Shown: positions 1-64,000 of the stretch, in pieces
How the letters are laid out: each line of letters opens with the position of its first letter
Position numbering within the stretch: position 1 is the first letter of the stretch
NCBI GenBank assembly: GCA_964527425.1
Contig: CAZGOA010000003.1
Coordinates: forward strand, 29,941-93,940
Reading direction: 5' to 3'
DNA length: 64,000 nt
Source of the DNA: an uncultured Gammaproteobacteria bacterium
GTDB lineage: Bacteria; Patescibacteriota; Microgenomatia; UBA10105; UBA927
Translations under genes and position numbers: made by a program
The notes under the pieces: generated by a model
What the model saw: the letters and a program-made list of their open reading frames with translations, nothing else
What the model was told of the DNA's origin: nothing
Database searches by the model: none

Positions 1-1
1 G

Positions 2-298
2 GTACTATCTGATAAACAGGTAGCCCCAGGTGTTGTTATTCCATCCACACCAATTGGTATGCTGGAAATGGAAGATGAAGAAGGAATAGACACAAAAATC
101 GTTGCTGTTCCAACGTTAAAGATTGATCCGATTTATGGAGTATATACGGATATTGCTGATATTCCACAGGCAATTAAAGACAAAATGAAACATTTCTTTG
201 AACACTATAAAGAGCTGGAACCAGGAAAATGGGTAAAAATTAAAGACTGGAAAGGCAAAGCTGAAGCTGTTGCAGCTATTAAAAAAGCAATGAAATAG
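2..298 (+). CDS. ppa: inorganic pyrophosphatase, C-terminal part (5' end lies outside window)
   Basis: Frame-2 translation from the window edge (VLSDKQVAPGVVIPSTPIGMLEMEDEEGIDTKIVAVPT...HFFEHYKELEPGKWVKIKDW) matches the conserved C-terminal half of family I PPases. Confidence 0.75.
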   Translation, partial: VLSDKQVAPGVVIPSTPIGMLEMEDEEGIDTKIVAVPTLKIDPIYGVYTDIADIPQAIKDKMKHFFEHYKELEPGKWVKIKDWKGKAEAVAAIKKAMK

Positions 299-320
299 AA
301 AGTGAACATATGAAAAAACT

Positions 321-2855
321 ATGGATATAGGCAAAATCATATCATCTGAAATAGTTACAGAAATGCAGAAATCGTATCTGGATTATGCAATGTCTGTTAT
401 TGTTGCTCGAGCATTGCCGGATGTACGCGACGGATTAAAGCCGGTACATCGACGCATTCTTTTTGCAATGCAGCAAAAAGGTTTATACCATACAGGACGA
501 TATACAAAGAGTGCAAATGTTGTTGGAGAAGTATTAGGAAAATTACATCCTCATGGAGATGCTCCTGTGTATGAAGCCATGGTGCGTTTAGCGCAAGAAT
601 TTTCCATGCGTTATCCACTTATTGATGGTCAGGGGAACTTTGGATCAATCGATGGTGACCCGCCAGCAGCCATGCGGTACACCGAGTGCCGCCTTGCTTC
701 TATTGCAGGGGAAATGCTTACTGATATCGAAAAAGAAACAGTTACCTTTAGTCCGAATTATGACAATACCATAGAAGAACCAGATTATTTACCTGCAAAA
801 CTTCCTAATTTACTTCTTATGGGATCTGAAGGAATTGCAGTTGGAATGGCAACAAAAATTCCTCCGCATAATTTGACTGAAGTTATTGATGCAATTTCGT
901 TCATGATTGGTAAAGCAAAATTTGAAAAACCTGCTAAAACTTCTGAAGAAAATCAGGGAGAAGATCAAACATCTTCTCATGTTCAATTAACCTATGATGT
1001 GACAGTTGATGACTTAATGCAATTTATTCAGGGACCTGATTTTCCGACAGCAGGACAGATTTACGATATTTCTGAAATTAAGGCTGCTTACTCAACAGGT
1101 AAGGGACGCATTATTATGCGGGGTAAAGCTGAGATAGAAGAGGTTGGAGGGGGCAAATCGGCAATTATTATTACTGAATTGCCATATCAGGTGAATAAAG
1201 CAGTTCTGGTTGCTAAAATTGCTGATTTAGTAAAAGACAAGAAAATTGAGGGAATTTCTGATTTACGGGATGAATCTGATCGCCACGGAATCCGTGTTTA
1301 TGTGGAGCTTAAAAGAGATGCAAAACCCAAACAGGTATTAAATAACTTGTATAAGTATACACAACTTCAAAGCATGTTCCCTGTAAACGTAGTAGCCTTA
1401 GTTGATAACACTCCCCAAACGCTGAGTCTAACAACCATATTAGAACAATACTTAAAACATAGAATGGATGTAATTCGAAGGAGAAGCGAATACGAATTAA
1501 AAGAAGCAAGAGCAAGAGAACATATTTTGGAAGGATTAAAAATCGCCGTTGATCATATTGATGAGGTAATCAAAATCATTCGTGGAAGTGAAAGTGCAGA
1601 AGTTGCAAAAGGCAAACTGATGGACAAATTTAAATTGTCAGAGATTCAGGCTACAGCCATTTTGGATATGCAGCTTCGCAAATTAGCTGCTCTTGAACGA
1701 CAAAAAATTGAAGATGAACTGGCGATGGTACGTGAGACTATTGCATATTTACTTGACTTATTGGCCAACCCACCAAAGATGTTGAAAGTTATTCATGACG
1801 AATTAACAAAAATCAAAGAAAAATATGGTGATACAAGAAGAACTCGTGTATTTAAGAGTAAATTAGGTGAATTTACCGACGAACAGTTAATCCCTAACGA
1901 AGAAGTCATCATTACCATGAGTGAATCTGGATATATAAAACGGATGCCTCGTGGTACATTTAAACTTCAAGAGCGTGGAGGAAAAGGTGTTGTTGGGATG
2001 ACCACCAAAGAAGAAGACGCAATAGATCGGATTATTTCTGCACAAACGCACGATAATATGCTTATTTTCACTGACAAAGGAAAAGTGTATCAAGTACGTG
2101 TATGGGATATTCAGGAATCTTCAAGACAGGCTAAAGGTCAGGCAATTATCAACTTGATAAATATTGAATCTGGTGAACGGGTTACATCGATTTTAACCTA
2201 CAGCCTTAATAAAAATGAGCAAAAACAGGAAGGTGCACAATTTATTGTGATGGCAACTAAAAAAGGAACAGTAAAAAAGACGAAGTTAAGTGAATATGAG
2301 AATATCCGTCGAAGTGGACTTTTGGCTATTAAACTAGAATCCGGTGATGAATTATCATGGGTGAGAATATCCAGCGGTAAAGATGATATTTTGCTGGTTA
2401 CCTATGAAGGAAAATCCATCCGTTTTGCGGAATCTGAAGTAAGAGCAACGGGACGAGATACCATGGGTGTAAGAGGGATTAATTCTAAACCAAGCGATTA
2501 TATAACGAGTATGGATGTTATTGGTGCCAATATTAGTGAGCTTTCATTATTAACTATCATGGAAAAAGGAATTGGGAAGAAAACACCTGTTAAAGACTTT
2601 CCAAAACAAAAAAGAAGTGGTCAAGGTGTAAAGGTAGCAGAAGTCAAAGAAAAAACTGGAAAAATTGCAGTCTCACAATTAGTGGATTTAAAAACCGATA
2701 GTGTGATTATTACTTCGAATAAAGGCCAGGTTGTAAAATTACCGATTACCTCAATTCCTACACTAGGGAGAGCAACAAGTGGAGTAATACTGATGAGATT
2801 TACCAATAAAAATGATACAGTTGCTTCTGCTACATGTCTTAATACTACTAGCTAA
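321..2855 (+). CDS. gyrA: DNA gyrase subunit A
   Basis: 844 aa. N-terminal [29 protein letters not shown], the active-site Tyr region and the C-terminal beta-pinwheel repeats are typical GyrA. Confidence 0.95.
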
Positions 2856-2950
2856 CTAAGGAGTAACTTATTCAAACAAGAATCGGAAAATTTATCCAAG
2901 AAAATAGCGTTGTAGTGTTTTGATCCTTATTAGTTTTGGGTTTACGAAAC

Positions 2951-2959
2951 TGTTATAGT
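2951..2959 (+). promoter_or_regulatory. extended -10 element TGtTATAGT, 6 nt upstream of the bcp ATG at 2966 (candidate leaderless promoter)
   Basis: TGnTATAGT motif seen in sequence. The same architecture recurs at several other genes. Confidence 0.3.
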
Positions 2960-2965
2960 ATGGAT

Positions 2966-3415
2966 ATGATTGCACCAGACTTTAATCTTCCAGACCAGAA
3001 GGGAAATAACCATCGATTGTCTGATTATCAGGGTAAATGGAGGGTTGTTTATTTTTATCCTAAAGATCATACACCGACTTGTACTAAAGAGGCATGCAGT
3101 TTTCGGGATGCCAAAGAAGATTTTGTAAAACATGATGTGGTTGTTTTTGGAATTTCTGCAGATACGGTAAGCACTCATAAAAATTTTGCTGAAAAACATA
3201 ATGTATCGTTTCCATTACTGTCTGATACATCGATGGAGACTATAAAAGCATACGGAGCATGGGGCGGGAAACTATTGTTTGGCAGAAGTTTTTTGAGTAT
3301 TTTACGTAAAACCTTTTTAATAAATCCTACTGGCGAGATTGTGAAAGTATATGAAGGTATGGATGTCAAAACACATGCAAGCGAGATACTTGAAGATATA
3401 AAATCTTTAGCCTAA
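2966..3415 (+). CDS. bcp: thiol peroxidase / peroxiredoxin Bcp (AhpC/TSA family)
   Basis: APDFNLPDQ...VVYFYPKDHTPTCTKEACSFRD has the peroxidatic Cys in a T/PxxC context. The ORF track starts at 2936; I prefer the internal ATG at 2966 directly downstream of a -10 element. Confidence 0.8.
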   Translation: MIAPDFNLPDQKGNNHRLSDYQGKWRVVYFYPKDHTPTCTKEACSFRDAKEDFVKHDVVVFGISADTVSTHKNFAEKHNVSFPLLSDTSMETIKAYGAWGGKLLFGRSFLSILRKTFLINPTGEIVKVYEGMDVKTHASEILEDIKSLA

Positions 3416-3462
3416 CAAGACATAACATATACAGGTATCGAACTGATGTGTAATATGTGACT

Positions 3463-4302
3463 ATGGGAGTACGTATTGATGGTAAAAAAATAGCTGACGA
3501 GCTGTTAGCATCTCTTCGTGAACAGATAAAAGTCCACAATCTCCATCCACACCTTGAAGTAATTCTGGTTGGAAATGATCCAGGATCTCTTTCTTACATT
3601 AAACAGAAACAAAAAGCGGCAGAATCTATTGGTGCAACCGTTAATCTTACTCAATTTTCACCTTCAGTTACAAAAGATGAGATGATCAAGCAAATCCAAA
3701 GTTTGAATTCATCTTCTACAGTATCTGGAATTATTATTCAACGACCACTGCCAGCAGAAACAAAGATTCCAGCATCGGTTATTTCTTCTATTATTCCACA
3801 AAAGGATGTGGACGGATTTGTACCTCATTCTCGATATGAAGTACCTGTAGCAAAAGCGATTATTAAAATTCTTGAATATATTTTTTATAAAGAATTTGAT
3901 ACTCCACAAATAGATTTAATAAATTGGCTCAGAACTCAACGTGTCGTGATTATCGGTAAAGGGGAGACTGCTGGCAAGCCGATTTTACACTTGTTTGAAC
4001 GATTGTCTATCCCTGTTATTGTGATTGACCGTTCTACTCTTCACCCTCACGAGCTTATGAAAAACGCGACAATTCTTATTTCATGCGCAGGTTCTGCAGG
4101 TCTTATTACTGGGAAGCATATTCGGGATAGTTCTATTCTTATTGCAGTGGGATTAAGCAGGAGTGAGGGATCGTTAGTTGGAGATTATGATGAAGAGAAT
4201 ATTAGGGAAAAAGTTTCTTTCTATACACCAACGCCTGGTGGAGTAGGGCCAGTAAATGTTGCCTGTCTGATGGAAAATCTGGTGAAGGCGAGTGAGAGAT
4301 AA
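3463..4302 (+). CDS. folD: bifunctional methylenetetrahydrofolate dehydrogenase/cyclohydrolase
   Basis: MGVRIDGKKIADEL...ILVGNDPGSLSYIKQK...GPVNVACLMENL aligns with FolD. The start is moved to the M that aligns with FolD N-termini; TAATAT lies 6 nt upstream. Confidence 0.8.
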   Translation: MGVRIDGKKIADELLASLREQIKVHNLHPHLEVILVGNDPGSLSYIKQKQKAAESIGATVNLTQFSPSVTKDEMIKQIQSLNSSSTVSGIIIQRPLPAETKIPASVISSIIPQKDVDGFVPHSRYEVPVAKAIIKILEYIFYKEFDTPQIDLINWLRTQRVVIIGKGETAGKPILHLFERLSIPVIVIDRSTLHPHELMKNATILISCAGSAGLITGKHIRDSSILIAVGLSRSEGSLVGDYDEENIREKVSFYTPTPGGVGPVNVACLMENLVKASER

Positions 4303-4346
4303 ATTAATTCTTCTTAGTCAGGCAAACTCAGATTCGATCAGGAATA

Positions 4347-4391
4347 CTTCCGATCCGGGATCGGTAGCCTCATCCGATCCGGGGTCGGAAG
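4347..4391. repeat. palindromic interspersed repeat, module-2 type (CTTCCGATCCGGGATCGG-TAGCCTC-ATCCGATCCGGGGTCGGAAG)
   Basis: Self-complementary CCGATCCGGGATCGG core, shared with at least 8 other loci in the window. Confidence 0.8.
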
Positions 4392-4458
4392 AAACTAGCC
4401 TATAATATTTGTGTTATTCCTTATTTTTCGTTATACTATCTATCCCTATACACTATCT

Positions 4459-5505
4459 ATGAATGAACAAAAGTCATTTAAACCGGATAATTTAGAATTT
4501 CAGATGTATCTATCTCGATTCAGTAATGATCATCCAGGTGTACTGGAAACATTTTGGCGTGATCCTCTGTTTTTAGATCATGTAACTTCATTACATATTA
4601 ATCCTGAAGCTCTTTCAAAACTCCAGAGACATGAAGTTGCCGCGACATTGATTGCACCACCTAGAATGAGGGCGGCATTTATGCATGGACCTATGCGGGC
4701 AATCCTTAGTCGGGTTGATTATGAAGGATATAGTAAATACTTAACTGACTATGCTCAGAGTACAATTTCAGGACAACAGTCATTCACCCAATCAAGATTC
4801 AATAGTGATTCTTTGAAATTTGCTTTTCAAACGCTAAATCGATTAGTTGACCCCTTGGTGAATAGCTATGGACAGCCAGTCTCAGACCTTCTTAACAACG
4901 ATCCATATCTGAATGCCAGATTTCGACTCTATACAAACCTACAATACCCAGAGGATGTACTGCGGGATAGTTTTCAAACATCTTATACTACCTATCAAAC
5001 AATACTTGAACGCTGTATTACTCATGCAAACGGCAGTCATGAATTTTCTTATCTCCATGCATCTAGTAATAGGGTCCGAGAACTGGCACACATACGACTA
5101 TTAAAAATGACTGATATAGCTCAAATTGCCAAAGGTCTCACCAGAACCAGTAACGGATTTGTAACCCCAGAACTTGTTACTCAAAGACAGCTATATAAGT
5201 GTATAGAGCTAAAAGACGATCATTTCGGACTAACTCATTCAACGGTTCAGGAGCTTAACACTCACTTGCGAAACCATAACCGCAGTATGGGTGATCCTGA
5301 AGAAAACGAAGGGTATATTCCTGAACTAGGCACATCATCGGGTTGTCCATTTGGACATGAAGGAAGTCAGCAACCGAGATATTCAGATAATCCGCTCGAG
5401 GTACAATACCTTCCTGCTCATTTGCGTCAGGACATTGTTGAACCTATAGATATCATACATCAGTGGATTTGCTTACTGGCAGAAGCTTATAACCAACATA
5501 TATGA
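4459..5505 (+). CDS. hypothetical protein, paralog A of a tandem pair (C-terminal TSSGCPFGH motif)
   Basis: Long ORF with no recognisable family. Its stop overlaps the start of the next gene (ATGA). It shares the motif ...TSSGCPFGHEGSQQPRYSD with the downstream paralog. Start set at MNEQKSF; the track ORF begins at 4411. Confidence 0.5.
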   Translation: MNEQKSFKPDNLEFQMYLSRFSNDHPGVLETFWRDPLFLDHVTSLHINPEALSKLQRHEVAATLIAPPRMRAAFMHGPMRAILSRVDYEGYSKYLTDYAQSTISGQQSFTQSRFNSDSLKFAFQTLNRLVDPLVNSYGQPVSDLLNNDPYLNARFRLYTNLQYPEDVLRDSFQTSYTTYQTILERCITHANGSHEFSYLHASSNRVRELAHIRLLKMTDIAQIAKGLTRTSNGFVTPELVTQRQLYKCIELKDDHFGLTHSTVQELNTHLRNHNRSMGDPEENEGYIPELGTSSGCPFGHEGSQQPRYSDNPLEVQYLPAHLRQDIVEPIDIIHQWICLLAEAYNQHI

Positions 5506-6704
5506 GAGAAGTACTAACAAATAATCCAAATACTGACTATATCTCATTATTGATACAAGACGCAAAAGACCGTCCAGACGATTATCCCTGCAATGGAGTA
5601 CAAGATTATACTCACGATCTTCGAACGATAGCGGCGTCTATGCTGGCAGATACAAGACTTGGTATTGAAATTGTTCCATACGGAAACACCATTAGAGTCA
5701 CAGTGCAACATAACTTAGTCGGTGAGATTGAGGATATTCCTGATATCAACACTGTTGATGCACTTATGACTATATTAAAGACCCATTATGCACCGGATCA
5801 TCTAAGAGGAGATTTTCATAAAACTGTAACTAATCGTTTACTCAGACAGACTCATTTACCACAGATTACTCGTACTGATATTACCAGTTTGGAGAGTGAA
5901 GAACATGCTATTGAAATGGACTATCTTCCAGACTACTTAACTCAACCTCATCGCTTACTCAATGCACTGTTTGTTCGAGTTGAGCAAACAGAAAATATAC
6001 CTGAAATTTGGAATCGTATTATCAGCCCAGACATTCTCAAAAAAGAGCCGGTTATCGCATTCAGACTTTATCAGTATGCGTATTATAATTCGTTCGATAC
6101 AATTATTTCAGACGGTGTGATTGGACAGGTTAAAATTACTCGGGCACTGTTATTTAGCATTATTGAACGCCTCGATCGAACCAATCCCATATATTCACCA
6201 GATATTCCTACAGCGCTTCACGCTGCGCAGTATATTCTGCGAAGTAAAAATTTTATGCACATGATGTTTGAATTAACACAGATACCAAATGGACATCTGA
6301 TTCCAGGCATCCAACATCCGCTATTACCGGACAATAGATGGCAATACTTTACCTCTAGTCTCCGTATATCTGATGGGGATATTGCGTTTACCGATCAGTA
6401 CCGTGAAGAATTGGATCGGAATATAAAAACACATAATAATCGTTCAGGTACTCTTCCTGACACTTTACGCAATAAGCCATATACAGTGTTAGAAGCTGCA
6501 ACTACGTCAGGTTGCCCACTCGGTCACGGAGCACCCAGTAAACAAACGTTTTCTGATGACAGAAATAACATCGCTTTTTTCCCAGATAAAGCACTAACAT
6601 CTGTAAACAAACACCCGATTATTAGCCTTAATGATACGTTAATTGACCTGATTGACATGGTAATCACTGATAAAGAACTTCAACAATCATTATTAGCATC
6701 ATAG
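5502..6704 (+). CDS. hypothetical protein, paralog B of a tandem pair (C-terminal TTSGCPLGH motif)
   Basis: 400 aa ORF translationally coupled to the upstream gene. Conserved block EAATTSGCPLGHGAPSKQTFSD. Confidence 0.5.
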   Translation: MREVLTNNPNTDYISLLIQDAKDRPDDYPCNGVQDYTHDLRTIAASMLADTRLGIEIVPYGNTIRVTVQHNLVGEIEDIPDINTVDALMTILKTHYAPDHLRGDFHKTVTNRLLRQTHLPQITRTDITSLESEEHAIEMDYLPDYLTQPHRLLNALFVRVEQTENIPEIWNRIISPDILKKEPVIAFRLYQYAYYNSFDTIISDGVIGQVKITRALLFSIIERLDRTNPIYSPDIPTALHAAQYILRSKNFMHMMFELTQIPNGHLIPGIQHPLLPDNRWQYFTSSLRISDGDIAFTDQYREELDRNIKTHNNRSGTLPDTLRNKPYTVLEAATTSGCPLGHGAPSKQTFSDDRNNIAFFPDKALTSVNKHPIISLNDTLIDLIDMVITDKELQQSLLAS

Positions 6705-6741
6705 ATGCAGACAGACTATGGATATGCTATAACTAGAGTAT

Positions 6742-7479
6742 ATGAACTCAATAAAATCATATTTAGTTATTCCTGTAGTATTTTTTGCTTTATTGTTTGT
6801 TTATTCAAAAATTGGCGGTCCTATTCCGCTTTCTGTCAACAGTGTTGTCACACAAAAGATGGATGCATTCACGGTATCTGGCGAGGGTAAGGTAAGTATT
6901 TCTCCTGATATGGCTGTTGTGACTATTGGCGTGCAGACAACAGGCAATACTGTTAAAGCAACTCAAAATGATTTAAATCGTCGTATTAACGCTGTAAGTG
7001 AAGCAGTTAAGAGATTGGGTATTTCTGACGCTGACATTCAAACGAGTAACTATTCGATTTATCCAGACTATGATTTTCAAGCTCCTTTACAAAGAATAAC
7101 TGGATATAACGCATCGAGTAATTTGGTGATTAACATTAAAGATCTTGATAAAACGAACGACGTGATTGATGCCGCAACAGCTCAAGGTGCAAATAGCGTC
7201 AGTGGTGTCACTTTTGATGTTGAGGATAAAGAAAAAGCACAAAATGAAGCTCGGGAATTGGCAGTTACTGATGCAAAAAAGAAAGCACAGACAGCTGCAA
7301 ATATCGCAGGATTTTCACTTGGGAAAATTGTAAACTACTCAGAAAATTTTGGTGGGGGAGGCATTGGCCCGCTTCCATATATGGCACGTGATATTGCATT
7401 AGAATCAGTCAAAACAGACGTTCAACCAGGATCTCAGGAAATACTAGTCAATGTGTCATTGAGTTATGAGATACAGTAA
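6742..7479 (+). CDS. SIMPL-domain protein (DUF541; YggE/26 kDa periplasmic immunogenic protein-like)
   Basis: N-terminal signal/TM segment followed by a SIMPL-like domain (VSGEGKVSISPDMAVVTIGV...NYSIYPDYDF...DAKKKAQTAANIAG). Confidence 0.6.
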   Translation: MNSIKSYLVIPVVFFALLFVYSKIGGPIPLSVNSVVTQKMDAFTVSGEGKVSISPDMAVVTIGVQTTGNTVKATQNDLNRRINAVSEAVKRLGISDADIQTSNYSIYPDYDFQAPLQRITGYNASSNLVINIKDLDKTNDVIDAATAQGANSVSGVTFDVEDKEKAQNEARELAVTDAKKKAQTAANIAGFSLGKIVNYSENFGGGGIGPLPYMARDIALESVKTDVQPGSQEILVNVSLSYEIQ

Positions 7480-7487
7480 CTCGGAAA

Positions 7488-8426
7488 TTACTTACGGTGA
7501 AACTTCTGATGAATATCTCGAAGTTGGGGGTTGGTGACATGGGTGTAAATTTGGGTAGTTGAAACGTTTTTGTGACCTAACATTTCTTGAATAGCACGTA
7601 AGTCTGCTCCATTGTGAAGTAAATCTGTAGCATAACTGTGTCTGAGTCCATGAGGAGTTATTTTGATGGGTAGTTTTGCCTTTTTTACATACTTTTCTAC
7701 CATTCTCTGAACGCTTCTGGCAGATAGTCTTAAGGATTCACCATCTTTATCATCCGGATCGGGGGTTGGTCCGTTATATCGAATAAATAAGGCCTTAGAA
7801 TCATCTCTTCTGTTTGAAAGATAACGAGTAACCCACTCAACAGCTGAATCTGATAAAAAGACAACTCGTGCCCTTCTTCCTTTTCCTATAACGCCAAATT
7901 CTTTCCGTTCAAAATTGATTTGATCTCTATTCAAACTCACTAATTCTGAAACACGAAGTCCTGTTGAGAACAATAATTCCAGTATCGCTTTATCTCTTAG
8001 TCCTTCTTCTTCTGATAGAGAAGGCATATTCAGCAGTCGATCAACATCACTTCGTTCTAAAAATTTTATACTTCTGCTTTCAGCTTTGGCTAGATCAATT
8101 TTCTCTGGATGGACTGTTTCGACATCCCGTTTCATCATATATTTAAGAAAAGATCTGACAGCTATTAAATGGTAATTTTGGGTAACTCTTTTTAAACTTA
8201 AGCCTTTTTCATCGACATAACGCGATAAAAATAATCGGTATTCACGAATCCGATCTGCTGTGAGATGACTAACCTGTAGTTGTTCGGGAGAGGAGGGGAG
8301 AGTCTGAGCTAAAAATCCTATAAGTCGAGATAAATAATGATGGTAATTACGAACGGTTAGTTGAGAAACATTTCGTTCAATTTCGAGGTATTCTAAAAAC
8401 TGTTTAACTGCTTCTGTTAATGGCAT
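7488..8426 (-). CDS. tyrosine site-specific recombinase, XerC/XerD family
   Basis: C-terminal catalytic box HGLRHSYATDLLHNGADLRAIQEMLGHKNVSTTQIYTHV (R..H..R..Y). Confidence 0.8.
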   Translation of the reverse strand: MPLTEAVKQFLEYLEIERNVSQLTVRNYHHYLSRLIGFLAQTLPSSPEQLQVSHLTADRIREYRLFLSRYVDEKGLSLKRVTQNYHLIAVRSFLKYMMKRDVETVHPEKIDLAKAESRSIKFLERSDVDRLLNMPSLSEEEGLRDKAILELLFSTGLRVSELVSLNRDQINFERKEFGVIGKGRRARVVFLSDSAVEWVTRYLSNRRDDSKALFIRYNGPTPDPDDKDGESLRLSARSVQRMVEKYVKKAKLPIKITPHGLRHSYATDLLHNGADLRAIQEMLGHKNVSTTQIYTHVTNPQLRDIHQKFHRK

Positions 8427-8485
8427 TATTTATAATGTGCGACATCTGGATAGAAAAATCAAGTCTTAGGTGTAATTTTTTTATG

Positions 8486-9094
8486 TTACTCAATAGTCCA
8501 AATGACAGGACGTTTGCGAGCATATTCAACTTCGTATCGTTTATATTGACTAAATTTAGTGTATGGCCAAATAGATACCTTTTTATCTACATAGTTCCCA
8601 TGAATAAGGAGTGGTTCTTTATGTTCATCATATTGTAAAAAGAGTGCGAGATGAGGACCTGGATACTGTAATTTTAAAGCTCTTTCTAATGCATCATTTC
8701 CTCGTATCTCATTTGGAATAGCCCGAAATTCTTTAATATTAGCCTGAGCAAAAAAGAATATATCTCCTAGCTGTAAGGGTTCATCTACCAATAAAGGACG
8801 TACATAGGGATTGGGTAAAATCATATGAACTGGATCGAGGGTAGGGGGCAGTTTATACGTAAATAATCTCTCTAATAAATAGTGAACTACATACACACAA
8901 TTCACTTCTGTTTGACCTTTTAGATAATATGGAACCTGATCGGGACTTTGGTGATAGTTATACGGCGCTCCCATTATTTCTTGTATGGCGTGATGTTGAG
9001 AAGTTTCGTGATTGAAAAAAGTTGTCTCCTTTAGAATGCTGTTAACTATACTAAATGTATATTTTTCTGACAACCCAAGAACCAGATGACGCAT
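8486..9094 (-). CDS. NlpC/P60-like (C40 papain-fold) hydrolase, no signal peptide
   Basis: Pattern NCVYVVHYLL...LQLGDIFFF...HLALFLQYDEHKEPLLIHGN resembles the Cys...GDL-FF...H-G-Y...H core of NlpC/P60. The track start at 9121 is an artefact of the adjacent repeat (MNVCIRDR encoded by repeat DNA), so the start is moved to MRHLVLG. Confidence 0.4.
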   Translation of the reverse strand: MRHLVLGLSEKYTFSIVNSILKETTFFNHETSQHHAIQEIMGAPYNYHQSPDQVPYYLKGQTEVNCVYVVHYLLERLFTYKLPPTLDPVHMILPNPYVRPLLVDEPLQLGDIFFFAQANIKEFRAIPNEIRGNDALERALKLQYPGPHLALFLQYDEHKEPLLIHGNYVDKKVSIWPYTKFSQYKRYEVEYARKRPVIWTIE

Positions 9095-9097
9095 AGT

Positions 9098-9296
9098 TCG
9101 ATCCCGGATGCAGACATTCATCCGATCCCGGATCGAGGTAAGATCTCCTTAAAGTTAGTTCATCTCGATCCGGGATGCAGACATTCGTCCGATCCCGGAT
9201 CGGAGTAAGATCTCCATAAAGTTAATTCATCTCGATCCGGGATGCAGACATTCGTCCGATCCCGGATCGGTAGCCTCTTCCGATCCCGGATCGGAA
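9098..9296. repeat. tandem array: 3 x ~65 bp units (39 nt hairpin module plus 26 nt near-identical linker) ending in the TAGCCTC plus module-2 palindrome
   Basis: TTCGATCCCGGATGCAGACATTCATCCGATCCCGGATCGAGGTAAGATCTCCTTAAAGTTAGTTCA, followed by TCTCGATCCGGGATGCAGACATTCGTCCGATCCCGGATCGGAGTAAGATCTCCATAAAGTTAATTCA, followed by a third copy, then TAGCCTCTTCCGATCCCGGATCGGAA. Confidence 0.85.
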
Positions 9297-9322
9297 TAAT
9301 CAAGATCTGATACACTAAAGAT

Positions 9323-10639
9323 ATGCCTGCCTATACCAGTAAACTTGTTGATCCTGGCGTGTGTATTGTATTTGCCTATGCTCCTGCTGGATTGGGTCAC
9401 TTACGAGTGACTGATGCGCTGTATCATGGTCTACCTCAGGAATGCGATCCAATGCTTTTGCCTGATACTGCTGTGTCTGTTAAGACTCTCCATAGGTTGA
9501 CAAGTAGTAATCCTTTTGCAAAGCGTTTTTTTGAATGGTCTCAGCAAGGAGTACCAGAAACGATTATTACGAGAATATATCGTTTCATGCTTCATCAGGA
9601 TGCCCGTTTCATGCAGAAACGATTATTAGAGTTATTAAAACAACGAATTCAATTACCTCATACATTGGTTATTGTAGCCACTCATTATGGTATTGCTCAC
9701 CAGGTATCTGTAATAAAAAAAGATCTAGAACGTTTAGGAAATGTTCGAGTGTTGCTCGTTGTTCAAGTAACAGATGATAGTCCTCAGAAACTCTGGTACG
9801 TACCACATGCCGATTTACTCTGTGTGCCAAGTGAATTTACATATACATCACTACAGACATATGGTAGATTGGAACATTTAGGCAAAAGTCGAATTGTTAT
9901 TCTTCCATATCCTGTGAGTCCACGCCTATTACAACCACGTTCTCAGCAAGATATGGACTTAGCGATGCATCAAACTGATCCGTTAAGTCAGGTGCTTATT
10001 CATACGGTAATCCCAATATCAGGTGCTGCAGTCGGAATACCATATTTGAGAAAATTGATGCATAAACTTCATACATTAGAACCCAGAATGCGATTTCATA
10101 TTATTGTAAAACGCTCAATATTTACCCTATCTGCAATCCGATCCTGGAAACGAAAAGGATATATGTATGTATATGAATCTCGTTCTGATAGAGAGATTAT
10201 TGATCTATATGAACGTGTATATGAGCAGGAAAAAATTGTATTGGAGATAACTAAACCATCTGAACAGTCATTTAAAGCACTTATTCCGCCCAACAGGCAA
10301 GGGGGGAGTATTTTACTTTTTGCACCTCCTGTTGGAAGACAGGAGTATGATAATGTAAGTTTTTTACAGCGTAATGGGTTAATCCCGTCTGGTGAGGAAT
10401 ATAGACAATTGTGCGACGTCTTGAATTTAGAACAAAATAGACCTATTCCATTACCCATATCCCATTGGCGCGGGTTTAGACTTTCTGATGATCCAGTCAT
10501 TGCAGCTAAATGGATAAGTCGTGCATTAACATTTAGGATTTTTCAGTCTATGATTTCTGGGAAAGAACATAAACGCTCAGATGAAGTGAGTCCTGAGGGT
10601 GTTGAGGAATTCTGGAAGCAAGTGGTGTCGTTGTTATAA
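9323..10639 (+). CDS. GT-B glycosyltransferase, MGDG-synthase/UgtP-like (GT28-related)
   Basis: N-terminal APAGLGHLRVTDAL resembles the GGGH..AA.AL motif of MGDG/diglucosyl-DAG synthases. LWYVPHADLLCVPSE resembles the GT28 C-terminal region. Confidence 0.45.
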   Translation: MPAYTSKLVDPGVCIVFAYAPAGLGHLRVTDALYHGLPQECDPMLLPDTAVSVKTLHRLTSSNPFAKRFFEWSQQGVPETIITRIYRFMLHQDARFMQKRLLELLKQRIQLPHTLVIVATHYGIAHQVSVIKKDLERLGNVRVLLVVQVTDDSPQKLWYVPHADLLCVPSEFTYTSLQTYGRLEHLGKSRIVILPYPVSPRLLQPRSQQDMDLAMHQTDPLSQVLIHTVIPISGAAVGIPYLRKLMHKLHTLEPRMRFHIIVKRSIFTLSAIRSWKRKGYMYVYESRSDREIIDLYERVYEQEKIVLEITKPSEQSFKALIPPNRQGGSILLFAPPVGRQEYDNVSFLQRNGLIPSGEEYRQLCDVLNLEQNRPIPLPISHWRGFRLSDDPVIAAKWISRALTFRIFQSMISGKEHKRSDEVSPEGVEEFWKQVVSLL

Positions 10640-10900
10640 ATATTTTTTAAAAAATATTTGAAAAAAATAATTGTAAATTGTTTTTTTAGTCCTTTTGCCC
10701 GCCAAAAGGACTAAAAGCTCGTGAGCAGGTGAAAGAAGAATGATTTTTTCTCTCTCATTCGTTGGGAGACATGCTTCCCTCGCCAACACTAAAGGTTGGC
10801 CTCTCCCAACACTCATTCGTTCGAAAAACTCTATCATTCTTCTTTCAACGCTCACACTCAGTAAAATTATTATGATATATAAATCTGATATACTTTTGAG

Positions 10901-11812
10901 ATGACTCTTGGTATTAAGGTTGGGCCTCAGAAACAAAGTTTTAATGATCTGGAGCTTACACAAGCTCCATTTTGTGAAGTTTGGTATAACATCTGTAAAA
11001 AAGATGATTACACTGATTTATTTGAGATTGTAAAACGTCGAAATATGGAGGTTGGTCTTCATTTCTGGGGGCATTTAGACGATCAGACCTGGACAAATAT
11101 TGCTTACCCCGATAGTCGTGTCATTTCTGAGTCAATGGCTTTAATGAAAGAAACAATCGACATTGCTGCGACGCATCATTTTCAATATGTAAATATTCAT
11201 CCGAGTAACTATGCCTTATCAAAAATAGATTTTGAAAAACAATCATTTGAACTGTTAACGCCACCTGCACCTGATTCTGTCTGTGAGCAAACCTTTTTTG
11301 AACATCTTACGGCACTCAATACGCATGCTCACAATCGTGGTGTTGTTTTACTTATTGAAACGGTTCCACATTTAGATACGAATGGCTGGCGTGGAACTAG
11401 TCCCAGACTTAGACCTATTAACTTATATGCACCTGACAATTCACTTATCGTGAAAGCCTCTACAATGGGTTTCACGATCGCAAATGACTTCGGGCATACC
11501 AGTTGTACTGTGCAATCTGATAACCGGTCTATTATTTGGCAGCATCTTAATCGTATGACTCATCAATTATTTAACCAAACTCGTTTACTGCATCTTGCAT
11601 ATATTATTCCGCCATATAATGGCACTGATTATCATTCACATCTTGATGCAGATCAGTTTGAATCAGAACTGGCAGTACCGAATAAACAGGAATTAATACA
11701 ACTCCTACATCTCTTTAAAGACCGATCTGATGTCTGGGCTTTAGTTGAACCTGATGGCAGACATGTAGAAAACTATTTCTATGCTAAGAAACTTCTTGAT
11801 TTGGTCGAATAA
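10901..11812 (+). CDS. sugar phosphate isomerase/epimerase-like TIM-barrel protein (xylose isomerase-like fold)
   Basis: GLHFWGHL...YVNIHP...VLLIETVP...DFGHT pattern of AP-endonuclease-2/xylose-isomerase-like TIM barrels. Confidence 0.45.
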   Translation: MTLGIKVGPQKQSFNDLELTQAPFCEVWYNICKKDDYTDLFEIVKRRNMEVGLHFWGHLDDQTWTNIAYPDSRVISESMALMKETIDIAATHHFQYVNIHPSNYALSKIDFEKQSFELLTPPAPDSVCEQTFFEHLTALNTHAHNRGVVLLIETVPHLDTNGWRGTSPRLRPINLYAPDNSLIVKASTMGFTIANDFGHTSCTVQSDNRSIIWQHLNRMTHQLFNQTRLLHLAYIIPPYNGTDYHSHLDADQFESELAVPNKQELIQLLHLFKDRSDVWALVEPDGRHVENYFYAKKLLDLVE

Positions 11813-12832
11813 ACTCTTATTTCATCGTTTAGCTTGTCAGAATAATCTAATTCTGTATTTTTCACGCAAGAGCAGAGGTAACTTGAATCTGTTTAAAGCT
11901 AATACTGACGGTTTATGGCAGATATGATGATTTGAGTTCAAACAGAGCATAAAGCAGAAATACAAAAAGTACTGGTAATTAGAAATAAATAGACAAATAC
12001 CATACAAATAGGTACTGGAAGAAAGAGTTAAAATGAAACCTCTCTTGAGGCTAAATATCAATGTAGCGTCGCAAAAGTATTATTGTCCGACGTATATAGC
12101 TAGCTCACCTTGCCCTCAAAAATGAACACTTTTTGACCTTTATGAAAGTATATGATCAAACATAGATATTCTTGTTATTATGATTCTTCCCAAAGAACCT
12201 CATATACACTCTTTGCCTCCATATCATCTAATAGTAATCACGTAGAAAACACCATGCGTTCAAAAGCTAGTCAATAAGGCGGTGAGTGCTTGCGTCTAAT
12301 CTCAAGTGAGTGACAGCAATGTACAGGTAACTTACCTTTTAATTGCGGGGCAAAAGATTTTTGAGTAGGCAATTTTTGAGACACTTACAGATCGCTGGAA
12401 ACTGCTACTTTAGTCTGCATAAGCAATTCATATTTAGAGCGTTGCAACAGTCTAAATGACACTTTTTGAGGCTGTTTTACAACAAATTGGAACAATACGC
12501 TCTTTCGGGTTTTCTTAGATAGTTGAAATTTCATTGTTCTATCAATCTATTTGACACTTTTTGAGGCTATGATATATAAAAATGAATACATTCTGTTTCT
12601 TTTGAGGGGACATTTAGCAGTAAGGGTGTCGGGTTGATAAATTCTCCCTCACTACGCTCGAGAATAGATTAAATTGTGTAAATGATGAACTCAATACACT
12701 CAAATCAGGTCCTATAACATCGTGAAAACTTTATTAAATTTTCGTGAAAACTTATCCACATTAATATTATAGGCTTATAGTATAACTGTATCATACTATA
12801 TCATCTACTCCTCTCTCCTACTTCTTTTGAAC

Positions 12833-13669
12833 TTAAATAATGCCGTACCAGTTTGTTGTAATCACAAAGATAATCCCCACTATTATGGATACGCTTGCAA
12901 ATTCTATGACGGTCTTTTTATACATACGTTCTACGAGAAATTGTTGGGCCAATCCAGTAACACTATAAAAAATCGTTGTGATCAATAGAGCCTTTATTGA
13001 AGTTTTTACGGGCCAAAACGATAAAACCCATGCAAACTGCGTGAAAAGTACGGTTAATGCAGCAGTTAAATGATACAATCTACTACTCGCCTTTTCTGAT
13101 AATTCAATCGCCCACAAAATTTGAAACACTAACGGAGCACTAAGAAGCATTACCATTACTGTAGTAAACAGAGCATGCTCTCGTAGAGCAAATACTGTGG
13201 AAAGTAACAAAAAATAGGTAATGAGTGTTAGAAGAAACCCAACAGTATGTGCGGCTCTCAATAAGGCAATAGAGCGTTCTGCAGCCACGTTATATATATT
13301 TTCGGTAAGAAGTAACGCATACATTCCTAATATGTATAACGACGCAATTGGAATTCGGGTAATCCATCGAGTTGGGAGTAAAAAATAAAATAGTGTAACT
13401 GCTGCAGTAAACAACGTGGGTAGTGTTAAGAGAGTAACAAATTCTATGCCTTTTAAGTCACGGCGCAGGACAATTGCACTTCCAATGTATGTTAGAACAG
13501 ATAATACAATTGTCATTTGATAGCGATATTCTGGTATTAATTGTGTAAGAATAAGTCCTGCAGTCAGTATAAGACAAACAACCACAAATTCTTGGCGCTT
13601 GGTTAGACCAATGCTCCAGTCTTTAAACTGTATTAAGCTTAATCTTCGTCTCAAACGTATAAATCTCAT
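12833..13669 (-). CDS. hypothetical polytopic membrane protein
   Basis: 278 aa with at least 7 predicted hydrophobic helices and no recognisable motif. Confidence 0.5.
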   Translation of the reverse strand: MRFIRLRRRLSLIQFKDWSIGLTKRQEFVVVCLILTAGLILTQLIPEYRYQMTIVLSVLTYIGSAIVLRRDLKGIEFVTLLTLPTLFTAAVTLFYFLLPTRWITRIPIASLYILGMYALLLTENIYNVAAERSIALLRAAHTVGFLLTLITYFLLLSTVFALREHALFTTVMVMLLSAPLVFQILWAIELSEKASSRLYHLTAALTVLFTQFAWVLSFWPVKTSIKALLITTIFYSVTGLAQQFLVERMYKKTVIEFASVSIIVGIIFVITTNWYGII

Positions 13670-13741
13670 ACATTCTTTCGGATATCTCTCGATTATACAT
13701 GCTTGTTGCTAGATCTAAAAATATGCATGCTTATACACGTG

Positions 13742-14461
13742 TTAACTATTGGTGTAGACTCGCTGAACATCATCCAACTCTTGTAATAAATCAACAATCG
13801 TCTCTATCTTTGTTTGCGTAGATTCGGTAATTTGAATTGGGATTGTTGGGATAAACATTATCTCAGATGAGTCTACTGGAATTGTTCTTGCTTGAAGTTG
13901 ATGCAGAATTGTTTCGAATTGCTCTACCTCACTGATAACCTCAACTTCATTGTCGTAAAACGAAACGTCGCTAGCACCTATTTCGATAAGATAATCTAAT
14001 AGCTCATCATCTGTAAGAGATAGCGGTCTTTTAATGAGAATGATTCCAACTTTTTTAAATTGAAAGGCAACTGAACCTGGTGTCGCAAGACTACCTTCAT
14101 GATGATCAAATATATTTTTTATCTGTGACACAGTACGAGTTTTGTTCTCTGTGGCTGCTTCTATGAGAAATGCCACCCCTTGGGGCCCATACGCCTCATA
14201 CACTAACGATTCCATTTGGTCTTGCCCTCCCCCTTTCCCTTTTGCGATGGCGCGATCAATATTGTCTTTAGGCATGTTTACTTCTTTTGCTTTTTCGATA
14301 GCGAGTCGCAGTTTAAAGTTACTTTGTGGATCAGTTATGCCACCCCCTTCTTTCACTGCAATAGTAATACCCCGACTTGCTCGGGTAAAGGCTTTTGCTT
14401 TAACCACATCAGTTACTGCTTTTTGATGTTTTACTTTTGACCATTTTGAATGACCTGCCAT
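13742..14461 (-). CDS. YebC/PmpR family DNA-binding transcriptional regulator
   Basis: MAGHSKWSKVKHQKAVTDVVKAKAFTRASRGITIAVKEGGG...RAIAKGKGG is the YebC signature. The start is moved to the MAGHSKW Met. Confidence 0.85.
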   Translation of the reverse strand: MAGHSKWSKVKHQKAVTDVVKAKAFTRASRGITIAVKEGGGITDPQSNFKLRLAIEKAKEVNMPKDNIDRAIAKGKGGGQDQMESLVYEAYGPQGVAFLIEAATENKTRTVSQIKNIFDHHEGSLATPGSVAFQFKKVGIILIKRPLSLTDDELLDYLIEIGASDVSFYDNEVEVISEVEQFETILHQLQARTIPVDSSEIMFIPTIPIQITESTQTKIETIVDLLQELDDVQRVYTNS

Positions 14462-14567
14462 ATAATAAAATATATACTGTACAACCAATTCAGTTTTGTC
14501 TTGTTAATACTTGGTATTTTACTCGCTATATTGACTTTTCACAATAAAATCCATACACTCGATTCTC

Positions 14568-15272
14568 ATGAACGGAACGCCTGCAACCGCAGATAAAGCT
14601 ATTCAAGCAGCTCTCAATCAACAATGGGATTTAGCTGTAGAGTGCAATAACGCACTTCTCTCACTCAACGAACATGATATTGACGCCCTCAACAGGATTG
14701 GATTTGCATATATACATTTAGGAAAGCAAAAACAGGCAAAAGAAGTATTTGAAAAAGTATTAACTCTCGATAAATACAACCAAATCGCTCAGAGGAATCT
14801 TACCAAATTAAAAAATAAAGGAAATGTTGAGGTAAATGGAACGGTTGCCTCCCCTCTTATGTTTCTTGAAGAACCCGGTAAAACAAAAGTTGTGGCCTGT
14901 GTAAAACTTGCTCCGGCTGCAACTCTTGCTGCTGTTCGCTGCGGTCAAGAAGTTCATATGAAAGTGAAAAAACATACCATTGAAATACGAGATGATGAAC
15001 AGGTATATCTTGCTGCTCTTCCAGATGATATGTCTTTTAAGTTAAGCCGTTTAATTGATGGCGGAAACCAGTACGTATTGATCGTACGATCTGTTGGTAA
15101 GAATTCACTGAGTGTATTTATACGGGAAACTGTACGAGGCAAAAAGTTTGTCAATCAACCATCGTTTACCCCGACTTCTACTTATGTCCCAACGACTCGA
15201 GCTGAGGATCAAACGGAAAAGCCGGATACTTCTACAACGGGCGAAGAAGAACAAGAAAGTGGTAATGAGTAA
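14568..15272 (+). CDS. hypothetical protein with N-terminal TPR-like repeat and acidic S/T-rich tail
   Basis: LNRIGFAYIHLGKQKQAKEVFEKVLTLDKYNQIAQRNL is TPR-like. No other match. Confidence 0.4.
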   Translation: MNGTPATADKAIQAALNQQWDLAVECNNALLSLNEHDIDALNRIGFAYIHLGKQKQAKEVFEKVLTLDKYNQIAQRNLTKLKNKGNVEVNGTVASPLMFLEEPGKTKVVACVKLAPAATLAAVRCGQEVHMKVKKHTIEIRDDEQVYLAALPDDMSFKLSRLIDGGNQYVLIVRSVGKNSLSVFIRETVRGKKFVNQPSFTPTSTYVPTTRAEDQTEKPDTSTTGEEEQESGNE

Positions 15273-15284
15273 AAACGAAGTTTT

Positions 15285-16268
15285 TTAGTTAGTAATAAAT
15301 CGATCCGCAAAGGTTTTTCCTACTCGAATGGTTAAGTCTGCTTGCTGTTCCTCTTGAATTGTTTCATACTCACATTCAAAAAGAGACATGATACGTTTTG
15401 ATGTTATGCTATCCAGAGATTCTTGATTTCCTGTCATTACACACCCTAGAACTTGTGAATCAGTATCGTTCCCTACTGCAACGACATTAGCGCCTAATTT
15501 GCCAATCATGCGACCCACACGCGCACCGACTGCAGGAGTATTTGTTGTATTATACACTGCTACTCTCAGTGCTTCTTTTCTAACCTGCAATTCTTCAAAC
15601 GCATCCTGAGTACGAATATCAAAGGCTTGTCTGTCGAAACGCAAAAACCACGCACCATCAGGTCCTGTTTGTCTTACGAGTCCGCTACCTTCCTTAATTA
15701 TATATCGTTCAACTCGTTGCGGTTCCATATTTCTAATGCGCCACCATAGTCGTAAGTAGTCAGGAAAGGACATATTTGTATCAAACTTTTTTGTAAGAAA
15801 TGGCACCACATTCGTAAGGGTAATCGTTTCCTGAAGAATTGATATGGGGCCTGACCATTGGGCAAAATCACTTGTACTCGGTACTATGTAATATGGTATA
15901 TGAACTCCTAATTCCTCTGCAAAACTTTCTCTTAGTATGGCAGAAGGGCTGGATTCTGATTTTCCCAGTTGCCATAACGCATCAAGTCGATATTCACCAA
16001 GACCAAATACTCCACTGATATGCGCATCTTTTGTCATTTGGATAATAGTCCAAAAATTTCTGTTTTCATCATAGGAAACAACTTCTACCGGATCGCTTAT
16101 GGTCATAATAGTAAATCTTCCATTTTCAAATGGTTGACGAGCCAATAGCCATATTCCAATCCCTAACAAGCCTATAATCAAAAAGATAATAAAGAGAAAG
16201 CGAACAATTGGAGGAGTATAACGATCTTTACTTCGGGCAGAGGACATAACCTTTATCGTATCAGCCAT
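15285..16268 (-). CDS. membrane-anchored protein with LytR_C-like C-terminal domain
   Basis: One N-terminal TM helix. The C-terminal LRVAVYNTTNTPAVGARVGRMIGKLGANVVAVGN...DLTIRVG resembles the LytR_C domain. Confidence 0.4.
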   Translation of the reverse strand: MADTIKVMSSARSKDRYTPPIVRFLFIIFLIIGLLGIGIWLLARQPFENGRFTIMTISDPVEVVSYDENRNFWTIIQMTKDAHISGVFGLGEYRLDALWQLGKSESSPSAILRESFAEELGVHIPYYIVPSTSDFAQWSGPISILQETITLTNVVPFLTKKFDTNMSFPDYLRLWWRIRNMEPQRVERYIIKEGSGLVRQTGPDGAWFLRFDRQAFDIRTQDAFEELQVRKEALRVAVYNTTNTPAVGARVGRMIGKLGANVVAVGNDTDSQVLGCVMTGNQESLDSITSKRIMSLFECEYETIQEEQQADLTIRVGKTFADRFITN

Positions 16269-17428
16269 TGATGCTCTAACTCAAGGAGTGTTCCTTGTTC
16301 TATCGAGGTATGTATATCCCTTACAAGCCTGTGTAAGAAATACAGATTATGGATTGTTGCCAGTCTATAGGCAAGCAGTTCTCTGACTGAAAATAGATGG
16401 TGCAGGTATGCTTTTGAGTACGTGTTACATACGTAACACTGACAAGTCGTATCAATAGATGATGAATCGGCTTTGTGTGCGGCATTGGTAATATCAATCC
16501 ACCACTTCCCTTTTTGCTTTTGTCGGGTGTAAACGTAGCCACTACGTGCAAGTCGGGTTGCCTGAACACAGTCAAATGTATCTACTCCTGATTTTACTGC
16601 CTGAAAGATATCATCAATTTCACCTACTCCTAATAAATGTCTTGGTTTTTCTTTGGGAAGTATAGGTAAAACCCAGTTAAGCACGTTATACATATCTTGC
16701 TTGCTTTCTCCCACTGATACCCCACCTATAGCAATACCATCTGTATCGAGTTGAGAAATAAATTCTGCTGACTGTTTTCTTAAGTCTTCATAAATACTAC
16801 CTTGTATGGACCCGTACAATGCCTGATAAAGCCCCGTTGACTTATGCGCAAGTAGTCTATGAGCAGATACACTTCTTTGTGCCCAACGATGCGTTCGTTC
16901 CATTGAAGATGTTGCTTCCTCTTTCGTCACTCCATTTGGCGTACAATCATCAAATGCAATATGAATATCGCTTCCTAATTCCCACTGATATTGCATAGAA
17001 ACCTCTGGAGTAAAATCATGATAACTACCGTCCCAATGAGAACGAAACTTTACCCCTTCTTCTGATATGTTTACTAAATTTGGCTGTCCGTCATCTTTTT
17101 CTGCTTTGTGATTATTTGCTAGAGAAAATACCTGAAATCCTCCACTATCAGTAATGATAGGACCATTCCAACTCATGAACGTATGCAGTCCTCCCATTGT
17201 TTTAACTAATTCTATTCCTGGGCGCATAGCCATATGGTAGGTATTCACAAAAAACATTTGAGTTCCTACTTTTTGAATTTCTTCTGGTGTTAAAGATTTA
17301 ACTGTCGCCTGCGTTCCTACAGGAATAAACGCTGGTGTTTGAATATCTCCATGTGGAGTATGGATAACTCCTAAACGAGCATTTGTTTTTGTATCTTTGT
17401 GAATTTCAGTAAAGGAAAATGTGTTCAT
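16253..17428 (-). CDS. tgt: queuine tRNA-ribosyltransferase
   Basis: TPAFIPVGTQATVKSL...VNTYHMAMRPG...ITDSGGFQV...GGVSVGE plus C-terminal Zn-binding CxCxxC...H. Confidence 0.9.
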   Translation of the reverse strand: MNTFSFTEIHKDTKTNARLGVIHTPHGDIQTPAFIPVGTQATVKSLTPEEIQKVGTQMFFVNTYHMAMRPGIELVKTMGGLHTFMSWNGPIITDSGGFQVFSLANNHKAEKDDGQPNLVNISEEGVKFRSHWDGSYHDFTPEVSMQYQWELGSDIHIAFDDCTPNGVTKEEATSSMERTHRWAQRSVSAHRLLAHKSTGLYQALYGSIQGSIYEDLRKQSAEFISQLDTDGIAIGGVSVGESKQDMYNVLNWVLPILPKEKPRHLLGVGEIDDIFQAVKSGVDTFDCVQATRLARSGYVYTRQKQKGKWWIDITNAAHKADSSSIDTTCQCYVCNTYSKAYLHHLFSVRELLAYRLATIHNLYFLHRLVRDIHTSIEQGTLLELEHQWLIR

Positions 17429-17539
17429 ATACTGCGTTTAAAAGGTATGTATTGTAGTAATATTTCAGGTTTTAGAAACTATTATTGAAAACATTGTAAA
17501 ATTTGGGCATGGTCCTGTATCATCTGGACCAACATATCA

Positions 17540-18331
17540 TTATTGTACTGTTTTATGTAATGTTGATAGAACCTGCTGCATATCTTCTGGTATTGGAGCG
17601 TTTATATTCACAGACTCGCTTGTAGTGGGATGATTAAAAGTTATATTAGCAGCATGAAGCATGACCCTGGGAACCCAGGTGCGATCGTCTCTTGCTGTTT
17701 TGCGTCCTGCATAGAGATAATCACCTAATATAGGCCTGTTGATGTATTTTAGATGGACCCTAATCTGATGTGTGCGGCCAGTCTCTGGAAAACATTCTAC
17801 TAACTGATATCGTTCTTTTTTCTTTTTAACTTCTTTTGAGTAAGAAGCAAGCACCTTATATCTCGTTTGTGATTCTTTTCCATCGGGAACAACACCAAAT
17901 TGTTCTTTATTCCATGGTAATCTGCCAATTGGTGCATTGATTGTCCCCTCTTGAGACGGCATTAATTCATGAATGATAGCCAGATAACTTTTTTTAACAG
18001 TTCTATCCATAAACTGTTGTTTTAGCGCACTAAATGATTCTGGAGTTTTGGCTATTAACAAAATTCCCGAGGTTTCTTTATCTATACGGTGAACTATACC
18101 TGAACGATTATAAAATTCTACCACTGGATCATAGACTACTTCTTCACCTTCTGCTTTAACTGGCTTTACGTTAGTTATCCGAGGAGGATTATTCTTTAAC
18201 TCAGGAAATTTATCTTCTAACCAATCCTGTATCGTTTGAGTTTTAACAGATTGTGCCCTATTTACTACAACAGACGGCGGCTTGTTGATTACAAGCATTG
18301 CAGTATCTTCTAGTAAGATAGGTATATTCAT
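17540..18331 (-). CDS. RluA-family pseudouridine synthase (RluC/RluD-like)
   Basis: Catalytic HRIDKETSGILLIAKT motif and overall RluA-family layout. Confidence 0.85.
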   Translation of the reverse strand: MNIPILLEDTAMLVINKPPSVVVNRAQSVKTQTIQDWLEDKFPELKNNPPRITNVKPVKAEGEEVVYDPVVEFYNRSGIVHRIDKETSGILLIAKTPESFSALKQQFMDRTVKKSYLAIIHELMPSQEGTINAPIGRLPWNKEQFGVVPDGKESQTRYKVLASYSKEVKKKKERYQLVECFPETGRTHQIRVHLKYINRPILGDYLYAGRKTARDDRTWVPRVMLHAANITFNHPTTSESVNINAPIPEDMQQVLSTLHKTVQ

Positions 18332-18696
18332 GAAGTCGGCTGATCTGGCAGGACGATCGTTGCTGCAGCCGGAAACACTTTCAGTCGTTCTACGGGAATT
18401 GGTTTTCCGGTTTTCTCACAAATACCATATGTTCCTTCTTTAATTTTATTTAATGCTTTTTGAATGGCTTCTTGTTCTTGGATTAATTCTTCAATCTGTG
18501 CTTGTATTCGATCATGACCTTCTTCTTCTCTTGCTTCCAGATCATTTGCGGCATTGTCGTTTGCATGCTCTGGATCAACAAATGGATCTTGTGCTTTCAG
18601 TTCAGTTAGTCTCTGTAACTTCTCCTGAAGGCTCTGTTGAAGCTTCTCCTGTAATTCCATCAGTTCGCTGTGAGTTATGTGTGTCTGTTGTGTCAT
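18328..18696 (-). CDS. DksA/TraR-family C4 zinc-finger protein
   Basis: Coiled-coil N-terminus and C-terminal Zn-finger region (...GTYGICEKTGKPIPVERL...). Confidence 0.6.
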   Translation of the reverse strand: MTQQTHITHSELMELQEKLQQSLQEKLQRLTELKAQDPFVDPEHANDNAANDLEAREEEGHDRIQAQIEELIQEQEAIQKALNKIKEGTYGICEKTGKPIPVERLKVFPAAATIVLPDQPTS

Positions 18697-19471
18697 GTTT
18701 TACTCCTTTTCTGGAGAATAATTTCTCCATTAAACGTAACTTTATAATGAGTGATCCCATACTTTCTGCAAACACTAGTATAAGAATCCATTGGTTTACC
18801 GTAATTCCGTATACATAAATGCTCGCTTCTTTAAAAAATTCTAGTGAAAACAGAACAGGAGTTATAAGTGTAAGTATTGTAGCACCTAAAAGTCCAGCAG
18901 ACCATTTTTTATTCAGAGATCGTTTATGAAGGAATATGGTTATAAAACCAAGAAGTAACAATGCAATTACTTCATACAGTTGTACAGGATGACGCTTTCC
19001 GTCTACCCCTGGAAATCCAAAAGCCCATACTGCGTCTGTTACTCTTCCTAATTCTGAACCCTGGAAAAATAATCCGAGCGAAATTGGGATGAGTGTCCAC
19101 GGTAAGCAAATTGCAAATGCATCAAATACATGAGCAAAGCGGATATTATACTTTTTAGAGAGATAATAAAAAGTTATTAATACACCTAATAGTCCGCTGT
19201 AAAGCCATAATCCCGGCTGAACCCAAAATGCACCAATAAGGAGAACGCTTGGTTGAAAAAGTTGTGGATATAAGATTACAAAACCGATACGGGCAAAAAA
19301 CCCACCAACAATCGTCCCGTAAAAAGTCAGATCAAAGATGCGTTCTTCTAAGATACCTTGTGACCTGAGTTCCTTCCAAAATAAAAATGAAAAAATACAC
19401 CAGCCAAAAATAGCAAAGAGGTGTGCTGTATAAATACTTATTGGTCCTAATGTAAATAAGACTGGATACAT
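18602..19471 (-). CDS. lgt: prolipoprotein diacylglyceryl transferase
   Basis: Lgt signature blocks (...FGWCIFSFLFW..., GKRHPVQLYE) with a C-terminal hydrophilic tail. The 3' end overlaps the downstream dksA-like ORF by about 95 nt. Confidence 0.85.
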   Translation of the reverse strand: MYPVLFTLGPISIYTAHLFAIFGWCIFSFLFWKELRSQGILEERIFDLTFYGTIVGGFFARIGFVILYPQLFQPSVLLIGAFWVQPGLWLYSGLLGVLITFYYLSKKYNIRFAHVFDAFAICLPWTLIPISLGLFFQGSELGRVTDAVWAFGFPGVDGKRHPVQLYEVIALLLLGFITIFLHKRSLNKKWSAGLLGATILTLITPVLFSLEFFKEASIYVYGITVNQWILILVFAESMGSLIIKLRLMEKLFSRKGVKHDTTDTHNSQRTDGITGEASTEPSGEVTETN

Positions 19472-19482
19472 AATTCCTTTTT

Positions 19483-20772
19483 CTATATATGTTTTAAACG
19501 CCAGATTCCATACGTTGTTATAACTAATCCTAATCCTAACACAACTTTTCCAATACCTAATACATCAGCAAGAATTCCACCGGCAACTACAGGGATAATT
19601 CCTATTCCTCCGCCGAGTGCCGTTAAAATACCATAAATTCTTCCTTTTAAATCGTTGTCAGATTCTCTTTGAATTGTAGCGTTTGATGGAACATCTAACA
19701 AACTGTTCGCCAGTCCCAACAAAAAGAAAAGAAAAACTGAAAGTATGAGTGCAGTGTTTGCTGGAAGGTAATAACCAAATAATGCAGTTCGTTCTAATCT
19801 CACGAGTACTGCAATGAGTACAAGCAGAGTTCCTGCTGACAATAAACCTACTGTTGTTAATCTTCTCATGGAATACTGTTCTCCATAACTTCCAACCCAC
19901 AACGCACCTAACACAATACCTACAACCGCAGGTCCTAAGATAAGAACTGATGCATCGGTTACTTGTATTTGTAGTATTCTATCTGCAAATCCTGGGCCTA
20001 AGGCCCCTAAAATGGCAAGAACAATTTGGGTGGATGAAAGTAAAATAAGAGCGTCTAGGACATGTCGATGGTGCAGACAAAATTCTATGCCTTTTTTCAT
20101 ATCTGTCCAGAGCTGATTGATAAAGACATATCTATTTTTTCGGAGCATATTGATAAGCCCCATTACATCTTCTTTTTGTCGGGGTACTTGAAATACAAAC
20201 CATACAGCCGCAACGTATAGTAACAAGAGAATAAGAAAGGATCCTGACGCTCCTGTTAACTTAAGGACTGGTCCAGCTAAAATAAACCCCAGGGCGATAC
20301 TTGCAAAAAAGGTAAACGAGAAAAGGCTGTTTGCTGATAAAAGAAGTTTTTCGGGTATTAAACGTGGTATGAGTGGTGCTTCTGCCGGCAAATAGAATTG
20401 GCTGACGAGAGAATTAAGAAACATAACTCCATACACAGTAATAAGGTTATCCGGGAAAATAAACAGTGGAATAATCATTAATGCTCTACTGATATTACAG
20501 AAAGCTAATACTTTGCGTTTATCTGTATGATCTATCATGACCCCTGATAACATGCCGAATAAGACAGCGGGGACGCCGTATGTTAAAAAGAGAATTGAAA
20601 CTGCGGTGTTGCTTCGAGTAACCTCATAAATACGTAATGCAAGAATAGAAAGGAGCATGTTTGCTCCAATTTGTGAAAATAATTGACCTAACCAGAGATT
20701 TCGAAAAGATACTATAGATAAGGCTTGTTTTAATAGTGGACCGTGCAATGCCTTCTGCTCTGTTGCTGACAT
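19483..20772 (-). CDS. MFS transporter
   Basis: 12 predicted TM helices with an MFS-like layout. The start is moved to MSATEQK because the first 43 codons of the track ORF (MSASRIE...) are read from repeat DNA. Confidence 0.6.
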   Translation of the reverse strand: MSATEQKALHGPLLKQALSIVSFRNLWLGQLFSQIGANMLLSILALRIYEVTRSNTAVSILFLTYGVPAVLFGMLSGVMIDHTDKRKVLAFCNISRALMIIPLFIFPDNLITVYGVMFLNSLVSQFYLPAEAPLIPRLIPEKLLLSANSLFSFTFFASIALGFILAGPVLKLTGASGSFLILLLLYVAAVWFVFQVPRQKEDVMGLINMLRKNRYVFINQLWTDMKKGIEFCLHHRHVLDALILLSSTQIVLAILGALGPGFADRILQIQVTDASVLILGPAVVGIVLGALWVGSYGEQYSMRRLTTVGLLSAGTLLVLIAVLVRLERTALFGYYLPANTALILSVFLFFLLGLANSLLDVPSNATIQRESDNDLKGRIYGILTALGGGIGIIPVVAGGILADVLGIGKVVLGLGLVITTYGIWRLKHI

Positions 20773-20880
20773 TCCTTGAGTATACTGCAAAGACTGATGA
20801 GTAAAGAATAGGCGTTTTTTTACTGATTCGATCCTGCGATACGTACATGCTGGCGGACTGCAATGCTGTATATCCTTTGT

Positions 20881-20923
20881 TTCGATCCGGGATGCAGACA
20901 TCCGTTGAGATCCCGGATCGGAA
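20881..20923. repeat. solo hairpin module of the palindromic repeat family (TTCGATCCGGGATGCAGACATCCGTTGAGATCCCGGATCGG)
   Basis: Sequence identity to the repeat consensus. Lies immediately upstream of the MFS gene. Confidence 0.8.
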
Positions 20924-21012
20924 TGTTGCCCAGATAAGGTACGCTTCGGATCAGGTGTACTGTGTTTGATCAGGATATGCTTTTTTGTTGTTTCTGTTTA
21001 GAATAGATATAT

Positions 21013-21492
21013 ATGATGGCTACAGCTCATGCGTTGGTAGGATGTGCAATTGCGAGTAAAATTGCAGATCCCGTCTTGGCAGGTACACTTATTGTTTCTT
21101 CTCATTGGGTTATGGATTTGATCCCCCACTGGGACTTTGGTACTGATTGGGAAAAAAGATCTAAAGCTGCTACAGGAATGTTAGCATTAGGTGATACGGT
21201 ATTTGCGTTTCTTTTGTCTTTTATAGTATTTTCAACAGTTCTTTCCCCTGTTTGGATAATTATAGCCGTATCTCTTGCTAACTTACCTGATTGGGCTGAG
21301 GCTCCCTGGTTTATCTTTTTTGGGAAACAAGGTGAAAAAGCTGTGTCTCAGGGTTCTTTAATACGAAAGCTAAGTTATTGGACATATAAATATCAGGAAC
21401 TTTATGGTCATACGGTCGGGACGTTTCCCCATGGAGTGTTTACTCAGGTATTTACGGTAGGATTTTTCCTGTTATTACTTCAGTTTGTGTAG
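21013..21492 (+). CDS. hypothetical small membrane protein (His-rich N-terminus, possible membrane-bound metal-dependent hydrolase-like)
   Basis: 159 aa with 3 to 4 TM helices and HALVGCAIA...SSHWVMDLIPHWDFG. Confidence 0.35.
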   Translation: MMATAHALVGCAIASKIADPVLAGTLIVSSHWVMDLIPHWDFGTDWEKRSKAATGMLALGDTVFAFLLSFIVFSTVLSPVWIIIAVSLANLPDWAEAPWFIFFGKQGEKAVSQGSLIRKLSYWTYKYQELYGHTVGTFPHGVFTQVFTVGFFLLLLQFV

Positions 21493-21574
21493 ATGTATTT
21501 ATACGATAACTCCCATAGATATCATGTTATTTTGGTAGAAAAAGTACCAAAGTGTTGTGAGTGAATGTGTTATT

Positions 21575-21652
21575 TTCGATCCGGGATGCAGAAATACTTC
21601 CGATCCCGGATCGGGTGAGGCTACCGAAATTCTTCCGATCCGGGATCGGAAT
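21575..21652. repeat. composite repeat: hairpin module plus linker plus module-2 palindrome
   Basis: TTCGATCCGGGATGCAGAAATACTTCCGATCCCGGATCGG-GTGAGGCTACCGAAATT-CTTCCGATCCGGGATCGGAA. Overlaps the last ~11 codons of the minus-strand ORF 21621..22325. Confidence 0.8.
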
Positions 21653-22325
21653 ATTCTGGATGATTTATTCGATATTGTATTGCAGCTTGTTTCCCGATAT
21701 CTGTAAAAATTGATCTATATGCTTGTCTATGTTTTATGCGCTCAGGACGCGATATAGTGCTTGCTTGAGAGACAAGTGAGTCTTTTGTTGAGTCTAAAAT
21801 TCCATATAAATATTCTTTGACTCCATCTGTCGCATTATAAAAAGCAGGACTTCTATGACCTATTTTTTTATTCATAAATGGAATATACACAACATTATTG
21901 AGATTAAAGTGTCTTGCTAATTCATCAACTTTTTCTCTATTAAAACCTTGTGATTCAAATTCATCGATGACTACTATTGATTCACTCTTTGATACGTTTG
22001 TCGACCGAAGAAAATGTTCAATATCTCGAGGATTTAATTCCCCATCACGTTCTAGACTCATAAACTTCACTTGCGGCAATTTTCTTCCCAGTGAATCGGA
22101 TAAACTCTTTAGCATCCAATACACTGGACGTGCTGACCGGTCAAGAAAATAGAGTGTGTCGGGATTATGAGAGATGATCTTTTCATACAAACGAAGCAGC
22201 TGTTCCTGATACTGTTCTTTTTGCTTGGAAACAGATTCAAAAAAAACAGATAAATCTAGTTCTAACACTTCTGCACTTACTGTCTGATATTCTCCAGATC
22301 TATCCATATTTTTTATAAAAACCAT
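21621..22325 (-). CDS. hypothetical protein (weak phosphoribosyltransferase-like motif)
   Basis: SIVVIDEFESQG resembles a PRTase PRPP-binding loop. The last ~10 residues (...SDPGSEEFR) and the stop codon are encoded by repeat DNA. Confidence 0.35.
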   Translation of the reverse strand: MVFIKNMDRSGEYQTVSAEVLELDLSVFFESVSKQKEQYQEQLLRLYEKIISHNPDTLYFLDRSARPVYWMLKSLSDSLGRKLPQVKFMSLERDGELNPRDIEHFLRSTNVSKSESIVVIDEFESQGFNREKVDELARHFNLNNVVYIPFMNKKIGHRSPAFYNATDGVKEYLYGILDSTKDSLVSQASTISRPERIKHRQAYRSIFTDIGKQAAIQYRINHPEYSDPGSEEFR

Positions 22326-22356
22326 TCTACTCTTTTAACACAAACATCATACTGAT

Positions 22357-23847
22357 TTATGATCCATGTGTAAGTAAATACTGAATAATCATACGAACGC
22401 CAAAACCTGTCCCTCCATATGGTGTAAGTAGGCTATCTTTTTCAGCAAATGATGGACCTGCTATATCAACATGAGCCCACGGAATATCGGGAGAGACAAA
22501 TTCTTGCAAAAATAACGCGCCTTGTATGGCTCCGCCTGCTTTACCAGGGCCAATGTTTTTGATGTCTGCTACGTTTGATTTCATCATATCTTTATATTGT
22601 TTCGGTAAAGGTAATTCCCAAATACTCTCACCCGTTTTTTGAGCACTCTCAAATAATGCTTCCTTGAGCGTATTGTCATTTACAAACACCCCGGCAATAT
22701 CGTCTCCTAACGCTATAATACAAGCGCCTGTTAAGGTTGCAAAATCAAGAATAACGTCGGGTTTGAGCTTTTCTACGGCATATGATAACGCATCAGCAAG
22801 TACGACTCTTCCTTCTGCATCAGTGTTGAGAATCTCCATAGTTTTACCATTCATGGCAGTTAAAATATCACCAGGCTTAACTGCAAGTGGTCCCGGCATA
22901 TTTTCTGCACTGGCAATAAGTCCATGAACTGTACAGTCAGGAGCTATGTTGGAGATAACGGAAAAAACTGCCAAAACTAATGCTGCTCCTGCCATATCAC
23001 ACTTCATGATTTCCATACCTTTGCCTGTTTTAAGTGATAAGCCTCCTGAGTCAAACGTAATACCTTTTCCTACAAGCACAATGGTTTTGGTTCCTTTTCC
23101 TTTGTACGTAAGATGTATAAATTTAGGTTCTTGAGATGCTCCTTTTCCTATTCCTACTATACCTCCCATGCCTAACGCTTCCATTTCTTTGATGCTTAAG
23201 ACTTCACAAGAAATATCTTTCTGTTGCTTGGCAACTTCTTCTGCAACATTGGCTAAGTGAGTCGGGGTCATAGTAGAAGGAGGCTCATTAACAAGATCTC
23301 GCGCAAATAGGACGGCATTTGCTTCTGTTTCTGCTTTTTCTATATGTGAAGAAATAGCTGTATGGGTGAGAAAGTTGACTTCTTCTAATATATATTCGTT
23401 TTCTTCTTTCTTTTTATACTTGGAATATCGATACGAAGAAAGAAGAATACCTATAACTATTGATGAGGCAACAACTGGCTCGGTGACATCTCCTATCGAG
23501 CTTAACACTATTGAAATTCGTTTAGCATGAAGCTGTTCTGTTTTTTGAGCAATTACCGCTCCTAGAGCTTGCAGCGAATCTACTGTCCAGTCTTCTGCCT
23601 GACCTGCTCCAACTAGGAGTATATTGTGTATGGGAATTATGCCGTGTGTCTGAATAACTACTGATGATCGAGCTTTTGCGTTCCACTTTTGTTGTTTAAC
23701 GGTTGTCTGTAGCATGGTATCAAGTGTTTTATTTTGGGGAAGATATTGAGCAGTATTTGGTAAAAGCGTTTCGTCTTGCTGACAAAGGTAGATCAGTGCA
23801 TCTGGTGTGTTTTCGTTTGGCAATGAATGAGTGACTGTAAATTTCAT
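22357..23847 (-). CDS. pepA: leucyl aminopeptidase (M17 family)
   Basis: NTDAEGRVVLADAL signature and the M17 metal-ligand context. Confidence 0.85.
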   Translation of the reverse strand: MKFTVTHSLPNENTPDALIYLCQQDETLLPNTAQYLPQNKTLDTMLQTTVKQQKWNAKARSSVVIQTHGIIPIHNILLVGAGQAEDWTVDSLQALGAVIAQKTEQLHAKRISIVLSSIGDVTEPVVASSIVIGILLSSYRYSKYKKKEENEYILEEVNFLTHTAISSHIEKAETEANAVLFARDLVNEPPSTMTPTHLANVAEEVAKQQKDISCEVLSIKEMEALGMGGIVGIGKGASQEPKFIHLTYKGKGTKTIVLVGKGITFDSGGLSLKTGKGMEIMKCDMAGAALVLAVFSVISNIAPDCTVHGLIASAENMPGPLAVKPGDILTAMNGKTMEILNTDAEGRVVLADALSYAVEKLKPDVILDFATLTGACIIALGDDIAGVFVNDNTLKEALFESAQKTGESIWELPLPKQYKDMMKSNVADIKNIGPGKAGGAIQGALFLQEFVSPDIPWAHVDIAGPSFAEKDSLLTPYGGTGFGVRMIIQYLLTHGS

Positions 23848-23935
23848 AGTTGTTTAGCTGATTTATAAATAGTTGTTCTTGTGGTTTAGTATACTATTTG
23901 TCTGCCAGATATAAAGAGTATGAGATATTTAATGG

Positions 23936-24331
23936 TTAGCTGTGCGAAAGTTTATCCTGAAAATCAGAATCATATTTGCTATAATCCATTGTCAGTTCTT
24001 CACCCACATTGATATCTCTTGCTGCTACGTCTATTCCCTCGTCATCTTCTGGAACCGACTGATCAATACATGTAGGCTGATCTGAGTGATTTTGAAATCG
24101 TGTGTCATCAAAACACAAGATATACATTCCAGTTTTTTTATTGCGATAGCAGTACTTTAAACATTGTTCTTTTGCAGGGTCAGAGAGCTTTTGAAGTTGT
24201 TCTTCTGAAAATTTTAAATCAAATCCCGGTTGAAATTTCCATACTGGAGTTCCCTTTGGAATAAACTGGTCAGCAAATAATCCTATGCCGTGAATTTTAC
24301 TTGGACCAATAGAAGTTTTTACTAAAATCAT
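23936..24331 (-). CDS. SET-domain protein (putative lysine methyltransferase)
   Basis: 131 aa with GIGLFA...G..V...FQNHSDQPTC... SET-like blocks. Starts 16 nt downstream of tRNA-Leu. Confidence 0.6.
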   Translation of the reverse strand: MILVKTSIGPSKIHGIGLFADQFIPKGTPVWKFQPGFDLKFSEEQLQKLSDPAKEQCLKYCYRNKKTGMYILCFDDTRFQNHSDQPTCIDQSVPEDDEGIDVAARDINVGEELTMDYSKYDSDFQDKLSHS

Positions 24332-24346
24332 AACTTAACTCCTTTG

Positions 24347-24431
24347 TGCCAAGGGAGGGACTCGAACCCTCATGACCTGTTATAGTCACAGGTTTTTGAG
24401 ACCTGCGTGTCTACCATTCCACCACCTTGGC
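24347..24431 (-). tRNA. tRNA-Leu (anticodon CAA), type II with long variable arm
   Basis: The reverse complement, GCCAAGGTGGTGGAATGGTAGACACGCAGGTCTCAAAAACCTGTGACTATAACAGGTCATGAGGGTTCGAGTCCCTCCCTTGGCA, folds as a cloverleaf with anticodon loop CTCAAAA and GGTTCGAGTCC T-loop. No CCA is encoded. Confidence 0.8.
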
Positions 24432-24482
24432 ATGAGGTTCATTCTATCATAAAACAATAATTCCAATGAATTATATACTTCA

Positions 24483-24518
24483 ATCGGGATGGAGACATCC
24501 GTTCCGATCCCGGATCGG
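24483..24518. repeat. degenerate solo hairpin module (ATCGGGATGGAGACATCCGTTCCGATCCCGGATCGG)
   Basis: Matches the repeat consensus. Lies between tRNA-Leu and dnaB. Confidence 0.7.
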
Positions 24519-24541
24519 TGGAATAATGTAGGTTGCGGGCG

Positions 24542-25882
24542 TTAAATTGTAATTGTGTCTATTTGGTCTTTACTGACACCAAAAAACTTTATTCTGCTTC
24601 CGTGAAACATAAGATCTATCTCTCCTAGGGCACCGTTTCTGTGTTTGGCTACTCTCAGTTTGGTGGGTATTTGATCTCCCCATTGGGTCATATCTGATTC
24701 CTCTCGATATAAAAACATAACGACATCTGCATCTTGTTCGATAGAGCCTGATTCTCGCAAATCTGATAACTCAGGCACTTTGGTACCACGAGCTTCTACG
24801 GCACGCGATAATTGTGAACAAGCAAGGACAGGGATTCGTAATTCTCTAGCTAAATTTTTAAGACTTTGTGAGATTGCACCTACTTCTTGTACTCTACTTT
24901 CGTATCGCTTTCCGGCATCGCCGAGTTGGAGATAGTCAAATATTATCAGTTTTACACCATGTTCAACCTGAAGTCTTCTGGCTTTGGTACGCATTTCTAA
25001 TATAGAAATACCGGGAGTGTCATCAATAAAAATACGTGCCTCTGCTAGCTCTCCCATTGCATCTGAGAGACGTGCAAAATCATCATCTGTTAACTTACCT
25101 GTCTTTAGTCTCCAGGCATCGATGTCTGCTTGACCGACTAACAAACGGTCGACTAATTCTTCTTTACTCATTTCAAGTGAAAATATACCAACGGGCAGTT
25201 TTTCTTTTACTGCTACGTGCTGGGCAATGTTTAACACCATGGCTGTTTTCCCTGTACCCGGGCGTGCTGCTAGGATAATAAGGTTTGAATCCTGCATTCC
25301 TGATAATTTAAAATCCAAATCGGTAAATCCTGTTGTGACACCCCGGTATCCTCCTGCATGTTTGTTTAATTCATCTAATCTGTCAAAGGATTCTGTGAGT
25401 GTTTCTTTAATGTGAATAAAATCTCGTTTAGAGCTGTGTTGTGCAATGGCAAAAATTTCTTGTTCTGCCTCATCTAAAATGCTTTGCGCACTCCCTTCGT
25501 CTTTAAATGCAAGTTCTGTAAGTTTGGCTGAAGTGACAATCAATTTTCTTTTTAGAGAGAGTTCTTTAATAATATTTCCATATTGAAGTGCATGTGCGCT
25601 GGTTGGGACTATTCCTAATAATTCTGTTAAATATGCTGCCCCTCCTGCTGTTTTGAGTGTTCCTTCTTTTTTCATTTGTGAAGAAAGTGTAACGACATCA
25701 ACAGGCTCATGAGATTCAAACAGTGAGATCATTGCTTTGTAGATATCTCCATGACGACTGTTATAAAAATGCTCAGGACGCAAAAATTCTGCAACGGCAA
25801 TGAGAGCATCTTTATCGATAAGGATTGCTCCTAACAAAGACTGTTCTACTGTTTCATCGTGCGGAGGAACTTTGGGATTCAT
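24542..25882 (-). CDS. dnaB: replicative DNA helicase
   Basis: Walker A ARPGTGKT, and the DnaB N-terminal and RecA-like C-terminal domains. Confidence 0.9.
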   Translation of the reverse strand: MNPKVPPHDETVEQSLLGAILIDKDALIAVAEFLRPEHFYNSRHGDIYKAMISLFESHEPVDVVTLSSQMKKEGTLKTAGGAAYLTELLGIVPTSAHALQYGNIIKELSLKRKLIVTSAKLTELAFKDEGSAQSILDEAEQEIFAIAQHSSKRDFIHIKETLTESFDRLDELNKHAGGYRGVTTGFTDLDFKLSGMQDSNLIILAARPGTGKTAMVLNIAQHVAVKEKLPVGIFSLEMSKEELVDRLLVGQADIDAWRLKTGKLTDDDFARLSDAMGELAEARIFIDDTPGISILEMRTKARRLQVEHGVKLIIFDYLQLGDAGKRYESRVQEVGAISQSLKNLARELRIPVLACSQLSRAVEARGTKVPELSDLRESGSIEQDADVVMFLYREESDMTQWGDQIPTKLRVAKHRNGALGEIDLMFHGSRIKFFGVSKDQIDTITI

Positions 25883-25924
25883 AATATCTCATTTGTATGG
25901 CATTTCTAACGCACAACCATGTAG

Positions 25925-26572
25925 TTAGTTTTCTAACACAAGCACTTGCATTTGATCTGGAAGTTTATCTTTGGTTGTAGTGAGTTTTGCTTGTTTCGTA
26001 GGTTCTGCTCCTCCAAAAAGTTTTAGAAACGTTTCAAGATCTGTTAATTCTGAAAATACGTCTTTGTTGAGTTCTGGTCTATTAAAGTGCATTGGTATTA
26101 CTATTTTGGGCTCTATTTCTGTAATGAGTTCTGCCGCCTGCTTAGCAGTAATGGTATATACCCCACCGACAGGAATAAGCAGGATGTCTATATCACCAAT
26201 TTGTTCCGTTTCTTTGTCTGTGAGCAGTTCACCCAGATCACCTAAATGGGTAACATGAACTCCATCGATTTCTATGGAATAAATAGTATTCTTACCACGC
26301 TTTGCGCCCTTTTCACTATCATGATAGGAAGGGACTCCAATAATACCCACGCCTTTAACTTCATATTCGCCGGGTGCATCAATAATAAAAGGTGTGCCAG
26401 AAACTTGATCTGTTGCGTTATGATCTTCGTGTCCATGTGAAACGGTTACTATATCGGCTTCAACTTTTGGGAACTTAAGACCAACTGTTGCAGAATCAAA
26501 TGGATCTGTTACTACTGTTGTTTTTTTACCTTTTATTTTAAATGATGAATGTCCGAGATATGTTATTTCCAT
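25925..26572 (-). CDS. MBL-fold metallo-hydrolase
   Basis: HGHEDH motif and beta-lactamase-fold length. Confidence 0.7.
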   Translation of the reverse strand: MEITYLGHSSFKIKGKKTTVVTDPFDSATVGLKFPKVEADIVTVSHGHEDHNATDQVSGTPFIIDAPGEYEVKGVGIIGVPSYHDSEKGAKRGKNTIYSIEIDGVHVTHLGDLGELLTDKETEQIGDIDILLIPVGGVYTITAKQAAELITEIEPKIVIPMHFNRPELNKDVFSELTDLETFLKLFGGAEPTKQAKLTTTKDKLPDQMQVLVLEN

Positions 26573-26744
26573 AATTTGAAAAAATTAAGCTAACGTTACA
26601 TACAATCAAAACTGAGCAACATCGTATAGTTTATGCTGAGCGTTGTTTTGTATAGAGTTCAGTTTATATTTATTTTGAATTTATTATCTTATATCAGTTT
26701 CCCTTATGGCACGCAACCGGAACCTATGGTATAAAACCAGATAC

Positions 26745-27185
26745 ATGAACAAAGATGCTTTACTAGCTTCCGGGATTGGATTTGGTATAGGTTTGTTAAT
26801 TACTGGTGCAATTTTACTTGGTCCAACACTGGTAACACAGTTGACAACAAGAAGGCCTACACCAACTGGTGATGCGCAATCTGGAACACAACAAGCATTG
26901 GGAGCAAATACAAATAATGGAACATCTTCTACTACTGTCACGATTGATTCACCCTCTCCTGAGAGTATTATGACTCAGGATAGTGTGGAGGTATCAGGAA
27001 AAGCACCGGAAGGCAGCGTTATTGTTATTGCTGGGGATGTTGATGAAACTGCCTTGACTGTTGATTCTACAGGGACGTATAAAGGAACCATAGCACTCAA
27101 AGAGGGAAAAAATGAAATTAGTGTAAGCGGTATTCTGAATGGAAATCCTACCGTACAAAAACAAATTATTTTTTATACACCATAA
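26745..27185 (+). CDS. hypothetical membrane-anchored protein (Ig-like extracellular region)
   Basis: N-terminal TM helix then T/S-rich beta-type domain. Start set at MNKDALL, 8 nt downstream of TGGTATAAA. Confidence 0.4.
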   Translation: MNKDALLASGIGFGIGLLITGAILLGPTLVTQLTTRRPTPTGDAQSGTQQALGANTNNGTSSTTVTIDSPSPESIMTQDSVEVSGKAPEGSVIVIAGDVDETALTVDSTGTYKGTIALKEGKNEISVSGILNGNPTVQKQIIFYTP

Positions 27186-27187
27186 TT

Positions 27188-27958
27188 ATGAAAAAAACTG
27201 CATTTTTCATGGCGCTGTTAACCATCCTATCTACACCATTTGCGTTTGTAGCTGCACAAACGGATACACCTGAGATCACACCCACAATCAGCAGTAAGGT
27301 GGATGATCTGAAAGAACGTTTGGCAACACGAGTTGCAGAACTCAGGCAAACTACATCTAAAGCTATTTACGGAACAGTTTCTGCTGTAACGGTTACAACG
27401 TTAACTGTTGATACACAGCAAAAAGCCATGAAAATTGAATTAACTGATGATATAGAGGTGATTCAAATTATTCGCGGAAAAAGAACTTCTCTTTCAACCG
27501 ATGATATTGATAAAAATGACATCGTGACTGTAACGGGAGACTATGATGCAACGATTGATATTTTAAAAGCACGTACTATCTTTATTGAATCGACAGTTAA
27601 ACAAATACGGGTTCACGGAATCATTAATACTGTTAATAAAAACAACAATTCATTTACGATAACGGGTATTGATGGTGAAAAATATACTATAGACGTTGAA
27701 ACGACAACAAAAACAAATACCTGGGAAGATTCAGAAATTGTGAAGACTGGATTTTCTAAACTTGAAGAAGGTCAGTTTGTATCTGTGTTAGGTAATCCAG
27801 ATACAAAAGATGAGTCGTTTATAAACGCTTTACGTATTCTCCACTTTTCAATGCCAGGTACGACAACACCAACCCCAACTCTTGAGGCTACACCTACTGC
27901 TACAAAAAGCGCAACTCCTACTAGAAAAGCAACACCTACACCGACAGAAAATGAGTAA
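27188..27958 (+). CDS. hypothetical secreted protein with PT-rich C-terminus
   Basis: Signal peptide MKKTAFFMALLTILSTPFAFVAA and a TPTPT repeat tail. Confidence 0.45.
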   Translation: MKKTAFFMALLTILSTPFAFVAAQTDTPEITPTISSKVDDLKERLATRVAELRQTTSKAIYGTVSAVTVTTLTVDTQQKAMKIELTDDIEVIQIIRGKRTSLSTDDIDKNDIVTVTGDYDATIDILKARTIFIESTVKQIRVHGIINTVNKNNNSFTITGIDGEKYTIDVETTTKTNTWEDSEIVKTGFSKLEEGQFVSVLGNPDTKDESFINALRILHFSMPGTTTPTPTLEATPTATKSATPTRKATPTPTENE

Positions 27959-27991
27959 AGATGCGTTAGTACACGTACGTTAAATGTTGGT

Positions 27992-29068
27992 ATGAACATG
28001 TTTACACTTCCATCCGAAATCCATGCACTTTTTGTAACAAATCCTGTGAATGTGTATTATCTCACCGGATTTAGCAGCCTTTCTGCTCCAAACGAGAAAG
28101 ATGCGTTCCTTTTTATCACAAAAAACAAGTGGTATTTACTTACCTATGCGATGTATAAGGAAGAAGCAGAACGAGCGGTCTATGATAAAGAACATATTAC
28201 ACCAATGTATCTTTCGCAAAACACACCATTACGGGAAGCTTTGAGTTCTATTAAGCAAAATCACGAGATTAATGCTTTGGGTGTTGAATCGAGTTCTATA
28301 TTACTGAACGAATATCGTTTATTAACATCGATTTTTTCTACTGTATCAATCAATGAAAAATTATTCTGGATAGAACCTTCACGAGAAGTAAAAACAGAAA
28401 AAGAAGTTGAATACATTAAAAACGCTTGTGCAATTACTGATGAATGTTTAACTTATATTGAGCAAACGCTCAAAGATGGCATGAGTGAAAAAGATATTGC
28501 CTGGGAGATAGAATCGTTTATAAAACAACATGCCGCTGAACTCAGCTTTCCTCCGATTGTGGCATTTAACGAACATAGTGCAATACCACATCACATTGCT
28601 AGTACTGCTACTTCTTTGCAAAAACCCACTCTTGTCTTACTTGATTTTGGAGCAAAAATCCAAGAATATCATGCTGATATAACTCGTGTACTGTTTTGGG
28701 GAGAACCTAAAAAAGAATGGATCAATGCATATAGGAGTGTAAAACAAGCCAAAGATAAAGCAACTGAATATATACAAACTACAAAAGATCCTTCTGGAAA
28801 AACAGCAGATAGAATAGCCAGAGAACTATTAATTAAAGATGGCTATGAAAGTTTCCCTCACGGATTGGGACATGGTGTTGGTTTATCTATACATGAAGAC
28901 CCTCGCTTGAGCATGACAAGAGACGACTTACTAAAACAAAATATGGTATTTACGATTGAACCAGCTGTTTATATATCTCAACAATTTGGAATTCGTCTTG
29001 AAGATACTGTGTGGTATACAAATGAGAGACTTGTTCCGCTTACAAACTCCTCATACTACAAATTCTAA
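27992..29068 (+). CDS. pepP: Xaa-Pro aminopeptidase (M24B)
   Basis: HGLGHGVGLSIHEDP and the M24 pita-bread metal ligands. Confidence 0.8.
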   Translation: MNMFTLPSEIHALFVTNPVNVYYLTGFSSLSAPNEKDAFLFITKNKWYLLTYAMYKEEAERAVYDKEHITPMYLSQNTPLREALSSIKQNHEINALGVESSSILLNEYRLLTSIFSTVSINEKLFWIEPSREVKTEKEVEYIKNACAITDECLTYIEQTLKDGMSEKDIAWEIESFIKQHAAELSFPPIVAFNEHSAIPHHIASTATSLQKPTLVLLDFGAKIQEYHADITRVLFWGEPKKEWINAYRSVKQAKDKATEYIQTTKDPSGKTADRIARELLIKDGYESFPHGLGHGVGLSIHEDPRLSMTRDDLLKQNMVFTIEPAVYISQQFGIRLEDTVWYTNERLVPLTNSSYYKF

Positions 29069-29193
29069 ACCAATAAACAATAAATAAACTTATAGTATTT
29101 CCGCTCCGAGAGCGGAATAACCTGGATCGGAAGAACCTTTATTTAGGTGTAGGTGTGTTTTTTGAGTAGTAGAGAGTATCAATAAATAAGAAA

Positions 29194-30153
29194 CTATTTC
29201 GCAAATAACTGATTATAGTCAGTTGATGTTTTAAATTCTTCAAACCATGCACTGTCTCCGAGTGATCTGAGGATATCAAGTGATTCTTCAGTTAATGGAA
29301 GCGTAATATCTTCTAAAACTTGCCTAATGTGTTCGTGTTGTTGAGGTGTTGGATAAACCATATATGCTGCCCGTACTGAATAAAAATTTCCGGTATACCA
29401 CTCAACTGGATTCTTACCAGAAGATCGGATTTTTTCCTGTAAGGTAAATGCGATTATTTCGCTCATGCCTCGATAGAAGGCAATTTTTAAATATTCTTCA
29501 TGGTATTCTTCTGGAAGATGATCAAGTATTATTTGCGTCATTTCTCGTTTTCTTTCTACTGCAAGATTATATGCTGATTTGGGATCTTTAAACCTTGGCG
29601 AACTAAACAATTTATCATGCATTATACTCATTACTTTTTCCCGATCAGAGCTGGTATTAATCGAATCTTGAGCACTATAAATTAGGCTGTTATGTGCTTC
29701 AATGTTAAGATTCCATACTGTTTGTAGTGTTAATCCATGCGTTGCTTCATGAACAGAATTTGCAAGTAGTATTTTTAAATAATCAGGCATTTCTTGTTTT
29801 GTACTTTTTATGTCTTCTGCAATATCTGAAAAACCTACCACCCATTCACTTCTATCATCTTTTGTTACTACCATTTCAGGCTCTTGGTCTGCCTTTCTTG
29901 AATTATTATTTACTCGCACGCGAAGTATTATGCTTCTTGTAGAATGATCGAATGCTCCACCTTCCTGTGTAGAAGGATCGTTTAAGATATGTTCATTACT
30001 GTCAAGTTGAATGATAGTTAGTCTTTCAAAAGACTGTGGTACCAATTGCAGTGTTGACTGGAATAAAAATTCTTCCAGTCGAGATAGAATTGGCTCTTTT
30101 GGAGGCTTTATAGGTTCTGCAGAAACACCTACTTCGTAATTTTTATTGCCCAT
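29194..30153 (-). CDS. hypothetical protein with HExxH motif (possible metallopeptidase-like)
   Basis: SVHEATHGL is an HExxH match. Nothing else recognised. Confidence 0.35.
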   Translation of the reverse strand: MGNKNYEVGVSAEPIKPPKEPILSRLEEFLFQSTLQLVPQSFERLTIIQLDSNEHILNDPSTQEGGAFDHSTRSIILRVRVNNNSRKADQEPEMVVTKDDRSEWVVGFSDIAEDIKSTKQEMPDYLKILLANSVHEATHGLTLQTVWNLNIEAHNSLIYSAQDSINTSSDREKVMSIMHDKLFSSPRFKDPKSAYNLAVERKREMTQIILDHLPEEYHEEYLKIAFYRGMSEIIAFTLQEKIRSSGKNPVEWYTGNFYSVRAAYMVYPTPQQHEHIRQVLEDITLPLTEESLDILRSLGDSAWFEEFKTSTDYNQLFAK

Positions 30154-30214
30154 TCCCGGATTGTATCATATTATAGGTTATATCACATACTAGTAAGCTT
30201 GTTATAATGAGGAT

Positions 30215-30502
30215 ATGTCAACATACCCAACCAAAGAAATGAACGAGTTATTTGAAGCGATCGTAAGCATTTCAGACAAAAAAGAAGCAGCTAATTTTTT
30301 CAGAGACTTACTGACTCTTCCTGAAATAGAAGAATTTGCTAATCGATGGCAGATTGTAAAGCTGCTTGTGCAAAAAAAATCATATTTAGAGATTGCCAAT
30401 ACCTTGAATGTTTCTACAACGACAGTTACACGTGTTGCTCAATGGCTAAACAATGGAATGGGTGGATACAAAAAGATAGCTGAACGAATGTTTAAGAAGT
30501 GA
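30215..30502 (+). CDS. TrpR-like protein, YerC/YecD family
   Basis: 95 aa with FFRDLLTLPEIEEFANRWQIVKLL...NVSTTTVTRV; the length and motif match this family. Confidence 0.7.
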   Translation: MSTYPTKEMNELFEAIVSISDKKEAANFFRDLLTLPEIEEFANRWQIVKLLVQKKSYLEIANTLNVSTTTVTRVAQWLNNGMGGYKKIAERMFKK

Positions 30503-30775
30503 TTATTTATATGCTCCTTGGTGATGTAGAAAGTGTTTGAACCTGTTGGTGCAGTATAGTTATTCAAGTTTGTTAATTAACTCAGGATCACAACAGTAAA
30601 TACTACAAATTATTACCATTTATCAACACTAATCTTGACTCATGCATATCACTATGTTAACATACTAACACATGAACTTAACACGAATTCTTTATAGAGA
30701 GCATCATTACTCCCCTTCTTTGAAGAAGAGGGAGCTTCTTCAGAGCTAGTTATTAACTCACTTAATATAAAGTTT

Positions 30776-30799
30776 GCTCCCGTAAGGGAGTTTTTTTTT
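30776..30799 (+). terminator. rho-independent terminator-like hairpin (CTCCC-GTAA-GGGAG) followed by T9
   Basis: A perfect 5 bp GC-rich stem, a GNRA-like loop and a 9-T tract, 12 nt upstream of the 30812 ATG. Confidence 0.45.
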
Positions 30800-30811
30800 G
30801 CTAATTACACT

Positions 30812-31693
30812 ATGACAAAAGAAATTTATTTATCATATACATCTCTAAAAAAAATAGCTTCAAACAGATTCGCATTTGAGAGTGTGCTGCAAGCATCTCC
30901 TCACAGACGATTCTATTTTGTGAATAATCAGTGGAGCGTCAATACTCCAGAAAAACGTCCAGAAAAAACACGTATCGAAATGAATCTGGAACAATTTCGT
31001 AAGGCTCGTTCTGCATATACCATGTGGTGCAAACTGCAACCGTCGTTCACCTTTAACCCAGTATTTCCAGAGACAGTCATTGAACGATTCATGACAAACG
31101 AACTACTTACAATTTTTATCCCTTGGGGGGTAAGTGATAAAGATTATATTGCTGAACGTGAAACTCAGGCGCTCAATATAATTCAACAGGTCAATACTTA
31201 TTTCAACGAGAATGGTATAGGTACAAGAGTTTTGCTCATGCCTGCAGATATCTATGCGTTGGAAATTAATAATAAAGTACCGCCCACTATTGTGAATAAT
31301 TATTTTAATCTATTGACTTTAGAAGCGGAAAAACGCGATTTGCTTGTAAGACCATGGTCAACAATTAGAAAGAATAATCAAAGCAGGTACATTCATCTGG
31401 CAAACGAATTTTCCAATTTACGAATAGACGAAGTTATTTCTCAACCTGTGCGCAATAAAGCAGAACTCGCGGCATCTAAAAACAGTGGATTTACCAATCC
31501 TGAAGAGATACGACAAAGCGCATATAATTATCTGCGGGAGCGCATTTGTGAGGCAATAATCATTGAAGAAACACTTAAACCCATTAAAATTTCACTGGCA
31601 CCGAAACATAAGGATAATGATGTTGATATGAATTTACCGCGATTGTACATCTTTCCTGAACATCTCATACTGCCATGGAAAGGAAAGGTATGA
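30812..31693 (+). CDS. hypothetical protein
   Basis: 293 aa ORF with no recognised domain. Its 3' end overlaps the next gene by 19 nt. Confidence 0.45.
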   Translation: MTKEIYLSYTSLKKIASNRFAFESVLQASPHRRFYFVNNQWSVNTPEKRPEKTRIEMNLEQFRKARSAYTMWCKLQPSFTFNPVFPETVIERFMTNELLTIFIPWGVSDKDYIAERETQALNIIQQVNTYFNENGIGTRVLLMPADIYALEINNKVPPTIVNNYFNLLTLEAEKRDLLVRPWSTIRKNNQSRYIHLANEFSNLRIDEVISQPVRNKAELAASKNSGFTNPEEIRQSAYNYLRERICEAIIIEETLKPIKISLAPKHKDNDVDMNLPRLYIFPEHLILPWKGKV

Positions 31694-32574
31694 ATCGATT
31701 ACGAAACCTGATAACTCAAGCAATTGATTTACATGTACACGTGGGTCCTGAAATAATTCCCAGAAAATTTTTGACTCAAACACTTATTCTCAGTGAAAAA
31801 AATACATTAAAAGGAATGGCGCTGAAAAATCACTTTTTTTCTACAGTCCCTTTTATTGCTGAGCAAACTGAACCTGATCTAAGACTTATTGGATCAATAG
31901 TATTAAATCATTTTGTGGGTGGATTAAATCCAGATGCAATTTATGCTGCCAGTACTATTGCTTCAGATAAGTTTATTGTCTGGTTTCCAACTATTCATGC
32001 CTCTCAGTTTTTGAACAATAGTATTTGGGAAATTGCTCCGGAATGGGTAGGTAAGCGAAAAATATCTGTAAGATCAGCTCGTGATATAGCGGGTATTTCG
32101 ATCTGTACGGAACAGTTGGTACTTAACCCACAAGCAGTCAATGTGTTACACGCTATTAAATCTGCTCATGCTATTTTAGCCACAGGACATATTTCCTGGA
32201 ATGAAAGTCTTTTACTTATAAAAAAAGCATATGAGATAGGAATTACACAGAGTATTGTTACTCATCCACAATACCAAAAAATTATGATGCCTTTAGAAAC
32301 GCAAGAAACATTAATACAGTATGGTGCAATAATTGAACATTGTTATTCAATGTACAGCATTGATTCCATTCCTATTAAAAACATTGCCAATCAAATAAAA
32401 CACGTTGAGGCAAAACATTGTATTCTTTCCTCTGATGTAGGACAAACGTTCAGTCTGTCTCCGTCAGATGCCTTGTATGAATTTGCACGATTGCTGTTGA
32501 AACATGGCATTACCTACGAGGAGTTAGAACTTATGCTGGTTGTAAATCCCTTGAATATTGTTGATCAGACATAG
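31675..32574 (+). CDS. putative metal-dependent hydrolase (amidohydrolase/PHP-like TIM barrel)
   Basis: N-terminal IDLHVHVGPE (HxH metal-binding motif) with later His residues. Confidence 0.4.
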   Translation: MERKGMNRLRNLITQAIDLHVHVGPEIIPRKFLTQTLILSEKNTLKGMALKNHFFSTVPFIAEQTEPDLRLIGSIVLNHFVGGLNPDAIYAASTIASDKFIVWFPTIHASQFLNNSIWEIAPEWVGKRKISVRSARDIAGISICTEQLVLNPQAVNVLHAIKSAHAILATGHISWNESLLLIKKAYEIGITQSIVTHPQYQKIMMPLETQETLIQYGAIIEHCYSMYSIDSIPIKNIANQIKHVEAKHCILSSDVGQTFSLSPSDALYEFARLLLKHGITYEELELMLVVNPLNIVDQT

Positions 32575-32667
32575 GTTTATTACGTACTATTTATTGTACA
32601 GTTAAGTTAGGATTGATAGTATTATGTTGATAGAAGAACGACTTGAAATAGTGCGTTTTTAACAGCT

Positions 32668-33210
32668 ATGAACCAAACGATTACGAGTAAAAGTGGAAAA
32701 ACAATTACCTTACGCTTCCCTACTTTAGAGGATGTACAGGCTCTGTGGGAATACATCAATATGCTTTCTGAAGAACGCACATATATTAGCTATCAAGGCG
32801 AAGAAATTTCAATTGCTGAAGAAGAAACGTTTCTCAAAGACGTTATCGAGAAGATTGAAAAACATAAAAATGTAACACTGCTTGCGTTTGATGGGAACAA
32901 ACTGATAGGTATGGTTGATATCACTATGCAGTCTCGCATTGATAGACATATTGGGGTGTTTGGTATTACACTCCATCGTGATTATCGCAGTGATGGCCTT
33001 GGGAAACAAATGATGGATATAGTTATAACTATTGCAAAAGACCGTATTGAAGAACTTGAAATTATTACGTTAGGCATATTTGGAACCAATGGAAAAGCAT
33101 GCCAGCTATATGAAAAAATGGGATTTGAGACATATGGAGTTTTACCACAAGGTGTTAAATTAGAGAATGGGTATGTAGATCACATATACATGTATAAGAG
33201 AGTAAGATAA
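32668..33210 (+). CDS. GNAT family N-acetyltransferase
   Basis: ITLHRDYRSDGLGKQMM (motif A, Q/RxxGxG/A) with overall GNAT length. Confidence 0.7.
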   Translation: MNQTITSKSGKTITLRFPTLEDVQALWEYINMLSEERTYISYQGEEISIAEEETFLKDVIEKIEKHKNVTLLAFDGNKLIGMVDITMQSRIDRHIGVFGITLHRDYRSDGLGKQMMDIVITIAKDRIEELEIITLGIFGTNGKACQLYEKMGFETYGVLPQGVKLENGYVDHIYMYKRVR

Positions 33211-33241
33211 AATCTAAAAGAAATTTACTCTAGTATTATCT

Positions 33242-34450
33242 ATGATTCAAATACAGACACTAAAAGGATTTAGAGATTTTTTGCCGAAAGAGGCATTAAC
33301 TCGTCAAACCGTGATAGCAAAAATAAAAACTGTTTTTGAGCAGTACGGATTTGATCCTCTGGAAACTCCTGCATTGGAATATGCTGAAACGTTGATGGGT
33401 AAATATGGTGATGAAGGAGATAAACTTTTATATGTATTTAGGGATAATGGTGATAGGCATGTGGGTTTAAGATATGATCAGACTGTTCCCCTTTCTCGTG
33501 TGATAGCGCAATATCCTGACTTGCCACTTCCATTTAAGCGATATCAAATTCAACCTGTCTGGCGAGCTGAAAACACACAAAAAGGAAGATATCGTGAATT
33601 TCTCCAATGTGATATTGATACTGTTGGATCCTCTTCTCCGATTGCTGATGCTGAAATTATTGCCTGTGTGTTAACTATTGCCAAAGCATTAGGTCTTCCC
33701 TCTCCGGTAATCTCTGTCAATGATAGAACACTTTTTGATGCCATAGGTCTTTCTAAAAAAGAAATTATTATTATTGATAAATTGGATAAAATTGGAAAAG
33801 AGGCTGTCATAGAAGAATTGTCTAAATTGGATGCAACTCAACGATTTGAACAGTTAGAAGTAAGTCAAAAAACAGAGCGAATTAATCAAATATTCACCTA
33901 TTTAGCTGATGCAGGATTTGAGGAACATACAGATTTCAAATTTGATCCATTTTTAGCTCGTGGTCTTGATTATTACACTAGTACGATTTTTGAACTAAAA
34001 GATACCGCCTACCCTGCTGGTTCTCTTGCTGGCGGTGGAAGATATGACAAACTGATTGGGATGTTTTCGGGAAGAGAATTACCTGCAGTCGGAGTAGCAT
34101 TTGGGTTTGACCGATTAGTTGATGCCTTAACTGAACTTAAATTATTAGAGACAAAACAAACGGTAAGCAGAGTGCTAGTCACTGTTTTTTCTCCTGATTT
34201 ATTAGAACAGAGTGTTAATATTGTTAATGAATTGCGAAATAATGGCATTTCTACCGAATTGTATCTAGATCCTGAATCAAAACTCGAAAAACAAATAAAA
34301 TATGCTGATAAAAAAGGGATACCGTTTGTGGTAATTATTGGACCAGAGGAAGCTCAAAAGAGTGTGATAAATGTAAAACATATGCAGACACGAGAAGAAC
34401 AAAAAGGAATTACTGTTGAGCAGTTGATGTTACTACTTCGAGGCAGTTAA
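33242..34450 (+). CDS. hisS: histidyl-tRNA synthetase (class II)
   Basis: Motif 1/2 regions, LAGGGRYDKL (motif 3-like GGRYD) and a C-terminal anticodon-binding domain. Confidence 0.8.
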   Translation: MIQIQTLKGFRDFLPKEALTRQTVIAKIKTVFEQYGFDPLETPALEYAETLMGKYGDEGDKLLYVFRDNGDRHVGLRYDQTVPLSRVIAQYPDLPLPFKRYQIQPVWRAENTQKGRYREFLQCDIDTVGSSSPIADAEIIACVLTIAKALGLPSPVISVNDRTLFDAIGLSKKEIIIIDKLDKIGKEAVIEELSKLDATQRFEQLEVSQKTERINQIFTYLADAGFEEHTDFKFDPFLARGLDYYTSTIFELKDTAYPAGSLAGGGRYDKLIGMFSGRELPAVGVAFGFDRLVDALTELKLLETKQTVSRVLVTVFSPDLLEQSVNIVNELRNNGISTELYLDPESKLEKQIKYADKKGIPFVVIIGPEEAQKSVINVKHMQTREEQKGITVEQLMLLLRGS

Positions 34451-34527
34451 GTGTTTTTAAAACAACTTTTGTATTCTTATTAAACAGTGGGATTGATTGA
34501 ATTTATTGTCTCTCTGTTAGTGGTATA

Positions 34528-34974
34528 GTGGAGTTACATTTCATGGGAACCTATCTTTTCCCTTCATCAAACATGTATATCGCCAATTCTTTAATAAAGG
34601 GTGCAGGAAGAGGTGTGTTTGCCTCAAGACATATTGAAAAAGATGAAATGATTGAACGATGTCCAGTCATTATCCTGCAACAGCATGATATTCAGGTAAT
34701 AGAAAAGACAGAACTTATTAATTATTACTTTCAATGGGAGTCGAAAGCAAACTATTCTAAGGGTGCCATCTGTTTGGGTTTTGGATCAATCTATAATCAC
34801 TCATATGCTCCCAATGCGACATATAAAAAAATACTAAAAGAACGCTGTATTGAGTTTGTGGCCATATCACATATTCGAAAAGATGAAGAGATAACGGTGA
34901 ATTATAATAACGGAAATCCGGACGATAAGCGTGTTTTATGGATTAAATCTATCCCTCCACCTGCAGGATACTGA
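34528..34974 (+). CDS. SET-domain protein (second copy)
   Basis: GAGRGVFASRHIEKDEMI...NHSYAPNATY are SET signature blocks. The true start may be an internal ATG. Confidence 0.55.
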   Translation: MELHFMGTYLFPSSNMYIANSLIKGAGRGVFASRHIEKDEMIERCPVIILQQHDIQVIEKTELINYYFQWESKANYSKGAICLGFGSIYNHSYAPNATYKKILKERCIEFVAISHIRKDEEITVNYNNGNPDDKRVLWIKSIPPPAGY

Positions 34975-35029
34975 AAAAAAGAATCTGGACTAAACATATT
35001 TCGATCTTGTTTTCAGATTATTGTTTAAC

Positions 35030-35590
35030 TTAAGCATGAGAGCTATTATTGCCATTTCGAACTAATTTTCTTAGCAATTCCAAACGAGCACCTATATAAT
35101 ATAAATTACGAAGTTCATCGTATACTGTTTCGTTGTCAATTAATGTTTCTACTACGGTATTCACTTCAAAATCAAACTCATCAGAGTATCTTCCAGTCAA
35201 GATAAAGAATAATTTTTCAGATCCTAGTTGATCAAAACCTTTTAGAAATTGAGGATTTTCCCCAAGATAACTTAATTCAAATTCTCGTATACAAGATTGA
35301 ATTTTTTGTCCATCTGTTCCTGTACGATAATGATATTCTAAATCAGCGCTTCTGACTCCTAACCCAAACGCACGTTCATGGCTCATATCGAATTCGCTCT
35401 GACCAAATTGTTGCATAAGTAATGGTGAGTTGTTGATGACTTCGATAGATGGAAAATTCCGATCAGAAACCATAGGTATGATAGCTGGATCTTCTAAATA
35501 AGCACGATAGACTTCTAGGATATGTTGACGTATAGGGAAAGTGGGGATTTCTGCAGTCTGCGTAATAGCTTCTAATGATATATTTGCCAT
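35030..35590 (-). CDS. hypothetical protein
   Basis: 186 aa ORF with no family recognised. Confidence 0.4.
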   Translation of the reverse strand: MANISLEAITQTAEIPTFPIRQHILEVYRAYLEDPAIIPMVSDRNFPSIEVINNSPLLMQQFGQSEFDMSHERAFGLGVRSADLEYHYRTGTDGQKIQSCIREFELSYLGENPQFLKGFDQLGSEKLFFILTGRYSDEFDFEVNTVVETLIDNETVYDELRNLYYIGARLELLRKLVRNGNNSSHA

Positions 35591-35718
35591 GGCAACTATT
35601 TTACTCTTTTTTGAGGGTAAATACTAATTGTTTTTTCAATTTACACATACATTCTGAATTTTTTTTAGGGTTGATGCAATATAACTAAACCACGTACACT
35701 AGAACTATTCATCTGCCT

Positions 35719-36666
35719 ATGAAGAAACGGTCTCATGCTTTTGTATTACTGCTTATTACATCGATAATCTGGGGTGTTGCAGTCCCAGTTATTAAAGCAA
35801 CCGGAGTATCTTTTCCTCCTGCATTATTTCTAACGTACAGATTTTTGATTAGTACGATTGTGGGGGCTGTCTACTTTTATTTCAATCCATTGCAGATTTC
35901 GATGATTCGTAAAAAATGGCCGGAGGTACTCAAACATTCGTTGTTTACTGTTGGCCTTGGGTTAGGGTTTTTATTTCTCGGCTTAAATTATACCGATAGT
36001 GTAACCGGTGCTATTTTGGCAGCTACAGGGCCCATGTTTGCTGTGGTAGCAGGAGCGTGGTTTTTGCGTGAGAAGATTACTCAAAATGAAATTGTTGGTA
36101 TTGGTATCGCGATATTCGGATCAGGGATTATAACTGTGCCAACCGGACAATTATCGATTTCTTTAGAACTCTTGTCTCTCATGGGAGCTTTTTTTATTAT
36201 TGTATCTCGGTTTTTTGATGCTATTGGAGCAGTCTATGTAAAAAAATCATTAACAGCTGGCCTTCAGCCGGAAGCCATTGCCCATACCTCTTTTATCGTA
36301 GGATTTATTATCTTTTCACTGGTGAGTTTGTTTATTCTTCCGGTTGCATCAAGCGTAAATCAAATTGTTTCTGCCCCATTATCTGCACATTTAGGTGTGC
36401 TCTATATGGCGCTTATTTCTGGAACATTTGCCTATTCTTTACAGGCAAAAGCACTCTCTACGCTCCACATCGGTGAAGCAAGTATTTTTGCCTATATTAC
36501 TCCCCTTTGGGCAACGCCTGTTGCAGTAATCTGGTTAAAGGAAGGTATTTCGGTTAAATTTATTGTGGGTGCTACGATTATTGCTATTGGCGTTGCAATT
36601 GCCGAATATCATAAGAGAAAACGGAGAATACAACCGTCCGGCATAGTGAGAAAGCATAGAGTCTAG
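35719..36666 (+). CDS. EamA/DMT-family transporter
   Basis: 10 TM helices in two EamA-like halves. Confidence 0.7.
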   Translation: MKKRSHAFVLLLITSIIWGVAVPVIKATGVSFPPALFLTYRFLISTIVGAVYFYFNPLQISMIRKKWPEVLKHSLFTVGLGLGFLFLGLNYTDSVTGAILAATGPMFAVVAGAWFLREKITQNEIVGIGIAIFGSGIITVPTGQLSISLELLSLMGAFFIIVSRFFDAIGAVYVKKSLTAGLQPEAIAHTSFIVGFIIFSLVSLFILPVASSVNQIVSAPLSAHLGVLYMALISGTFAYSLQAKALSTLHIGEASIFAYITPLWATPVAVIWLKEGISVKFIVGATIIAIGVAIAEYHKRKRRIQPSGIVRKHRV

Positions 36667-36738
36667 TGTATTTATCTATCTTATTTACATAGACAAATGA
36701 ACAAATTTGTAAAATATATGTCAACAAACTACACTACC

Positions 36739-36747
36739 TGTTATAAT
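36739..36747 (+). promoter_or_regulatory. extended -10 TGTTATAAT, with a second TGGTATACT at ~36776-36784, upstream of rpmE
   Basis: Two TGnTATAnT elements. The second ends 8 nt before the ATG and there is no SD, which suggests a leaderless transcript. Confidence 0.3.
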
Positions 36748-36792
36748 CAAACTCTCGACTAATGCGAAACTATTTGGTATACTAACAATCTT

Positions 36793-37104
36793 ATGAAGCA
36801 AGGAATACACCCCCAATGGTATGATGAGGCAACGGTTTCGTGTGCTTGTGGCAACACGTTTACTGTTGGTGCTTCTAAACCTTCTATCAATATAGATATT
36901 TGTTCAAAATGTCATCCTTTCTTTACAGGGGAAATGAGATTTGTAGATACGATGGGTCGAGTTGAGAAATTCCAACAAAAACAACAATTTGCGAAGACTC
37001 AAAAACAAGTCCTGGATGACAAGAAAAAGAAGAAAGAAGAAAAAATACAAGCACAAAAGAATGCTCCAAAGTCTCTTCGTGAAATGTTAATGGGAATGAA
37101 GTAA
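36793..37104 (+). CDS. rpmE: 50S ribosomal protein L31 with Lys-rich C-terminal extension
   Basis: [23 protein letters not shown]...[10 protein letters not shown] is the L31 core; a KKKKKEEK-rich tail follows. Confidence 0.85.
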
Positions 37105-37155
37105 CAGAAATTTGTTGTACAACGTGTCAAACTACACTAACTAAACAAAATTCCT

Positions 37156-37848
37156 ATGAATACAAATGTTGCAATATTAGAGTTCCGAGCCGGCCCAGGT
37201 GGCGAGGAAGCAAAAATTTGGGCTAGTGATTTGCTTCGAATGTATACCCGATATGCCAATATCGTTGGCTGGAAAGTGAGTAGTGTGTCTGAAACTGCAA
37301 TTCGTATTAAGGGTGAAGATGTGTTTACAAAACTTCAATATGAAGCAGGTACACATAGAGTTCAACGCATTCCTACTACTGAACGACAGGGTCGTATTCA
37401 TACGTCTACTGCAACTGTTGCAGTACTCCCAGAAATATTGGAATCAGAAGTTGCTGTTCGAAATGAAGACCTTGAATGGGACTTTCATCGAGCGGGCGGC
37501 CACGGTGGACAAAATGTAAATAAGGTAAGCTCTGCTGTACGTTTAACGCATAAACCCAGTGGAATTGTTGTAACTTGTAGTAATGAGAGAGATCAATTTC
37601 AAAATAGACAAGTTGCCTTATCTATGCTTCGTGCCAAACTGTGGGAAGCTGAGGAAATCAAAAAAGCGGCAACGATGGCTGATGCCAGGTCTGTTATAGG
37701 TCGAGGTATGCGAGCTGAGAAAATACGTACCTATAACTACCCTCAAAACCGGGTAACTGATCACAGAATTAACAAATCATGGCATAATCTGGAAGATATT
37801 GTTGAAGGAAAGCTGCAAAAAGTCACTGAGGCTATGGTGGGTATCTGA
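37156..37848 (+). CDS. prfA: class-I peptide chain release factor, RF1-type, lacking N-terminal domain 1
   Basis: GGQ motif ([12 protein letters not shown]) and PxT-type codon-recognition motif ([14 protein letters not shown]). Only 230 aa, and it starts at the position equivalent to about residue 110 of RF1. Confidence 0.7.
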
Positions 37849-37871
37849 AGCTGTAGTGTTTAAACTCATAG

Positions 37872-37891
37872 TTCGATCCCGGGATCGGAAG
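37872..37891. repeat. module-2 palindrome (TTCGATCCCGGGATCGGAAG)
   Basis: Perfect palindrome between the convergent prfA-like and htrA genes. Confidence 0.75.
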
Positions 37892-37904
37892 AAGAGTTTA
37901 TTGT

Positions 37905-39086
37905 TTATTCTCCCTGATTTCCTAAGGTTATTTGGATGTCTTGTTCACTGCCATCTCTCCAGATACGTACTGTCACTTGATCCCCTACTTTTTTCTTTCC
38001 TATTACTTGCGCAAGTTCGGCGTTTTCACCACTTAATCTGACTCCATCAATCGTCATAATGATATCGTCTTCCTTAAGTCCTGCCTGATCTGCAGGACCG
38101 TTTTCTACGATTTCTATGATATATGCGCCTTCTGGGACGTCATTTAATAAAGCAACATCTTTTGATACGGTTCTGTATCTGACTCCTAAATATGGTCTAT
38201 TAAATTGTCCTGTTTGATTAAAGTTATCAACTGCTTCTTTAACGACATTAATGGGTATAGCAAATCCGATATTTTGACCTTGCGATGAAACTGCCGTATT
38301 CACACCAACGACTTGTCCTGCAGAATTAAGGAGCGGCCCTCCAGAGTTACCCGGATTTATGGCGGCATCTGTTTGAATGACATTATCCAGTCGTTCTACT
38401 GATCCCTCAAAGGGACTTCCTGCTGTGATTCCCCTTCCGACCCCTGAGATAACACCTGTTGTAACGGTTTGTCTGAATTCTCCTAAAGCAGTTCCGATCG
38501 CAATAGCTAACTGCCCTACTTTAATGTTGTCTGAATCTCCTAATTCTATAGGAGTTAAGCCTGTAGCATCTATTTTAACGATCGCTAAATCATTCACTGT
38601 ATCGCGGTATACTCTCTGAACGTCATACGATTTATCATCTGAGGTAATAATGCGATACTTCGAATCGGGATCATCAACAACATGACGATTGGTAACGATT
38701 AGGCCATCTGAAGAAAGGATAAACCCACTACCAATATCTTGTTCTATCTCTCGACTCTCTCCAGGAATACGTCTAAACCCACCAAAAGGGTCAAATGGGT
38801 TAATTTCAAACAAATTGCGTTGTCTTTGAGTTCTCGTGATCCCCACTGTCACTACAGACGGCTTTACTTTTTCTACTGCATCAATAATGACTGATTCTTC
38901 ATTCATGACACGGGTGTTTCCATCAACTATTTGTAGAGGGGGTGTTAGTGAATTGGATAGTTTGGGCAACGATATATTTGGTAGTTTGAAGTCTGACCAG
39001 GATAAACCAAAGGCTCCTGAACTTATAACGCCTCCAACAATAAGGAAAAAAAGTAGTATGCCAAGTAGTGTTTTTTGTGACTTCAT
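37905..39086 (-). CDS. htrA: HtrA/DegP-family serine protease with PDZ domain
   Basis: Catalytic GNSGGPLLN, a trypsin-like His/Asp context and a C-terminal PDZ. Start set at MKSQKTLLG, which has a signal anchor and an AGGAGA SD. Confidence 0.8.
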   Translation of the reverse strand: MKSQKTLLGILLFFLIVGGVISSGAFGLSWSDFKLPNISLPKLSNSLTPPLQIVDGNTRVMNEESVIIDAVEKVKPSVVTVGITRTQRQRNLFEINPFDPFGGFRRIPGESREIEQDIGSGFILSSDGLIVTNRHVVDDPDSKYRIITSDDKSYDVQRVYRDTVNDLAIVKIDATGLTPIELGDSDNIKVGQLAIAIGTALGEFRQTVTTGVISGVGRGITAGSPFEGSVERLDNVIQTDAAINPGNSGGPLLNSAGQVVGVNTAVSSQGQNIGFAIPINVVKEAVDNFNQTGQFNRPYLGVRYRTVSKDVALLNDVPEGAYIIEIVENGPADQAGLKEDDIIMTIDGVRLSGENAELAQVIGKKKVGDQVTVRIWRDGSEQDIQITLGNQGE

Positions 39087-39232
39087 ATATCTCCTTTCGA
39101 CAGTTAGTCTTGAAGATTCTGTATCAGAATTATGTATCTCGTTTCTTATTTTTACAAGGGTTATCTGAAAATTTGCTGAAATGTATTGTATTGTAAGTTT
39201 ATTAAAGCACGGTGTGTAAATCAACCTGATCT

Positions 39233-39428
39233 CTCGATGCAGAAATACTTCAGACCCTGGATCGGTTTAGGCTTCATCTCGATCCGGGATGCAGACATTC
39301 GTCCGATCCCGGATCGGTATAGGCTTCTCGGTGTTTGAATGCATAATTCGATCCCGGATGCAGACGTCCGTCCGATCCGGGATCGGTATAGGCTGTATAG
39401 GCTCGACTCTTCCGATCCGGGATCGGTA
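39233..39428. repeat. array of 3 hairpin modules (one degenerate) with GTATAGGCT-type linkers, ending in a module-2 palindrome
   Basis: CTCGATGCAGAAATACTTCAGACCCTGGATCGG...TCTCGATCCGGGATGCAGACATTCGTCCGATCCCGGATCGG...TTCGATCCCGGATGCAGACGTCCGTCCGATCCGGGATCGG...CTTCCGATCCGGGATCGGTAG. Confidence 0.85.
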
Positions 39429-39435
39429 GATATGT

Positions 39436-40731
39436 TTAGTTGAGGAGTTCTTCGATGGCTCTTGCGAGTTGACCGTCTGATGTTGCTGTGTATTGGGTCA
39501 TGGGAACTAATACGTCGGGTGTAATTCCTTTTTGAGCTATGGAATCACCTTTGGGGAGTAACCATTTGCCTGTAGTGATATGTACACTTGCACCTTGACC
39601 CAGTTCATAGGGGGTTTGAACTGTCCCTTTGCCGAACGTAGTCTCTCCAATAATAGTTGCTCTATTATAATCTTTGAGTGCTCCGGCCACGATTTCTGCT
39701 GCTGATGCGCTCCCTCTGTTGACTAATACAACCATAGGAATATCGAGTAGTCTGCCTCTTCTGTTCACTGACAGTCTATTCTCTGATCCATCACTATTTT
39801 TTTGTGAAACAACTGTTCCGGAATCTAAAAATTCGCTTGCGATAAACACAGCTCCTTCTAAGTAGCCGCCCGGATTATAGCGCATATCAAATACTAATCC
39901 CTTTAATGGTTGTTTTGCGTCCTCTGATAATATCTGATCAACTGCAAGTTTCCAGTCTTCGTTCGTGTGGTCACCAAAGCGTGATAACTTTATATAGGCT
40001 ACTCTCTCTGAACGAGTACGAATACTTGCTGATTCTGTTGCGGCTTCTATTTCTGTTATGGTATTAACTGGTTTAACCCAGGATTCTACTGACGGTACTA
40101 AAATTGTATTTCGTGTTACAACAATATCTTTGGGTTCTCTCTCTCCTTCGTGGAGAATATTGAGGGTAACTGGTGTACCTTTTTTGCCTCGAATGTTGGT
40201 AACAGCCTGTTGAATAGTCCAGCCTGTTGTGTCTTTGCCATCAACTTTGAGGATATAATCGCCCGGTAGTAACCCTGCTGCTTCTGCCGGACTTTTTTTG
40301 AGTGGAGATAAAATAATAATTCTGCCATCTTTTAAATCTAATTGGGCGCCAATACCTTCAAATTCTCCTCCAATATCTTCTTTAAATTCTTTATTTTCTT
40401 TTGGAGGTAAAAAGGTTGTATAAGGATCTTCTGAGGCTGCAACCATACCCGTTATTGCACCCCATAGCATTTTTTGCGTATCTAATGTTGCTGAATCGAC
40501 ATAGTGCTGAAACATTTTCTGCCAGACATTCCAAAACATGGAAAAATCTGCACTTACTGAGGATGGTGTTTGTATATTGGATACTTGAGTACTGCGTGTA
40601 GTTGAAGATAATTGAGGAAATTGGTTTCGTTCACCCAAACGATACCCTATGCCTCCTGCAAGGAGTATGAGAGCTAGAATAAGGACAGTTGACCTGATGC
40701 GAGAAAACGGCAGGATCATATCAATTAACAA
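39436..40731 (-). CDS. ctpA: C-terminal processing peptidase (S41, CtpA/Prc-like)
   Basis: PDZ domain plus S41 catalytic blocks (DMRYNPGGYL, GSASAAEIVAGAL...K). Confidence 0.8.
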   Translation of the reverse strand: MLIDMILPFSRIRSTVLILALILLAGGIGYRLGERNQFPQLSSTTRSTQVSNIQTPSSVSADFSMFWNVWQKMFQHYVDSATLDTQKMLWGAITGMVAASEDPYTTFLPPKENKEFKEDIGGEFEGIGAQLDLKDGRIIILSPLKKSPAEAAGLLPGDYILKVDGKDTTGWTIQQAVTNIRGKKGTPVTLNILHEGEREPKDIVVTRNTILVPSVESWVKPVNTITEIEAATESASIRTRSERVAYIKLSRFGDHTNEDWKLAVDQILSEDAKQPLKGLVFDMRYNPGGYLEGAVFIASEFLDSGTVVSQKNSDGSENRLSVNRRGRLLDIPMVVLVNRGSASAAEIVAGALKDYNRATIIGETTFGKGTVQTPYELGQGASVHITTGKWLLPKGDSIAQKGITPDVLVPMTQYTATSDGQLARAIEELLN

Positions 40732-40736
40732 TACAC

Positions 40737-40961
40737 TCAGCGGACAATAAATGGAAGCAGTCCAACTTGTCTGGCTTGCTTAATAGCTCTTGTAATAATG
40801 CGTTGCTGACTAGCGGTAACTCCTGTTTTTGCTCTTCCTAAAATTTTACCTCTCTCTGAAATAAATTTAGAAAGTAATGATACGTCTTTGTATCCTGGAA
40901 GTTTACCCTCTGGAAATACAAATGCTGCAACTTTTTTTTGTGGTTGTTTTCTTGGTCTCAT
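40737..40961 (-). CDS. rpsR: 30S ribosomal protein S18
   Basis: [29 protein letters not shown] is the S18 signature. Confidence 0.85.
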
Positions 40962-40972
40962 ATATACCTTTC

Positions 40973-41437
40973 TTAAAACGGAATGTCATCGACATTTACT
41001 TCTTCCGTTGGCGTTTTTTCTGGAGCAGGTTGTTTTTCTTGCTGAACTGGTTGCGGACGTGATTGAGATACTTCGTGGGTTGTACCTTCTTCTCTATTCA
41101 TTCTTGAATCGAGAATAATCATATCATCCATAACAATCTCAGTTATTGATTTTTGGTTGCCGTCTTGTCCGGTAAAACTTCTGGTTTGAAGTCTTCCTTC
41201 GACATATACTTTGCGACCTTTACTGAGTAATTGACTACAAAGTTCTGCAAGTTTGTTCCAGGAGACTAATCGATGATATTCTACATCTTCTTTTTTCTCA
41301 CCTGTTTCTGTTGTCCAGCTTCTGTTGGTAGCAAGTCCAATCGTGCATACGGCTGCGCCATTTGGCGTATATCTCAACTCCGGATCTCTTGTTAAATTTC
41401 CAATCAGTATTACTTTATTCAAACTTCGTGCTGCCAT
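40973..41437 (-). CDS. ssb: single-stranded DNA-binding protein
   Basis: OB-fold N-terminus ([30 protein letters not shown]...) and C-terminal acidic DDIPF tail. Confidence 0.85.
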
Positions 41438-41452
41438 ATATGTAGTCTACCT

Positions 41453-41740
41453 TCAAACTTCTTTGAGAGTCAATAAATAGCGAATGACATCTGATTGCAG
41501 TTTAATTTTCTGCTCAAGCTTTTGGCTATCTGCATGGTTAGCCTGAAAAGTAGCAAGTAAATAGACTGCTTCTGTTTGTTTTTTGATTTCGTATGCTAAT
41601 TGTTTTTTACCCCATACTTCTACGTTAAGATCATTTACATCTTGATCTGCAAGAAGTTTATCGACTAATTCTTTACTCTTTTTCTCATCGTCGTGAGGAA
41701 AAGATGGATTAACAACTAACATGAGTTCATACGTTCGCAT
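41453..41740 (-). CDS. rpsF: 30S ribosomal protein S6
   Basis: MRTYELMLVVNP...; the rpsF-ssb-rpsR gene order is conserved. Confidence 0.8.
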   Translation of the reverse strand: MRTYELMLVVNPSFPHDDEKKSKELVDKLLADQDVNDLNVEVWGKKQLAYEIKKQTEAVYLLATFQANHADSQKLEQKIKLQSDVIRYLLTLKEV

Positions 41741-41921
41741 AATGTATGAGATGATATCATGATTTATGCTCTGTTGACAAGCTATAATACGGGGTACAAA
41801 TTTTGTGAAGAACTCCTCTCAGATTGTAGTCAAAATTCAACGTCTCCCCTTTTCATATCACTTTTCATGACAATTCACATACTATATATCAGTATTAATG
41901 ACCTCTCGGTGAATAAATCAT

Positions 41922-43241
41922 TTATTCTATGGGGAATGTACTGCACAATGCTTTGACCTCTTTGGCAATTGAAAGGAATGCTTTGTTCTGCCAGACTTCT
42001 TCTTTAAACGTTTTCAGCCACTTTATACGTTCTGTTTTTTCTACTGGCAGATGGTAAGACGTACTTGCTTTGATAACTTGATCTATCCACTCGGCTATTT
42101 GCAGCATTTCTTGTGTTCTCATACCTCTGGCTGTAATAGCTGGTGTACCAAGTCGAACTCCTGATGGATAAAACGGTGAGGCAGTATCATGAGGAACCGT
42201 ATTTCTGTTGGCAACAATGCCTGCTGCTTCTAATGTTTCTGCAACAACAGTGCCTGTTAGGTTTTGTGGTCTTAAATCTACAACCATTAAATGGGTATCT
42301 GTTCCTCCGGTTGAAATAGTGTAGCCTTTTTTCATTAATGCTTGAGAAAGTGTTTTTGCATTATCTATCACTGCTTGTGCATATTCCTTGAATGCTGGAG
42401 TTTGAGATTCTTGTAACGCAATGGCAATTCCGGCTGTTACATTGTTGTGAGGACCTCCCTGGAGTCCTGGAATAATAGCTTTATCTATTGCTTCTCCCAT
42501 TTTGGGATCTTTTTCTAACCCTTCTTGAGTGACTAAAATAATAGCCCCTCTTGGTCCTCGCAAACTTTTGTGAGTCGTCATCATGACGACATGTGCATAT
42601 TCAACAGGAGATGGAATAACGTGTGCTGCTAATAATCCGGATAAATGTGACACATCGGCTACTAACAACGCTCCAATACTGTCTGCAATCTTGCGAAATC
42701 CTTTCCAATCCATCAGACGTGGATAGGCTGTAGTACCAATCATAAGCAGTTTTGGCTGTTCTTTTTTGGCAAGCTTTGCCACTTCTTCCATATCGATCAT
42801 GCCTTGTTCATTCACATCAAACTGTACAGATCTGAAGTATCTTCCTGAAAACGTAACTTCTGGATGACCATGAGTTAAATGCCCACCTCCTGAAAGTTTT
42901 AGTCCCATGACAGTGTCTCCTGGATTGACTAAAGCAAAGTAGATAGCACTATTTGCTGGGCTACCTGAATATGGTTGAACGTTTGCAAAGGGAACAGTAA
43001 ATACTTTTTTCGCTCTTTCGATAGCTAATAATTCTATTTCATCTATATATGTATTTCCTTGATAGTATCGTCTATTGGGGTATCCTTCTGAGTATTTATT
43101 GCCTAATACGGATCCGACTGCTTCTCTGACTGCCGGGAGGGCATAATTTTCACTGGGGATCATCATGAGGGTATCTTGCTGTCTTTGTTCTTCGAGGGTA
43201 ATGAGTGATGCGATATCAGGATCAACAGTTTTTAACTTCAT
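41922..43241 (-). CDS. glyA: serine hydroxymethyltransferase
   Basis: PLP-Lys region TTHKSLRGPRGA and overall SHMT similarity. Confidence 0.9.
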   Translation of the reverse strand: MKLKTVDPDIASLITLEEQRQQDTLMMIPSENYALPAVREAVGSVLGNKYSEGYPNRRYYQGNTYIDEIELLAIERAKKVFTVPFANVQPYSGSPANSAIYFALVNPGDTVMGLKLSGGGHLTHGHPEVTFSGRYFRSVQFDVNEQGMIDMEEVAKLAKKEQPKLLMIGTTAYPRLMDWKGFRKIADSIGALLVADVSHLSGLLAAHVIPSPVEYAHVVMMTTHKSLRGPRGAIILVTQEGLEKDPKMGEAIDKAIIPGLQGGPHNNVTAGIAIALQESQTPAFKEYAQAVIDNAKTLSQALMKKGYTISTGGTDTHLMVVDLRPQNLTGTVVAETLEAAGIVANRNTVPHDTASPFYPSGVRLGTPAITARGMRTQEMLQIAEWIDQVIKASTSYHLPVEKTERIKWLKTFKEEVWQNKAFLSIAKEVKALCSTFPIE

Positions 43242-43301
43242 ATTGAGACTATAACAAATTTTTTCTATTTAGGAAGTGGGATTATTGATAAGTAAATCGT
43301 C

Positions 43302-43826
43302 TCAACTGCCAAGTAAGACACTTCTAATGGTATTATCAGCAAAAGTTTGTTTAGAAAACTCGTATATTAATTGAGGATTTAAGTGAGATAAGTAATACAT
43401 GACAATAAACTGCTTTATTTCTCCTTCAGCATCTATCGATGTTGCAAACGTGAAAAAAAACGAAGGTAAATTGCCATCAAATGTACGGGGTTTACTATCT
43501 GGTATAGATTCCTCATCAACATGTGCTACTAGTTCAAGGTTAAAGATTGTATCCAGATATCCCTGCATAACAGCACTTCTGACACTACTAGGAAAATTTT
43601 CTACATAGAAAATACCTAACTTAATTTCTTTTTCTCCAGTAAAGCTAACTATAAAATCGAGAGAAGTTGTGACTTGAGTTCTATCATCAACAATCAACGT
43701 ATCCCCTGTAATTACAAATTTATCGTATCGATCACCAGAAGGTTTTCCATATTCGATAGCATGAATTAATGCCAGAAGTTCATTCCCTTCAAGCGGGGTT
43801 TGAGAATCTTGTTCTTTCTGACTCAT
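43302..43826 (-). CDS. hypothetical protein
   Basis: 174 aa ORF with no family recognised. Confidence 0.4.
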   Translation of the reverse strand: MSQKEQDSQTPLEGNELLALIHAIEYGKPSGDRYDKFVITGDTLIVDDRTQVTTSLDFIVSFTGEKEIKLGIFYVENFPSSVRSAVMQGYLDTIFNLELVAHVDEESIPDSKPRTFDGNLPSFFFTFATSIDAEGEIKQFIVMYYLSHLNPQLIYEFSKQTFADNTIRSVLLGS

Positions 43827-43921
43827 ATAAAAAGATTAAGTAAACGTACTAATTTGTACGTTAAATAATGTGGAAGTATAACATATGAAGGTGTTATAAA
43901 AAACACAAACTAGATTCTGTA

Positions 43922-44644
43922 TCAGAGTATTTGGTGATTTGTTAATGCTGAAATAATCTGTTTATGAATAACATCTTTAGGGAAAATATCGTTATCCTTA
44001 CAGCATTCGATAGTAACCCAATGACTGGTTTTTGCTAGTTCTCTATAGACTTTTTCTACTTCTTTTAAAAATTCTACATTTGCTTCGTGGATATCTTTTT
44101 TATCTGTCCCTAAATACTCACGTTGAGCTTTTTGTTCTATGAGTGTTTGAGAAACTGAAAACGGGACATGGAGATATAAAACCAGATCTTCTTTGGGAAT
44201 ACCAAACTGGTTATATTCCATATCAAAACTCCAATCAATAAACTTCTGCCTTTCTGACTCTGGAAGTTTAGCCCCCTGATACGCTGCGTTTGATGTTGCA
44301 TACCGATTAACTATAACGAGTTTGCCTTCTGAAAGTGCTTGATTGATTTCTTCTTTTGCCTGCCAGCGGTCTGCTGCATACGGAATACTGATAACGTATG
44401 GTGGAATATCGTTTATATTTCCAAATTCTCCTTTTAAGAATCTGCCTGCAAATGCTCCAAAAAAAGTTTTGTAGTACTGAGGAAAATCAAATGACTGATG
44501 AGGAATATTGTTCTGCTTGCAATGTTCTATTAGCAAAGAAAGTTGAGTACCCTTCCCTGCTCCATCGCTGCCTTCTATAACGATGAGTTTTCCTTTCTGT
44601 TTGTTCACATACTGATTTATACAGAGTTCTGAAACAGAGTACAA
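43922..44644 (-). CDS. thymidylate kinase-like nucleotide kinase
   Basis: P-loop LIVIEGSDGAGKGTQ and a downstream DRW...NAAYQG block resembling Tmk. Confidence 0.5.
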   Translation of the reverse strand: MYSVSELCINQYVNKQKGKLIVIEGSDGAGKGTQLSLLIEHCKQNNIPHQSFDFPQYYKTFFGAFAGRFLKGEFGNINDIPPYVISIPYAADRWQAKEEINQALSEGKLVIVNRYATSNAAYQGAKLPESERQKFIDWSFDMEYNQFGIPKEDLVLYLHVPFSVSQTLIEQKAQREYLGTDKKDIHEANVEFLKEVEKVYRELAKTSHWVTIECCKDNDIFPKDVIHKQIISALTNHQIL

Positions 44645-44728
44645 GAGATCATTCTATTTTATGTATCAAGCATGGCACGACCAAAGCGGTATAGATATCA
44701 AATTATGCTCATGTGATACAGTAAGTCT

Positions 44729-45523
44729 ATGAAACAAATACAAACTCTCCATACCATGACTGTTCCGACCCATCATAATATACTTCTCAAACAAACTTTG
44801 GATGAAATCAATGCTTCTGTTGAAATCCAAACGCTTTGGAATATTTTAAACGTCCAAGCGATGAATCGATTACATTTAACCGATCATGGTCCTATTCATT
44901 TTCAAATTGTTGCAAATATTGCATTAAGGATTGCCAGAATCTTCCACAAAAAGAGTATAGAATTTTCAGTCGTGAAAGATTTTGGTTTAACCAGTGATCA
45001 TGCCGAAGTTATTATTTTCCTTGCAAGCGTACTGCATGATATTGGTATGTCTGTTGCAAGAAGCGGACATGAAGAATTTAGCATTCCTCTTGCTAATTCT
45101 CTCCTTCACAAACATCTCAATTTTCTAACTGTGGTGGAAAAAACTATCATTATTTCAGAAACTCTCCATGCCATTATTAGTCACAGAAGAAATGGACAGC
45201 CGGTGACTATTGAAGCTGGCATTGTACGAATTGCCGATGCACTTGATATGAGTGAGGGCAGATCCAGAATCCCTTATGACTTAGGGAGTATAAATATTCA
45301 TTCCGTTTCTGCTCAAGCCATCGATAAAATCATCATTGGTGAAGGAGAGAAAAAACCTGTCACAATTACTGTTCAGATGAATAATTCTGCAGGCATTTTT
45401 CAGCTGGATGAGCTCTTAAAAGAAAAACTCACCGGTTCAGGGATTGAGCAGTATTTTGAAATTACCGCTCATATCAAAGGGACTTCTGAGAAAAAATTGT
45501 TGGATACTGTTTCTATCGCGTAA
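44729..45523 (+). CDS. HD-domain phosphohydrolase
   Basis: H...HD motif (HGPIHF...VLHDIG) and a later D. Confidence 0.55.
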   Translation: MKQIQTLHTMTVPTHHNILLKQTLDEINASVEIQTLWNILNVQAMNRLHLTDHGPIHFQIVANIALRIARIFHKKSIEFSVVKDFGLTSDHAEVIIFLASVLHDIGMSVARSGHEEFSIPLANSLLHKHLNFLTVVEKTIIISETLHAIISHRRNGQPVTIEAGIVRIADALDMSEGRSRIPYDLGSINIHSVSAQAIDKIIIGEGEKKPVTITVQMNNSAGIFQLDELLKEKLTGSGIEQYFEITAHIKGTSEKKLLDTVSIA

Positions 45524-45553
45524 TCTACCAACAACTGCTTACTTTACGAATGA

Positions 45554-46804
45554 TTGAGACTACAGTATTATCCCCTGTGGTACATATCCATGGGTGTAAG
45601 TCTTAAAGAACGAAGTTTATTTAATCTTTTTTTCCAGGAAATTCAACCTCGTTATGGATCTCATTTCCCAGAAATAACTCTCAGTAGTGTCGGTTTTATG
45701 CCAGAGGTGGAGTATATGGATTATGAGGTTTCTGTACTTGAGCAACTTGCTAATAAATCAGGCACGTACACTCCCATTGAAACTCTGAAACGACCGACAA
45801 AAATACAGCTTTCTTTGTCTTCTATGGAACAGATAATTCCATATTTACTGCATCGTTTATATGGCAGAGACTATCAGGAAGTTCATCCATTGTCAGATCA
45901 AGCTCTCAAGGCAGTTTATAGGGGAAATCTGCTTCATGTATTTCGAAGTGCTGTAGGTGCTGCTCAGGAAATGGAAAAAGGGAGAACACTCAAGCAGATT
46001 TTTCCGACCAAGCAACCAATGTATTTACTTCCTTTTGAAACACTGTTTAGCCATTCCAGATATGATACTACCTCGCCAAAAGACATCAGTAAACTTTGGA
46101 AAATGGTAAGTACTACAGATCTATTTATCAGCAATAGAAGTCTTCCGATGTTTCAGGGTATGGGATTTATCAACTACCCATCGATGGTTACTTATTACAA
46201 AAGCCGAGAGTTTCAACGTTTTGGAAGTGAATACATTGACTATGTACTCTCAGATGAACTACCACAAACCAATTCTGATAGGTCAAAACAATATTTTGAA
46301 CTAGATATCAGTATGATATTTGAAGAACTGAAATTGCAGCTACTACTCACGCTTGATCATGTAACAGTCAACTATGCTCCCAACAAAGAAGGAACACTTG
46401 TAATGAAAAACATTAAGGCAACTGATCTTAAAAGTGGACGCTTACATTTTTACGATCCAGTCAGTTATGAAGTATTTCTCCATCAGACAAGTCTTATGGA
46501 TTTTGCTGTGCTTTGTGCAACAAGTTCTCTTGCAAGCGGCAAACTAGAAACGGTTACTCCTCCAAGACCACTGATTCTTCGGCCTGCTCTAAGAAATTTC
46601 GATACAATGAAGCAACATCATGCATTTTCCTACCTTTATACCGGAAGTACTCCGTTTCAAACACTTGATTTTCATCATTCTGAACAATCTATACAAAATT
46701 TTCGACAATTTTTACATCTATTTAGTGGAGCAATATATACGTATGAAAATGATGTTCGAAATTTGCTGTCAAAACTGAGAAAAAGTAGAAGAAATAACCG
46801 CTAA
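45554..46804 (+). CDS. hypothetical protein
   Basis: 416 aa ORF immediately downstream of the HD protein. No family recognised. Confidence 0.45.
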   Translation: MRLQYYPLWYISMGVSLKERSLFNLFFQEIQPRYGSHFPEITLSSVGFMPEVEYMDYEVSVLEQLANKSGTYTPIETLKRPTKIQLSLSSMEQIIPYLLHRLYGRDYQEVHPLSDQALKAVYRGNLLHVFRSAVGAAQEMEKGRTLKQIFPTKQPMYLLPFETLFSHSRYDTTSPKDISKLWKMVSTTDLFISNRSLPMFQGMGFINYPSMVTYYKSREFQRFGSEYIDYVLSDELPQTNSDRSKQYFELDISMIFEELKLQLLLTLDHVTVNYAPNKEGTLVMKNIKATDLKSGRLHFYDPVSYEVFLHQTSLMDFAVLCATSSLASGKLETVTPPRPLILRPALRNFDTMKQHHAFSYLYTGSTPFQTLDFHHSEQSIQNFRQFLHLFSGAIYTYENDVRNLLSKLRKSRRNNR

Positions 46805-46945
46805 ATGTATGACATGATACTCATTTTTCAATCAGTGTATATGATATGCATTAATAGTTCGATTGGGTAGTAAACTAGTACCAATATATTATTCGTTTGA
46901 GTTATTGGGTATACGTATGTATGAGTATGGCAAAATTTTGCCGTA

Positions 46946-46954
46946 TGGTATAAT
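46946..46954 (+). promoter_or_regulatory. extended -10 promoter element TGGTATAAT upstream of the glmS leader
   Basis: A perfect TGnTATAAT about 65 nt upstream of the structured leader and about 370 nt upstream of the glmS ATG. Confidence 0.35.
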
Positions 46955-47021
46955 TTAGGAGTAAATCAGTTTCTGTATCATTTTTACTGTAGAAAAAGGA
47001 GGTTTAGAAGCAACAAAAACA

Positions 47022-47195
47022 ATAAGAGCGTGTGGTCCGTCTTCTTAGACGGAATACGAGGAAAGGGCCCCTATGGGGAATCGAACCCAAGATAAACTCT
47101 TGGAGAATCAGCGGAAACCCTTCGGTTGTAACGTACAATCGTGACAAATGACTAAAATCTTTCTGGTAACAGATTGGACAAAGGTTTTTTGAATA
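47022..47195 (+). ncRNA. structured 5' leader of glmS; candidate glmS ribozyme/riboswitch
   Basis: Five perfect or near-perfect hairpins (CCGUCU-ucuu-AGACGG, CCCC-uau-GGGG, GGG-aaucgaa-CCC, CCAAGA-uaaac-UCUUGG, GUUGUA-acg-UACAAU). ACGAGGAAAGGG plus the downstream CCCUUCGG resembles the glmS-ribozyme GACGAGGAGGAGG...CCUCC pseudoknot. GGACAAAGG resembles the conserved UGAACAAAG. Confidence 0.3.
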
Positions 47196-47322
47196 CGTTT
47201 GCTTCTTTATACTACTCATTACTACGATTTATCTTTAACGTATCTTGGAAGAATAATTGCTCAATTACTGCGTCCTAACATGAGGAATGTAATTATTCTG
47301 CAAGATACTCGACTTTACCTAT

Positions 47323-49101
47323 ATGTGTGGAATATTTGGATATGTTGGTCCTAAAACAAATGCTGCAAATGTAATCCTGAAAGGGTTGAAAACGCTTGAG
47401 TATAGAGGGTATGACTCCTGGGGTGTTGCTGTGGTTCCAAAAGACCCGAAAAAGCAGCATATTATGCTCAAAAAAAAGTCAGGGAAAATTGGTGATGCAA
47501 CGGTAACAGATTTGCCTGCTTCATCTTTTGGATTTGGCCATACTCGATGGGCTACGCATGGGGGTGTCACAGATGTAAATGCTCATCCTCATGTGGATTG
47601 TACGAAAAAAATCGCCATTATTCATAATGGAATCGTTGAAAATTATGAACAGCTAAAAGAAAAATTATCAAAAAAAGGTCATACATTTTCTTCTGAAACT
47701 GATACAGAAGTGATTGTCCACTTGATTGAGGAATATGCAAAAAAAACAATGTTTAGTAAAGCGGTACAAAAAGCCTTTAATGAATTGGTAGGATTAAATG
47801 CAATTATTGCTATTAATACTATTGACCAGGTTTTTGTTGCTGCGCGTAATGGATCCCCCTTGGTGATTGGATTTGGTGAGGATGAAAATTTTTTGGCGAG
47901 TGATGCTGCTGCAATTATTCCGTACACAAAGCAGGTTCACTACTTAGAAGATGGTGAAATGGCTCTGGTAGGAAAAAGTGGAGTTTCTATTTTTGAAGCC
48001 AAAACTGGCAAAAATATTCATCCGAAAAAACAACTCTTAACATGGACTGTTGCACAAGCAGAAAAAGGGAGATATCCATTTTTCATGTTAAAAGAAATTC
48101 ATGAACAACCTGGGATATTGGTTGATATAGCAACTAATAGTGTAAATCACGCAGAACATTTAGCCAATGCTATTAAACATTCATTTGGTGGATATTTAAT
48201 TGGCTGTGGGACTGCTGCTTTTGCATGTATTGCTGGCACATATTTATTTTCCAAAATTGCTAAGCGACATATGAACTGGGCTATAGGGAGTGAATTCCCC
48301 TATTCTCAAGATTTTTTGACGGGAAAAAGCTTAGTGATTGCTTTGTCTCAGTCAGGCGAAACCATGGACACCATTGAGGCTGTAAAGCAGGCTAAACAGA
48401 AAGGGGCAACCTTGGTTGCGATGGTAAATGTTTTGGGATCAACGCTGTACCGTATGGCGGATCACAAAATATTGCTTTCTGCTGGTCCAGAAAAAGGTGT
48501 TGCCTCTACAAAAGCGTTTACTGCCAAACTTGGTCATTTGTTATTACTTGCTACTGCGCTTGATAATAATGTCTCCTACGGAAAAACGTTAGTACTACAT
48601 GCGGCAAAAGCAACTCAAAAGATATTAAGAAAGGAGAATCGAGCAAAAATTGAGGAACTAGCTAACAAGATTATGAAGACTCCTCATATATATGTTGTAG
48701 GAAGGGGTCTTTCCTACCCTGCTTCTCTTGAAACAGCTCTGAAGATAAAAGAAATTTCTTATATTCATGCTGAAGGGTTAGCGGGTGGTGAGTTAAAACA
48801 TGGGGCTTTAGCGTTAGTTGAGAAAGGAACACCCTGTATTGTGATTGCACCACCTGATGAAACATATCAAGATACGCTGGCTGGGGCAATGGAAATGAAA
48901 GCGAGAGGTGGATATATTATTGGTCTTTCTAATAAACCACATGATGTGTTTGATTATTACTTACCTGTTCCGTATGTGCAGGAGGCAACTATTATTCCCA
49001 ATATTGTGACAGCACAATTATTGGCATATTACTTAACCATTCATAAAGGATTTGACCCTGATAAACCAAGGAATTTGGCTAAGAGTGTGACGGTAAAGTG
49101 A
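47323..49101 (+). CDS. glmS: glutamine--fructose-6-phosphate aminotransferase
   Basis: N-terminal MCGIFGYVG (Ntn Cys) followed by two SIS domains. Confidence 0.9.
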   Translation: MCGIFGYVGPKTNAANVILKGLKTLEYRGYDSWGVAVVPKDPKKQHIMLKKKSGKIGDATVTDLPASSFGFGHTRWATHGGVTDVNAHPHVDCTKKIAIIHNGIVENYEQLKEKLSKKGHTFSSETDTEVIVHLIEEYAKKTMFSKAVQKAFNELVGLNAIIAINTIDQVFVAARNGSPLVIGFGEDENFLASDAAAIIPYTKQVHYLEDGEMALVGKSGVSIFEAKTGKNIHPKKQLLTWTVAQAEKGRYPFFMLKEIHEQPGILVDIATNSVNHAEHLANAIKHSFGGYLIGCGTAAFACIAGTYLFSKIAKRHMNWAIGSEFPYSQDFLTGKSLVIALSQSGETMDTIEAVKQAKQKGATLVAMVNVLGSTLYRMADHKILLSAGPEKGVASTKAFTAKLGHLLLLATALDNNVSYGKTLVLHAAKATQKILRKENRAKIEELANKIMKTPHIYVVGRGLSYPASLETALKIKEISYIHAEGLAGGELKHGALALVEKGTPCIVIAPPDETYQDTLAGAMEMKARGGYIIGLSNKPHDVFDYYLPVPYVQEATIIPNIVTAQLLAYYLTIHKGFDPDKPRNLAKSVTVK

Positions 49102-49347
49102 GGATCTGTGCAGACAGTTTATCTTGATTAACCCGGTTTTTTTGTGTATTACGATCCGGGATGCAGACATTCGTCCGATCCCGGATCGGTGGAAGGATTA
49201 TCTGATAAACCAAGGAATTTGGCTAAAAGTGTGACGGTAAAGTGAAGATGTATAGGTACGGTTTATCTTGATTGTTCCGGTTTTTGATTATCACGATCCG
49301 GGATGCAGACATTCGTTGAGATTCAGGATCGGTAGCCTCAGCCTCTT
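49060..49347 (+). repeat. 2 x 144 bp tandem direct duplication of the glmS 3' end plus downstream hairpin module
   Basis: GATAAACCAAGGAATTTGGCTAA(G/A)AGTGTGACGGTAAAGTGA...TTTATCTTGATT...CGATCCGGGATGCAGACATTCG occurs twice, at 49060 and 49204. The second copy retains an out-of-context ...DKPRNLAKSVTVK stop remnant. Confidence 0.7.
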
Positions 49348-49368
49348 TCTTCCGATCCCGGATCGGAA
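49295..49368. repeat. hairpin module (degenerate right arm) plus TAGCCTC linker plus module-2 palindrome
   Basis: CGATCCGGGATGCAGACATTCGTTGAGATTCAGGATCGG-TAGCCTCAGCCTCTTT-CTTCCGATCCCGGATCGGAA. Confidence 0.8.
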
Positions 49369-49398
49369 TTTCTACGGGTTGGAATTTCTTCTAAAGAA

Positions 49399-49719
49399 TT
49401 ATAGTTGGCTTGCTTCTTCTTTGAGTGTTTGTAGGTCTTTTGCTCCTTCGTCATCTACGGTTGTATTTAACTCATTGAGCAATGTGTCTGCTGTGGCATC
49501 TCCTGTTAATGGAAGTGCAGAATTACTACTATCTGCAGTACCCGATGATGGCAAAGTTTTATCTGGTTTTGATCCAGTATTCCGCAAACTTGGTACCTGG
49601 TATGTTTTTTCTACAGCGGCTTTTGAAGATCCATACATAGAATGGTATGTTAGAACTCCGACAATAATAATCATAACTAAGGTAAGTACGATACCAATTA
49701 TTGTTCCCATGTTTTTCAT
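49399..49719 (-). CDS. hypothetical small membrane-anchored protein
   Basis: N-terminal TM helix then a low-complexity S/T-rich region. Confidence 0.4.
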   Translation of the reverse strand: MKNMGTIIGIVLTLVMIIIVGVLTYHSMYGSSKAAVEKTYQVPSLRNTGSKPDKTLPSSGTADSSNSALPLTGDATADTLLNELNTTVDDEGAKDLQTLKEEASQL

Positions 49720-49731
49720 AGATGTCCTCCT

Positions 49732-50523
49732 TTATTGCGTTGATTCAACAGCACTTGATGCAGACTTTCGGATACGGGCGATTGATTGAATAACGCTTGC
49801 TAGATCTTCTCTGGCCTTTTTTACTTTTTCCTGGGTGGCTTTGAGATCTGTTTCCAGTAGAGTTCTTACGCGTTCTACTGAATCTTTTAATTTATCTTCT
49901 GTGGTTACTCCGATAATATATTCTTTTCCTGCTTGTGTTGTAACGGCTGTTTTTGCAGCAGAGACTGAAACCTGAGCTGCTGATAAGGCTGTTTGAACTT
50001 GTGAAACATTTACGCCTTGAGCTGAGCGCTCAGAGAGAGTTTCTGAAATTTTCGTTATAACTTCTTCCATCTTGGCAACATGATTTGACATTGCTGTAGT
50101 TCTATTTGTGTTTACCGTACTAAACCGGTTATCAAGGTTTTCTACTATTTCTTTTTTACGTTCATCTTTTATTGTGTCCAGTCGATTTTGGAAATCTTCA
50201 CGGGCTTTGGTATATCGCTCTTTTGCCTGTTCTCTTTTTTCTTTTATTTGTTCATTAAGAAGTTCTTTTTTGGCTTTGTATTCTTCTTGAGTAGTTTTGC
50301 GAATTTGTTTTATAGCTTCTTTATTTTCTTTTCTCTCATTATTTTCTTTTCTATCTTTATTTTCATTTCTTTCTTTATTTTCTTTTCTATCTTCATCTAG
50401 ATCGTCTGATGACTTTTCTACTTCGAGGACTGCTTCTGTTTCATCTCCTAATACTGCAGGAGGCACTTGTGGCGTGCGGATTCCTAGACCGATTAATACA
50501 AGACCTAATAATTGTTCGAGCAT
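49732..50523 (-). CDS. hypothetical coiled-coil protein with (R/D)KENKE hexapeptide repeats
   Basis: DRKENKERNENKDRKENNERKENKE. The DNA shows 18-nt periodic repeats at ~50290-50400. Confidence 0.45.
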   Translation of the reverse strand: MLEQLLGLVLIGLGIRTPQVPPAVLGDETEAVLEVEKSSDDLDEDRKENKERNENKDRKENNERKENKEAIKQIRKTTQEEYKAKKELLNEQIKEKREQAKERYTKAREDFQNRLDTIKDERKKEIVENLDNRFSTVNTNRTTAMSNHVAKMEEVITKISETLSERSAQGVNVSQVQTALSAAQVSVSAAKTAVTTQAGKEYIIGVTTEDKLKDSVERVRTLLETDLKATQEKVKKAREDLASVIQSIARIRKSASSAVESTQ

Positions 50524-50574
50524 ATATCTCTAGTATGGGGTTATTTCTAAAGAGAAGTCAAGTTTAAACAAGGA

Positions 50575-51141
50575 TCATTCTTCCCCTATCTTACTTGCAA
50601 GTGGGCTCTTTTGTCCAACATATTTGGCTGACTTTTTTTTGTAGTATGGTACTTCTGCAGGGCTGGTTAACTGCATGAAAGAGAGTGAACAGATGCGCAT
50701 ACCTGGATGAAGCATGACAGGAATTCTCCCCATGTTTGCTAATTCGAGGGTGATGTTTCCTCTGAATCCGCATTCAATATTGGCTGCGGTTGAGTGCACT
50801 ACTATTCCTAATCTTCCTATTGATGATCTACCTTCTAAATGACCGGTTAAGTCATCGGGCATTTCTATGTATTCCATTGTCATTGCTAAAACGAATTCTC
50901 CGGGATGCATGGTAAAGGCTTCACCATTTTTGACGGTTATTTCTGTGGTGACGTCTTTTAAAGTGGCTGGATTTTGCGGATCTAGATAGGGTGTTTTACT
51001 ATGATTAAAGACTCTAAACGAGTTACCTAAGCGTAAATCCAACAGACATGAGCCAAGCTGAGACTCCAAGTCTGGCTCCGGATTGATTATCACCTTTTTG
51101 TTTTTAAGAGCAATTTTGATATCTTTATCTGAGAGAATCAT
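50575..51141 (-). CDS. dcd: dCTP deaminase
   Basis: MILSDKDIK...; the length and conserved blocks match the dCTP deaminase/dUTPase fold. Confidence 0.85.
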   Translation of the reverse strand: MILSDKDIKIALKNKKVIINPEPDLESQLGSCLLDLRLGNSFRVFNHSKTPYLDPQNPATLKDVTTEITVKNGEAFTMHPGEFVLAMTMEYIEMPDDLTGHLEGRSSIGRLGIVVHSTAANIECGFRGNITLELANMGRIPVMLHPGMRICSLSFMQLTSPAEVPYYKKKSAKYVGQKSPLASKIGEE

Positions 51142-51160
51142 GTAAAAACTATATCATACT

Positions 51161-51838
51161 ATGGGAGAAGGAAATCAAGATCAGGAGCCAAAACCACCTA
51201 AGTTACCTAAGACGTTAGAAAAACATTACGAAGTTTCCAAACAAACTACCAAGCTCATTAGAATGGCAATGAACGCTCTCGGGATACCAGAGGGACAACA
51301 AATACTCACTGCACATATTGGTTCTGGAGCGAGTCTTGAGGGTTTACACTCAATTTTTGAGCAACCTGATATCTTTCAATTATTCATAGATAATGACTAT
51401 TCAGAAATCGTGTATTATATTCCAGACGTTCTTAATAATCATCCGGAGCTTTTGAGTATTTTTCATAGCAAAGCGCAATGCAAACAGGTTGGTGGTGAAG
51501 AGCCAGAAGCGTATACAGTAAAGGAAGGCTGGCCAAGTGAAGTTAATCTGGCGATATTTAGATTTCCTAATAGAGATCTTGTAGATGCGGGGGTAGACAT
51601 CGGTGCTGAGCTTTATAAACACGCTGCAGATACATTTGGCGTGATCATCATTTCAGATAATAGCGAATGGTTGAATCAACTTGCTAATAATCTCCTCACT
51701 GGCTTTTCACAAAGTGCACAGCAAAATGATGTTCAAGCTTTACATATGTTTGATAGAAAGACTAAACTACCGTTAAGTTATTGGGGTCCACATCATGCTG
51801 CAGCAAACTTAAACATGATTATAACAAAACCATTATGA
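51161..51838 (+). CDS. hypothetical protein
   Basis: 225 aa ORF with no family recognised. Confidence 0.4.
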   Translation: MGEGNQDQEPKPPKLPKTLEKHYEVSKQTTKLIRMAMNALGIPEGQQILTAHIGSGASLEGLHSIFEQPDIFQLFIDNDYSEIVYYIPDVLNNHPELLSIFHSKAQCKQVGGEEPEAYTVKEGWPSEVNLAIFRFPNRDLVDAGVDIGAELYKHAADTFGVIIISDNSEWLNQLANNLLTGFSQSAQQNDVQALHMFDRKTKLPLSYWGPHHAAANLNMIITKPL

Positions 51839-52121
51839 ATGATGTGTCATCAGAAACACCACATATACCTGAACTATATCCAAAGCTTGACGCAAACCAA
51901 AAACAGTTTCTTGAAACATGGAAAACGCTTCTAGATACATTGCGCATTTTTGGATTAACATATCTTGTTTAGCATTGCATTTAAAATCAAACTTAAGAAC
52001 CTAACTCATATCTACTAAACCTAAATCAAGTTATTCAGCTAAATTCTTAGATGATTTGATAATAACAATTTGATTTGAAGGTTGATTTTTATATTTCGTC
52101 TGAGAATATCATAAGAATGAA

Positions 52122-52646
52122 TCACCCTGGTTTAAATTTTCTTTTTAGATATTCTTCCAATTGACGAGGATTATCGATAACAGTCACAGTAGTATTAATA
52201 ATATGTGTTACAACTGAATTCCAATCTGTACCAAAAGAAAAACTATCCCAGTAAAAAGTTGATTGCGTACTTTCGGTTTTGAATTTATACTGCACAGATT
52301 TTGGTTCAATTAATTCTCCATTATCACTCATAATGATAGAAAGTGCATATACTGCATCACGTATAATTTTATAATTTCTCTGAAGTTTATTTTCAGCTTC
52401 CGATCCCCATTTTTGTATACACAGAGGATATTCATTTTTACATTCATTTTTGTATTCATCAATTGTTTGTAGAGCTACATGCTTAAATAATTTAAATACT
52501 TTATTACGAATTGCTGGATTCTCTTCAGGCTCTTTTGTAGTTAGTAAACCTTGTTGCTCTAGTAATTGTTGATATCTGTTGAAATACTCCTCATCATATT
52601 TTTTTTCAAAGTTGGACATTGGAATATCATTTATACCTTCAGACAT
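52122..52646 (-). CDS. hypothetical protein
   Basis: 174 aa ORF with no family recognised. Confidence 0.4.
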   Translation of the reverse strand: MSEGINDIPMSNFEKKYDEEYFNRYQQLLEQQGLLTTKEPEENPAIRNKVFKLFKHVALQTIDEYKNECKNEYPLCIQKWGSEAENKLQRNYKIIRDAVYALSIIMSDNGELIEPKSVQYKFKTESTQSTFYWDSFSFGTDWNSVVTHIINTTVTVIDNPRQLEEYLKRKFKPG

Positions 52647-52719
52647 ATATAGCTATATTATCTCACTATTACGTTTTTATAAATATAATTTTTTATATCT
52701 GAAGTAACTTCTAGTACGA

Positions 52720-53727
52720 TCAACTAGTCTTCATCAGTAATGGCTTTATGTGTTTATTGTATGCCTCCGGTAAACCTATTTCTTGAAAATCATGCCAAAA
52801 TACGTGCCACCTACCTGATTGAATAACATACTTTTGGATTACTTCCTCAATATGAGACATTGGAATTCCATATGTTTCTATCATTCTCTGATCAAAATGC
52901 GAAATTATAATCCTGTACACTTCATTTTTATAAGATTCTTGCATCTGCGCTGTATTCTGATCAAACTGCAAAGACATCGCCTGCATGACCACCTGCTCTT
53001 CTAACGATATCGGAAACCCTAATTGAAACGTATTTCCAAGTTCTAAATAATGTGTGATATATGGCTCCATATTCGGATGAACCATGAGAATGTGATGAAG
53101 TTCAACGTCAGATATATGTTGGCCAAACTGATCAAGATGTTGGTTGAATTGACTACATTGATGACGTAAGTCAGCACCTATCATATGCACCATACTTCGA
53201 TATTCCCTAAATGCTGCGCGGCCTCGACGTTCGATCAATTGCTCAACGATTCTCTGTTTATAATCCTTCATCATATGAATCGTCTCGACAGATAGTTTCA
53301 TATCATATACTGCGACGTACACATTGGAATACGATTCTTGATGATTGAATCTATTCAGCCATTCTGTATCAAGCACTTCAAACAACGGTATCAACCCTTT
53401 TGGCAAAACCTGTCGCGCAGTAGTAATTTCATAACTATTACTATCAAAATCGTTATCTGGTGATAAATCTGGGGCATCATATCCACAGATTCCATACACA
53501 ACGGAAACTGATGGAGGTAAATTTCTTGTAAAGGTATTGTTATATATATTTGCAGCGATATCTTCTGTCACAGAAATTGGTAGCTCACAAACAATAACTC
53601 CTTGATTTGCTTCAAGTTTTCTCAGTAATTCTCTTGTCTCAAACGTTAATCCATGTTCATCGAGTTGATACTGAACCACATGACGTTCTGGTGAAAATGC
53701 CATAGATATGGAGCAGGTATGAATCAA
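52720..53727 (-). CDS. hypothetical protein
   Basis: 335 aa ORF with no family recognised. Confidence 0.4.
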   Translation of the reverse strand: MIHTCSISMAFSPERHVVQYQLDEHGLTFETRELLRKLEANQGVIVCELPISVTEDIAANIYNNTFTRNLPPSVSVVYGICGYDAPDLSPDNDFDSNSYEITTARQVLPKGLIPLFEVLDTEWLNRFNHQESYSNVYVAVYDMKLSVETIHMMKDYKQRIVEQLIERRGRAAFREYRSMVHMIGADLRHQCSQFNQHLDQFGQHISDVELHHILMVHPNMEPYITHYLELGNTFQLGFPISLEEQVVMQAMSLQFDQNTAQMQESYKNEVYRIIISHFDQRMIETYGIPMSHIEEVIQKYVIQSGRWHVFWHDFQEIGLPEAYNKHIKPLLMKTS

Positions 53728-53747
53728 TCAGTTACTTGTATTCGCTC

Positions 53748-54356
53748 TTATTTTACAAACTTATACGCGTAGGAAACAATAAGCATGACTAAAGTAACTG
53801 CAATCAAAATTGACCAGATAGAAATACCCTGAAGTGCAAGATGGGCAAAAACTAACCCAAGAGATATATACGTCAACTTGTGAATCCGATTCCACCAGAT
53901 TCCTAATGTTTTTGTAGAAAGATCATTGGACGTAACAAAAAGCAAAAATAAAAGGCTATGGGCAAAAATACCTGTAACGATATACCACGGGATCGGGAAA
54001 TGAATAGAACCTGAAGCGAGTACATCTGCTCCGTATAAAAACCAGATATGTGCAAATACAAACAGATACATCAAAATGCCAAGGTATCTTCTGTATACCA
54101 TGAGAATTTGCAGTAACTCATGTCGAATATTCAGTCGTCTGGCTATTCCAGGAAGCAGCGTTAGTATATACAGCACAATTGCTGCTTGTCCGAAGGTTTT
54201 TCCTGCCGAGAGTATGGTTAGGGCATATTGATTAAATGTATAAAGTGACCAGATACCAAATACTGTAAAAAGAAAGAGTACTATATAAAGAACTTTAAAC
54301 AGGAAAATCACCTGTTTTTGTTTGGTCATGGCTGTAAGATAAAGTGATGAGGGCAT
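53748..54356 (-). CDS. ferric-reductase-like transmembrane protein (MsrQ/YedZ-like heme-b membrane subunit)
   Basis: 6 TM helices with paired His (RRLNIRHELLQI..., FAHIW, FAHSLLF, HKLTY...FAHL) arranged as in MsrQ. Confidence 0.4.
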   Translation of the reverse strand: MPSSLYLTAMTKQKQVIFLFKVLYIVLFLFTVFGIWSLYTFNQYALTILSAGKTFGQAAIVLYILTLLPGIARRLNIRHELLQILMVYRRYLGILMYLFVFAHIWFLYGADVLASGSIHFPIPWYIVTGIFAHSLLFLLFVTSNDLSTKTLGIWWNRIHKLTYISLGLVFAHLALQGISIWSILIAVTLVMLIVSYAYKFVK

Positions 54357-54409
54357 ATGAGTATGTTCTATAGTATAACACTAAGGAAAGATAGTATCGT
54401 GAGTTAAGT

Positions 54410-55825
54410 ATGATAAAACGTTTCTTTTGGACAACTATTACAATTGTGTTCGTCTCATTGATACTCCGTGTGTTGTTTATCTCTGTGTTTCCGTTATTTA
54501 ATGACGAATCAATCTACATCCGTTGGGGAGTATTGATGAGTAAACATGAAGAATTGCGGTATGCTTCGTTAGGGTATTTTGGAAAACATCCCTTACCGTT
54601 TTGGCTGTTTGGAAGTGCTGCTTACCTTTTTCAACATCCGTATGCTGCTCGACTTATTAGTCTGAGTTTGTTTGTAATGAGTTGTATCTTTTTGGATCAA
54701 TTAATGAAACGTATGAATACGTCTCGTACGCAACGGTTGTTTGTGTTATGTGTGTTTTGCTTTTCTCCGCTTACTCTCCTTTTTCATTCAATGGCTCTCA
54801 TGGAAAGCTTAATTATTCCTTGTATGTTATTACTGATATTATTAAGCATTGCATATGCACGCTCGCCACGAATTGTATACATTCCCTTCATTGTCATTAC
54901 CGTCTTTTTGTTACTCTTATTGAAATATAACACTCTGCTTATCGCAGGAATTTTCCCGTTGATTCTGTGTATGCAGTATTGGAACGGAAGACATATACAA
55001 CGAATACTCTTGCATGGCATGGTATATGCCCTACTGTATACTGCGCTGCTGGCTCTTTTTTATACAAGCTTAGTATCTAATACCCATGAGGCACGAAAGT
55101 ATGTTTTTACACTGCAGGAAGTATTGCAGATTCCGGTTATGGCATGGGTTAGATCGCTTGGATTATTAGTTGGTGGAATATTATTTTATAGTCCGGTACA
55201 TATATTGCTAATCCGCAAAAGTAGACTTACTAAAGAATCGTTGTTATGTATTGTACTGTTTTTCTTAAGTACCTTCCCAATTGTGCTATTTGGTAAAATT
55301 GTGAGTTTTCGGTATTTCCTGCCAGGTGTAGTGTTTTTATATCCTTTATTAATTGAAGCGACCCGATACGCTTCTAAGCGTATATATGCTATAGCAAGTG
55401 GTATAAATATTGTTTTGTTTCTGTTATTTGTTTTTTCTCCTCCATTTATGTTTTCGTTTATTCCAGCTCATTCAGTTCTGGCAACAGAGAGAGATTATGT
55501 GTTTGGAAGAGCAGGCGGATATACAGCTCGTCAATTGGTTACATATCTAGATTCTGAGTATCCAACAAGCATACTTGTTGTTCCGGATGATCCTGGTAAT
55601 CCTATTGATTATTTGCATGCGTGGTACACTGCACAAAAAAGAACGATAGTAATTGCATCCTCTGAAGAAGATTTGCGCCAGATTGCAGCAGTTGCTGTTA
55701 GTGTACCTGTGTTGTATATCGATCGTGGAGAAAGAATTTCACCTGACTTAAAGACCCGACTTTCGTTGAACAAAACATTTTACTCACTGGATAAGAGCAG
55801 TACGATTGATGTGTTTGAGCTGTAG
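54410..55825 (+). CDS. GT-C family membrane glycosyltransferase (ArnT/PMT-like)
   Basis: About 11 TM helices and an early FNDESIY (DE motif in the first loop), typical of GT39/GT83. Confidence 0.45.
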   Translation: MIKRFFWTTITIVFVSLILRVLFISVFPLFNDESIYIRWGVLMSKHEELRYASLGYFGKHPLPFWLFGSAAYLFQHPYAARLISLSLFVMSCIFLDQLMKRMNTSRTQRLFVLCVFCFSPLTLLFHSMALMESLIIPCMLLLILLSIAYARSPRIVYIPFIVITVFLLLLLKYNTLLIAGIFPLILCMQYWNGRHIQRILLHGMVYALLYTALLALFYTSLVSNTHEARKYVFTLQEVLQIPVMAWVRSLGLLVGGILFYSPVHILLIRKSRLTKESLLCIVLFFLSTFPIVLFGKIVSFRYFLPGVVFLYPLLIEATRYASKRIYAIASGINIVLFLLFVFSPPFMFSFIPAHSVLATERDYVFGRAGGYTARQLVTYLDSEYPTSILVVPDDPGNPIDYLHAWYTAQKRTIVIASSEEDLRQIAAVAVSVPVLYIDRGERISPDLKTRLSLNKTFYSLDKSSTIDVFEL

Positions 55826-55879
55826 TGATAGTGTTTTTTGATGTATGTGATTACATTCCAGACTACAAACTCTTTACTG

Positions 55880-56305
55880 TTATTTGACAGGAATATTAAG
55901 CCCTTTGGTGTTGAGATAGTCTCTTACATCATCGGGAACATCCATGACTGAAAGTCTACTTTGAGTGACTAAACGAAAATGGGTAAATCTGCCTGTTTCT
56001 TTAATTTCTTTTAAGGTTATGTATGGCTCAGGAAATTTATGCAGAAAATGCATATCGACAAGCCAGCTTTTGGAATCGTCAGGATCTGGACGGGAATTTC
56101 CTACTATTTTAACTAGAGCTGTAATAGTGCCTTCTCCTCCACTATGATATAATAAACAAAGATCGCCAGGTTTCATAGATTTAAGAAAGATTACTGCTTG
56201 AGGATTTCTTACACCATTCCATGTAGTGTTACCTTCGAAAGCGAACTTATCTGTTGAGTACGTATGTGGATCAGTCTTAATGAGGAAGAGCTTCATGGAC
56301 GACAA
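55880..56305 (-). CDS. EVE-domain (PUA-like) protein
   Basis: 141 aa. ...WNGVRNPQAVIFLKSMKPGDLCLLYHSG... matches EVE domain blocks. Confidence 0.65.
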   Translation of the reverse strand: MSSMKLFLIKTDPHTYSTDKFAFEGNTTWNGVRNPQAVIFLKSMKPGDLCLLYHSGGEGTITALVKIVGNSRPDPDDSKSWLVDMHFLHKFPEPYITLKEIKETGRFTHFRLVTQSRLSVMDVPDDVRDYLNTKGLNIPVK

Positions 56306-56442
56306 ATTCTATCATATCATGTCTGTCAATAAAGCACACGACTTGTGTTTTTGTGAACAGATGCTAGGGTTAATAAAAGGCTAAAAAATATAGATTCAAA
56401 TTGAACTCAAAATATAGAGTGATTAAAGAAAGGAGGTGAACT

Positions 56443-56607
56443 ATGACATATACACAACAAATATATAACCAAGATAATCGTGAACCGATTTTAGAAATAT
56501 GGAGAAAAATTAATGAACGTGAAGAACGTCAACAATCATCATTGAATATGAGCCAAGAGGATCATGTTGATGAGGGAGACATGACGTCTTCACCGTCCAG
56601 TAACTAA
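56443..56607 (+). CDS. hypothetical small acidic protein (54 aa)
   Basis: Not in the ORF track because it is under 60 aa. Strong SD AAGGAGGTGA 5 nt upstream of the ATG. A hairpin (CACTCGTATTG...CAATACGAGTG) and T-rich tract lie downstream. Confidence 0.35.
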   Translation: MTYTQQIYNQDNREPILEIWRKINEREERQQSSLNMSQEDHVDEGDMTSSPSSN

Positions 56608-56728
56608 TCTTCACGTTCACTCGTATTGTTTATGATTCAATACGAGTGATACTCGGACTTATTTTTACTTCTTATTTTTTTTATTTGTTTTCCTTCTTTA
56701 CAAGAAAACCTAACACTTCTAGAGTAAA

Positions 56729-57304
56729 TTGGTGATGCGTACTAAAAAAGGGAAATTAACGGTGGTTGCCGGTCCAATGTTTTCCGGAAAGACAACCAAA
56801 TTAGTTGGAATGGTAAAGGTGTTTGAAAAAATGGGCCATACTGTTTTGACTGTCAAACCTCTGATTGATGATCGCTACGGTGGTAAGCAAGAAATTCATT
56901 CTCATGATCATTTAACAACTAAAGCAATTGCGGTTGATGGAGAACCAGCTGAAGCAATTATTGAGAAAATTTTGGCGTTTAAACCAGACGATATTATTTT
57001 TGATGAAGTGCAGTTTTTTGACAGTGAAAAAATAAAGAAGGTTATTCTGGCACTTAAAAAAAAGAAAATTCATGTGATTGCCGCAGGTCTTTTGTATGAT
57101 TATCAGCGTAAACCGTTCGGAGCAACGGCGGATCTTTTGGGACTTGCTGATGAGCGACTTGAGTTATATTCTGTGTGTCAGAAGTGTGGTTCTATCGCCC
57201 GTCACAGTGAGCGGCGAAAAGGAAGTAAAAAACAAACGATTGATGTGGGGGCTAGTGACAAATACATTGCTGTATGTGAAAGCTGTCACAAGATATATAC
57301 ATAG
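56729..57304 (+). CDS. tdk: thymidine kinase
   Basis: VVAGPMFSGKTTKL P-loop and a C-terminal Zn ribbon (CQKCG...CESCH). The true start may be the ATG at 56735; the track ORF begins with TTG/GTG. Confidence 0.85.
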   Translation: MVMRTKKGKLTVVAGPMFSGKTTKLVGMVKVFEKMGHTVLTVKPLIDDRYGGKQEIHSHDHLTTKAIAVDGEPAEAIIEKILAFKPDDIIFDEVQFFDSEKIKKVILALKKKKIHVIAAGLLYDYQRKPFGATADLLGLADERLELYSVCQKCGSIARHSERRKGSKKQTIDVGASDKYIAVCESCHKIYT

Positions 57305-57361
57305 AAACATAACGAGTGTGACAATGTTGTATAAACGTTTTAAAACATATAAGGAGGAACT

Positions 57362-57550
57362 ATGAGTAATCCAGAAATTAAAAAAATTGGTGAAATTACT
57401 GAAGTTTTAGGAGAAAGCGGAATTGTTTACCAAAATATTCAAGCAAATGAAGGTGCGTTAGGTAGTAAAGTGGGTAAAGTAATAAGAGTGGATCCTAAAC
57501 AAGCTACAATTCATTATGAAGAGCAATATGATAAGCGATATGAAGAGTAA
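57362..57550 (+). CDS. hypothetical small protein (62 aa)
   Basis: Strong SD TAAGGAGGAACT before the ATG. Overlaps the start of the udp-like gene by ~11 nt. Confidence 0.4.
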   Translation: MSNPEIKKIGEITEVLGESGIVYQNIQANEGALGSKVGKVIRVDPKQATIHYEEQYDKRYEE

Positions 57551-58376
57551 TAATTCAGCGTTGGCTCCCAAAACTGCATCAGGCAAGCAATATCATATTC
57601 AGTGTGGTGAGGGTGATGTTGCACGGTATGTCTTAATGCCGGGGGATCCGGACCGGGTTCCCTTGATTGCTAAACAATGGAGTAATGTAAACGATTTAGG
57701 GAGGCATCGGGAATATCACACGATTACAGGTAGTACTGGTGGTGTGCCAATCAGTGGTACATCGAGTGGTATCGGTGGACCATCGCTTGCTATAGCTGTT
57801 GATGAACTCTACAGAATCGGGGTGGATACAATTATCCGCGTTGGGTCAACAGGAGCGTTACAAAAAGGCATGGAACTGGGTGACTTGGTGATATCTACAG
57901 GGGCTGTACGGTTTGACGGGACAAGTCGGGATTTTATTATGCCGGAATTCCCTGCTCTGGCTCATTATGAGGTAGTTATGGCGTTAATACAGGCATGTGA
58001 AGAATTACGAGTACGCTATCACGTGGGTGTTACTGCTTCAACTGATACGTTTTATAGTGGACAAGGAAGACCAGGATTTAAGGACTACTTCCCTACTTTT
58101 AAAAAGACAATCTTAGAAGATATGCAGGCTGCTGGTGTAAAAAACTTTGAGATGGAGGCTTCTACCTTACTCACTATGGCAACGCTGTTTGGCAAGCGAG
58201 CTGGTTGTGTGTGTTTTGTGGTTGCAAATAGAGTGACGAATGAATTTAAGATCACTGATGAGATGGCAAACACGGCTGGACGTGTGGCTACAAGAGCTGT
58301 AGAGTTATTGGCCTCTTGGGACGCATGGAAGAACAAACAGAAGAAAGACTTTTTATATCCCGGGATGATGAAATAG
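57540..58376 (+). CDS. uridine phosphorylase-like (PNP/UDP family) nucleoside phosphorylase
   Basis: PNP/UDP-family fold with Udp-like blocks (QCGEGDVARYVLMPGDPDRV..., RVGSTGAL, FEMEAS). The start is chosen at the third in-frame ATG. Confidence 0.7.
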   Translation: MKSNNSALAPKTASGKQYHIQCGEGDVARYVLMPGDPDRVPLIAKQWSNVNDLGRHREYHTITGSTGGVPISGTSSGIGGPSLAIAVDELYRIGVDTIIRVGSTGALQKGMELGDLVISTGAVRFDGTSRDFIMPEFPALAHYEVVMALIQACEELRVRYHVGVTASTDTFYSGQGRPGFKDYFPTFKKTILEDMQAAGVKNFEMEASTLLTMATLFGKRAGCVCFVVANRVTNEFKITDEMANTAGRVATRAVELLASWDAWKNKQKKDFLYPGMMK

Positions 58377-58400
58377 TACATATGGGTTTATAATGAACTC

Positions 58401-58988
58401 ATGAAGACAACAATTCATTTAGTTCGTCACGGAGAAGTTCATAATCCTCAACAGATTTTTTATGGCAGAATACCGGGATATGTTTTAAGTGAAAACGGTA
58501 TACAACAAGTGCATAGACTGGGAAAACACCTTCAGCATAACAAGATTAAAAAAATTTATGCTAGTCCTTTAGATCGCACAAAACAAACAGCTCAAATTAT
58601 AGCTGAATATTTTCCGGAAATTGAAATTGTTCATGATGAACGACTCATTGAGGTAGATTCTCCGACTGAAGGGCAATTATTACATACATTATCTGGACAT
58701 AATTTTAATTTTTATCATGACAAATACCGTGGAAACGGTGAAACAATAAACGATATCGTTGAGAGAATGACGAGAGCTATTGATGAGTTTGCAACAATTC
58801 ACACTGGTGAAGAAATTATTGCTGTATCTCATGGTGATCCTATTATGATTACCCGCACTCACTATGGAAGAAAAGAGAAAGTACAATTTGCACATTTGCG
58901 TTCAGATGCATATATTGAAACGGCTCATGGAATAACACTTACGTTTGAACATGATACAGTAACAGTGAGTGATATTATTCCTGTTTAA
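58401..58988 (+). CDS. histidine phosphatase family protein (phosphoglycerate mutase-like)
   Basis: IHLVRHGEV (catalytic RHG) and a later H. Confidence 0.7.
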   Translation: MKTTIHLVRHGEVHNPQQIFYGRIPGYVLSENGIQQVHRLGKHLQHNKIKKIYASPLDRTKQTAQIIAEYFPEIEIVHDERLIEVDSPTEGQLLHTLSGHNFNFYHDKYRGNGETINDIVERMTRAIDEFATIHTGEEIIAVSHGDPIMITRTHYGRKEKVQFAHLRSDAYIETAHGITLTFEHDTVTVSDIIPV

Positions 58989-58999
58989 TAAAAGGACGT

Positions 59000-59383
59000 A
59001 TGAAATTTGATGATGCAACATTGAAACAGAAATTAACTGAGGAGCAGTATTATATTTGCCGGATGGGTGGAACTGAGCCTGCCTTTAGTGGGAAGTATTG
59101 GGATCATCATGAGCAAGGTGTGTATCATTGTGTTGTTTGTAATACTCCATTGTTTGAATCGTCTACTAAATTTGAGTCAGGTTCTGGTTGGCCTAGCTTT
59201 TTTCAACCGGTACATGATACTGCAATTAAACTCGAGTCCGATGAAAGTCATGGGATGATACGCACGGAGGTAAAGTGTAACACCTGTGATTCTCATTTAG
59301 GCCATGTGTTTTTGGATGGACCTAAACCTACGGGGAAGCGGTTTTGTATGAATTCTGCGGCTCTGGAGTTTGTAAAACAATAA
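59000..59383 (+). CDS. msrB: peptide-methionine (R)-S-oxide reductase
   Basis: YHCVVCNTPLF...SGSGWPSF...CNTCDSHLGHVF (2 CxxC motifs plus catalytic region). Confidence 0.9.
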   Translation: MKFDDATLKQKLTEEQYYICRMGGTEPAFSGKYWDHHEQGVYHCVVCNTPLFESSTKFESGSGWPSFFQPVHDTAIKLESDESHGMIRTEVKCNTCDSHLGHVFLDGPKPTGKRFCMNSAALEFVKQ

Positions 59384-59386
59384 TAC

Positions 59387-59896
59387 CTACTGGTTAGAAA
59401 TACCTTTTTTGTATTGGATGTTACCGATAACTGCACAAGCCAAAATCCCATCTATTAGTTTTTCTACTCTTTCGGGAGGCATGCTAAATGGTAATTCGGA
59501 AAGTTGTTTCTCTATAGCTGACCACGTTTGAGAACTATCTATTTCTACGTTTCCTGATGATAAATTTAACATAATTATCTCTTGAGTTATAGTGGCTATT
59601 TCTCTTGGATCATTCATACCCGTATTTGGACACAGGAATACGTTCGCAGCGTTACGATCAAATTGAATGAAGCCTTTTAAATAATTATTTGGCAGAAATT
59701 TATCAGGGTTAATTTGCCATTGATTATGTTGCATGTCTGCACCTACCGTAAAATCAGGCAGATTTCTTCCAGTGGTATAAGACTTTAATAATGCATCTGC
59801 AGGCGTATACAGCACCTCAGTTGGCTTAAATCCGGGAAGCACTACTTCAAACGTAGTACTAGTTAACGATTTTCTTTCGACTTCAAATAGACCCAT
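59387..59896 (-). CDS. hypothetical protein
   Basis: 169 aa ORF with no family recognised. Confidence 0.4.
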   Translation of the reverse strand: MGLFEVERKSLTSTTFEVVLPGFKPTEVLYTPADALLKSYTTGRNLPDFTVGADMQHNQWQINPDKFLPNNYLKGFIQFDRNAANVFLCPNTGMNDPREIATITQEIIMLNLSSGNVEIDSSQTWSAIEKQLSELPFSMPPERVEKLIDGILACAVIGNIQYKKGISNQ

Positions 59897-59962
59897 AGTT
59901 TATTATATAGTATAAAATGGTATAATACTCTAAATATAGGTAAAAATCAAAAAATTCCCTTT

Positions 59963-60766
59963 ATGAAAGCAAAAAAACGATATCCTATCAATAACTCTAA
60001 ACCGCATCATACCTCTTGGCAAGGCGTAAGTCGGTGGTATGCAGAGAGCACAAAAGATGCTGGCCATTACTACCATAAACACGTTGTTATTCCTGGGGTT
60101 CTTCAGTTATTGGATTTGCATAAAAAAGATAGCGTGCTGGATTTGGCTTGTGGGAGTGGTGTGTTGGCAAGAGCTTTACCCAAAGATATTGAATATATGG
60201 GTGTTGATATTGCGCCAACGCTTATTGATGAAGCAAAAAAACAAGATAGCCAGCCCAATCATCAGTATGTGTATGGAGATGTTACAAAACATACCTTAAC
60301 AACTCGTGATGGGAAGTTTCGTCAATTTAGTCATGTAACGTGTGTATTAGCACTTCAAAATATAAAAGAACCCTGGAAAGCAATAAAAACTGCTGCTAAA
60401 CATGTAAAGGCGGGAGGGATGTTTATTATCGTGATGAATCACCCGGCTTTTAGAATACCTCGTCAATCCTCATGGGGTGTGGATGAGGAAAATAAACTGC
60501 AGTATCGTAAAGTAAATCGGTATATGAGCTCATTGGAAATCCCGATGACGATGCATCCGGGGAAAGGTGCTTCTTCTCCGATCACCTGGTCGTATCACTA
60601 CCCACTTTCTTCGTATAGTGCCTGGTTAAAACAAGAAGGGTTTTTGATACGTGAGTTGCAAGAATGGACAAGTGATAAAGAAAGTGAAGGAAGAACAAAA
60701 AGAATGGAAGATAGAGCCAGAAACGAGATTCCATTATTTTTATGTATTGTGGCAATAAAAGTGTAA
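59963..60766 (+). CDS. class I SAM-dependent methyltransferase
   Basis: VLDLACGSGVLA (motif I) and a downstream acidic residue. Confidence 0.7.
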   Translation: MKAKKRYPINNSKPHHTSWQGVSRWYAESTKDAGHYYHKHVVIPGVLQLLDLHKKDSVLDLACGSGVLARALPKDIEYMGVDIAPTLIDEAKKQDSQPNHQYVYGDVTKHTLTTRDGKFRQFSHVTCVLALQNIKEPWKAIKTAAKHVKAGGMFIIVMNHPAFRIPRQSSWGVDEENKLQYRKVNRYMSSLEIPMTMHPGKGASSPITWSYHYPLSSYSAWLKQEGFLIRELQEWTSDKESEGRTKRMEDRARNEIPLFLCIVAIKV

Positions 60767-60769
60767 CTA

Positions 60770-61762
60770 CTACAACGCACTTCTAAAAAACTCCAGATCT
60801 CTTTCTACTACCGTATTCCAACTTCCTGACATATTGTGATCTGCTCCTGGATATCGGTAATAGGTGAAGTCTTTTTTATTATTTAGTAATGCTGCAAACT
60901 GATCGCTCCATGTGACAGGAACTGCATCGTCTGATGTACCTTGATGAAGAATGATCGGTCCTGATAAACGGTCTACATACGTTCTAAAGGTAAATTGATC
61001 TACATCATAGAGTCCTTCAAATCGGGCTAGTTCTCCTCTAAGAAATTTCCCCTGATCGGATAATTCATCAGTAAAATACAAAATTGAATATGGGAATGGT
61101 TTGGAAACTGGCGCCCAAAGCGTTGTCGGGAATGGTTTATTGGTAATTGCTAAGACTGTGAGAGCGATATGTCCCCCATTGCTGTGCCCCCAGATACCAA
61201 TACGATCAGGATCTGCTTTGGGTAGAGTTGAAACTGAAGAAAGTAAATCTAGTGCTGTTGTGTAGGTCTGGAAGCGTTCTTCCAATACAATAGTTGATGG
61301 CATCTCTGAGTCACCATAGCCCAAAAAATCAGGAGCTAGTGTTATATAGCCGTTTCTGGCGTACACTTGGCCACTTCTGCTTGTACCAATTCCGGTTTGA
61401 TATATTTCCCGATCTACATAGCCTCTGAATTGAAGGATTACCGGGAAAGGACCGTCGCCGTTAGGTATGTTGGCAAGTCCAGTTACCTTTTTGCCCTGGG
61501 TGGTATATGAAAATTTATACGAAGTATATGAATCAAATGATTCTATAACCTGATCAAGAGATATTGGACCTGCTTGAGGAGTTTGCTTAGATAACTCTAA
61601 TATTGAATACTTTAACAAAGGTCGAGGTATGTCAACTGCAGACTCTTGTGACAGTGGAGTGATACGTTGAAACGTTCGCATGTCATACAGATATACGAGT
61701 GAAACGGTACCAATTACTCCTAACATTATTCCCAGTACCAAGACCAACATATTGTGTTTCAC
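60770..61762 (-). CDS. alpha/beta hydrolase (dienelactone-hydrolase/peptidase S9-like), N-terminal TM anchor
   Basis: GHSNGGH nucleophile elbow and a downstream Asp/His. Confidence 0.6.
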   Translation of the reverse strand: MKHNMLVLVLGIMLGVIGTVSLVYLYDMRTFQRITPLSQESAVDIPRPLLKYSILELSKQTPQAGPISLDQVIESFDSYTSYKFSYTTQGKKVTGLANIPNGDGPFPVILQFRGYVDREIYQTGIGTSRSGQVYARNGYITLAPDFLGYGDSEMPSTIVLEERFQTYTTALDLLSSVSTLPKADPDRIGIWGHSNGGHIALTVLAITNKPFPTTLWAPVSKPFPYSILYFTDELSDQGKFLRGELARFEGLYDVDQFTFRTYVDRLSGPIILHQGTSDDAVPVTWSDQFAALLNNKKDFTYYRYPGADHNMSGSWNTVVERDLEFFRSAL

Positions 61763-61849
61763 CTCTATAGTGTATCAAACAAGAAACATTGACACTCCCT
61801 TTGTATTCTGTACAACAAAATAATACATGCGCTATAGTAGTGATTACGT

Positions 61850-62827
61850 ATGAAAAAACCTTTTTCTATTTCATCAACCATTCGACTTTTTATTACCGGA
61901 TTTGGTATGGGTACTGCGGATCTAGTGCCGGGGGTATCCGGGGGAACTATCGCTTTCTTGTCTGGTATTTATGAGGAACTACTCTACTCCATTAAACTCA
62001 TATCAGGAAAAGTCCTCAGAACCTTTCTCCAAGGGAACATCGTTGAAGCGATACGGATGGTTCCATTTACTTTTTTAGTTCCACTTGCCTTTGGATTATT
62101 TAGTGCAATTCTCGTGTTATCAAAATTATTCGCCTACCTTTTTGAATTCCATGCTGTTGTTACCTGGTCTTTTTTCTTCGGGTTAGTTCTGGCTTCTACA
62201 GTTGTTGTTGCCAAACGAATTACTAAGTGGTCTTTTGTTACTGTCGGTTTATTTCTGGTTTCTGCTGTTGCTGCGTATATATTAGTGGGTGCAGTACCAG
62301 TAGAAACCCCAAATACGCTGTTGTTTTTCTTTTTGAGTGGCATGATTGCAATTTGTGCCATGATTCTGCCTGGCATATCAGGATCATTTATGCTGCTGTT
62401 GATGGGTAAATATCAACAGTTATTGGCGGCAGTAAATTCTCGGGACGTACTCACGTTGCTTGTCTTTATGCTTGGAGCCGCTGTGGGAATTTCTCTTTTT
62501 TCAAGACTATTAACCTACCTTTTTGCGAAATATCATAATATTTTGGTCAGTATCTTAGCTGGGTTTATGCTTGGATCGATCAGAAAAATCTGGCCGTATA
62601 AGGAAGTGCTTATGACAAGAGTAAACAGTCATGGCGATATTGTTCCGGTAGTAGAAGCAAACATTCTTCCAGCACTTAACGCAGGAGTACTCTTTGCACT
62701 GCTGTTTGCTGTAGCAGGATTTTTTCTGGTAATGTGGATGGATAAATTTCAACTCACAAAAGAACAGCATAAAGATATTGAGGATAAAGATTTTAAAAAA
62801 ATCATGAAAGAAGCAGAATCAAGTTAA
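61850..62827 (+). CDS. DUF368 family membrane protein (PopT-like putative polyprenyl-phosphate transporter)
   Basis: GMGTADLVPGVSGGTIAFLSGIYEEL and a second PGISGSFMLL repeat are DUF368 hallmarks. Confidence 0.7.
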   Translation: MKKPFSISSTIRLFITGFGMGTADLVPGVSGGTIAFLSGIYEELLYSIKLISGKVLRTFLQGNIVEAIRMVPFTFLVPLAFGLFSAILVLSKLFAYLFEFHAVVTWSFFFGLVLASTVVVAKRITKWSFVTVGLFLVSAVAAYILVGAVPVETPNTLLFFFLSGMIAICAMILPGISGSFMLLLMGKYQQLLAAVNSRDVLTLLVFMLGAAVGISLFSRLLTYLFAKYHNILVSILAGFMLGSIRKIWPYKEVLMTRVNSHGDIVPVVEANILPALNAGVLFALLFAVAGFFLVMWMDKFQLTKEQHKDIEDKDFKKIMKEAESS

Positions 62828-63588
62828 TCAAGTTGCACCTGATTTTTTTTACGATCGTTGAGAATGAGCTGTTTTCGTAATTGAGGAGTCAAAAAAAATA
62901 CCTGAATATCTGAAGCACGTACTCGCCTTGTTCCTCCCCATAACCACGACACAATCTGAGAATCAAACGTATGAAAGGCTTTTCTATAGTTTGGAAAATT
63001 GACTATGTCCCAGGTAGGAAGTCCATTACGTGATAATAAGCGTACCAGATGACTGATGCCAAAAAGCGGTGCGTTACGGTACAACGCTAGTACTGATAAT
63101 CGATTAAATGAATCTATATATTTCTCAGGATTATCAAGAATCCAACAGAGATTCTGAAAATCTTCTTTTATTTGCTTAATTTTTGCAATTGGCATGGAAT
63201 GTCCTTCGTTTTTATTGAAGTTCAACACATGAAGCACCAAAAACCGATCAAACGGTTTTATGATATATGGATCTGTACTGCCATGACTTACCCTAAATGG
63301 TGAATCACCGACATACATATGTGGCTCAGCAATAATATTTCCAACTCGCACATAATCATTCCGGATATCCACATATTCGAGTGGTTGAGTCACTTGGTTT
63401 TCAGAACTACTTCCAGATATTGGCATGAGTGAGGAGCATGAAGAATTGCGGGCAGATCTTGCCAATCTGACTCTCTCATCCCTTTGAGCAGGTATTGATT
63501 GCATATACACACCGTATGGATGCCCTGTTTCAATCAAATGGTGTGGGAAGTCGATGTTTCTTCCTGATTCCTTTGTCTGTGCGCTCAT
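62824..63588 (-). CDS. hypothetical protein
   Basis: 254 aa ORF with no family recognised. Confidence 0.4.
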   Translation of the reverse strand: MSAQTKESGRNIDFPHHLIETGHPYGVYMQSIPAQRDERVRLARSARNSSCSSLMPISGSSSENQVTQPLEYVDIRNDYVRVGNIIAEPHMYVGDSPFRVSHGSTDPYIIKPFDRFLVLHVLNFNKNEGHSMPIAKIKQIKEDFQNLCWILDNPEKYIDSFNRLSVLALYRNAPLFGISHLVRLLSRNGLPTWDIVNFPNYRKAFHTFDSQIVSWLWGGTRRVRASDIQVFFLTPQLRKQLILNDRKKNQVQLD

Positions 63589-63644
63589 GAGTGCAATGAT
63601 GGGTTATGAACAAGTAAAGTTGAAGGCAGTGAATACTTTTTTAG

Positions 63645-63716
63645 TGGGTGTGCATAGAATCGAACTATGTACCTCTTTCTTATCAGGAAAGCGTTCTACC
63701 AATGAACTACACACCC
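63645..63716 (-). tRNA. tRNA-Ile (anticodon GAU)
   Basis: The reverse complement, GGGTGTGTAGTTCATTGGTAGAACGCTTTCCTGATAAGAAAGAGGTACATAGTTCGATTCTATGCACACCCA, folds as a 72 nt cloverleaf with anticodon loop CTGATAA. Confidence 0.75.
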
Positions 63717-63793
63717 AAATTGAGATTTATAAGAGCCTTATTGTATCATGGAAATAATCAAAAATTAAAGTATTATGAGGAACTCATCATCCC

Positions 63794-64000
63794 ATGTCTG
63801 AAAATCAAATCTTTGAAGGTGTCTACACCAAAGGAAATCCATTGAGTCATTCGAGTAGTTCTTCCAGAATTACAGGAATTTCTAATGAAATTATCGTCAG
63901 AGGACAAGAAGCAACAATTCATAAAGCAAATATACTTTCTGTTGGTTCATATGATGTAACTCAACATCCCCTACCTGTTGTAATAAGAAGAATGAGAAAT
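63794..64000 (+). CDS. hypothetical protein, N-terminal fragment (runs off window)
   Basis: Open frame from the ATG at ~63794 to the window end (MSENQIFEGVYTKGNPLSH...). No family recognised. Confidence 0.2.
   Translation, partial: MSENQIFEGVYTKGNPLSHSSSSSRITGISNEIIVRGQEATIHKANILSVGSYDVTQHPLPVVIRRMRN

Follow-up and report, generated by a model that had tools for sequence, protein, structure and literature searches.

A family of short palindromic repeats is spread over the intergenic regions of the window (the whole stretch of 64,000 nucleotides that was analysed), the host of which is a Gottesmanbacteria-like CPR bacterium. The basic unit of the family is a 15-nt palindrome, here called P (core CCGATCC-S-GGATCGG), and module 1 is a 39-nt hairpin made of two P copies 24 nt apart. 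Together, P and module 1 form nine clusters in 8 of the 52 intergenic regions, where shuffled sequences predicted none. With up to three mismatches allowed, the module 1 pattern matched six times, always on the + strand (shuffle expectation 0), and three matches were exact (9165, 9232 and 39279). A profile search of the window gave 11 module 1 copies, again all on the + strand, at positions 9095, 9162, 9229, 20880, 21574, 24483, 39236, 39276, 39345, 49147 and 49290. Module 2 produced 21 strand-matches at up to three mismatches (0 expected), and the core GATCCSGGATC 25 matches at up to one mismatch (0.34 expected), among which a match at 3577 inside folD, with one mismatch, was discarded as chance. 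The family tally in the window is thus 11 module 1 hairpins and 24 cores. An initial annotation of this DNA had placed the two modules correctly and had recognised a real, hairpin-forming, mosaic family of narrow lineage, but treated module 2 as a separate, 21-nt perfect palindrome. The palindrome of module 2 also makes up the 3' arm of module 1, so that there is really one core (P) in differing contexts and with a 24-nt phasing, which is exact in 10 of the 11 doublets and triplets; the 21-nt form is an idealisation that never occurs exactly (the best copies have one mismatch). The palindrome is odd, with a free central C/G. The linker motifs TAGCCTC and GAGGCTA are present in both orientations. 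No Rfam family matched at the repeats at the gathering threshold, nor in region 9000-13000 at an E-value threshold.

The first cluster (4347..4391, no strand assigned), between folD and the next gene, is a P-TAGCCTCA-P doublet with cores 24 nt apart, which folds at -17.7 kcal/mol (z = -4.85) and has the same architecture at the orthologous site of a sister lineage (L180). The largest array (9098..9297, + strand) fills a divergent intergenic region with module 1 hairpins at 9098, 9165 and 9232 (period 67 nt), a 28-nt linker after each of the first two and, at the 3' end, a TAGCCTC linker followed by module 2 (9277-9297). A CRISPR array was ruled out here, since the 28-nt 'spacers' are near-identical to each other; cas domains were not found in the window. 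Three Logan contigs (L001-L003) terminate within this array, and the orthologous L180 locus combines a differing mosaic with a degenerate module 1. A solo module 1 variant with loop GCAGACATCCGTTGA (20882..20924, + strand) lies in another divergent intergenic region, which at the orthologous site of a relative (L097) is 52 nt long and devoid of the core. The composite at 21576..21652 (+ strand) consists of a module 1 variant whose inner stem is GAA/TTC, a linker with a GAGGCTA fragment in inverted orientation, and a module 2 (21632-21652) that constitutes the ~10 final codons of the minus-strand gene 21621-22307; its site is empty in another relative (L101), where two convergent genes overlap, and the linker arrangement differs in the L165 lineage. 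No convincing stem besides the known units emerged when the 20882 and 21576 intergenic regions were folded in full. Between dnaB and tRNA-Leu(CAA), a solo module 1 with a degenerate 5' arm (24480..24521, + strand) is identical in a 98% strain and in the L165 lineage. The solo even-length palindrome TCGATCCCGGGATCGGAAG (37872..37892, no strand assigned), between convergent genes, gave a weak match in the profile search and has its 5' flank in common with 39331-39357. This latter stretch belongs to an array (39227..39429, + strand) composed of a degenerate module 1 (39227), a canonical one (39279), a copy at 39348 with a swapped central pair C...G, linkers of the TATAGGCT type, and module 2 (39409-39429). 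Finally, two clusters lie downstream of glmS (49046..49369, + strand), the first with module 1 at 49151-49189 and the second (49293-49369) with a module 1 variant, TAGCCTC(AGCCTC) and module 2. A ~144-nt tandem duplication carries the glmS 3' end together with module 1 (49058-49141 recurs at 49202-49285 with 86% identity), and in a sister lineage (L088) this site is arranged differently. The claim of at least nine intergenic loci therefore holds for clusters but not for intergenic regions, of which there are eight, the clusters at 49151 and 49293 sharing one.

As initially annotated, the copies are intergenic or at gene termini: module 2 at 21632-21652 is the sole copy reaching into a gene end, and none occurs in the 56 kb of coding sequence, intergenic DNA making up 12.4% of the window and genic DNA 87.6%. 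Apparent overlaps with the starts of ORFs 8486-9121 and 19483-20901 were rejected as ORF-calling artefacts (orthologues of 428 aa; an in-frame Met at 9094, just outside the repeat). Occupied intergenic regions have a median length of 183 nt, versus 54 nt for unoccupied ones, and operon boundaries are favoured, with repeats at 5 of 25 convergent or divergent junctions versus 3 of 43 tandem junctions. Six of the eight occupied regions are downstream of at least one gene, while those at 9098 and 20882 are purely divergent promoter regions. All 11 module 1 copies, from 6 independent loci, lie on the + strand whatever the direction of the flanking genes (two-sided p about 0.03 over the 6 independent loci). 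After removal of the coding-strand effect, a weak GC skew at third codon positions marks + as the G-rich strand, from which it is probably the leading strand. The ~88 kb of contiguous sequence contains nine occupied regions, roughly one per 10 kb and patchily distributed, with no copies in ~24 kb upstream of 4347 or ~17 kb downstream of 49369. The earlier figure of hundreds of copies genome-wide was an extrapolation; the present density corresponds to ~100 loci per Mb, if representative.

Module 1 folds into the 11-bp outer stem previously described plus a 3-bp inner stem, with a folding energy of -13.7 kcal/mol as DNA (z = -3.9). In the alignment of its copies, 90.6% of paired cells are actually paired, and three cells carry changes on both sides that keep the hairpin pairing: an outer pair changed from G-C to C-G in copy 39348, and an inner pair from C-G to A-T in copies 21576 and 39227. 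Three such both-side changes were matched by only 8 of 500 shuffles, and the GAA...TTC inner stem is also found in an L088 copy. A REPIN-type check found complementary centres in 8 of 9 intact module 1 copies; between the module 1 3' arm and module 2, the centres were complementary at 1 of 4 loci with intact cores.

Only the host lineage and its nearest relatives carry the family. It extends beyond the window, with a further locus ~21 kb upstream, beside tyrS, and two sister lineages have it as well; relatives a little more distant lack the repeats at orthologous sites (L097 and L101 have the orthologous intergenic regions without repeats). The module 1 pattern had no true match in 185,579 GTDB species genomes and none in IMG/VR, and the sole match in JGI metagenomes (L087) was dismissed as an unrelated GGATCC-rich contig that looks eukaryotic. 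Matches of a 16-nt core in IMG/VR were single per contig, consistent with chance, and the IMG/VR searches revealed no phage or plasmid link. No P core was present at the gyrA loci of 80 relatives, the 24 closest of which also had no analogous repeat family there.

In the sister lineage represented by L088 and L180, the 4347, 9098 and glmS sites are also occupied, with different mosaics at the latter two. Identical module 1 sequences stand at 9165, 9232 and 39279, and the copy at 49151 departs from them at 1 nt, while the 9098 copy and its L180 orthologue disagree at 6 of 39 positions (15% divergence). The hairpin repeats thus appear homogenised across loci, and the identity of the canonical copies suggests that copying or gene conversion continues. 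In a strain that has diverged by 2% overall, ~165 nt of repeat contained 0 substitutions; no insertion polymorphism was seen between these strains, and no sign of recent mobility thus came from this comparison. The arrays grew through the 67-nt and 144-nt tandem duplications, and local evolution of the clusters involves tandem duplication, inverted or replaced linkers, and decay; inverted linker fragments are short only (21613 and L170), and decaying copies include 24480, 39227 and 49319. Units have colonised many intergenic regions, mostly at operon boundaries, some of these sites being empty in related species. Independent assemblies break at canonical copies, and genome walking, which added 19.6 kb upstream and 2.3 kb downstream, halted at canonical repeats that Logan contigs do not span.

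Pfam searches confirmed that the window encodes no Y1/RAYT or other transposase, and neither a RAYT nor a transposase was found in the ~86 kb made up of the window and its flanks, whether by Pfam scans or in the precomputed Pfam annotation of the called genes. The 22 ORFs without a Pfam domain were also scanned crudely for an HUH motif, with no match, and no target-site duplications flank any of the nine clusters. A tyrosine recombinase is encoded at 7488-8426; in the sister lineage it is conserved beside SIMPL, with no repeats between. The idea of an integron or Xer site was rejected because the repeats are scattered among housekeeping genes, and that of a restriction-modification or Dam connection because GATC-type sites are neither avoided nor enriched outside the repeats.

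Among known systems, the family resembles the REP/BIME elements of Enterobacteria and Pseudomonas, mobilised by RAYT (TnpA-REP), in that these are strictly extragenic imperfect palindromes of 35-40 nt, of narrow lineage, found either alone or, together with a few kinds of linker, in mosaics, and differing in tandem unit number among related lineages. With the one exception at a gene terminus, the units are repeated extragenic imperfect palindromes within the 30-40 nt range that defines REPs. A REP hallmark is the guide tetranucleotide GT[AG]G, placed directly 5' of the foot of the hairpin (PMC3333891, PMC6006769), which is not conserved at this position in the 11-copy module 1 alignment, where the 5' flanks are A/T-rich and variable (ATCT, AGTT, GTTT, TTTT, AATT, ATTA, ATCA); 4 of the 11 copies have GTAG or GTGG on the 3' side of the hairpin. 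The family further differs in that its asymmetric units are direct tandem copies, whereas REP and iREP alternate in BIMEs, in that the module 1 3' arm is itself a complete palindrome, and in its host, a CPR bacterium with a ~1-Mb genome; no RAYT was found here within ~86 kb. The initial BIME-like designation fits the extragenic palindrome mosaics but fails on the direct orientation of the units and on the lack of a conserved 5' GT[AG]G. As in the REPINs of Pseudomonas fluorescens, the replicating unit may be a doublet of two short inverted sequences forming one hairpin, and singlets look like remnants; unlike REPINs, of roughly 100 nt, module 1 measures 39 nt, and the ~86 kb yielded no associated single-copy RAYT. 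The bulged hairpin, the absence of target-site duplication and the probable replication-relative orientation bias recall IS200/IS605 subterminal hairpins and their non-autonomous derivatives, the PATEs, but the repeats lack distinct left and right ends and a conserved target tetranucleotide, and neither tnpA nor tnpB is encoded nearby. In the Neisseria dRS3/RS elements, too, a palindromic repeat of ~20 nt takes turns with a small number of short segment types, and Neisseria mosaic elements seem similar in occurring at ~1 locus per 10 kb in a small genome; the repeats here would differ from dRS3/RS and Correia MITEs in their unrelated sequence and in having neither a TA duplication nor 26-bp terminal inverted repeats. 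Rickettsia palindromic elements likewise are hairpin repeats that proliferate in a reduced genome, and one copy here also serves as protein C-terminal coding sequence, but they are 100-150 nt long and typically in-frame inside genes, in contrast to the extragenic units of 20-40 nt described here. Although the 11-nt arms might be taken for terminal inverted repeats, the name MITE-like is not supported, with no target-site duplications and no parent IS found in the available sequence.

The reading we favour, at a probability of roughly 55%, is that of a REP-like, non-autonomous, non-coding family of hairpin-forming extragenic repeats, spread as a single strand by a trans-acting enzyme; the family is best read as new. 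Spread would proceed via the folded single strand at the replication fork, which would account for both the uniform hairpin orientation and the absence of target-site duplications. The enzyme would be encoded elsewhere in the genome, most plausibly as a Y1 HUH protein (RAYT/IS200-like). IS200/IS605 transposases and E. coli TnpA(REP) act on single-stranded hairpins, and a preference for the lagging-strand template is documented for IS200/IS605 (PMC3333891, PMC6006769).

A rather unlikely alternative is that the repeats derive from a larger long-hairpin MITE, E2 (window 10671-10877; ~150-190 nt), the apex of which would have given rise to module 1 and the 28-nt linker; a DDE transposase recognising terminal inverted repeats would move the family now or would have moved it in the past. 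E2 is a second multi-copy element (the window and L097 copies are homologous, E = 1e-60 and 2e-32) and forms a long hairpin with ~25-nt inverted arms (-45.5 kcal/mol, z = -9.65), and the L180 copy orthologous to 9098 is colinear with its core and 3' part (GGGA..GACAT..TCC..ATCGGG..AATCCCCC..GTTCTCT). This similarity is, however, weak (nhmmer E 0.0015 to 0.04 in a tiny search space) and visible through that one intermediate copy only. The E2 profile matches no module 1 copy in the window, the E2 arms are absent from module 1 and P copies, the longer flanks of which form no extended hairpin, and neither target-site duplications nor a transposase were found. Host-selected binding sites, arrayed like operators or centromeres for a dimeric DNA-binding protein (such as a nucleoid, partition or global regulator protein), are improbable in our view. 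P is an inverted repeat of a size typical for dimer binding, and the exact core spacing, the absence of substitutions between the strains 2% apart and the patchy regional distribution would all suit such a role, but copies are lacking at orthologous sites in close relatives, their arrangement varies between sister lineages and many (24480, 39227, 49319) are decaying. The repeats never lie inside genes, unlike the chromosomal sites parS, matS and NBS, which are also found there, and compensatory changes in the non-palindromic inner stem indicate an intrastrand fold rather than duplex recognition. Equally doubtful is a family not moved by a transposase at all, which could be a strand-polarised chromosomal signal of CPR or the outcome of hairpin-templated copying without a dedicated transposase; as a signal, the phased palindrome arrays, co-oriented with replication and with their identity across loci kept by the host, might serve chromosome organisation or processing at the lagging strand or replication fork.

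A main role in RNA, whether as terminators of transcription, sites of RNase processing or stabilisers of mRNA 3' ends, has less still to recommend it. The hairpins are stable and mostly downstream of a gene, and E. coli REPs stabilise upstream mRNA; however, no T-tract follows the hairpins, a terminator scan of window 1-20000 (covering the 4347 and 9098 clusters) called none, and the 9098 and 20882 clusters occupy divergent promoter regions, all of which speaks against intrinsic terminators. Moreover, with module 1 fixed on the + strand, transcripts carry either strand of it, and relatives have the same gene ends without repeats. A complete type IV pilus cluster adjoins the window just upstream, and the core is short, over-represented and in inverted pairs, as Neisseria DUS often are, but DNA-uptake sequences for this pilus or competence machinery are very improbable given the lack of copies in coding sequence, the tandem clusters with linkers, a density of ~1 locus per 10 kb instead of ~1 per kb, and the strand bias of the asymmetric hairpin. 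Next to no weight is given to assembled Illumina adapter sequence: module 2 has 9-11 nt in common with what we take to be the TruSeq adapter end (CTCTTCCGATC / GATCGGAAGA), but the match never exceeds 11 nt and nothing in module 1 resembles an adapter. Assemblies of >20 independent runs contain these loci too, flanked on either side by unique sequence, orthologous copies in sister lineages carry substitutions and rearrangements, and one copy is read as a protein C-terminus.

CPR genomes of ~1 Mb are regarded as streamlined and repeat-poor, and a literature search found no description of REP-like or RAYT systems in CPR. This lineage has two or more families of hairpin repeats, with turnover between species at 80-97% nucleotide identity, and a repeat has rewritten one protein C-terminus (gene 21621-22307); non-autonomous elements therefore appear to be active now, or to have been recently, in an ultra-small genome. 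Since canonical copies break short-read assemblies, and reads may be clipped at module 2 owing to its resemblance to an Illumina adapter end, such families may be systematically under-represented in CPR MAGs. The hairpin repeats could also serve as strain-typing markers.

The repeats built on the 15-nt palindrome P (CCGATCC-S-GGATCGG) make up a dispersed, extragenic, hairpin-forming family that only a few closely related lineages carry. Copies have been gained at some sites and multiplied locally through tandem duplication; their arrangement has changed between sister lineages, and the family is kept homogeneous across loci. The 39-nt module 1 consensus, TCGATCCGGGATGCAGACATTCGTCCGATCCCGGATCGG, was matched exactly at 9165, 9232 and 39279, and with up to three mismatches at 9098, 21576 and 49151; every pattern match was on the + strand (0 expected from shuffles). 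A search profile made from nine copies retrieved 11 copies from the window, all 11 on the + strand. Up to three mismatches from its consensus, module 2 gave 21 strand-matches in the window (0 expected), and the 11-nt core GATCCSGGATC occurred 25 times at up to one mismatch (0.34 expected). Both sequences described in the initial annotation are thus present, while its 21-nt perfect palindrome is not borne out to the letter, the module 2 consensus never being matched exactly in the window. Nor are the two modules separate: P is both the core of module 2 and the 3' arm of module 1 once that arm is extended by two bases at either end, so that both are one thing.

The spacing from P to P is exactly 24 nt in 10 of the 11 doublets and triplets, the spacer being either GCAGACATTCGT (which gives module 1) or of TAGCCTC type. 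These elements occur as a P-P doublet (4347), as solo module 1 (20882, 24480 and 49151), as module 1 followed by a linker and P (9232, 21576 and 49293), as tandem arrays (9098, with three units at a 67-nt period, and 39227) and as a solo palindrome of even length (37872). Downstream of glmS lies a tandem duplication (copies 86% identical) of a unit of approximately 144 nt that contains the last ~55 nt of glmS, the downstream spacer and module 1. Direct duplications flanking the clusters were found at none of the clusters in the window. The glmS gene itself (47323-49101) is preceded by a glmS ribozyme at 47016-47201 (+ strand; Rfam RF00234, 54.8 bits).

Folded as DNA, module 1 has an outer stem of 11 bp, as first annotated, and, past a small internal loop, an inner stem of 3 bp that closes a tetraloop (-13.7 kcal/mol, z = -3.9); composite clusters gave z values from -3.5 to -4.9, except for the decayed composite at 49290-49372 (z = -1.65). 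Over 10 distinct module 1 copies 90.6% of cells were paired, with three two-sided changes in total, namely G-C to C-G at the outer-stem centre of copy 39348 and, in copies 21576 and 39227, C-G to A-T within the inner stem, a score equalled by only 8 of 500 shuffles. The inner stem GAA...TTC also occurs in a copy from the sister lineage L088. Because this covarying inner stem falls outside the palindrome, the pattern of changes favours an intrastrand fold of module 1 rather than duplex recognition.

The P cores are confined to 8 of the 52 intergenic regions of a window that is 87.6% genic, and the occupied regions are longer than the others (median 183 versus 54 nt). Convergent and divergent junctions are favoured over tandem ones (5 of 25 versus 3 of 43 occupied). 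At 21632-21652, module 2 encodes the ~10 C-terminal residues, YSDPGSEEFR, of the protein at 21621-22307, the orthologue of which ends in LFSS in a repeat-free relative, where the two convergent genes overlap. The asymmetric hairpin is uniformly oriented to the + strand at six independent loci, independently of how neighbouring genes are oriented; with six loci, this bias is no more than suggestive (two-sided p ~0.03). Once the coding-strand effect had been separated out, a third-codon-position GC skew of approximately +0.11 remained for the + strand, which makes it the probable leading strand throughout the region.

GyrA had its best matches (76% identity) in MAGs carrying the labels Candidatus Gottesmanbacteria, Microgenomates or Patescibacteria, the genomes of which are approximately 1 Mb in size. 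The ~22-kb gyrA loci of 80 relatives yielded no P core and no module 1, and those of the 24 closest no analogous repeat family either. The module 1 pattern had no match in 185,579 GTDB species genomes or in IMG/VR, and a single one, to an unrelated contig, in JGI metagenomes; with three close lineages carrying the family, the description of it as lineage-specific holds. Logan assemblies (of public sequencing runs) from more than 20 runs contained the same species with the same repeat positions, their contigs terminating inside canonical copies. No copies were found in the 19.6 kb upstream or the 2.3 kb downstream of the window. A further cluster lies ~21 kb before it, just upstream of tyrS, and all contigs begin inside that cluster, so the family reaches past the window rather than being confined to it. 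The measured density was approximately one occupied region per 10 kb, with patchy distribution, rather than the one locus per ~7 kb first estimated.

Three lineages carry the repeats: the window species and its sisters L165/L167 and L088/L180 (91-97% and 79-88% nucleotide identity to it, respectively), of which the L165 lineage is represented in run SRR7051042 and the L088 lineage in run SRR31740698. At the 24480 site the L165 copy is identical to that of the window, and in the 21576 mosaic the linker is TAGCCTCAT in L165 versus an inverted GAGGCTA fragment in the window. Orthologues of the 4347, 9098 and glmS sites are all occupied in L180/L088, in arrangements different from the window, and module 1 at the 9098 site differs there at 6 of 39 positions. 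The window's own copies at 9165, 9232 and 39279 share a single sequence, from which the copy at 49151 departs by one base; set against the divergence of the orthologous copy, this points to old insertions being homogenised, replaced or selected. A strain at 2% divergence had 0 substitutions within the three repeat loci that it spanned. No P core was present at the loci examined in more distant relatives, in which the 159-aa protein at 21013-21492 is 74-87% identical. The intergenic region holding the 20882 copy measures 243 nt versus 52 nt in the relative L097, and the genes at the site of the 21576 composite overlap in the relative L101; both are empty sites, albeit with the extra window DNA exceeding the recognisable repeat in length.

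The family appears to work like REPs. The initial label of BIME/MITE-like is supported only in part: GT[AG]G 5' of the hairpin foot and an alternating REP/iREP arrangement, the two BIME features tested, were both absent, and MITE identity failed on target-site duplications. Nor is the family a CRISPR array, a canonical terminator or a DUS-type motif. We put at roughly 55% the reading of a REP-like hairpin family whose copies would be propagated at replication forks, in the form of folded single strands, by an enzyme acting in trans. A candidate class would be the Y1 HUH enzymes (RAYT; TnpA of IS200/IS605), a step we consider doubtful. Such enzymes are known to act on hairpin single strands without target duplications, and IS200/IS605 elements have a documented preference for the lagging-strand template (PMC3333891, PMC6006769). 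As initially annotated, the window lacks a RAYT or transposase gene: neither in the window nor in its flanks did Pfam find a transposase or Y1 domain, the only recombinase being a XerC/D-like gene at 7488-8426. Our literature search found nothing relevant on REP-like, RAYT, REPIN, MITE or palindromic/intergenic repeats in CPR or Patescibacteria.

The 24-nt phasing of P and the conservation of the repeats could also reflect a protein-binding array, a possible reading against which stand the orthologous sites without copies and the covariation in the inner stem. Descent of module 1 and its 28-nt linker from the apex of E2, a second hairpin element, is hinted at by a sister copy at the 9098-orthologous locus (L180 4981-5084, set beside E2 and window 9098-9231): its linker GTGAAAATCCCCCCCAAATTTGTTCTCT resembles the E2 core over the latter's 3' part. 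Only this one copy looks intermediate, and the statistics are weak (nhmmer E 0.0015 to 0.04). An adapter artefact is excluded. The Illumina TruSeq adapter has 9-11 nt at its 3' end (GCTCTTCCGATCT / AGATCGGAAGAGC) in common with module 2, at 9275 and 39407 (CTCTTCCGATC) and also at 21631, 49348, 37883 and 4347, but the repeats are reproducible across runs and their copies have diverged between lineages, and those at the adapter-like sites are genuine genomic DNA. Adapter trimmers may nevertheless clip true reads at module 2 and add to contig breaks.

E2 is a repeat family of ~150-200 nt (window 10671-10877, + strand; L097 1988-2189 and 2-130). It begins with a terminator-like hairpin (TTTTTTTAGTCCTTTTG...CAAAAGGACTAAAAG); then comes a long hairpin whose inverted arms (GTGAGCAGGTGAAAGAAGAATGAT / ATCATTCTTCTTTCAACGCTCAC) measure ~25 nt and whose apical hairpin stays paired from copy to copy via compensatory changes (DNA fold -45.5 kcal/mol, z = -9.65). 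Coordinate arithmetic places the end of the L089 contig (the 98% strain) within E2, which is therefore probably multi-copy. It has no Rfam match and resembles a MITE, or possibly a small RNA. Relatives without the P family have different palindromes in comparable positions: in L097 (3440-3560) these are TCCCGACGTTCGTCGGGA and a ~45-nt hairpin (AACCGGCAGT...ACTGTCCGGTT) adjoining tRNA-Leu, and in L100 (4950-4983) ATCCCGATTTTCATCGGGAT, at a contig end; hairpin repeats seem to turn over fast in this clade.

Elsewhere in the window, the adjacent genes 4459-5505 and 5502-6704, of unassigned function, have a common C-terminal motif, TSSGCP[FL]GH. The product of the latter is a fast-evolving orphan: a search of 5.8 billion clustered proteins gave it two matches only, one to itself and one to a sister-lineage orthologue at 63% identity. 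A 1-kb stretch (11813-12832) without any ORF of at least 80 aa contains a 49-nt direct repeat (12441-12489 and 12536-12584, 73% identity), and Rfam at E up to 1 returned nothing on it except a spurious snoRNA match. Inside the minus-strand gene 49732-50523, a low-complexity repeat of 18-nt period (50302-50389) specifies a charged repeat of KENKER type; the protein has no Pfam domain. Even lineages very close to one another differ in gene content: in L165, SNase, glyoxalase and CPDase genes are additional and the SET-domain gene is replaced by one of 84 aa (2833-4814 and 9625-9879), and L088 has, between tmk and an HD-domain gene (3145-7328), a PhoU-like gene and an extra 1016-aa protein without a Pfam domain.

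What the first reader, a model, noticed from the sequence alone, without database searches (positions are those of the whole stretch)
4459..6704. Translationally coupled pair of paralogous large hypothetical proteins sharing a TSGCP[FL]GH...SD motif
Two consecutive ORFs, 349 and 400 aa, with an ATGA stop/start overlap and no detectable family or TM segments, share a conserved C-proximal block: ELGTSSGCPFGHEGSQQPRYSD versus EAATTSGCPLGHGAPSKQTFSD. The rest of each protein has diverged strongly. A Cys-Pro-x-Gly-His block could be a metal, heme (CP motif) or cofactor binding site. The arrangement is a diverged tandem duplicate pair held in one operon. It sits between housekeeping genes (folD upstream, SIMPL downstream) and is the best candidate in the window for an uncharacterised lineage-specific system.
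Basis: seen in the sequence. Interest (0 to 1): 0.55.

Follow-up and report, generated by a model that had tools for sequence, protein, structure and literature searches.

The report
Orphan paired cysteine-motif proteins in Gottesmanbacteria
Two adjacent, overlapping genes in an uncultured Gottesmanbacteria (candidate phyla radiation) genome encode distantly related copies of a protein family found almost nowhere else, built around one invariant cysteine; the genes are real but their function could not be established.

Summary
ORF A (4459-5505, 348 aa) and ORF B (5502-6704, 400 aa) overlap by ATGA and are true paralogues (BLASTP E=7e-9; profile-profile 95.9%). No Pfam, NCBIfam, PHROGs, PADLOC or PDB-sequence match was found. 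Two AlphaFold models were poor (pLDDT 35 and 46), so no fold could be assigned.

The genome is a Candidatus Gottesmanbacteria MAG. An exhaustive profile search of 1.84 billion representatives found 7 family members. All located members (four of the seven, plus members of the other three clusters) lie on short contigs, most with neighbours closely related to this window's.

The coupled tandem pair recurs in three divergent lineages (four counting the window's 59-63% orthologue). One further locus holds a single copy. In other Gottesmanbacteria folD abuts the SIMPL gene, so the pair is an insertion.

The invariant core of the motif is T-x-x-G-C-P. The His is nearly invariant and the "SD" is not conserved. 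Both genes evolve fast (dN/dS 0.32-0.56, versus 0.01-0.16 for neighbours), and one strain has a nonsense codon in B.

My best guess, with low confidence, is a soluble hetero-oligomer whose Cys-Pro loops ligate a metal or haem-like cofactor. It is an orphan family of moderate interest.

The parts
4350..4388 (.). Doublet of a dispersed REP-like palindrome (CCGATCCGGGATCGG - TAGCCTCA - TCCGATCCGGGGTCGG), between the folD stop (4302) and the cassette.
   Evidence: direct repeat D1; hits at 16 positions in the window (30 counting both strands) versus 0.03 expected. The same palindrome lies upstream of the cassette on L005, L089 and L092.
4399..4406 (+). CCTATAAT, a -10-like box 52 nt upstream of the ATG of ORF A. 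It is the probable promoter of the two-gene cassette.
   Evidence: Read from the sequence. A CCTATAAT box precedes the first gene on L088, L089 and L092 as well (L005 has CCTATATAA). The consensus scan did not list it because it has no -35 match. Promoter function is inferred.
4459..5505 (+). ORF A, 348 aa. A soluble, predicted mostly alpha-helical family member that lacks the beta-rich N-terminal segment present in B.
   Evidence: Independent gene calls on Logan contigs give the same 348-aa product. dN/dS is 0.36-0.43.
4654..4680 (+). Conserved block A-P-P-x-x-R-x-x-F of ORF A (A66-F74). R71 and F74 are invariant across the family.
   Evidence: alignment A2.
5137..5157 (+). Conserved block L-T-x-x-x-N-G of ORF A (L227-G233). 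T228 and N232 are invariant.
5332..5358 (+). Motif TSSGCPFGH of ORF A. T292, G295, C296 and P297 are invariant across the family.
   Evidence: This is the most conserved 15-residue block of the alignment.
5502..5505 (+). ATGA: the start codon of B overlaps the stop codon of A (translational coupling).
   Evidence: Equivalent overlaps occur on L088 and L091 (ATGA) and on L005 (8 nt).
5502..6704 (+). ORF B, 400 aa, the paralogue of A.
   Evidence: dN/dS is 0.32-0.56. A strain with 94% nucleotide identity (L092) carries TGG->TGA at codon 170.
6501..6527 (+). Motif TTSGCPLGH of ORF B. C338 is the only Cys of B that is conserved in its orthologue.

Best explanation
ORF A and ORF B are two subunits of a lineage-restricted, fast-evolving, soluble and mainly alpha-helical protein family. 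They are made in fixed proportion from one transcript and most likely act as a hetero-oligomer.

Shown:
- The two proteins are paralogues.
- The start/stop overlap is conserved.
- The cassette has its own conserved -10-like box.
- The distribution is very narrow, and the cassette is an insertion into a conserved gyrA-bcp-folD-SIMPL-xerC backbone.
- Fifteen residue positions beyond the start Met are invariant, nine of them polar, and both copies retain them.
- dN/dS is elevated.

Inferred:
- The functional centre is the invariant cysteine of the T-x-x-G-C-P-(hydrophobic)-x-His loop. This loop sits in a polar segment of variable length between the last two predicted helices.
- Each subunit offers this Cys (usually with the His) as a thiolate ligand for a metal-containing cofactor: haem in the manner of a Cys-Pro haem regulatory motif, or a Zn/Fe/Cu centre shared between the two loops.
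- The complex would then sense, buffer or use that cofactor. This may be linked to thiol or oxidative stress, given that the peroxiredoxin gene bcp lies within one gene of the cassette in three of the four loci where its surroundings are visible.
For: Paralogy.

Coupling conserved in four lineages.

Invariants R71, F74, R154, Y158, D170, T228, N232, N274, T292, G295, C296, P297, P319, P329 and I330 are kept in both copies of every pair.

The Cys stands out.
- GCP is unique to these two sites in the window.
- L088 copy 1 has this Cys as its only Cys.
- B's only conserved Cys is this one.

Motif context.
- Both AlphaFold models place the motif in coil between helices, at low confidence.
- The flanks carry indels.
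- CP haem motifs typically lie in loops with polar S/T residues upstream, and only the Cys-Pro is essential (PMC10377097).
- Irr has Gly-Cys-Pro-Trp-His-Asp (PMC11442138).

His content is 3.3-7.1% against a window median of 2.5%.

bcp lies directly beside the cassette on L088 and L089 and one gene away in the window.
Against: - No binding evidence of any kind exists.
- From general knowledge of candidate phyla radiation genomes, they usually lack haem biosynthesis and respiratory cytochromes, which makes a haem role less likely. I did not check this for this genome.
- The His is absent from one member (L091 copy 1) and shifted in P0012.
- Nine invariant polar residues spread along the chain look more like an enzyme pocket than like a short linear motif.
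- The link to bcp may be inherited synteny only, because bcp-folD-SIMPL exists without the pair in relatives.
- Hetero-oligomer formation is inferred from gene overlap alone.
- The high dN/dS, the variable position and copy number, and a nonsense allele fit a conflict or accessory role better than a core sensor.
Confidence: 0.3

Rival explanations
1. The family is an enzyme with a cysteine nucleophile or redox-active cysteine. It acts in a conflict or interaction role, such as an effector against the host cell or a competitor, or an unrecognised defence function. The invariant Cys attacks a substrate, and the invariant Arg, Tyr, Asp, Asn and Thr residues form the pocket. The two paralogues are either both active or specialised for different targets.
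For: - Nine invariant polar residues are retained in both copies despite about 20% identity.
- dN/dS is 0.32-0.56, which is 3 to 30 times that of neighbouring genes.
- Location varies around bcp/folD/rplJ, and there is a solo extra copy (L089).
- One strain carries a nonsense allele.
- The taxonomic range is extremely narrow.
Against: - No similarity to any peptidase, transferase or defence family in Pfam, NCBIfam, PADLOC or PHROGs.
- No signal peptide or TM segment.
- The cassette is not found on phages, plasmids or viral contigs.
- The Cys appears to lie in a polar, loop-like segment that tolerates indels.
Confidence: 0.25
2. The proteins are non-enzymatic structural or scaffold components, for example a helical hetero-oligomer of the cell envelope or cytoskeleton of this clade. 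T-x-x-G-C-P is a conserved structural turn or an inter-subunit contact and not a ligand or nucleophile.
For: - The predicted architecture is almost all alpha-helical.
- Coupled expression of paralogues is typical of obligate heteromers.
- Gly and Pro flank the Cys.
Against: - An invariant Cys in Cys-poor proteins is rarely purely structural in the cytoplasm.
- The invariant residues are polar or charged, not hydrophobic core positions.
Confidence: 0.15
3. The ORFs are decaying or spurious genes, remnants of an insertion with no current function.
For: - B carries a premature TGA in one strain, on a contig seen in three samples.
- dN/dS is relatively high.
- The genes are absent from all other Gottesmanbacteria examined.
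Against: - Both reading frames stay intact at 59-63% amino-acid identity with dN/dS 0.32-0.36, clearly below 1.
- Motifs and the start/stop overlap are preserved among members only 20-30% identical.
- Intact long ORFs recur on independent contigs from several samples.
Confidence: 0.05

Closest known systems
Cys-Pro (CP) haem regulatory motifs, e.g. [quoted passage not shown]
   Same: Gly-Cys-Pro followed by a hydrophobic residue and a nearby His. Polar Ser/Thr residues lie just upstream. The motif is apparently in a loop between helices. Only the Cys-Pro is strictly kept.
   Different: Here the motif is embedded in a unique 350-420-aa family with many other invariant residues. No haem binding has been shown. 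From general knowledge, the host lineage is not expected to make haem. A CP motif is a short pattern, not a homologous family, so the resemblance is only a lead.
Co-transcribed paralogous heterodimers, e.g. phycobiliprotein alpha/beta subunits or PaaA/PaaC (own knowledge, used as a working analogy only)
   Same: Adjacent, co-expressed, anciently duplicated helical subunits. In phycobiliproteins each subunit carries a conserved Cys that holds a cofactor.
   Different: There is no sequence or detectable fold similarity. Sizes differ. Cofactor attachment is not shown here. Heterodimer formation is inferred only from gene overlap.
Lineage-specific 'hypothetical' protein families of candidate phyla radiation bacteria (own knowledge: such genomes hold many families without homologues elsewhere)
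   Same: Restricted to a narrow clade, no annotation, embedded among housekeeping genes of a small genome.
   Different: This case has unusually clear internal structure: a conserved coupled paralogue pair, a defined invariant cysteine motif, its own conserved promoter-like box, and a measurable elevated evolutionary rate.

Membership tests
CP-type haem regulatory motif (HRM) proteins | Cys-Pro dipeptide that supplies the axial thiolate | tested here: met
   G-C-P is invariant in all 10 aligned family members.
CP-type haem regulatory motif (HRM) proteins | [quoted passage not shown] | tested here: inconclusive
   Both AlphaFold models put the motif in coil between helices, but local pLDDT is 24-34. 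The flanks are polar and carry indels.
CP-type haem regulatory motif (HRM) proteins | Reversible Fe(III)-haem binding (Soret shift to about 370 nm), lost on Cys mutation | not testable with these tools
   This needs purified protein or peptides and spectroscopy.
Cytochrome P450 and other thiolate-haem enzymes | F-x-x-G-x-R-x-C-x-G Cys-ligand loop, E-x-x-R motif, and a P450 profile match | tested here: not met
   No Pfam or PDB-sequence hit for any member. The sequence around the Cys is T-S-S-G-C-P-F-G-H.
Thioredoxin-fold thiol proteins (peroxiredoxin P-x-x-x-T-x-x-C; glutaredoxin/DsbA C-P-x-C) | Thioredoxin-fold profile match, alpha/beta fold, and the motif at the N-terminus of a helix after a beta-strand | tested here: not met
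   No Pfam hit, while the neighbouring Bcp gene product is recognised as AhpC-TSA. The predicted structure is almost all helical and the motif lies in coil. The spacing is T-x-x-x-C, not T-x-x-C.
Known anti-phage defence systems (PADLOC-DB) | Significant match to a defence protein model | tested here: not met
   The best hit is JetD at E=0.02, 11.7 bits, in 2 of 10 members, which is noise.
Phage or plasmid-borne genes | Homologues on phage, viral or plasmid records | tested here: not met
   PHROGs gives nothing below E=0.038. IMG/VR, INPHARED and PLSDB give no relatives.
Cysteine peptidases and transglutaminase-like enzymes | Profile match, and a Cys-His-Asp/Asn triad on a papain-like or related fold | tested here: inconclusive
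   No profile match. Cys, Asp and Asn are invariant but the His is not. The fold could not be determined.

The most novel reading that the evidence does not exclude
The pair is the founding example of a new class of heteromeric thiolate-ligand proteins. Each paralogue contributes a Cys-Pro loop to a shared haem or metal site, which would let a symbiotic, haem-auxotrophic candidate phyla radiation bacterium sense or capture a cofactor obtained from its host.
Probability: 0.1. Interest if true: 0.65.

Novelty: categorically new. Interest (0 to 1): 0.4.

Why it matters
If the cysteine loop binds a cofactor or is catalytic, this would be a new protein fold family with a new active-site signature. 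It would come from a group of bacteria whose biology is largely unknown and whose dependence on host cells is poorly understood.

Its fast evolution, variable position and copy number make it a candidate marker of host interaction or conflict in Gottesmanbacteria.

The 'new' label rests on the absence of any detectable relative, not on a demonstrated new mechanism. The family is also confined to a very small clade, which limits its general importance.

Tried and rejected
1. Sequence-family assignment. Pfam, NCBIfam, PHROGs and PADLOC were scanned with A, B and all ten family members, and PDB sequences with single proteins and a profile. Nothing was significant.

2. Structure.
- AlphaFold2 of B with 5 sequences gave pLDDT 35.4.
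- AlphaFold2 of A with 10 sequences gave pLDDT 45.7.
- The afdb50 library was unavailable.

3. More relatives.
- The GTDB genome scan, JGI metagenomes, IMG/VR, phages and plasmids held none.
- The word-indexed search with the 10-member profile returned only the five close members.

4. A third copy in the window or near gyrA in 80 related loci. None was found. The only sub-threshold hit (9535-9774, E=0.61) is an out-of-frame ORF inside the 438-aa gene that happens to read SSGCPFH. It shows no extended DNA similarity to the motif sites by eye.

5. P450, thioredoxin-fold/peroxiredoxin, thymidylate-synthase-like (P-C-H), E2-like (H-P-N...C) and formylglycine (C-x-P-x-R) motif ideas. All were rejected on motif spelling, spacing or predicted secondary structure.

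6. The GTG at 4411 as the start of A. It lies 4 nt after the TATAAT box, and the orthologue N-termini align from the ATG at 4459.

7. Assigning A-type and B-type orthology across lineages. This is not resolved. The two copies on L088, and the two on L091, are each other's best matches.
Full report
**1. What is in the sequence**

ORF A runs 4459..5505 (348 aa, ATG) and ORF B runs 5502..6704 (400 aa), both on the + strand. The junction reads CAT ATA TGA / ATG AGA, an ATGA overlap.

A longer reading of A from GTG 4411 is unlikely. A TATAAT box sits at 4401-4406, just 4 nt before that GTG. Orthologues align from the ATG at 4459, and independent gene calls give 348 aa.

**2. Is the similarity real**

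- A versus B by BLASTP gives E=7e-9, 22% identity over about 205 residues.
- A profile of the A orthologues against a profile of the B orthologues gives 95.9% probability, E=5.7e-9.
- Both A and B match the two proteins of a more distant locus (L088) at E=1e-18 to 1e-24 over 216-310 residues, so homology spans most of the chain.
- Cys is rare in this genome at 0.67%. The tripeptide GCP occurs only at these two sites in 18,416 residues of long ORFs.

**3. Whose genome**

GyrA of the window is 76% identical, at best, to Candidatus Gottesmanbacteria MAGs (Microgenomates, Patescibacteria/CPR). The surrounding genes are ordinary housekeeping genes:
- gyrA, bcp, folD, a SIMPL-domain gene and xerC;
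- yebC, tgt, a pseudouridine synthase gene, lgt and an MFS transporter gene.

**4. How widespread is the family**

- Word-indexed searches of 5.8 billion clusters found only the proteins themselves and 59-63% (and 90%) orthologues.
- An exhaustive HMMER profile search of 1.84 billion representatives returned seven proteins.
- GTDB species genomes, JGI metagenomes, IMG/VR, INPHARED phages and PLSDB plasmids hold none.
- The located members (four of the seven representatives, plus members of the clusters of the other three) all lie on short SRA-assembly contigs. For three of these lineages the neighbours are much closer to the window (FolD 63-83% identical) than are the nearest GTDB Gottesmanbacteria (FolD 39-47%). 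The fourth lineage (L090/L091) could not be placed this way, because its neighbours rplJ and rplL have no counterpart in the window.

**5. Anatomy conserved across lineages**

| Locus | Arrangement | Junction |
|---|---|---|
| Window (same arrangement on L001-L004) | tandem pair | ATGA overlap |
| L092 (94% nucleotide identity) | tandem pair; B interrupted by TGA at codon 170 | not examined |
| L005 (59-63% amino-acid identity) | tandem pair | 8-nt overlap |
| L088/L093 | tandem pair between bcp and folD | ATGA |
| L090/L091 | tandem pair upstream of rplJ-rplL | ATGA |
| L089 | single copy (P0012) directly upstream of bcp-folD | none |

- L089 comes from the same sample as L005 and shows matching divergence from the window (FolD 83%, SIMPL 86%). 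It is probably the same genome, which would then hold three copies.
- A CCTATAAT box precedes the first gene in the window, L088, L089 and L092 (L005 has CCTATATAA). In the window's closer relatives a REP-like palindrome lies just before it.
- In six other Gottesmanbacteria genomes folD is followed by the SIMPL gene after only 42-98 nt. The family HMM finds nothing within 10 kb of gyrA in any of 80 related loci, and no third copy in the window.
- The cassette is therefore an insertion into a conserved backbone. Its position has shifted between lineages while staying close to bcp/folD.

**6. Conservation pattern**

In a 10-member alignment with about 20% identity between subfamilies, the invariant residues in A numbering are R71, F74 (in A-P-P-x-x-R-x-x-F), R154, Y158, D170, T228, N232 (in L-T-x-x-x-N-G), N274, T292, G295, C296, P297, P319, P329 and I330.

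The His at +4 from the Cys is absent in L091 copy 1 (GCPAAK) and displaced by one residue in P0012 (GCPLGVH). The 'SD' is confined to the window's lineage.

The motif block is the most conserved 15-residue stretch. It lies in a polar segment with indels, followed by a second conserved element, (D/N)-P-x-x-(V/I)-x-(Y/F/W)-x-P.

All members are hydrophilic, with pI 5.4-7.3 and no TM-like segment. L088 copy 1 has the motif Cys as its only Cys. His content is 3.3-7.1% against a window median of 2.5%, a modest enrichment.

**7. Evolutionary rate**

| Genes | dN/dS, window vs 94%-identical strain (L092) | dN/dS, window vs 60% orthologues (L005) |
|---|---|---|
| A and B | 0.43-0.56 | 0.32-0.36 |
| SIMPL | 0.16 | 0.09 |
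| XerC | 0.01 | 0.03 |

All values are from Nei-Gojobori estimates. The genes are under purifying selection, so they are real genes, but they evolve 3 to 30 times faster than their neighbours.

In L092, on a contig seen in three samples, codon W170 of B is TGA. B may therefore be dispensable in that strain, or the assembly may carry an error.

**8. Structure**

AlphaFold2 gave pLDDT 35.4 for B (5 sequences) and 45.7 for A (10 sequences). The two models agree only at the level of secondary structure in the C-terminal half:
- helices;
- one beta-hairpin (A 249-258, B 287-296, which are aligned positions);
- a helix ending in H-N;
- a long coil that carries the motif;
- a terminal helix.

**9. 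Mechanism**

Shown:
- a paralogous pair with conserved overlap and its own promoter-like box;
- a narrow distribution;
- invariant polar residues retained in both copies;
- a unique invariant Cys.

Inferred:
- The two products assemble in a fixed ratio.
- Both are functional and neither is a degenerate partner, because both retain all the invariants.
- The Cys is the functional centre.

I commit, at about 0.3, to the Cys-Pro loops acting as thiolate ligands for a haem or metal cofactor.
- For: the loop resembles CP haem regulatory motifs. Irr has Gly-Cys-Pro-Trp-His-Asp (PMC11442138). CP motifs sit in loops with polar S/T residues upstream, and only the Cys-Pro is essential (PMC10377097). That fits the dispensable His seen here.
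- Against: from general knowledge, CPR bacteria generally lack haem synthesis and cytochromes. In addition, the many invariant polar residues suggest an enzyme pocket.

The main rival, at about 0.25, is a Cys-dependent enzyme in a conflict or host-interaction role. That would fit the fast evolution, the mobility within the locus, the copy-number variation and the nonsense allele.

A purely structural role (0.15) and a decaying-gene reading (0.05) are less likely. The remainder is unassigned.

**10. Comparison with what is known**

Nothing known is a relative. The closest resemblances are by analogy only: CP haem motifs for the loop, and co-transcribed paralogous heterodimers for the gene arrangement. 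P450, thioredoxin-fold, defence-system and phage-protein memberships were tested and not met (see the membership table).

**11. Verdict**

This is a real, orphan family of coupled paralogues with a defined cysteine signature, confined to a small clade of Gottesmanbacteria.

It counts as new only because no relative can be detected. Its mechanism is unknown and its distribution is narrow.

Interest is 0.4. It is a sound candidate for expression and spectroscopy, but not in itself a surprising discovery.

Noticed in passing
window 4350-4388, 9122-9294, 20907-20921, 21600-21649, 24504-24518, 39251-39426, 49175-49189, 49352-49366: A dispersed REP-like palindrome, CCGATCC(C/G)GGATCGG, hits at 16 positions in the window (30 counting both strands) versus 0.03 expected. 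All positions checked lie in intergenic gaps. It is often part of a longer unit of about 45 nt (tcGATCCGGGATgcagacattcgtCCGATCCCGGATCGG). Three tandem copies with period 67 lie at 9122-9270. Related contigs (L005, L089, L092) begin at this element, so it is also repeated in those genomes.
   Followed up: partly
L092:1130-2332 (strain with 94% nucleotide identity to window 5502-6704): ORF B carries TGG->TGA at codon 170, on a contig reported from three samples. Gene callers split it into 169-aa and 195-aa products. It could be a strain-level pseudogene, read-through, or an assembly error.
   Followed up: partly
window 8486-9121 (-) and 9323-10639 (+): Two further genes have no convincing family: a 211-aa gene, and a 438-aa gene with only a weak MGDG-synthase-like hit (E=0.018). 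tblastn found no counterpart of either within about 10 kb of gyrA in the related Gottesmanbacteria loci examined. They are separated by the REP-like tandem array, which coincides with a local GC spike of 0.45.
   Followed up: partly
window 47016-47201 (+): A glmS ribozyme/riboswitch (Rfam RF00234, 54.8 bits, above the gathering score) lies upstream of the 592-aa ORF at 47323-49101.
   Followed up: no
L089 and L005 (both from sample SRR31740698): A solo family member (P0012) sits upstream of bcp-folD on L089, and the A'/B' pair sits upstream of SIMPL-xerC on L005. Their divergence from the window matches (83% and 86%). They may be adjacent parts of one genome, broken at the REP repeat, which would give three family copies around bcp-folD.
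   Followed up: partly
window 4459-6704 versus 6742-8426: Synonymous divergence of A and B between the window and L092 (dS 0.08-0.11) is less than half that of the adjacent SIMPL and xerC genes (0.21-0.26), while dN is equal or higher. This could reflect recent recombination of the cassette between strains, nucleotide-level constraint, or sampling noise.
   Followed up: no
window 9592-9612 (frame of the 80-aa ORF 9535-9777, inside the 438-aa gene): An out-of-frame ORF reads SSGCPFH, mimicking the family motif (HMM E=0.61). By eye there is no extended DNA similarity to the true motif sites, so it is most likely coincidence.
   Followed up: yes

Follow-up and report, generated by a model that had tools for sequence, protein, structure and literature searches.

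The array at positions 9098-9296 is one cluster of a dispersed, strand-polarised family of REP/BIME-like repeats, a point absent from the first-pass annotation of this DNA. The window (the whole 64-kb stretch analysed, which lies in a gyrB-gyrA-dnaB region) holds 11 full-length copies of a 39-nt hairpin module, M1, and 15 copies of a 15-19-nt palindrome, P (CCGATCCSGGATCGG), both dispersed, at seven intergenic loci, against a chance expectation of zero. The locus is probably a cluster of lineage-specific intergenic repeats of the REP/BIME kind, built as nested-palindrome hairpins, in a Gottesmanbacteria-like CPR genome.

Structure of the array

Tandem Repeats Finder recovers the array at 9098-9270, with a period of 67, 2.6 copies, 94% matches, and a score of 304. 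In the window, the 39-nt module has six matches at three or fewer mismatches and the 15-nt palindrome has 15, with 0.00 expected for each in 100 shuffles, far beyond chance; the array reported earlier is real. By sequence reading, it is a mosaic cluster with the order M1-linker-M1-linker-M1-TAGCCTC-P, composed as follows.

9098-9137, + strand: M1a, the first 39-40-nt hairpin module (TCGATCCCGGATGCAGACATTCATCCGATCCCGGATCGAG), from sequence reading and family alignment
9138-9164, + strand: linker 1 (GTAAGATCTCCTTAAAGTTAGTTCATC), AT-rich and restricted to the array at 9098-9296, from sequence reading
9165-9204, + strand: M1b, the consensus form of the hairpin module (stem 11 bp, inner stem 3 bp, loop 15 nt), from folding
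9205-9231, + strand: linker 2, unlike linker 1 at 2 of 27 positions, from sequence reading
9232-9270, + strand: M1c, with the same sequence as M1b and the copy at 39279-39317, from the module search
9270-9277, + strand: connector GTAGCCTC, from sequence reading
9278-9296, no strand assigned: M2 cap, a 19-nt palindrome (TTCCGATCCCGGATCGGAA) with an 8-bp stem and a 3-nt loop, from folding

The unit had been given as 65 bp (39 + 26) but measures 67 bp, made up of 40 bp of M1 and 27 bp of linker. Three copies of M1 are present, as described; only two units are full, however, the third being M1 without a linker, followed by the cap. The TAGCCTC and module-2 cap that had been said to end the array are seen at 9270-9296. 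Unit 1 departs from unit 2 at 6 of 67 positions, M1b and M1c do not differ at all, and M1a has three mismatches to the family consensus, one of them a C.C mismatch at the stem centre. The units are mutually 91-100% identical, with no variable segments, and the near-identity claimed for the linkers is confirmed. The earlier reading of the array as tandem amplification of a unit also stands, the duplicated unit being the 67-bp combination of M1 and linker.

Both outer edges of the array are reproduced to the base in independent assemblies of short reads, drawn from many SRA runs. Runs in which the organism occurs include SRR27710303, SRR35759036, SRR7051042, SRR29876766 and SRR31740696-8. The copy number of three and the junction between units 2 and 3 rest on the assembly of the window itself, because the short-read contigs all break within the array. 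Since every Logan short-read contig of this organism ends at these repeats, the family directly causes MAGs of the lineage to fragment.

The likeness of the array to a CRISPR or TIGR array is a visual one, confined to the regular repeat/"spacer" periodicity of hairpin-forming repeats. Three direct copies of a 39-nt module at a 67-nt period do fall within the CRISPR pattern of at least three regularly spaced direct repeats of 23-55 nt, and TIGR-Tas systems occur in CPR genomes, some of them with tandem stem-loop units (PMC12045711). The "spacers," however, are not unique: the 27-nt linkers are identical at 25 of 27 positions, and the third interval is the 8-nt connector. The array has no leader, and its module is also scattered singly at other loci. 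No cas or defence family was found among window ORFs of at least 120 aa (Pfam) or in ten unannotated ORFs (PADLOC), and the window encodes no Nop/Tas, HNH, or RuvC protein, including the adjacent Nop-domain Tas gene by which TIGR-Tas is defined. A TIGR unit contains a pair of variable spacers, 8-12 nt long and bounded by box C/D motifs, and corresponds to a 36-nt tigRNA or stem-loop (PMC12045711), whereas the units here are 67 nt long and hold no box C/D-flanked variable spacers. A degenerate or minimal RNA-guided array is exceedingly improbable, and the idea can in practice be regarded as refuted, in line with the first-pass judgement that the locus is not CRISPR. Array finders can be misled by CRISPR-like periodicity in CPR genomes, and this locus makes a clear negative case.

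Repeat family and strand polarity across the window

Beyond the array, family copies occupy six further intergenic loci.

4334-4390, + strand: truncated M1 followed by P, TAGCCTC, and P'; the neighbours are folD and an unannotated ORF
20882-20923, + strand: M1 variant (...CGTTGAGATCCCGGATCGGAA), flanked by divergently transcribed genes
21576-21651, + strand: M1, GT, GAGGCTA (the inverted connector), and P, between convergent genes
24479-24518, + strand: degenerate M1, antisense to its two neighbours, tRNA-Leu and dnaB (3' end)
39231-39426, + strand: cluster of three M1 (one degenerate) with TATAGGCT connectors and a P cap, between htrA and ctp, antisense to both
49151-49368, + strand: two M1 and a P cap, downstream of glmS

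With the array included, the family's elements total 832 bp (1.3% of the window) and have a GC content of 47-59%, as compared with 38% for the genome, while the DNA into which they are inserted is AT-rich and intergenic; the copy at 21576-21651 overlaps the last codons of ORF 21621-22325. A second array had been described at 39233-39428 as comparable. It belongs to the same family and has three M1 and a P cap, but because its spacing is irregular and its linkers unrelated, it is a cluster rather than a regular tandem array. The glmS-proximal copies lie within a tandem duplication of ~142 bp (about 49054-49190 and 49196-49333, 88% identical) that repeats the final 45 coding nucleotides of glmS together with the 3' flank of the gene and M1; tandem duplications that carry flanking DNA end at M1 at two loci.

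Several short motifs are shared among the loci. The connector motif GTAGCCTC is also found 3' of the palindrome at 4363-4371 and 49331-49339, and its inverse, GAGGCTA, lies at 21617-21623 and also in the relative L094. GTAG occurs within CGGTAGCCTC at three of the seven loci, on the 3' side of M1 and 6 nt before P; at 39.3 kb, GTATAGGCT replaces this GTAG-bearing sequence. P is a perfect palindrome of 15-19 bp with a free central base (C or G). Inverted 11-nt sequences (CGATCCGGGAT and ATCCCGGATCG) bound both M1 and the composite element described below.

Folded as DNA, M1 forms an 11-bp stem (dG -13.7/-15.7 kcal/mol, z about -4), and M2 folds into an 8-bp stem. Across nine distinct copies, 91% of M1 pair cells are paired, as compared with 16-56% when the partners are slid, and compensatory changes occur at two stem pairs (G-C to C-G; C-G to A-U), the A-U variant being present in the related species as well. 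The values for stem pairing and covariation were equalled in 13-14 of 500 shuffles. RNA folding of the array region is strong on both strands (z = -5.2 and -6.0), and G.T mismatches outnumber A.C mismatches by 7 to 4, without a clear strand preference for a selected hairpin.

All 11 M1 copies, at all seven loci, are oriented on the + strand, while the flanking genes run either way; the orientation of P is undefined because P is almost symmetric. The + strand is also the G-rich strand in every sub-window after correction for gene orientation. A single orientation at seven loci has a two-sided chance probability of about 0.016, the loci being partly non-independent. Orientation-corrected GC skew, checked with oriC in mind, does not change sign in the window, which contains neither a dnaA gene nor a canonical parS. 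The ORF-free region at 11813-12832, which has the sole perfect DnaA box, was considered as an oriC and rejected (23 boxes, as compared with 22.4 expected). The motif GAGGCTA is common to this region and the repeat family, at a significance too low to link them.

The inverted 11-nt termini of M1 and of the composite element, the AT-rich intergenic setting, and the variable presence of copies among relatives are features expected of classical MITEs, that is, of non-autonomous deletion derivatives of DDE-type insertion sequences transferred as double-stranded DNA via terminal inverted repeats and later duplicated locally. However, the "terminal repeats" here make up nearly the entire element, and no target-site duplication or target motif is consistent across the flanks of the seven loci (the nearest empty site, in the relative L110, is too diverged). 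The window contains no insertion sequence or transposase with matching ends, and uniform strand orientation is unexpected for cut-and-paste DDE elements. An origin as MITEs is thus unlikely.

Distribution among relatives and neighbouring genes

Variation in copy number between strains, which the first-pass annotation had proposed as a check, is borne out by strain L118 (97% identical in the protein encoded by gene 9323-10639), in which the right end of the array has one extra 24-nt unit of TAGCYTC and palindrome (TAGCTTC followed by ATCCGACCCCAGATCGG) at the M2 cap. This comparison covers the right end only and is the sole informative copy-number comparison among public assemblies. In a related species at 84% identity, the family occupies the same two loci in a different arrangement, and no copy occupies the site in relatives at 68% and 56%. 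The spacer upstream of gene 9323-10639 is 83 nt long and repeat-free in L110 (68%), and L112 has no repeat, its Xer gene lying 97 nt from that gene. The copy at 24479-24518 is likewise missing from 56 nt downstream of dnaB in L115 (DnaB 96% identical).

Wider searches did not extend this distribution. The family module returned no matches in 185,579 GTDB species representatives, in JGI metagenomes, in IMG/VR, or in plasmid or phage collections, and no family copies were found in 1.37 Mb around gyrA in 80 relatives or within 10 kb upstream of the window. A looser pattern of P and connector gave a single match, in a high-GC contig, that is due to chance and was discarded. Because the family is absent from the collections searched, better-studied hosts can offer no information on it. 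No Rfam family matches the array, even at E<=10, with only sub-threshold noise returned, and no description of REP-, BIME-, or MITE-like families in Patescibacteria was found in the literature searched.

The array had been placed between an NlpC/P60-like gene and a glycosyltransferase gene. The first label, for ORF 8486-9121, has no support from Pfam (E<=10), NCBIfam, or PDB sequences; the second, for gene 9323-10639, is weakly supported (MGDG_synth, E=0.018; PF06925 in some homologues). Two promoter-like features border the array.

9045-9073, - strand: promoter-like TTGTCA-17-TATAGT for the leftward 211-aa ORF, conserved in L110
9311-9316, + strand: TACACT hexamer, 6 nt ahead of the start codon (ATG) of gene 9323-10639

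Should the promoter-like sequence at 9045-9073 be active, the start annotated at 9121, which falls within the repeat, would probably be incorrect. The TACACT hexamer is kept in all relatives, whether the array is present or absent, and could serve as the -10 element of a promoter whose transcript has a short leader or none. A candidate -35/-10 pair upstream (CTGACA-19 nt-CATAGT) could read into the array.

The first-pass annotation had also drawn attention to a Xer-type recombinase gene about 670 bp away. Proximity of a tyrosine recombinase, together with the fact that integron attC sites are likewise imperfect palindromes used in single-stranded form, might suggest that the repeats are its attC or dif-like sites. 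The encoded protein is instead an ordinary XerC/XerD-like recombinase (245/239 bits), its integron integrase score of 118 bits falling below the cutoff of 265, and the gene keeps its neighbourhood in relatives without repeats, so that it is not a dedicated partner of the array. The repeats flank housekeeping genes in both orientations and no cassettes, and the centre of P is 1-3 nt. Known core sites of tyrosine recombinases have a crossover region of 6-8 bp. The proposed link to Xer does not survive these comparisons, and a role for the repeats as its recombination sites is very unlikely.

If the array has a role at the RNA level, it would supply gene 9323-10639 with a structured 5' leader, an attenuator, or a stabiliser, or else be a set of small RNAs or processing sites. 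Strong RNA folding on both strands, some covariation in stem pairs, and the possible promoter reading into the array are compatible with such a role, as is the precedent of E. coli, in which ~80% of REPs give rise to transcripts and RNAs from REP325 associate with the nucleoid (PMC4550694). However, the modules at two of the seven loci are antisense to both neighbours, and the mismatch counts favour neither strand clearly. No terminator-like site (a GC-rich hairpin with a T/U tract) occurs on either strand in 8800-9500, the array hairpins being followed by AATAATC without a U tract. There is no Rfam match, and in relatives the orthologous gene lacks the leader. We consider an RNA-level role quite improbable.

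Alternatively, P could represent double-stranded sites for a dimeric protein (a global regulator, a nucleoid or partition protein, or one involved in GATC methylation or sequestration), with the array selected as a high-avidity platform. A perfect palindrome with a free central base would fit a dimer; GATC sites are dense, with 13 in the 199-bp array as compared with 3.6 per kb elsewhere; two intergenic positions are shared with the related species; and the setting is the gyrB-gyrA-dnaB region. However, the non-palindromic 15-nt loop and the connectors are as conserved as P, which indicates copies related by descent rather than convergent sites. The compensatory changes maintain intra-strand pairing, the duplications include unique flanking DNA, and the same genes and promoter-like motifs occur in the 68% and 56% relatives, which lack any such site. 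No candidate binding protein was found. Selection for protein-binding sites therefore appears an improbable explanation of the array.

Growth, spread, and likeness to known repeat systems

In the REP/BIME-like reading, the family is built from the 11-nt palindrome GATCCSGGATC, usually extended to the 15-19-nt P, from M1, which consists of two inverted copies of the 11-nt block around the conserved 15-nt loop, and from short connectors, GTAGCCTC or its inverse. The basic composite element is M1-GTAGCCTC-P, of ~65 nt. At 9098-9296, it has grown by tandem duplication of the 67-bp unit of M1 and linker, and in the sister strain also by duplication of a 24-bp unit of connector and P. Replication slippage or unequal exchange between 39-nt identical direct repeats, presumably favoured by hairpin formation, is the most likely route of expansion. 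The glmS-proximal cluster, in which M1 closes a 142-bp duplication of unique flank, has the same pattern as the array. Once inserted, clusters seem to stay at fixed intergenic sites across species while their internal arrangement changes fast. Occupation of the same two sites in the related species would also fit a conserved function, which counts against this reading.

The means of spread is more tentative. It is possible that the elements moved through a single-stranded hairpin intermediate, acted on in trans by an HUH/Y1 enzyme of the RAYT or IS200/IS605 type encoded outside the window; uniform strand polarity and hairpin anatomy form the sole basis for this proposal. Neither the 64-kb window nor the 10 kb upstream contains a RAYT, Y1, or other transposase to serve the mobilisation step, a point against the REP/BIME-like reading. 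An unannotated ORF pair at 4411-6704, which adjoins the copy at 4334-4390, was considered as a RAYT-like enzyme and set aside, having no Y1_Tnp or other match.

By analogy with known repeats, the elements could act through cruciform extrusion, through binding of nucleoid proteins or gyrase, or as a structured leader for the downstream gene. A more far-reaching proposal, which we think doubtful, is that this strand-polarised, GATC-dense hairpin system is actively maintained in the genome of an ultra-small CPR symbiont, either as a domesticated REPIN-RAYT-like system or as chromosome-structuring or DNA-uptake signals read on the single-stranded lagging-strand template; clusters would then keep their intergenic positions from species to species, with continual reshuffling of unit number. 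Such a system, if real, would be the first described in Patescibacteria. Strand polarity, if genome-wide, would provide a handle on replication-coupled single-stranded DNA transactions in an uncultured lineage.

Patescibacteria genomes are thought to be streamlined and repeat-poor. A repeat family persisting across species in a ~1-Mb episymbiont adds, modestly but genuinely, to knowledge of genome dynamics in these organisms, and the units of 67 and 24 bp lend themselves to strain typing as VNTR markers.

Among known systems, palindromic elements derived from IS200/IS605 share with this family subterminal hairpins and a uniform orientation relative to the G-rich strand, comparable to insertions on the lagging-strand template (PMC3333891). 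They produce no target duplication, and the flanks here show no consistent one. They differ in that no conserved 4-5-nt target or cleavage motif precedes the copies here on the 5' side, the elements are far shorter, and the window contains no TnpA or TnpB. The REPIN-RAYT systems of Pseudomonas and Enterobacteria offer a further parallel: M1 has the REPIN architecture, in which a short repeat and its inverted copy enclose a spacer and fold into a single long hairpin (PMC3116915; RAREFAN preprint), and the family is lineage-specific, mostly vertical at fixed sites, and missing in slightly more distant relatives (PMC3116915). Unlike those systems, the window has no RAYT gene, and none is flanked by repeats.

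The resemblance to E. coli REP and BIME repeats is broader, with some clear differences. There is no sequence similarity to E. coli REP, the palindromic block is 11-19 nt and nearly perfect, as compared with 30-40 nt, and GTAG is present but away from the 5' foot of the hairpin. Successive modules are co-oriented (M1 all on the + strand) rather than alternating as in BIMEs, and the host is a CPR bacterium with a genome of ~1 Mb. REP and BIME elements usually exceed 100 copies per genome. In E. coli, BIME-2 elements form tandem clusters whose copy number varies among strains while copies within a locus are well conserved (PMC3333891), and REP325 consists of six 77-bp units with five identical spacers between them (PMC4550694). 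The family described here is likewise extragenic and dispersed, combines short imperfect palindromes that form stem-loops (11 bp in M1, 8 bp in M2) with conserved linkers in a mosaic, and includes tandem copies (67-bp and 24-bp units) with near-identical "spacers" in strain-variable number, as L118 illustrates. Judged from its sequence organisation, the closest analogue of the array is an E. coli cluster of the REP/BIME-2 type, such as REP325.

Organization of the array

Tandem Repeats Finder identified a single strong array in the window, at 9098-9270, with a period of 67, 2.6 copies, 94% matches and a score of 304. Base reading resolved this region and its right-hand cap into the parts listed below, where M1 is a 39-nt hairpin module and M2 a copy of P, a 15-19-nt palindrome.

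Parts of the array at 9098-9296, by base reading
9098-9137, plus strand, M1a
9138-9164, linker 1 (27 nt)
9165-9204, plus strand, M1b
9205-9231, linker 2 (27 nt)
9232-9270, plus strand, M1c
9270-9277, connector GTAGCCTC
9278-9296, M2, the 19-nt palindrome TTCCGATCCCGGATCGGAA

The tandem amplification proposed in the first-pass annotation holds, and its coordinates for the array are exact, but the measured period is 67 rather than 65; its three units survive as three copies of M1, only two of which belong to full 67-bp units, the third being M1 alone. Six of 67 positions differ between units 1 and 2. Independent short-read contigs, drawn from many SRA runs, terminate in sequence that agrees base for base with each edge of the array; all of them end within it, and the internal unit number therefore derives from the window's own assembly alone.

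The two linkers, or "spacers," are identical at 25 of 27 positions and no Cas family was found among the window ORFs; CRISPR was rejected on these grounds, as the first-pass annotation had anticipated. TIGR arrays are found in CPR bacteria; this reading was also rejected, as the window has no Nop-domain Tas gene and the array neither a 36-nt unit nor variable dual spacers. Rfam at gathering thresholds recovered only two tRNAs and a glmS ribozyme, leaving the array unmatched, and scanning it with permissive settings returned only sub-threshold noise; a known RNA family was rejected given this absence. An intrinsic terminator was rejected in that no terminator-like site was found and the hairpins are not followed by a T-tract. 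The implied connection to the Xer-type recombinase gene (7488-8426) was not borne out: the gene scores as a generic XerC/XerD, far under the integron-integrase threshold, and occupies the same position in relatives lacking the repeats. No transposases of any kind were found in the window or 10 kb upstream.

The left neighbour of the array (8486-9121, minus strand, 211 aa) had been labelled NlpC/P60-like; no such signal was detected. Its annotated start (MNVCIRDRT...) is probably wrong, with the real start later, because it lies inside the repeat and upstream of both a conserved promoter-like TTGTCA-17-TATAGT (9073-9045, minus) and an AAGGAG; no canonical start codon occurs at the usual distance after this AAGGAG.

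A dispersed hairpin family of one polarity

The earlier account is incomplete, as it did not recognize the array as one cluster of a dispersed family. The window contains 15 copies of P (CCGATCCSGGATCGG, 15 nt) at ≤2 mismatches and 6 of M1 (39 nt) at ≤3 mismatches, each with an expectation of 0.00 across 100 shuffles. A profile built from the copies detected 11 full-length M1 copies in the window, at seven loci, and none on its minus strand.

Family loci in the window
4334-4390, locus 1
9098-9296, locus 2 (the array)
20882-20923, locus 3
21576-21651, locus 4
24479-24518, locus 5
39231-39426, locus 6
49151-49368, locus 7

These loci are intergenic or clip ORF ends, have a GC content of 47-59% (vs. 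38% for the genome), and together take up 832 bp (1.3%) of the window. Flanking genes include co-directional, convergent and divergent pairs, and at the 24.5 kb and 39.3 kb loci the modules run antisense to the genes on either side; the uniform plus orientation of M1 is therefore independent of transcription. Replication-type GC skew of the plus strand is positive in every sub-window with plus- and minus-strand genes separated, and is +0.04 in intergenic DNA; all copies thus share one polarity on the G-rich strand of an apparent single replichore. The two-sided chance probability of seven loci in one orientation is ~0.016, which is suggestive, not conclusive.

The elementary block of the family is the 11-nt palindrome GATCCSGGATC, two inverted copies of which flank a conserved 15-nt loop in M1. 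As single-stranded DNA, M1 is predicted to form an 11-bp stem and a 3-bp inner stem (computed dG −13.7/−15.7 kcal/mol, one value per strand; z ~−4), and M2 a stem of 8 bp closed by a 3-nt loop. Among nine distinct M1 copies, pairing is kept in 91% of pair cells, vs. 16-56% with partners slid 1-3 columns. Compensatory double changes are seen at two pairs: the central pair is G-C to C-G in the copy at 39348, and the inner pair C-G to A-U in the GCAGAAATACTTC subfamily, a variant also present in a related species. The observed values were reached in only 13-14 shuffles out of 500. These data provide modest evidence that intra-strand pairing of M1 matters; G.T and A.C mismatches (7 vs. 4) do not single out the relevant strand.

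At three loci P is followed by the connector GGTAGCCTC; the reverse complement of this connector, GAGGCTA, lies 5′ of P at 21617 and in one relative (contig L094), and TATAGGCT variants fill the connector position in the 39.3 kb cluster. With M1, P and connectors all recurring, the clusters are mosaics assembled from a small number of short parts. The copy at 39279 is identical to M1b and M1c, and all three have the same 6 nt (TTCATC) on the 5′ side, which indicates that clusters have recently been copied from, or converted by, one another.

Several other features were observed in the window. Two adjacent overlapping ORFs (4411-5505 and 5502-6704; 364 and 400 aa), with a copy of the repeat 21 nt upstream, have a common C-terminal motif, T(S/T)SGCP(F/L)GH, and no Pfam, NCBIfam or PADLOC match; the pair is missing at that position in the 56% relative. 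An ORF at 37156-37848 (230 aa), immediately downstream of a ribosomal protein L31 ORF, is release-factor-1-like and matches only prfA model positions 113-346, and so lacks the N-terminal ~105 residues. An 18-bp tandem repeat (50318-50393; 4.2 copies, 87% matches) lies inside an unannotated ORF (49732-50523) with a weak LmuB-like PADLOC match (E=6e-4), and two small SET-domain ORFs (23936-24331, 34528-34974) occur within these 64 kb of a CPR genome.

Genomic context and distribution among relatives

The window is ordinary chromosome, containing gyrA, folD, dnaB, ssb, glyA, hisS, glmS and a glmS ribozyme. Its GyrA is ≤76% identical to those of species representatives, with top matches in Candidatus Gottesmanbacteria/Microgenomates MAGs with ~1-Mb chromosomes. 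The ribozyme (47016-47201, upstream of glmS; 54.8 bits, gathering score 37) is an ordinary feature that confirms the correct strand and annotation.

In a sister strain (L118-L121, contigs from four SRA runs), the protein encoded by gene 9323-10639 shows 97% identity and the right flank of the array is unchanged; the right end carries one added 24-nt unit (...M1-TAGCCTC-TTCCGATCCCGGATCGG-TAGCTTC-ATCCGACCCCAGATCGGAA). This is direct copy-number variation at the array locus, as the first-pass annotation had proposed. A related species (84% for the same product; SRR31740696-8) has the family at the array site in another arrangement (GAGGCTA-CCGATCCGGGGTCGGAA), and again downstream of glmS in the same orientation with different organization. 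The repeat is absent from the orthologous spacer (83 nt), which is spanned in the 68% relative, and from the corresponding site in the 56% relative, in which the Xer gene lies 97 nt from the orthologue of gene 9323-10639; the copy after dnaB is missing in a relative with 96% identical DnaB. Among 80 relatives at greater distance, 1.37 Mb of sequence contained no family copies; nor did GTDB representatives, IMG/VR, plasmids or phages, and the one match in JGI metagenomes was judged chance. This distribution marks the family as young and lineage-specific, kept at shared sites between close species with fast rearrangement within each site.

Comparison with relatives also revealed a 1,020-bp region between convergent genes (11813-12832) with no ORF >74 aa, matched by a same-size gap in the corresponding position of four relatives; DNA identities to the window (93.7, 73.6, 70.1 and 66.1%) are about equal to those of the coding genes on either side. 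Direct repeats (CA.TCTA..TGACACTTTTTGAGGCT) spaced by 95 nt occur in this region, as do two TCGTGAAAACTT boxes at a distance of 22 nt and the sole perfect DnaA-box 9-mer of the window (12752-12760). The region has no Rfam match even at E≤1, and may be a large ncRNA or a replication/partition locus. A related MAG (CAYSEV010000018.1) contains four copies in 13 kb of a different AT-rich palindromic repeat, GTTCTGATGTTTTAAAACATCAGAAC; each related CPR lineage may carry its own small repeat family. The 84% relative (SRR31740698, contig L117, 3145-6195) has, between tmk and an HD-domain gene, a 1,016-aa ORF without Pfam match and a PhoU-like gene, both absent from the window.

Origin of the array and comparison with known repeats

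M1-terminated tandem duplications including unique flanking DNA occur at two clusters, with a 67-bp unit in the array and a ~142-bp unit downstream of glmS (49054-49333, 88% identity), the latter containing the last 45 nt of coding sequence (PDKPRNLAKSVTVK*), 3′ flank and one M1. Replication slippage and unequal exchange between close direct repeats are established for bacteria in general. Growth of the array by either process, between closely spaced hairpin-forming direct repeats, would fit, since these duplications and the gain or loss of a 24-bp unit between strains match the expected pattern. The array is probably a cluster of REP/BIME-like dispersed hairpin repeats that has grown through local duplication. 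That the family keeps a single polarity on the G-rich strand brings to mind the IS200/IS605 type of single-strand transposition, which takes place on the lagging-strand template; a single-strand, HUH-type mobilization route for the family is possible, if less likely than not.

The family is of use for marking strains and accounts for breaks in assemblies; such an element is apparently undescribed for Patescibacteria in the searchable literature, and involves no new principle. Any function could be proposed by analogy only. The closest analogue is enterobacterial REP/BIME: BIME-2 elements form tandem copies with short linkers, well conserved within a locus and varying in number between strains (PMC3333891), and REP325 comprises six 77-bp units, each of two palindromes and a constant linker, split by five identical spacers (PMC4550694). 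M1, an inverted doublet folding as one hairpin, also resembles a REPIN. However, the modules show no alternation of orientation, the GTAG that occurs is out of place, and no RAYT was seen in the window. Given these differences, and copies counted within 64 kb only, we use the label "REP/BIME-like" and describe the family as a new lineage-specific member of the small dispersed palindromic repeats, rather than of the E. coli families.

Follow-up and report, generated by a model that had tools for sequence, protein, structure and literature searches.

The spacer at positions 11813-12832 of the window (the whole 64-kb stretch of DNA that was analysed) is the local copy of a non-coding DNA locus that is conserved in Microgenomates-type CPR bacteria and is under purifying selection. 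The locus contains, as a rule in a single copy, a near-invariant palindrome with the geometry of a dif site, and it is linked to a gene for a Xer-family tyrosine recombinase; its repeated elements show no covariation of the RNA type. We consider it moderately probable that the locus is a dif-like Xer site accompanied by a large flanking array of accessory protein-binding sites. Binding of Xer, recombination at the site and the accessory role of the repeated modules are predictions that we infer from sequence features.

Setting and sequence content of the spacer

The spacer is bounded by the stop codons of two convergent genes (Table 1), and no open reading frame longer than 74 aa is present inside 11813-12832, in agreement with a preliminary description of this DNA as a gene-free convergent spacer. 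The switch in coding-strand polarity reported at the spacer is likewise seen in the window and is kept in relatives. The preliminary description also counted at least seven copies of a TTTTGAG(G) core. We found six copies of TTTTGAG in the 1.02-kb spacer (12115 on the minus strand; 12359, 12374, 12464, 12559 and 12600) and 31 across the whole 64 kb. At that density about 0.5 copies would be expected in the spacer (Poisson p ~1e-5, our own arithmetic), so the enrichment holds, with a count of six. Among the individual copies listed, those at 12114, 12358, 12374 and 12600 are loose matches that are unconserved in relatives, whereas those at 12458 and 12553 are exact. Three extended copies had been claimed, but the exact 16-mer GACACTTTTTGAGGCT occurs only twice (12458-12473 and 12553-12568), both times within a 49-nt direct repeat (12441-12489 and 12536-12584) whose copies are 73% identical and 95 nt apart. 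A DnaA-box-like TTATCCACA is indeed present and perfect, although at 12752-12760 and not at about 12762. The finding is real, and the spacer is not ordinary DNA. The dif-like core itself does not appear in the preliminary description.

Table 1. Features of the spacer and of its neighbouring genes, in window coordinates.
Feature	Position	Strand	Remarks
Xer-family tyrosine recombinase gene, 312 aa	7488-8426	-	Core's strand, 3.6 kb downstream of core
AP_endonuc_2-like TIM barrel gene	10901-11812	+	Weak match to xylose-isomerase-like TIM barrel family
Third head motif AGCCTCAA	12037-12052	-	Followed by purine-rich GAGAGG; conserved TTGAGGCT at 12045-12052
28-bp dif-like site	12066-12093	-	ACGTCGGACAA-TAATAC-TTTTGCGACGC; 11-bp inverted arms, 6-bp centre
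24-nt near-invariant palindrome GTCGYACAA-TAATAC-TTTTRCGAC	12068-12091	-	
-10-like hexamer TATATA	12093-12098	-	Directly upstream of core; putative promoter element
Module copy 2	12426-12476	-	Head AGCCTCAAAAAGTGTC (motif 12458-12473) and imperfect palindrome 12433-12456
AACCCGAA motif (consensus ATAAAAAACCCGAA)	12504-12511	-	Fixed place in 37/60 genome loci
Module copy 1	12521-12571	-	Head AGCCTCAAAAAGTGTC (motif 12553-12568) and degenerate palindrome 12528-12551
Two TTTCACG motifs (12743-12749 and 12721-12727)	12721-12749	-	22 nt apart; degenerate DnaA-box-like GTTTTCACG
Perfect DnaA-box 9-mer TTATCCACA	12752-12760	+	Reads TGTGGATAA on the element strand; only perfect copy in window
GATATAGT/TATAGT repeats and sigma-70-like match ATGATA-17-TATAAT	12766-12804	-	Just after DUF5656 stop codon
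DUF5656 membrane-protein gene	12833-13669	-	Conserved upstream neighbour of element

Conservation of the locus in related genomes

The window belongs to a Gottesmanbacteria-like CPR bacterium. Among species-representative genomes the DUF5656 protein has 59 relatives at 37-68% identity, nearly all of them labelled Gottesmanbacteria, Woesebacteria, Microgenomates or Patescibacteria. In about 50 of these 59 species genomes the DUF5656 gene is followed by an ORF-poor gap of 0.6-1.5 kb, and blastn blocks of the window spacer align with these gaps at the syntenic position. A search for the core with the pattern GTCGYACAATAATACTTTTRCGAC matched at least 120 metagenome contigs, with one match per contig. 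Wherever upstream DNA suffices on these contigs, a DUF5656 homologue ends 250-1600 nt upstream of the core on the same strand. These homologues reach down to 28% identity, and the metagenome search therefore extends to lineages far more distant than the genome set. Altogether the 24-nt core is conserved in at least 170 loci. In about 170 loci the element has the same position and orientation, next to DUF5656 proteins that are 28-68% identical to that of the window. The loci are phylogenetically related, so that all counts given here overstate the independent support.

Order and orientation of the motifs are kept among the gaps of the genome set. Read on the minus strand, which is the coding strand of DUF5656, the series starts with GATATAGT repeats, followed by AAACTATAGG, TGTGGATAA, two TTTCACG and CTTGAGTACAC. 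It continues with one to six modules of the form TAGCCTCAAAA-N7-TTTRGMGCRT-N4-AYGCKCYAAAT, at a period of about 86-97 nt, and with ATAAAAAACCCGAA; about 215 nt after ATAAAAAACCCGAA come the core GTCGCACAATAATACTTTTGCGAC and then GGAGAAG. In many species a 3' block CTAGGTCAYTACAGGGGCTCAAA..TGAGGCTAAA follows. The conserved 3' block of relatives (CTAGGTCAYTACAGGGGCT) is absent from the window. A distant clade differs in motif order, though not in the orientations, and has four CCTATAAT repeats; clusters of DNA sites account for this better than a single folded RNA does. In the literature that could be searched, no description of a dif site, an oriC or a ncRNA was found for these lineages.

The dif-like core

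The core was found in 48 of 60 genome loci. It is present once in the 64-kb window and, counted per locus, exactly once in 165 of 180 loci. With its flanks the consensus reads A-Y-GTCGYAMAA / TAATAC / TTKTRCGAC-G-T, that is 11 + 6 + 11 bp, with inverted arms that match at 9-10 of 11 positions around a 6-bp AT-rich spacer. On both sides, at a distance of about 20 nt, there are purine-rich GGRGAA blocks. In 153 unique sequences a TATWAT consensus occupies positions -6 to -1 of the core and ends 0-1 nt before the palindrome. A dif site is expected to have imperfect inverted arms of about 11 bp with a centre of 6-8 bp, to be non-coding and conserved among relatives, and to have a cognate-type Xer-family tyrosine recombinase; each of these properties is found here. 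A position at the terminus, which is also expected, is not seen: GC3 skew keeps one sign across the locus (+/-6 to 14 kb).

Two further readings were considered and rejected. A phage attachment site is contradicted by 0 matches of the core in viral contigs, and Xer-mobilised cassettes between core and xer by the lack of a second dif-like site flanking them and of PHROGs or PADLOC matches.

Linkage to a Xer recombinase gene

Three genes separate the core from the recombinase gene in the window. The recombinase comprises the Pfam domains Phage_integrase and SAM_1 (SAM-like N-terminal domain). Its scores against the NCBIfam models are 245 bits for XerC, 239 for XerD and 217 for XerA, all below the cut-offs, and 126 bits for XerS against a cut-off of 267; the nearest solved structures are E. 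coli XerD (1A0P) and Pyrococcus XerA (4A8E). When the genes downstream of the core were clustered, the commonest was a tyrosine recombinase of about 318 aa. A gene for a XerC/D/A-like recombinase lies at most 5 kb downstream of the core in 82 of the 89 loci with at least 3 kb of downstream sequence. Every one of these 82 genes shares the strand of the core, and no copy lies upstream of it; the distance has a median of 1.2 kb. In 18 loci xer is the first downstream gene and starts 250-990 nt from the core. In the remaining loci it is preceded by one gene, rarely two or three, which varies between lineages and is often on the opposite strand. The preliminary description had proposed a terminus- or dif-proximal region with a Xer gene 4 kb away. 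The 28-bp palindrome and its linkage to xer in 82 of 89 loci support the dif part of this proposal. The terminus part is not borne out by top-strand GC3 skew, which keeps one sign across the locus in relatives.

According to the interpretation that we prefer, the linked Xer recombinase would bind the 28-bp site, probably as one homodimer per site; the near-identical arms suggest a single recombinase. Recombination there would serve either the resolution of chromosome dimers or the integration and excision of DNA, on the model of the single-recombinase systems difSL-xerS and difH-xerH. As the -10-like hexamer abuts the site, binding of Xer may also regulate transcription toward xer.

It is unlikely, although conceivable, that transcriptional control is the whole function. 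The palindrome would then be an operator for a conserved repressor (not necessarily Xer) over a promoter of the xer operon, the modules would be further operator sites, and no recombination would occur. The TATWAT hexamer next to the palindrome, the short distance to xer where it is the next gene, and dyad sites with independently degenerate positions, as in transcription-factor sites, are all consistent with such an operator. However, the majority of loci have up to three unrelated genes (at least one), many of them on the opposite strand, before xer, and the palindrome is invariant all the same. An 11 + 6 + 11 layout near a tyrosine recombinase gene is moreover the signature of a recombination site, and for the promoter of a single housekeeping gene an array of 1 kb would be very large.

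Modules and other motifs

The repeated unit of the locus is a 43-nt module, TAGCCTCAAAA-N7-imperfect palindrome, which combines a polar 11-mer with a dyad-symmetric 24-mer. It is present in 2-3 copies in the window and 1-6 copies in relatives, and the spacing from head to palindrome was exactly 33 nt in all 37 of 37 strict instances. The module head AGCCTCAAAAAGTGTC, read on the opposite strand, is the TTTTGAG-containing motif of the preliminary description. The third head motif, 16-31 nt from the core on its 3' side, is the counterpart of the GGRGAA block found in relatives. The AACCCGAA motif is found about 180 nt downstream of the core in other clades, and TGATATAGT is present in 50 of 60 loci. 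A sigma-70 match TTGACA-N17-TATATA seen by eye at 12551 was discarded as a chance match because it is unconserved in relatives.

An array of protein-binding sites had been among the roles proposed for the spacer, and this proposal gains support, in that the reported motif is the head of a module and the arms of the dyad vary independently, as in DNA sites and not as in RNA stems. By analogy with cer and psi, the modules and the DnaA-box-like triad most likely form an accessory or architectural protein-binding array that flanks the putative recombination site.

DnaA-box-like motifs and replication

The DnaA-box consensus is TTWTNCACA. Of 134 related loci, 103 have the sequence TGTGGATAA, never in more than one copy and never in the other orientation. 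TTTCACR was found in 132 of the 134 loci, two per locus, spaced 22-23 nt and in one orientation, opposite to the perfect box; in its longer form GTTTTCACR, of which there are also two in 132 of 134 loci, it matches the consensus at 7-8 of 9 positions. The dif model leaves this conserved perfect box and the two TTTCACR beside the site unaccounted for. They would find a place in a DnaA-related replication locus, either an oriC or a DnaA-titrating or -reactivating locus of the datA/DARS type, a reading that we judge distinctly unlikely. In that case DnaA would bind to the triad, and proteins for unwinding or architecture would act at the repeats and the T-rich tract. Several features are in keeping with it. 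Tandem TATA-rich 9-15-mers adjoin the triad, a T-skewed tract with an AT fraction of 0.68-0.71 is found 50-150 nt beyond the core, and the locus is the longest intergenic region of a compact genome, with gyrB, gyrA and dnaB within about 12 kb. Against it, the locus has one perfect box only, and single-mismatch boxes show no enrichment in the window. No DnaA signature was detected in the 64-kb window, and dnaA and dnaN are absent from the 10 kb left of gyrA; linkage of oriC to dnaA or dnaN is common but not obligatory. The linkage of the palindrome to xer would also go unexplained.

Nucleotide skew and gene orientation were compared at the locus. In the window, genes at 321-11812 have positive top-strand GC3 skew; the sign is negative in six genes (12833-18331) and returns to positive past 18.6 kb. 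Once gene orientation is corrected for, the window has no skew breakpoint at 12 kb. A local inversion behind the skew of 12833-18331 is unsupported, because DUF5656, core and xer are collinear with those of relatives. When 59 genome loci were placed in the orientation of DUF5656, each 1-kb bin between -7 and +6 kb had positive top-strand GC3 skew. The metagenome loci, which are more diverse, gave positive values over the range of -14 to +14 kb, and among 16 loci covered on both flanks, both flanks are positive in 15. A skew extremum, which had been suggested as a check of a terminus, is thus not found: the sign does not change at the locus in relatives, and the change in the window is local only (about 6 kb). 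Skew consequently designates the locus neither as oriC nor as terminus, there being no sign change in genome loci, metagenome loci or, apart from this local stretch, the window. Gene orientation converges on the locus, with 90-99% of the genes on the left coded on the + strand and only 9-22% at +4 to +8 kb on the right. Skew and gene orientation disagree, and common descent of the genes concerned may exaggerate both signals. With genes that converge rather than diverge, no skew minimum and no dnaA, the locus is unlikely to be an oriC. A chromosomal dif is expected at the GC-skew inversion, and the constant sign of GC3 skew across the locus therefore also counts against a chromosomal dif.

Tests for a structured RNA

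An unannotated ncRNA was another role proposed for the spacer, and it received no support from Rfam, folding or covariation tests. Rfam searches, at the gathering score and with E up to 10, returned nothing credible in the window, in 12 relatives or in one divergent locus, and ARAGORN found no tRNA or tmRNA. RNAalifold predicted no pairs in the well-aligned conserved 3' block. A 12-species alignment, scanned on the two strands in windows of 120 nt, gave structure conservation indices no higher than 0.36 and mostly of 0-0.2, which is close to the coding control; the variable segments were imperfectly aligned. Folding z-scores were about -1 and -0.3.

Covariation was assessed in 88 module copies. 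At the three variable pairs of the module arms, Watson-Crick pairs numbered 53, 34 and 23, against 51.6, 37.2 and 34.7 expected, and no pair of columns had mutual information above the shuffled maximum. These pair counts and mutual information values rule out an RNA hairpin in the module. Symmetric positions that each tolerate two bases independently indicate a dyad protein-binding DNA site and not an RNA stem. The core palindrome is the only part that folds. Its variable positions Y5 and R20 occur in the combinations CG (62), CA (40), TA (27) and TG (21), which is nearly independent variation; the pair is non-Watson-Crick in 41% of sequences, with mismatches on either strand.

Transcription of the region from the promoter-like block by DUF5656, into a long weakly structured ncRNA or several small RNAs in which the repeated modules would be protein-binding RNA motifs, is nevertheless compatible with some of the data. 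Every motif keeps one orientation, constraint spans the whole 1-1.3 kb, and a good sigma-70-like match is present on the element strand at 12794-12766, alongside TTGATA and TATAAT/TATAGT elements that are conserved. The core stem of one clade is limited to Watson-Crick or G-U combinations. Besides the negative structure tests, the variation of motif order between clades argues against such an RNA, and a conserved terminator was not found. We consider this alternative improbable enough to give it little weight.

Non-coding status and purifying selection

In four pairs of closely related species the DUF5656 gene was compared with the element. Mismatches in DUF5656 are concentrated at codon position 3 (p 1e-26 to 1e-36) and indels are absent. 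In the element mismatches have no 3-periodicity, and most indels are not multiples of three. Divergence of the element is 12-21%, compared with 35-50% at third codon positions of the neighbouring gene, so the element evolves 2-3 times more slowly than these positions and the whole 1-1.3 kb is constrained. Small proteins were rejected as the cause, as the short ORFs that look conserved are stacked on the same DNA blocks, in more than one frame and on either strand, without codon periodicity; such ORFs reflect the conservation of nucleotides. These data demonstrate that the element is non-coding and under purifying selection.

A neutral spacer, a decayed pseudogene (as the preliminary description had suggested) or a mobile-element remnant is extremely improbable: the modules of the window are degenerate (73% identical) and the 3' block of relatives is absent, but about 170 loci share position and orientation despite only 28-68% DUF5656 identity, and conservation extends well beyond one phylum-level group. 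The element also changes at a lower rate than synonymous-type sites, viral contigs contain no match to the core, and the neighbouring proteins have none in PHROGs or PADLOC.

Implications

CPR bacteria are ultra-small, do not grow alone and have chromosomes of roughly 1 Mb, and to our knowledge almost nothing is known of how these are replicated and segregated. A wider form of our interpretation, possible but rather unlikely, is that the locus serves chromosome maintenance throughout the phylum, as a single-recombinase dif-type site embedded in about 1 kb of ordered polar protein-binding arrays. The arrays would consist of the 43-nt modules, with a head inverted on the far side of the site, and of the DnaA-box triad. 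Dimer resolution might thereby be coupled to replication control or fork arrest, and the system could work away from a skew-defined terminus, possibly without FtsK. Should the site truly lie elsewhere than at the skew inversion, the rule of a dif at the terminus would be called into question.

An invariant 24-nt sequence and its linkage to xer, next to neighbour proteins that are only about 30% identical, provide a concrete handle for in vitro tests. As a candidate dimer-resolution or integration site the locus could serve as a landmark for genome finishing and perhaps as a genetic tool, and its conserved DNA motifs form a set of candidate protein-binding sites.

Comparison with known systems

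DnaA-box clusters outside oriC include datA and DARS of E. coli and the DnaA-box clusters of B. subtilis. The CPR locus resembles them in being a non-coding chromosomal locus with a small DnaA-box cluster, one box of which is inverted relative to the other two. It differs from all of these in having only one canonical box, and we know of no linkage to a recombination site and no phylum-wide conservation for the known clusters.

The accessory sequences of cer and psi are about 180 bp long and are bound by PepA with ArgR or ArcA. The likeness is one of layout only, in that protein-binding DNA, putative in our case, lies on one side of a Xer core site. In contrast, the CPR array is 0.3-1 kb long, chromosomal, and composed of 43-nt modules together with DnaA-box-like motifs; we recognised neither an ARG box nor an ArcA site in it. 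The window also contains a gene for a PepA-family peptidase (22357-23847).

Canonical XerCD-dif (E. coli, B. subtilis) and archaeal XerA-dif have the same 11 + 6 + 11 bp layout, and XerD and XerA are the best structural relatives of the recombinase. The left arm of the window site shares CGCA-AA with the XerC arm GCGCATAA of E. coli dif. Canonical dif, however, is far from the xer genes and at the terminus, and its arms differ and bind two paralogous recombinases, whereas the CPR arms are nearly identical. By hand comparison, 13 of 28 positions of the 28-mer are identical to the E. coli dif sequence, which is a weak resemblance comparable to the 14 of 28 for archaeal dif. Archaeal dif has 14 of 28 positions in common with the bacterial consensus, and its conserved flanks may bind a partner (PMC2958812).

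The difH-XerH system of epsilon-proteobacteria is similar in its single recombinase, its 6-bp AT-rich centre and its conserved AT-rich flanks. The difH consensus is ..TTGAAAA-CTATAA-TTTTCAA.. (PMC3325230). When TTGAAAA-CTATAA-TTTTCAA is set beside CGCACAA-TAATAC-TTTTGCG of the window, the left arms of both end in A-runs and the right arms begin with TTTT, and the outer arms differ in sequence. The function of difH is known from experiment and is FtsK-dependent (PMC3325230), whereas that of the CPR site is a prediction.

The difSL-xerS system of streptococci and lactococci shares a short conserved imperfect palindrome in non-coding DNA that is linked to a single Xer-family gene, and both sites were found by comparative genomics. 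difSL was recognised by this approach immediately upstream of xerS (Le Bourgeois et al. 2007, PMC1914069), as a sequence of about 50 bp, more than 90% conserved, before the recombinase gene, with two imperfect inverted repeats and a centre of 6-8 bp (PMC1914069). It is a 31-bp site at the shift in GC skew, whereas the site described here is of 28 bp with no skew shift seen. difSL adjoins xerS, and the CPR site is 0.25-5 kb from xer, often with unrelated genes between. Finally, the recombinase is XerC/D/A-like, and about 1 kb of ordered repeats accompanies the CPR site.

Gene content of the interval from xer to the dif-like core

Three independent public assemblies carrying the GyrA of the window (L180, L181, and L182) all stop at one point between the Xer-family recombinase gene and the dif-like core. 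Because this end point is common to all three, the content between xer and the core appears to be strain-variable. The same slot holds 0-3 unrelated genes in the relatives.

Some species have a second palindrome, GTCGCAAAAGT-N10-TTGTTGCGAC, directly after the core. Its arms are the arm sequence of the core itself, separated by a spacer longer than that of the core.

Coordinates of features in and adjoining the window.
Feature	Position	Strand	Remarks
gyrB / pyrophosphatase gene / gyrA	window 321-2855 and L180 (assembly with the window's GyrA) 1-9978	+ (window part)
Shared assembly end point	~9188		between 8486-9121 and 9323-10639; L180-L182
DUF5656, YebC, TPR, LytR_C, TGT, and pseudouridine synthase genes	12833-18331	-	six consecutive genes
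Peptidase_M17 (PepA-family) gene	22357-23847	-
Second-longest intergenic gap	30154-30811		~660 nt
glmS ribozyme	47016-47201	+	Rfam, 54.8 bits
GlmS gene	47323-49101	+	downstream of the ribozyme
Second palindrome	10-40 nt 3' of core		species loci L050, L009, L004, L007, L012, L045, L048, L051

Skew, DnaA boxes, and gyrase genes

Top-strand GC3 skew ranged from 0.00 to -0.18 in the six consecutive minus-strand genes beginning with DUF5656 (third-position totals of 220 G vs. 282 C), and was positive in the genes flanking them on either side. No inversion of this segment could be demonstrated when judged against the synteny of relatives. A local minimum of cumulative GC skew was located near the second-longest intergenic gap, which is bordered by divergent genes, both without a Pfam match; three one-mismatch DnaA boxes fall inside 30620-31299. 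The gyrB, pyrophosphatase, and gyrA genes are grouped together and preceded by type IV pilus genes, and neither dnaA nor dnaN was found in the 10 kb adjoining the left end of the window. The window also provides an example of a CPR genome with a glmS ribozyme upstream of the GlmS gene.

Comparison with E. coli Xer recombination

Xer recombination at cer and psi in E. coli uses PepA as its accessory protein. The PepA-family gene of the window may simply encode a housekeeping aminopeptidase.
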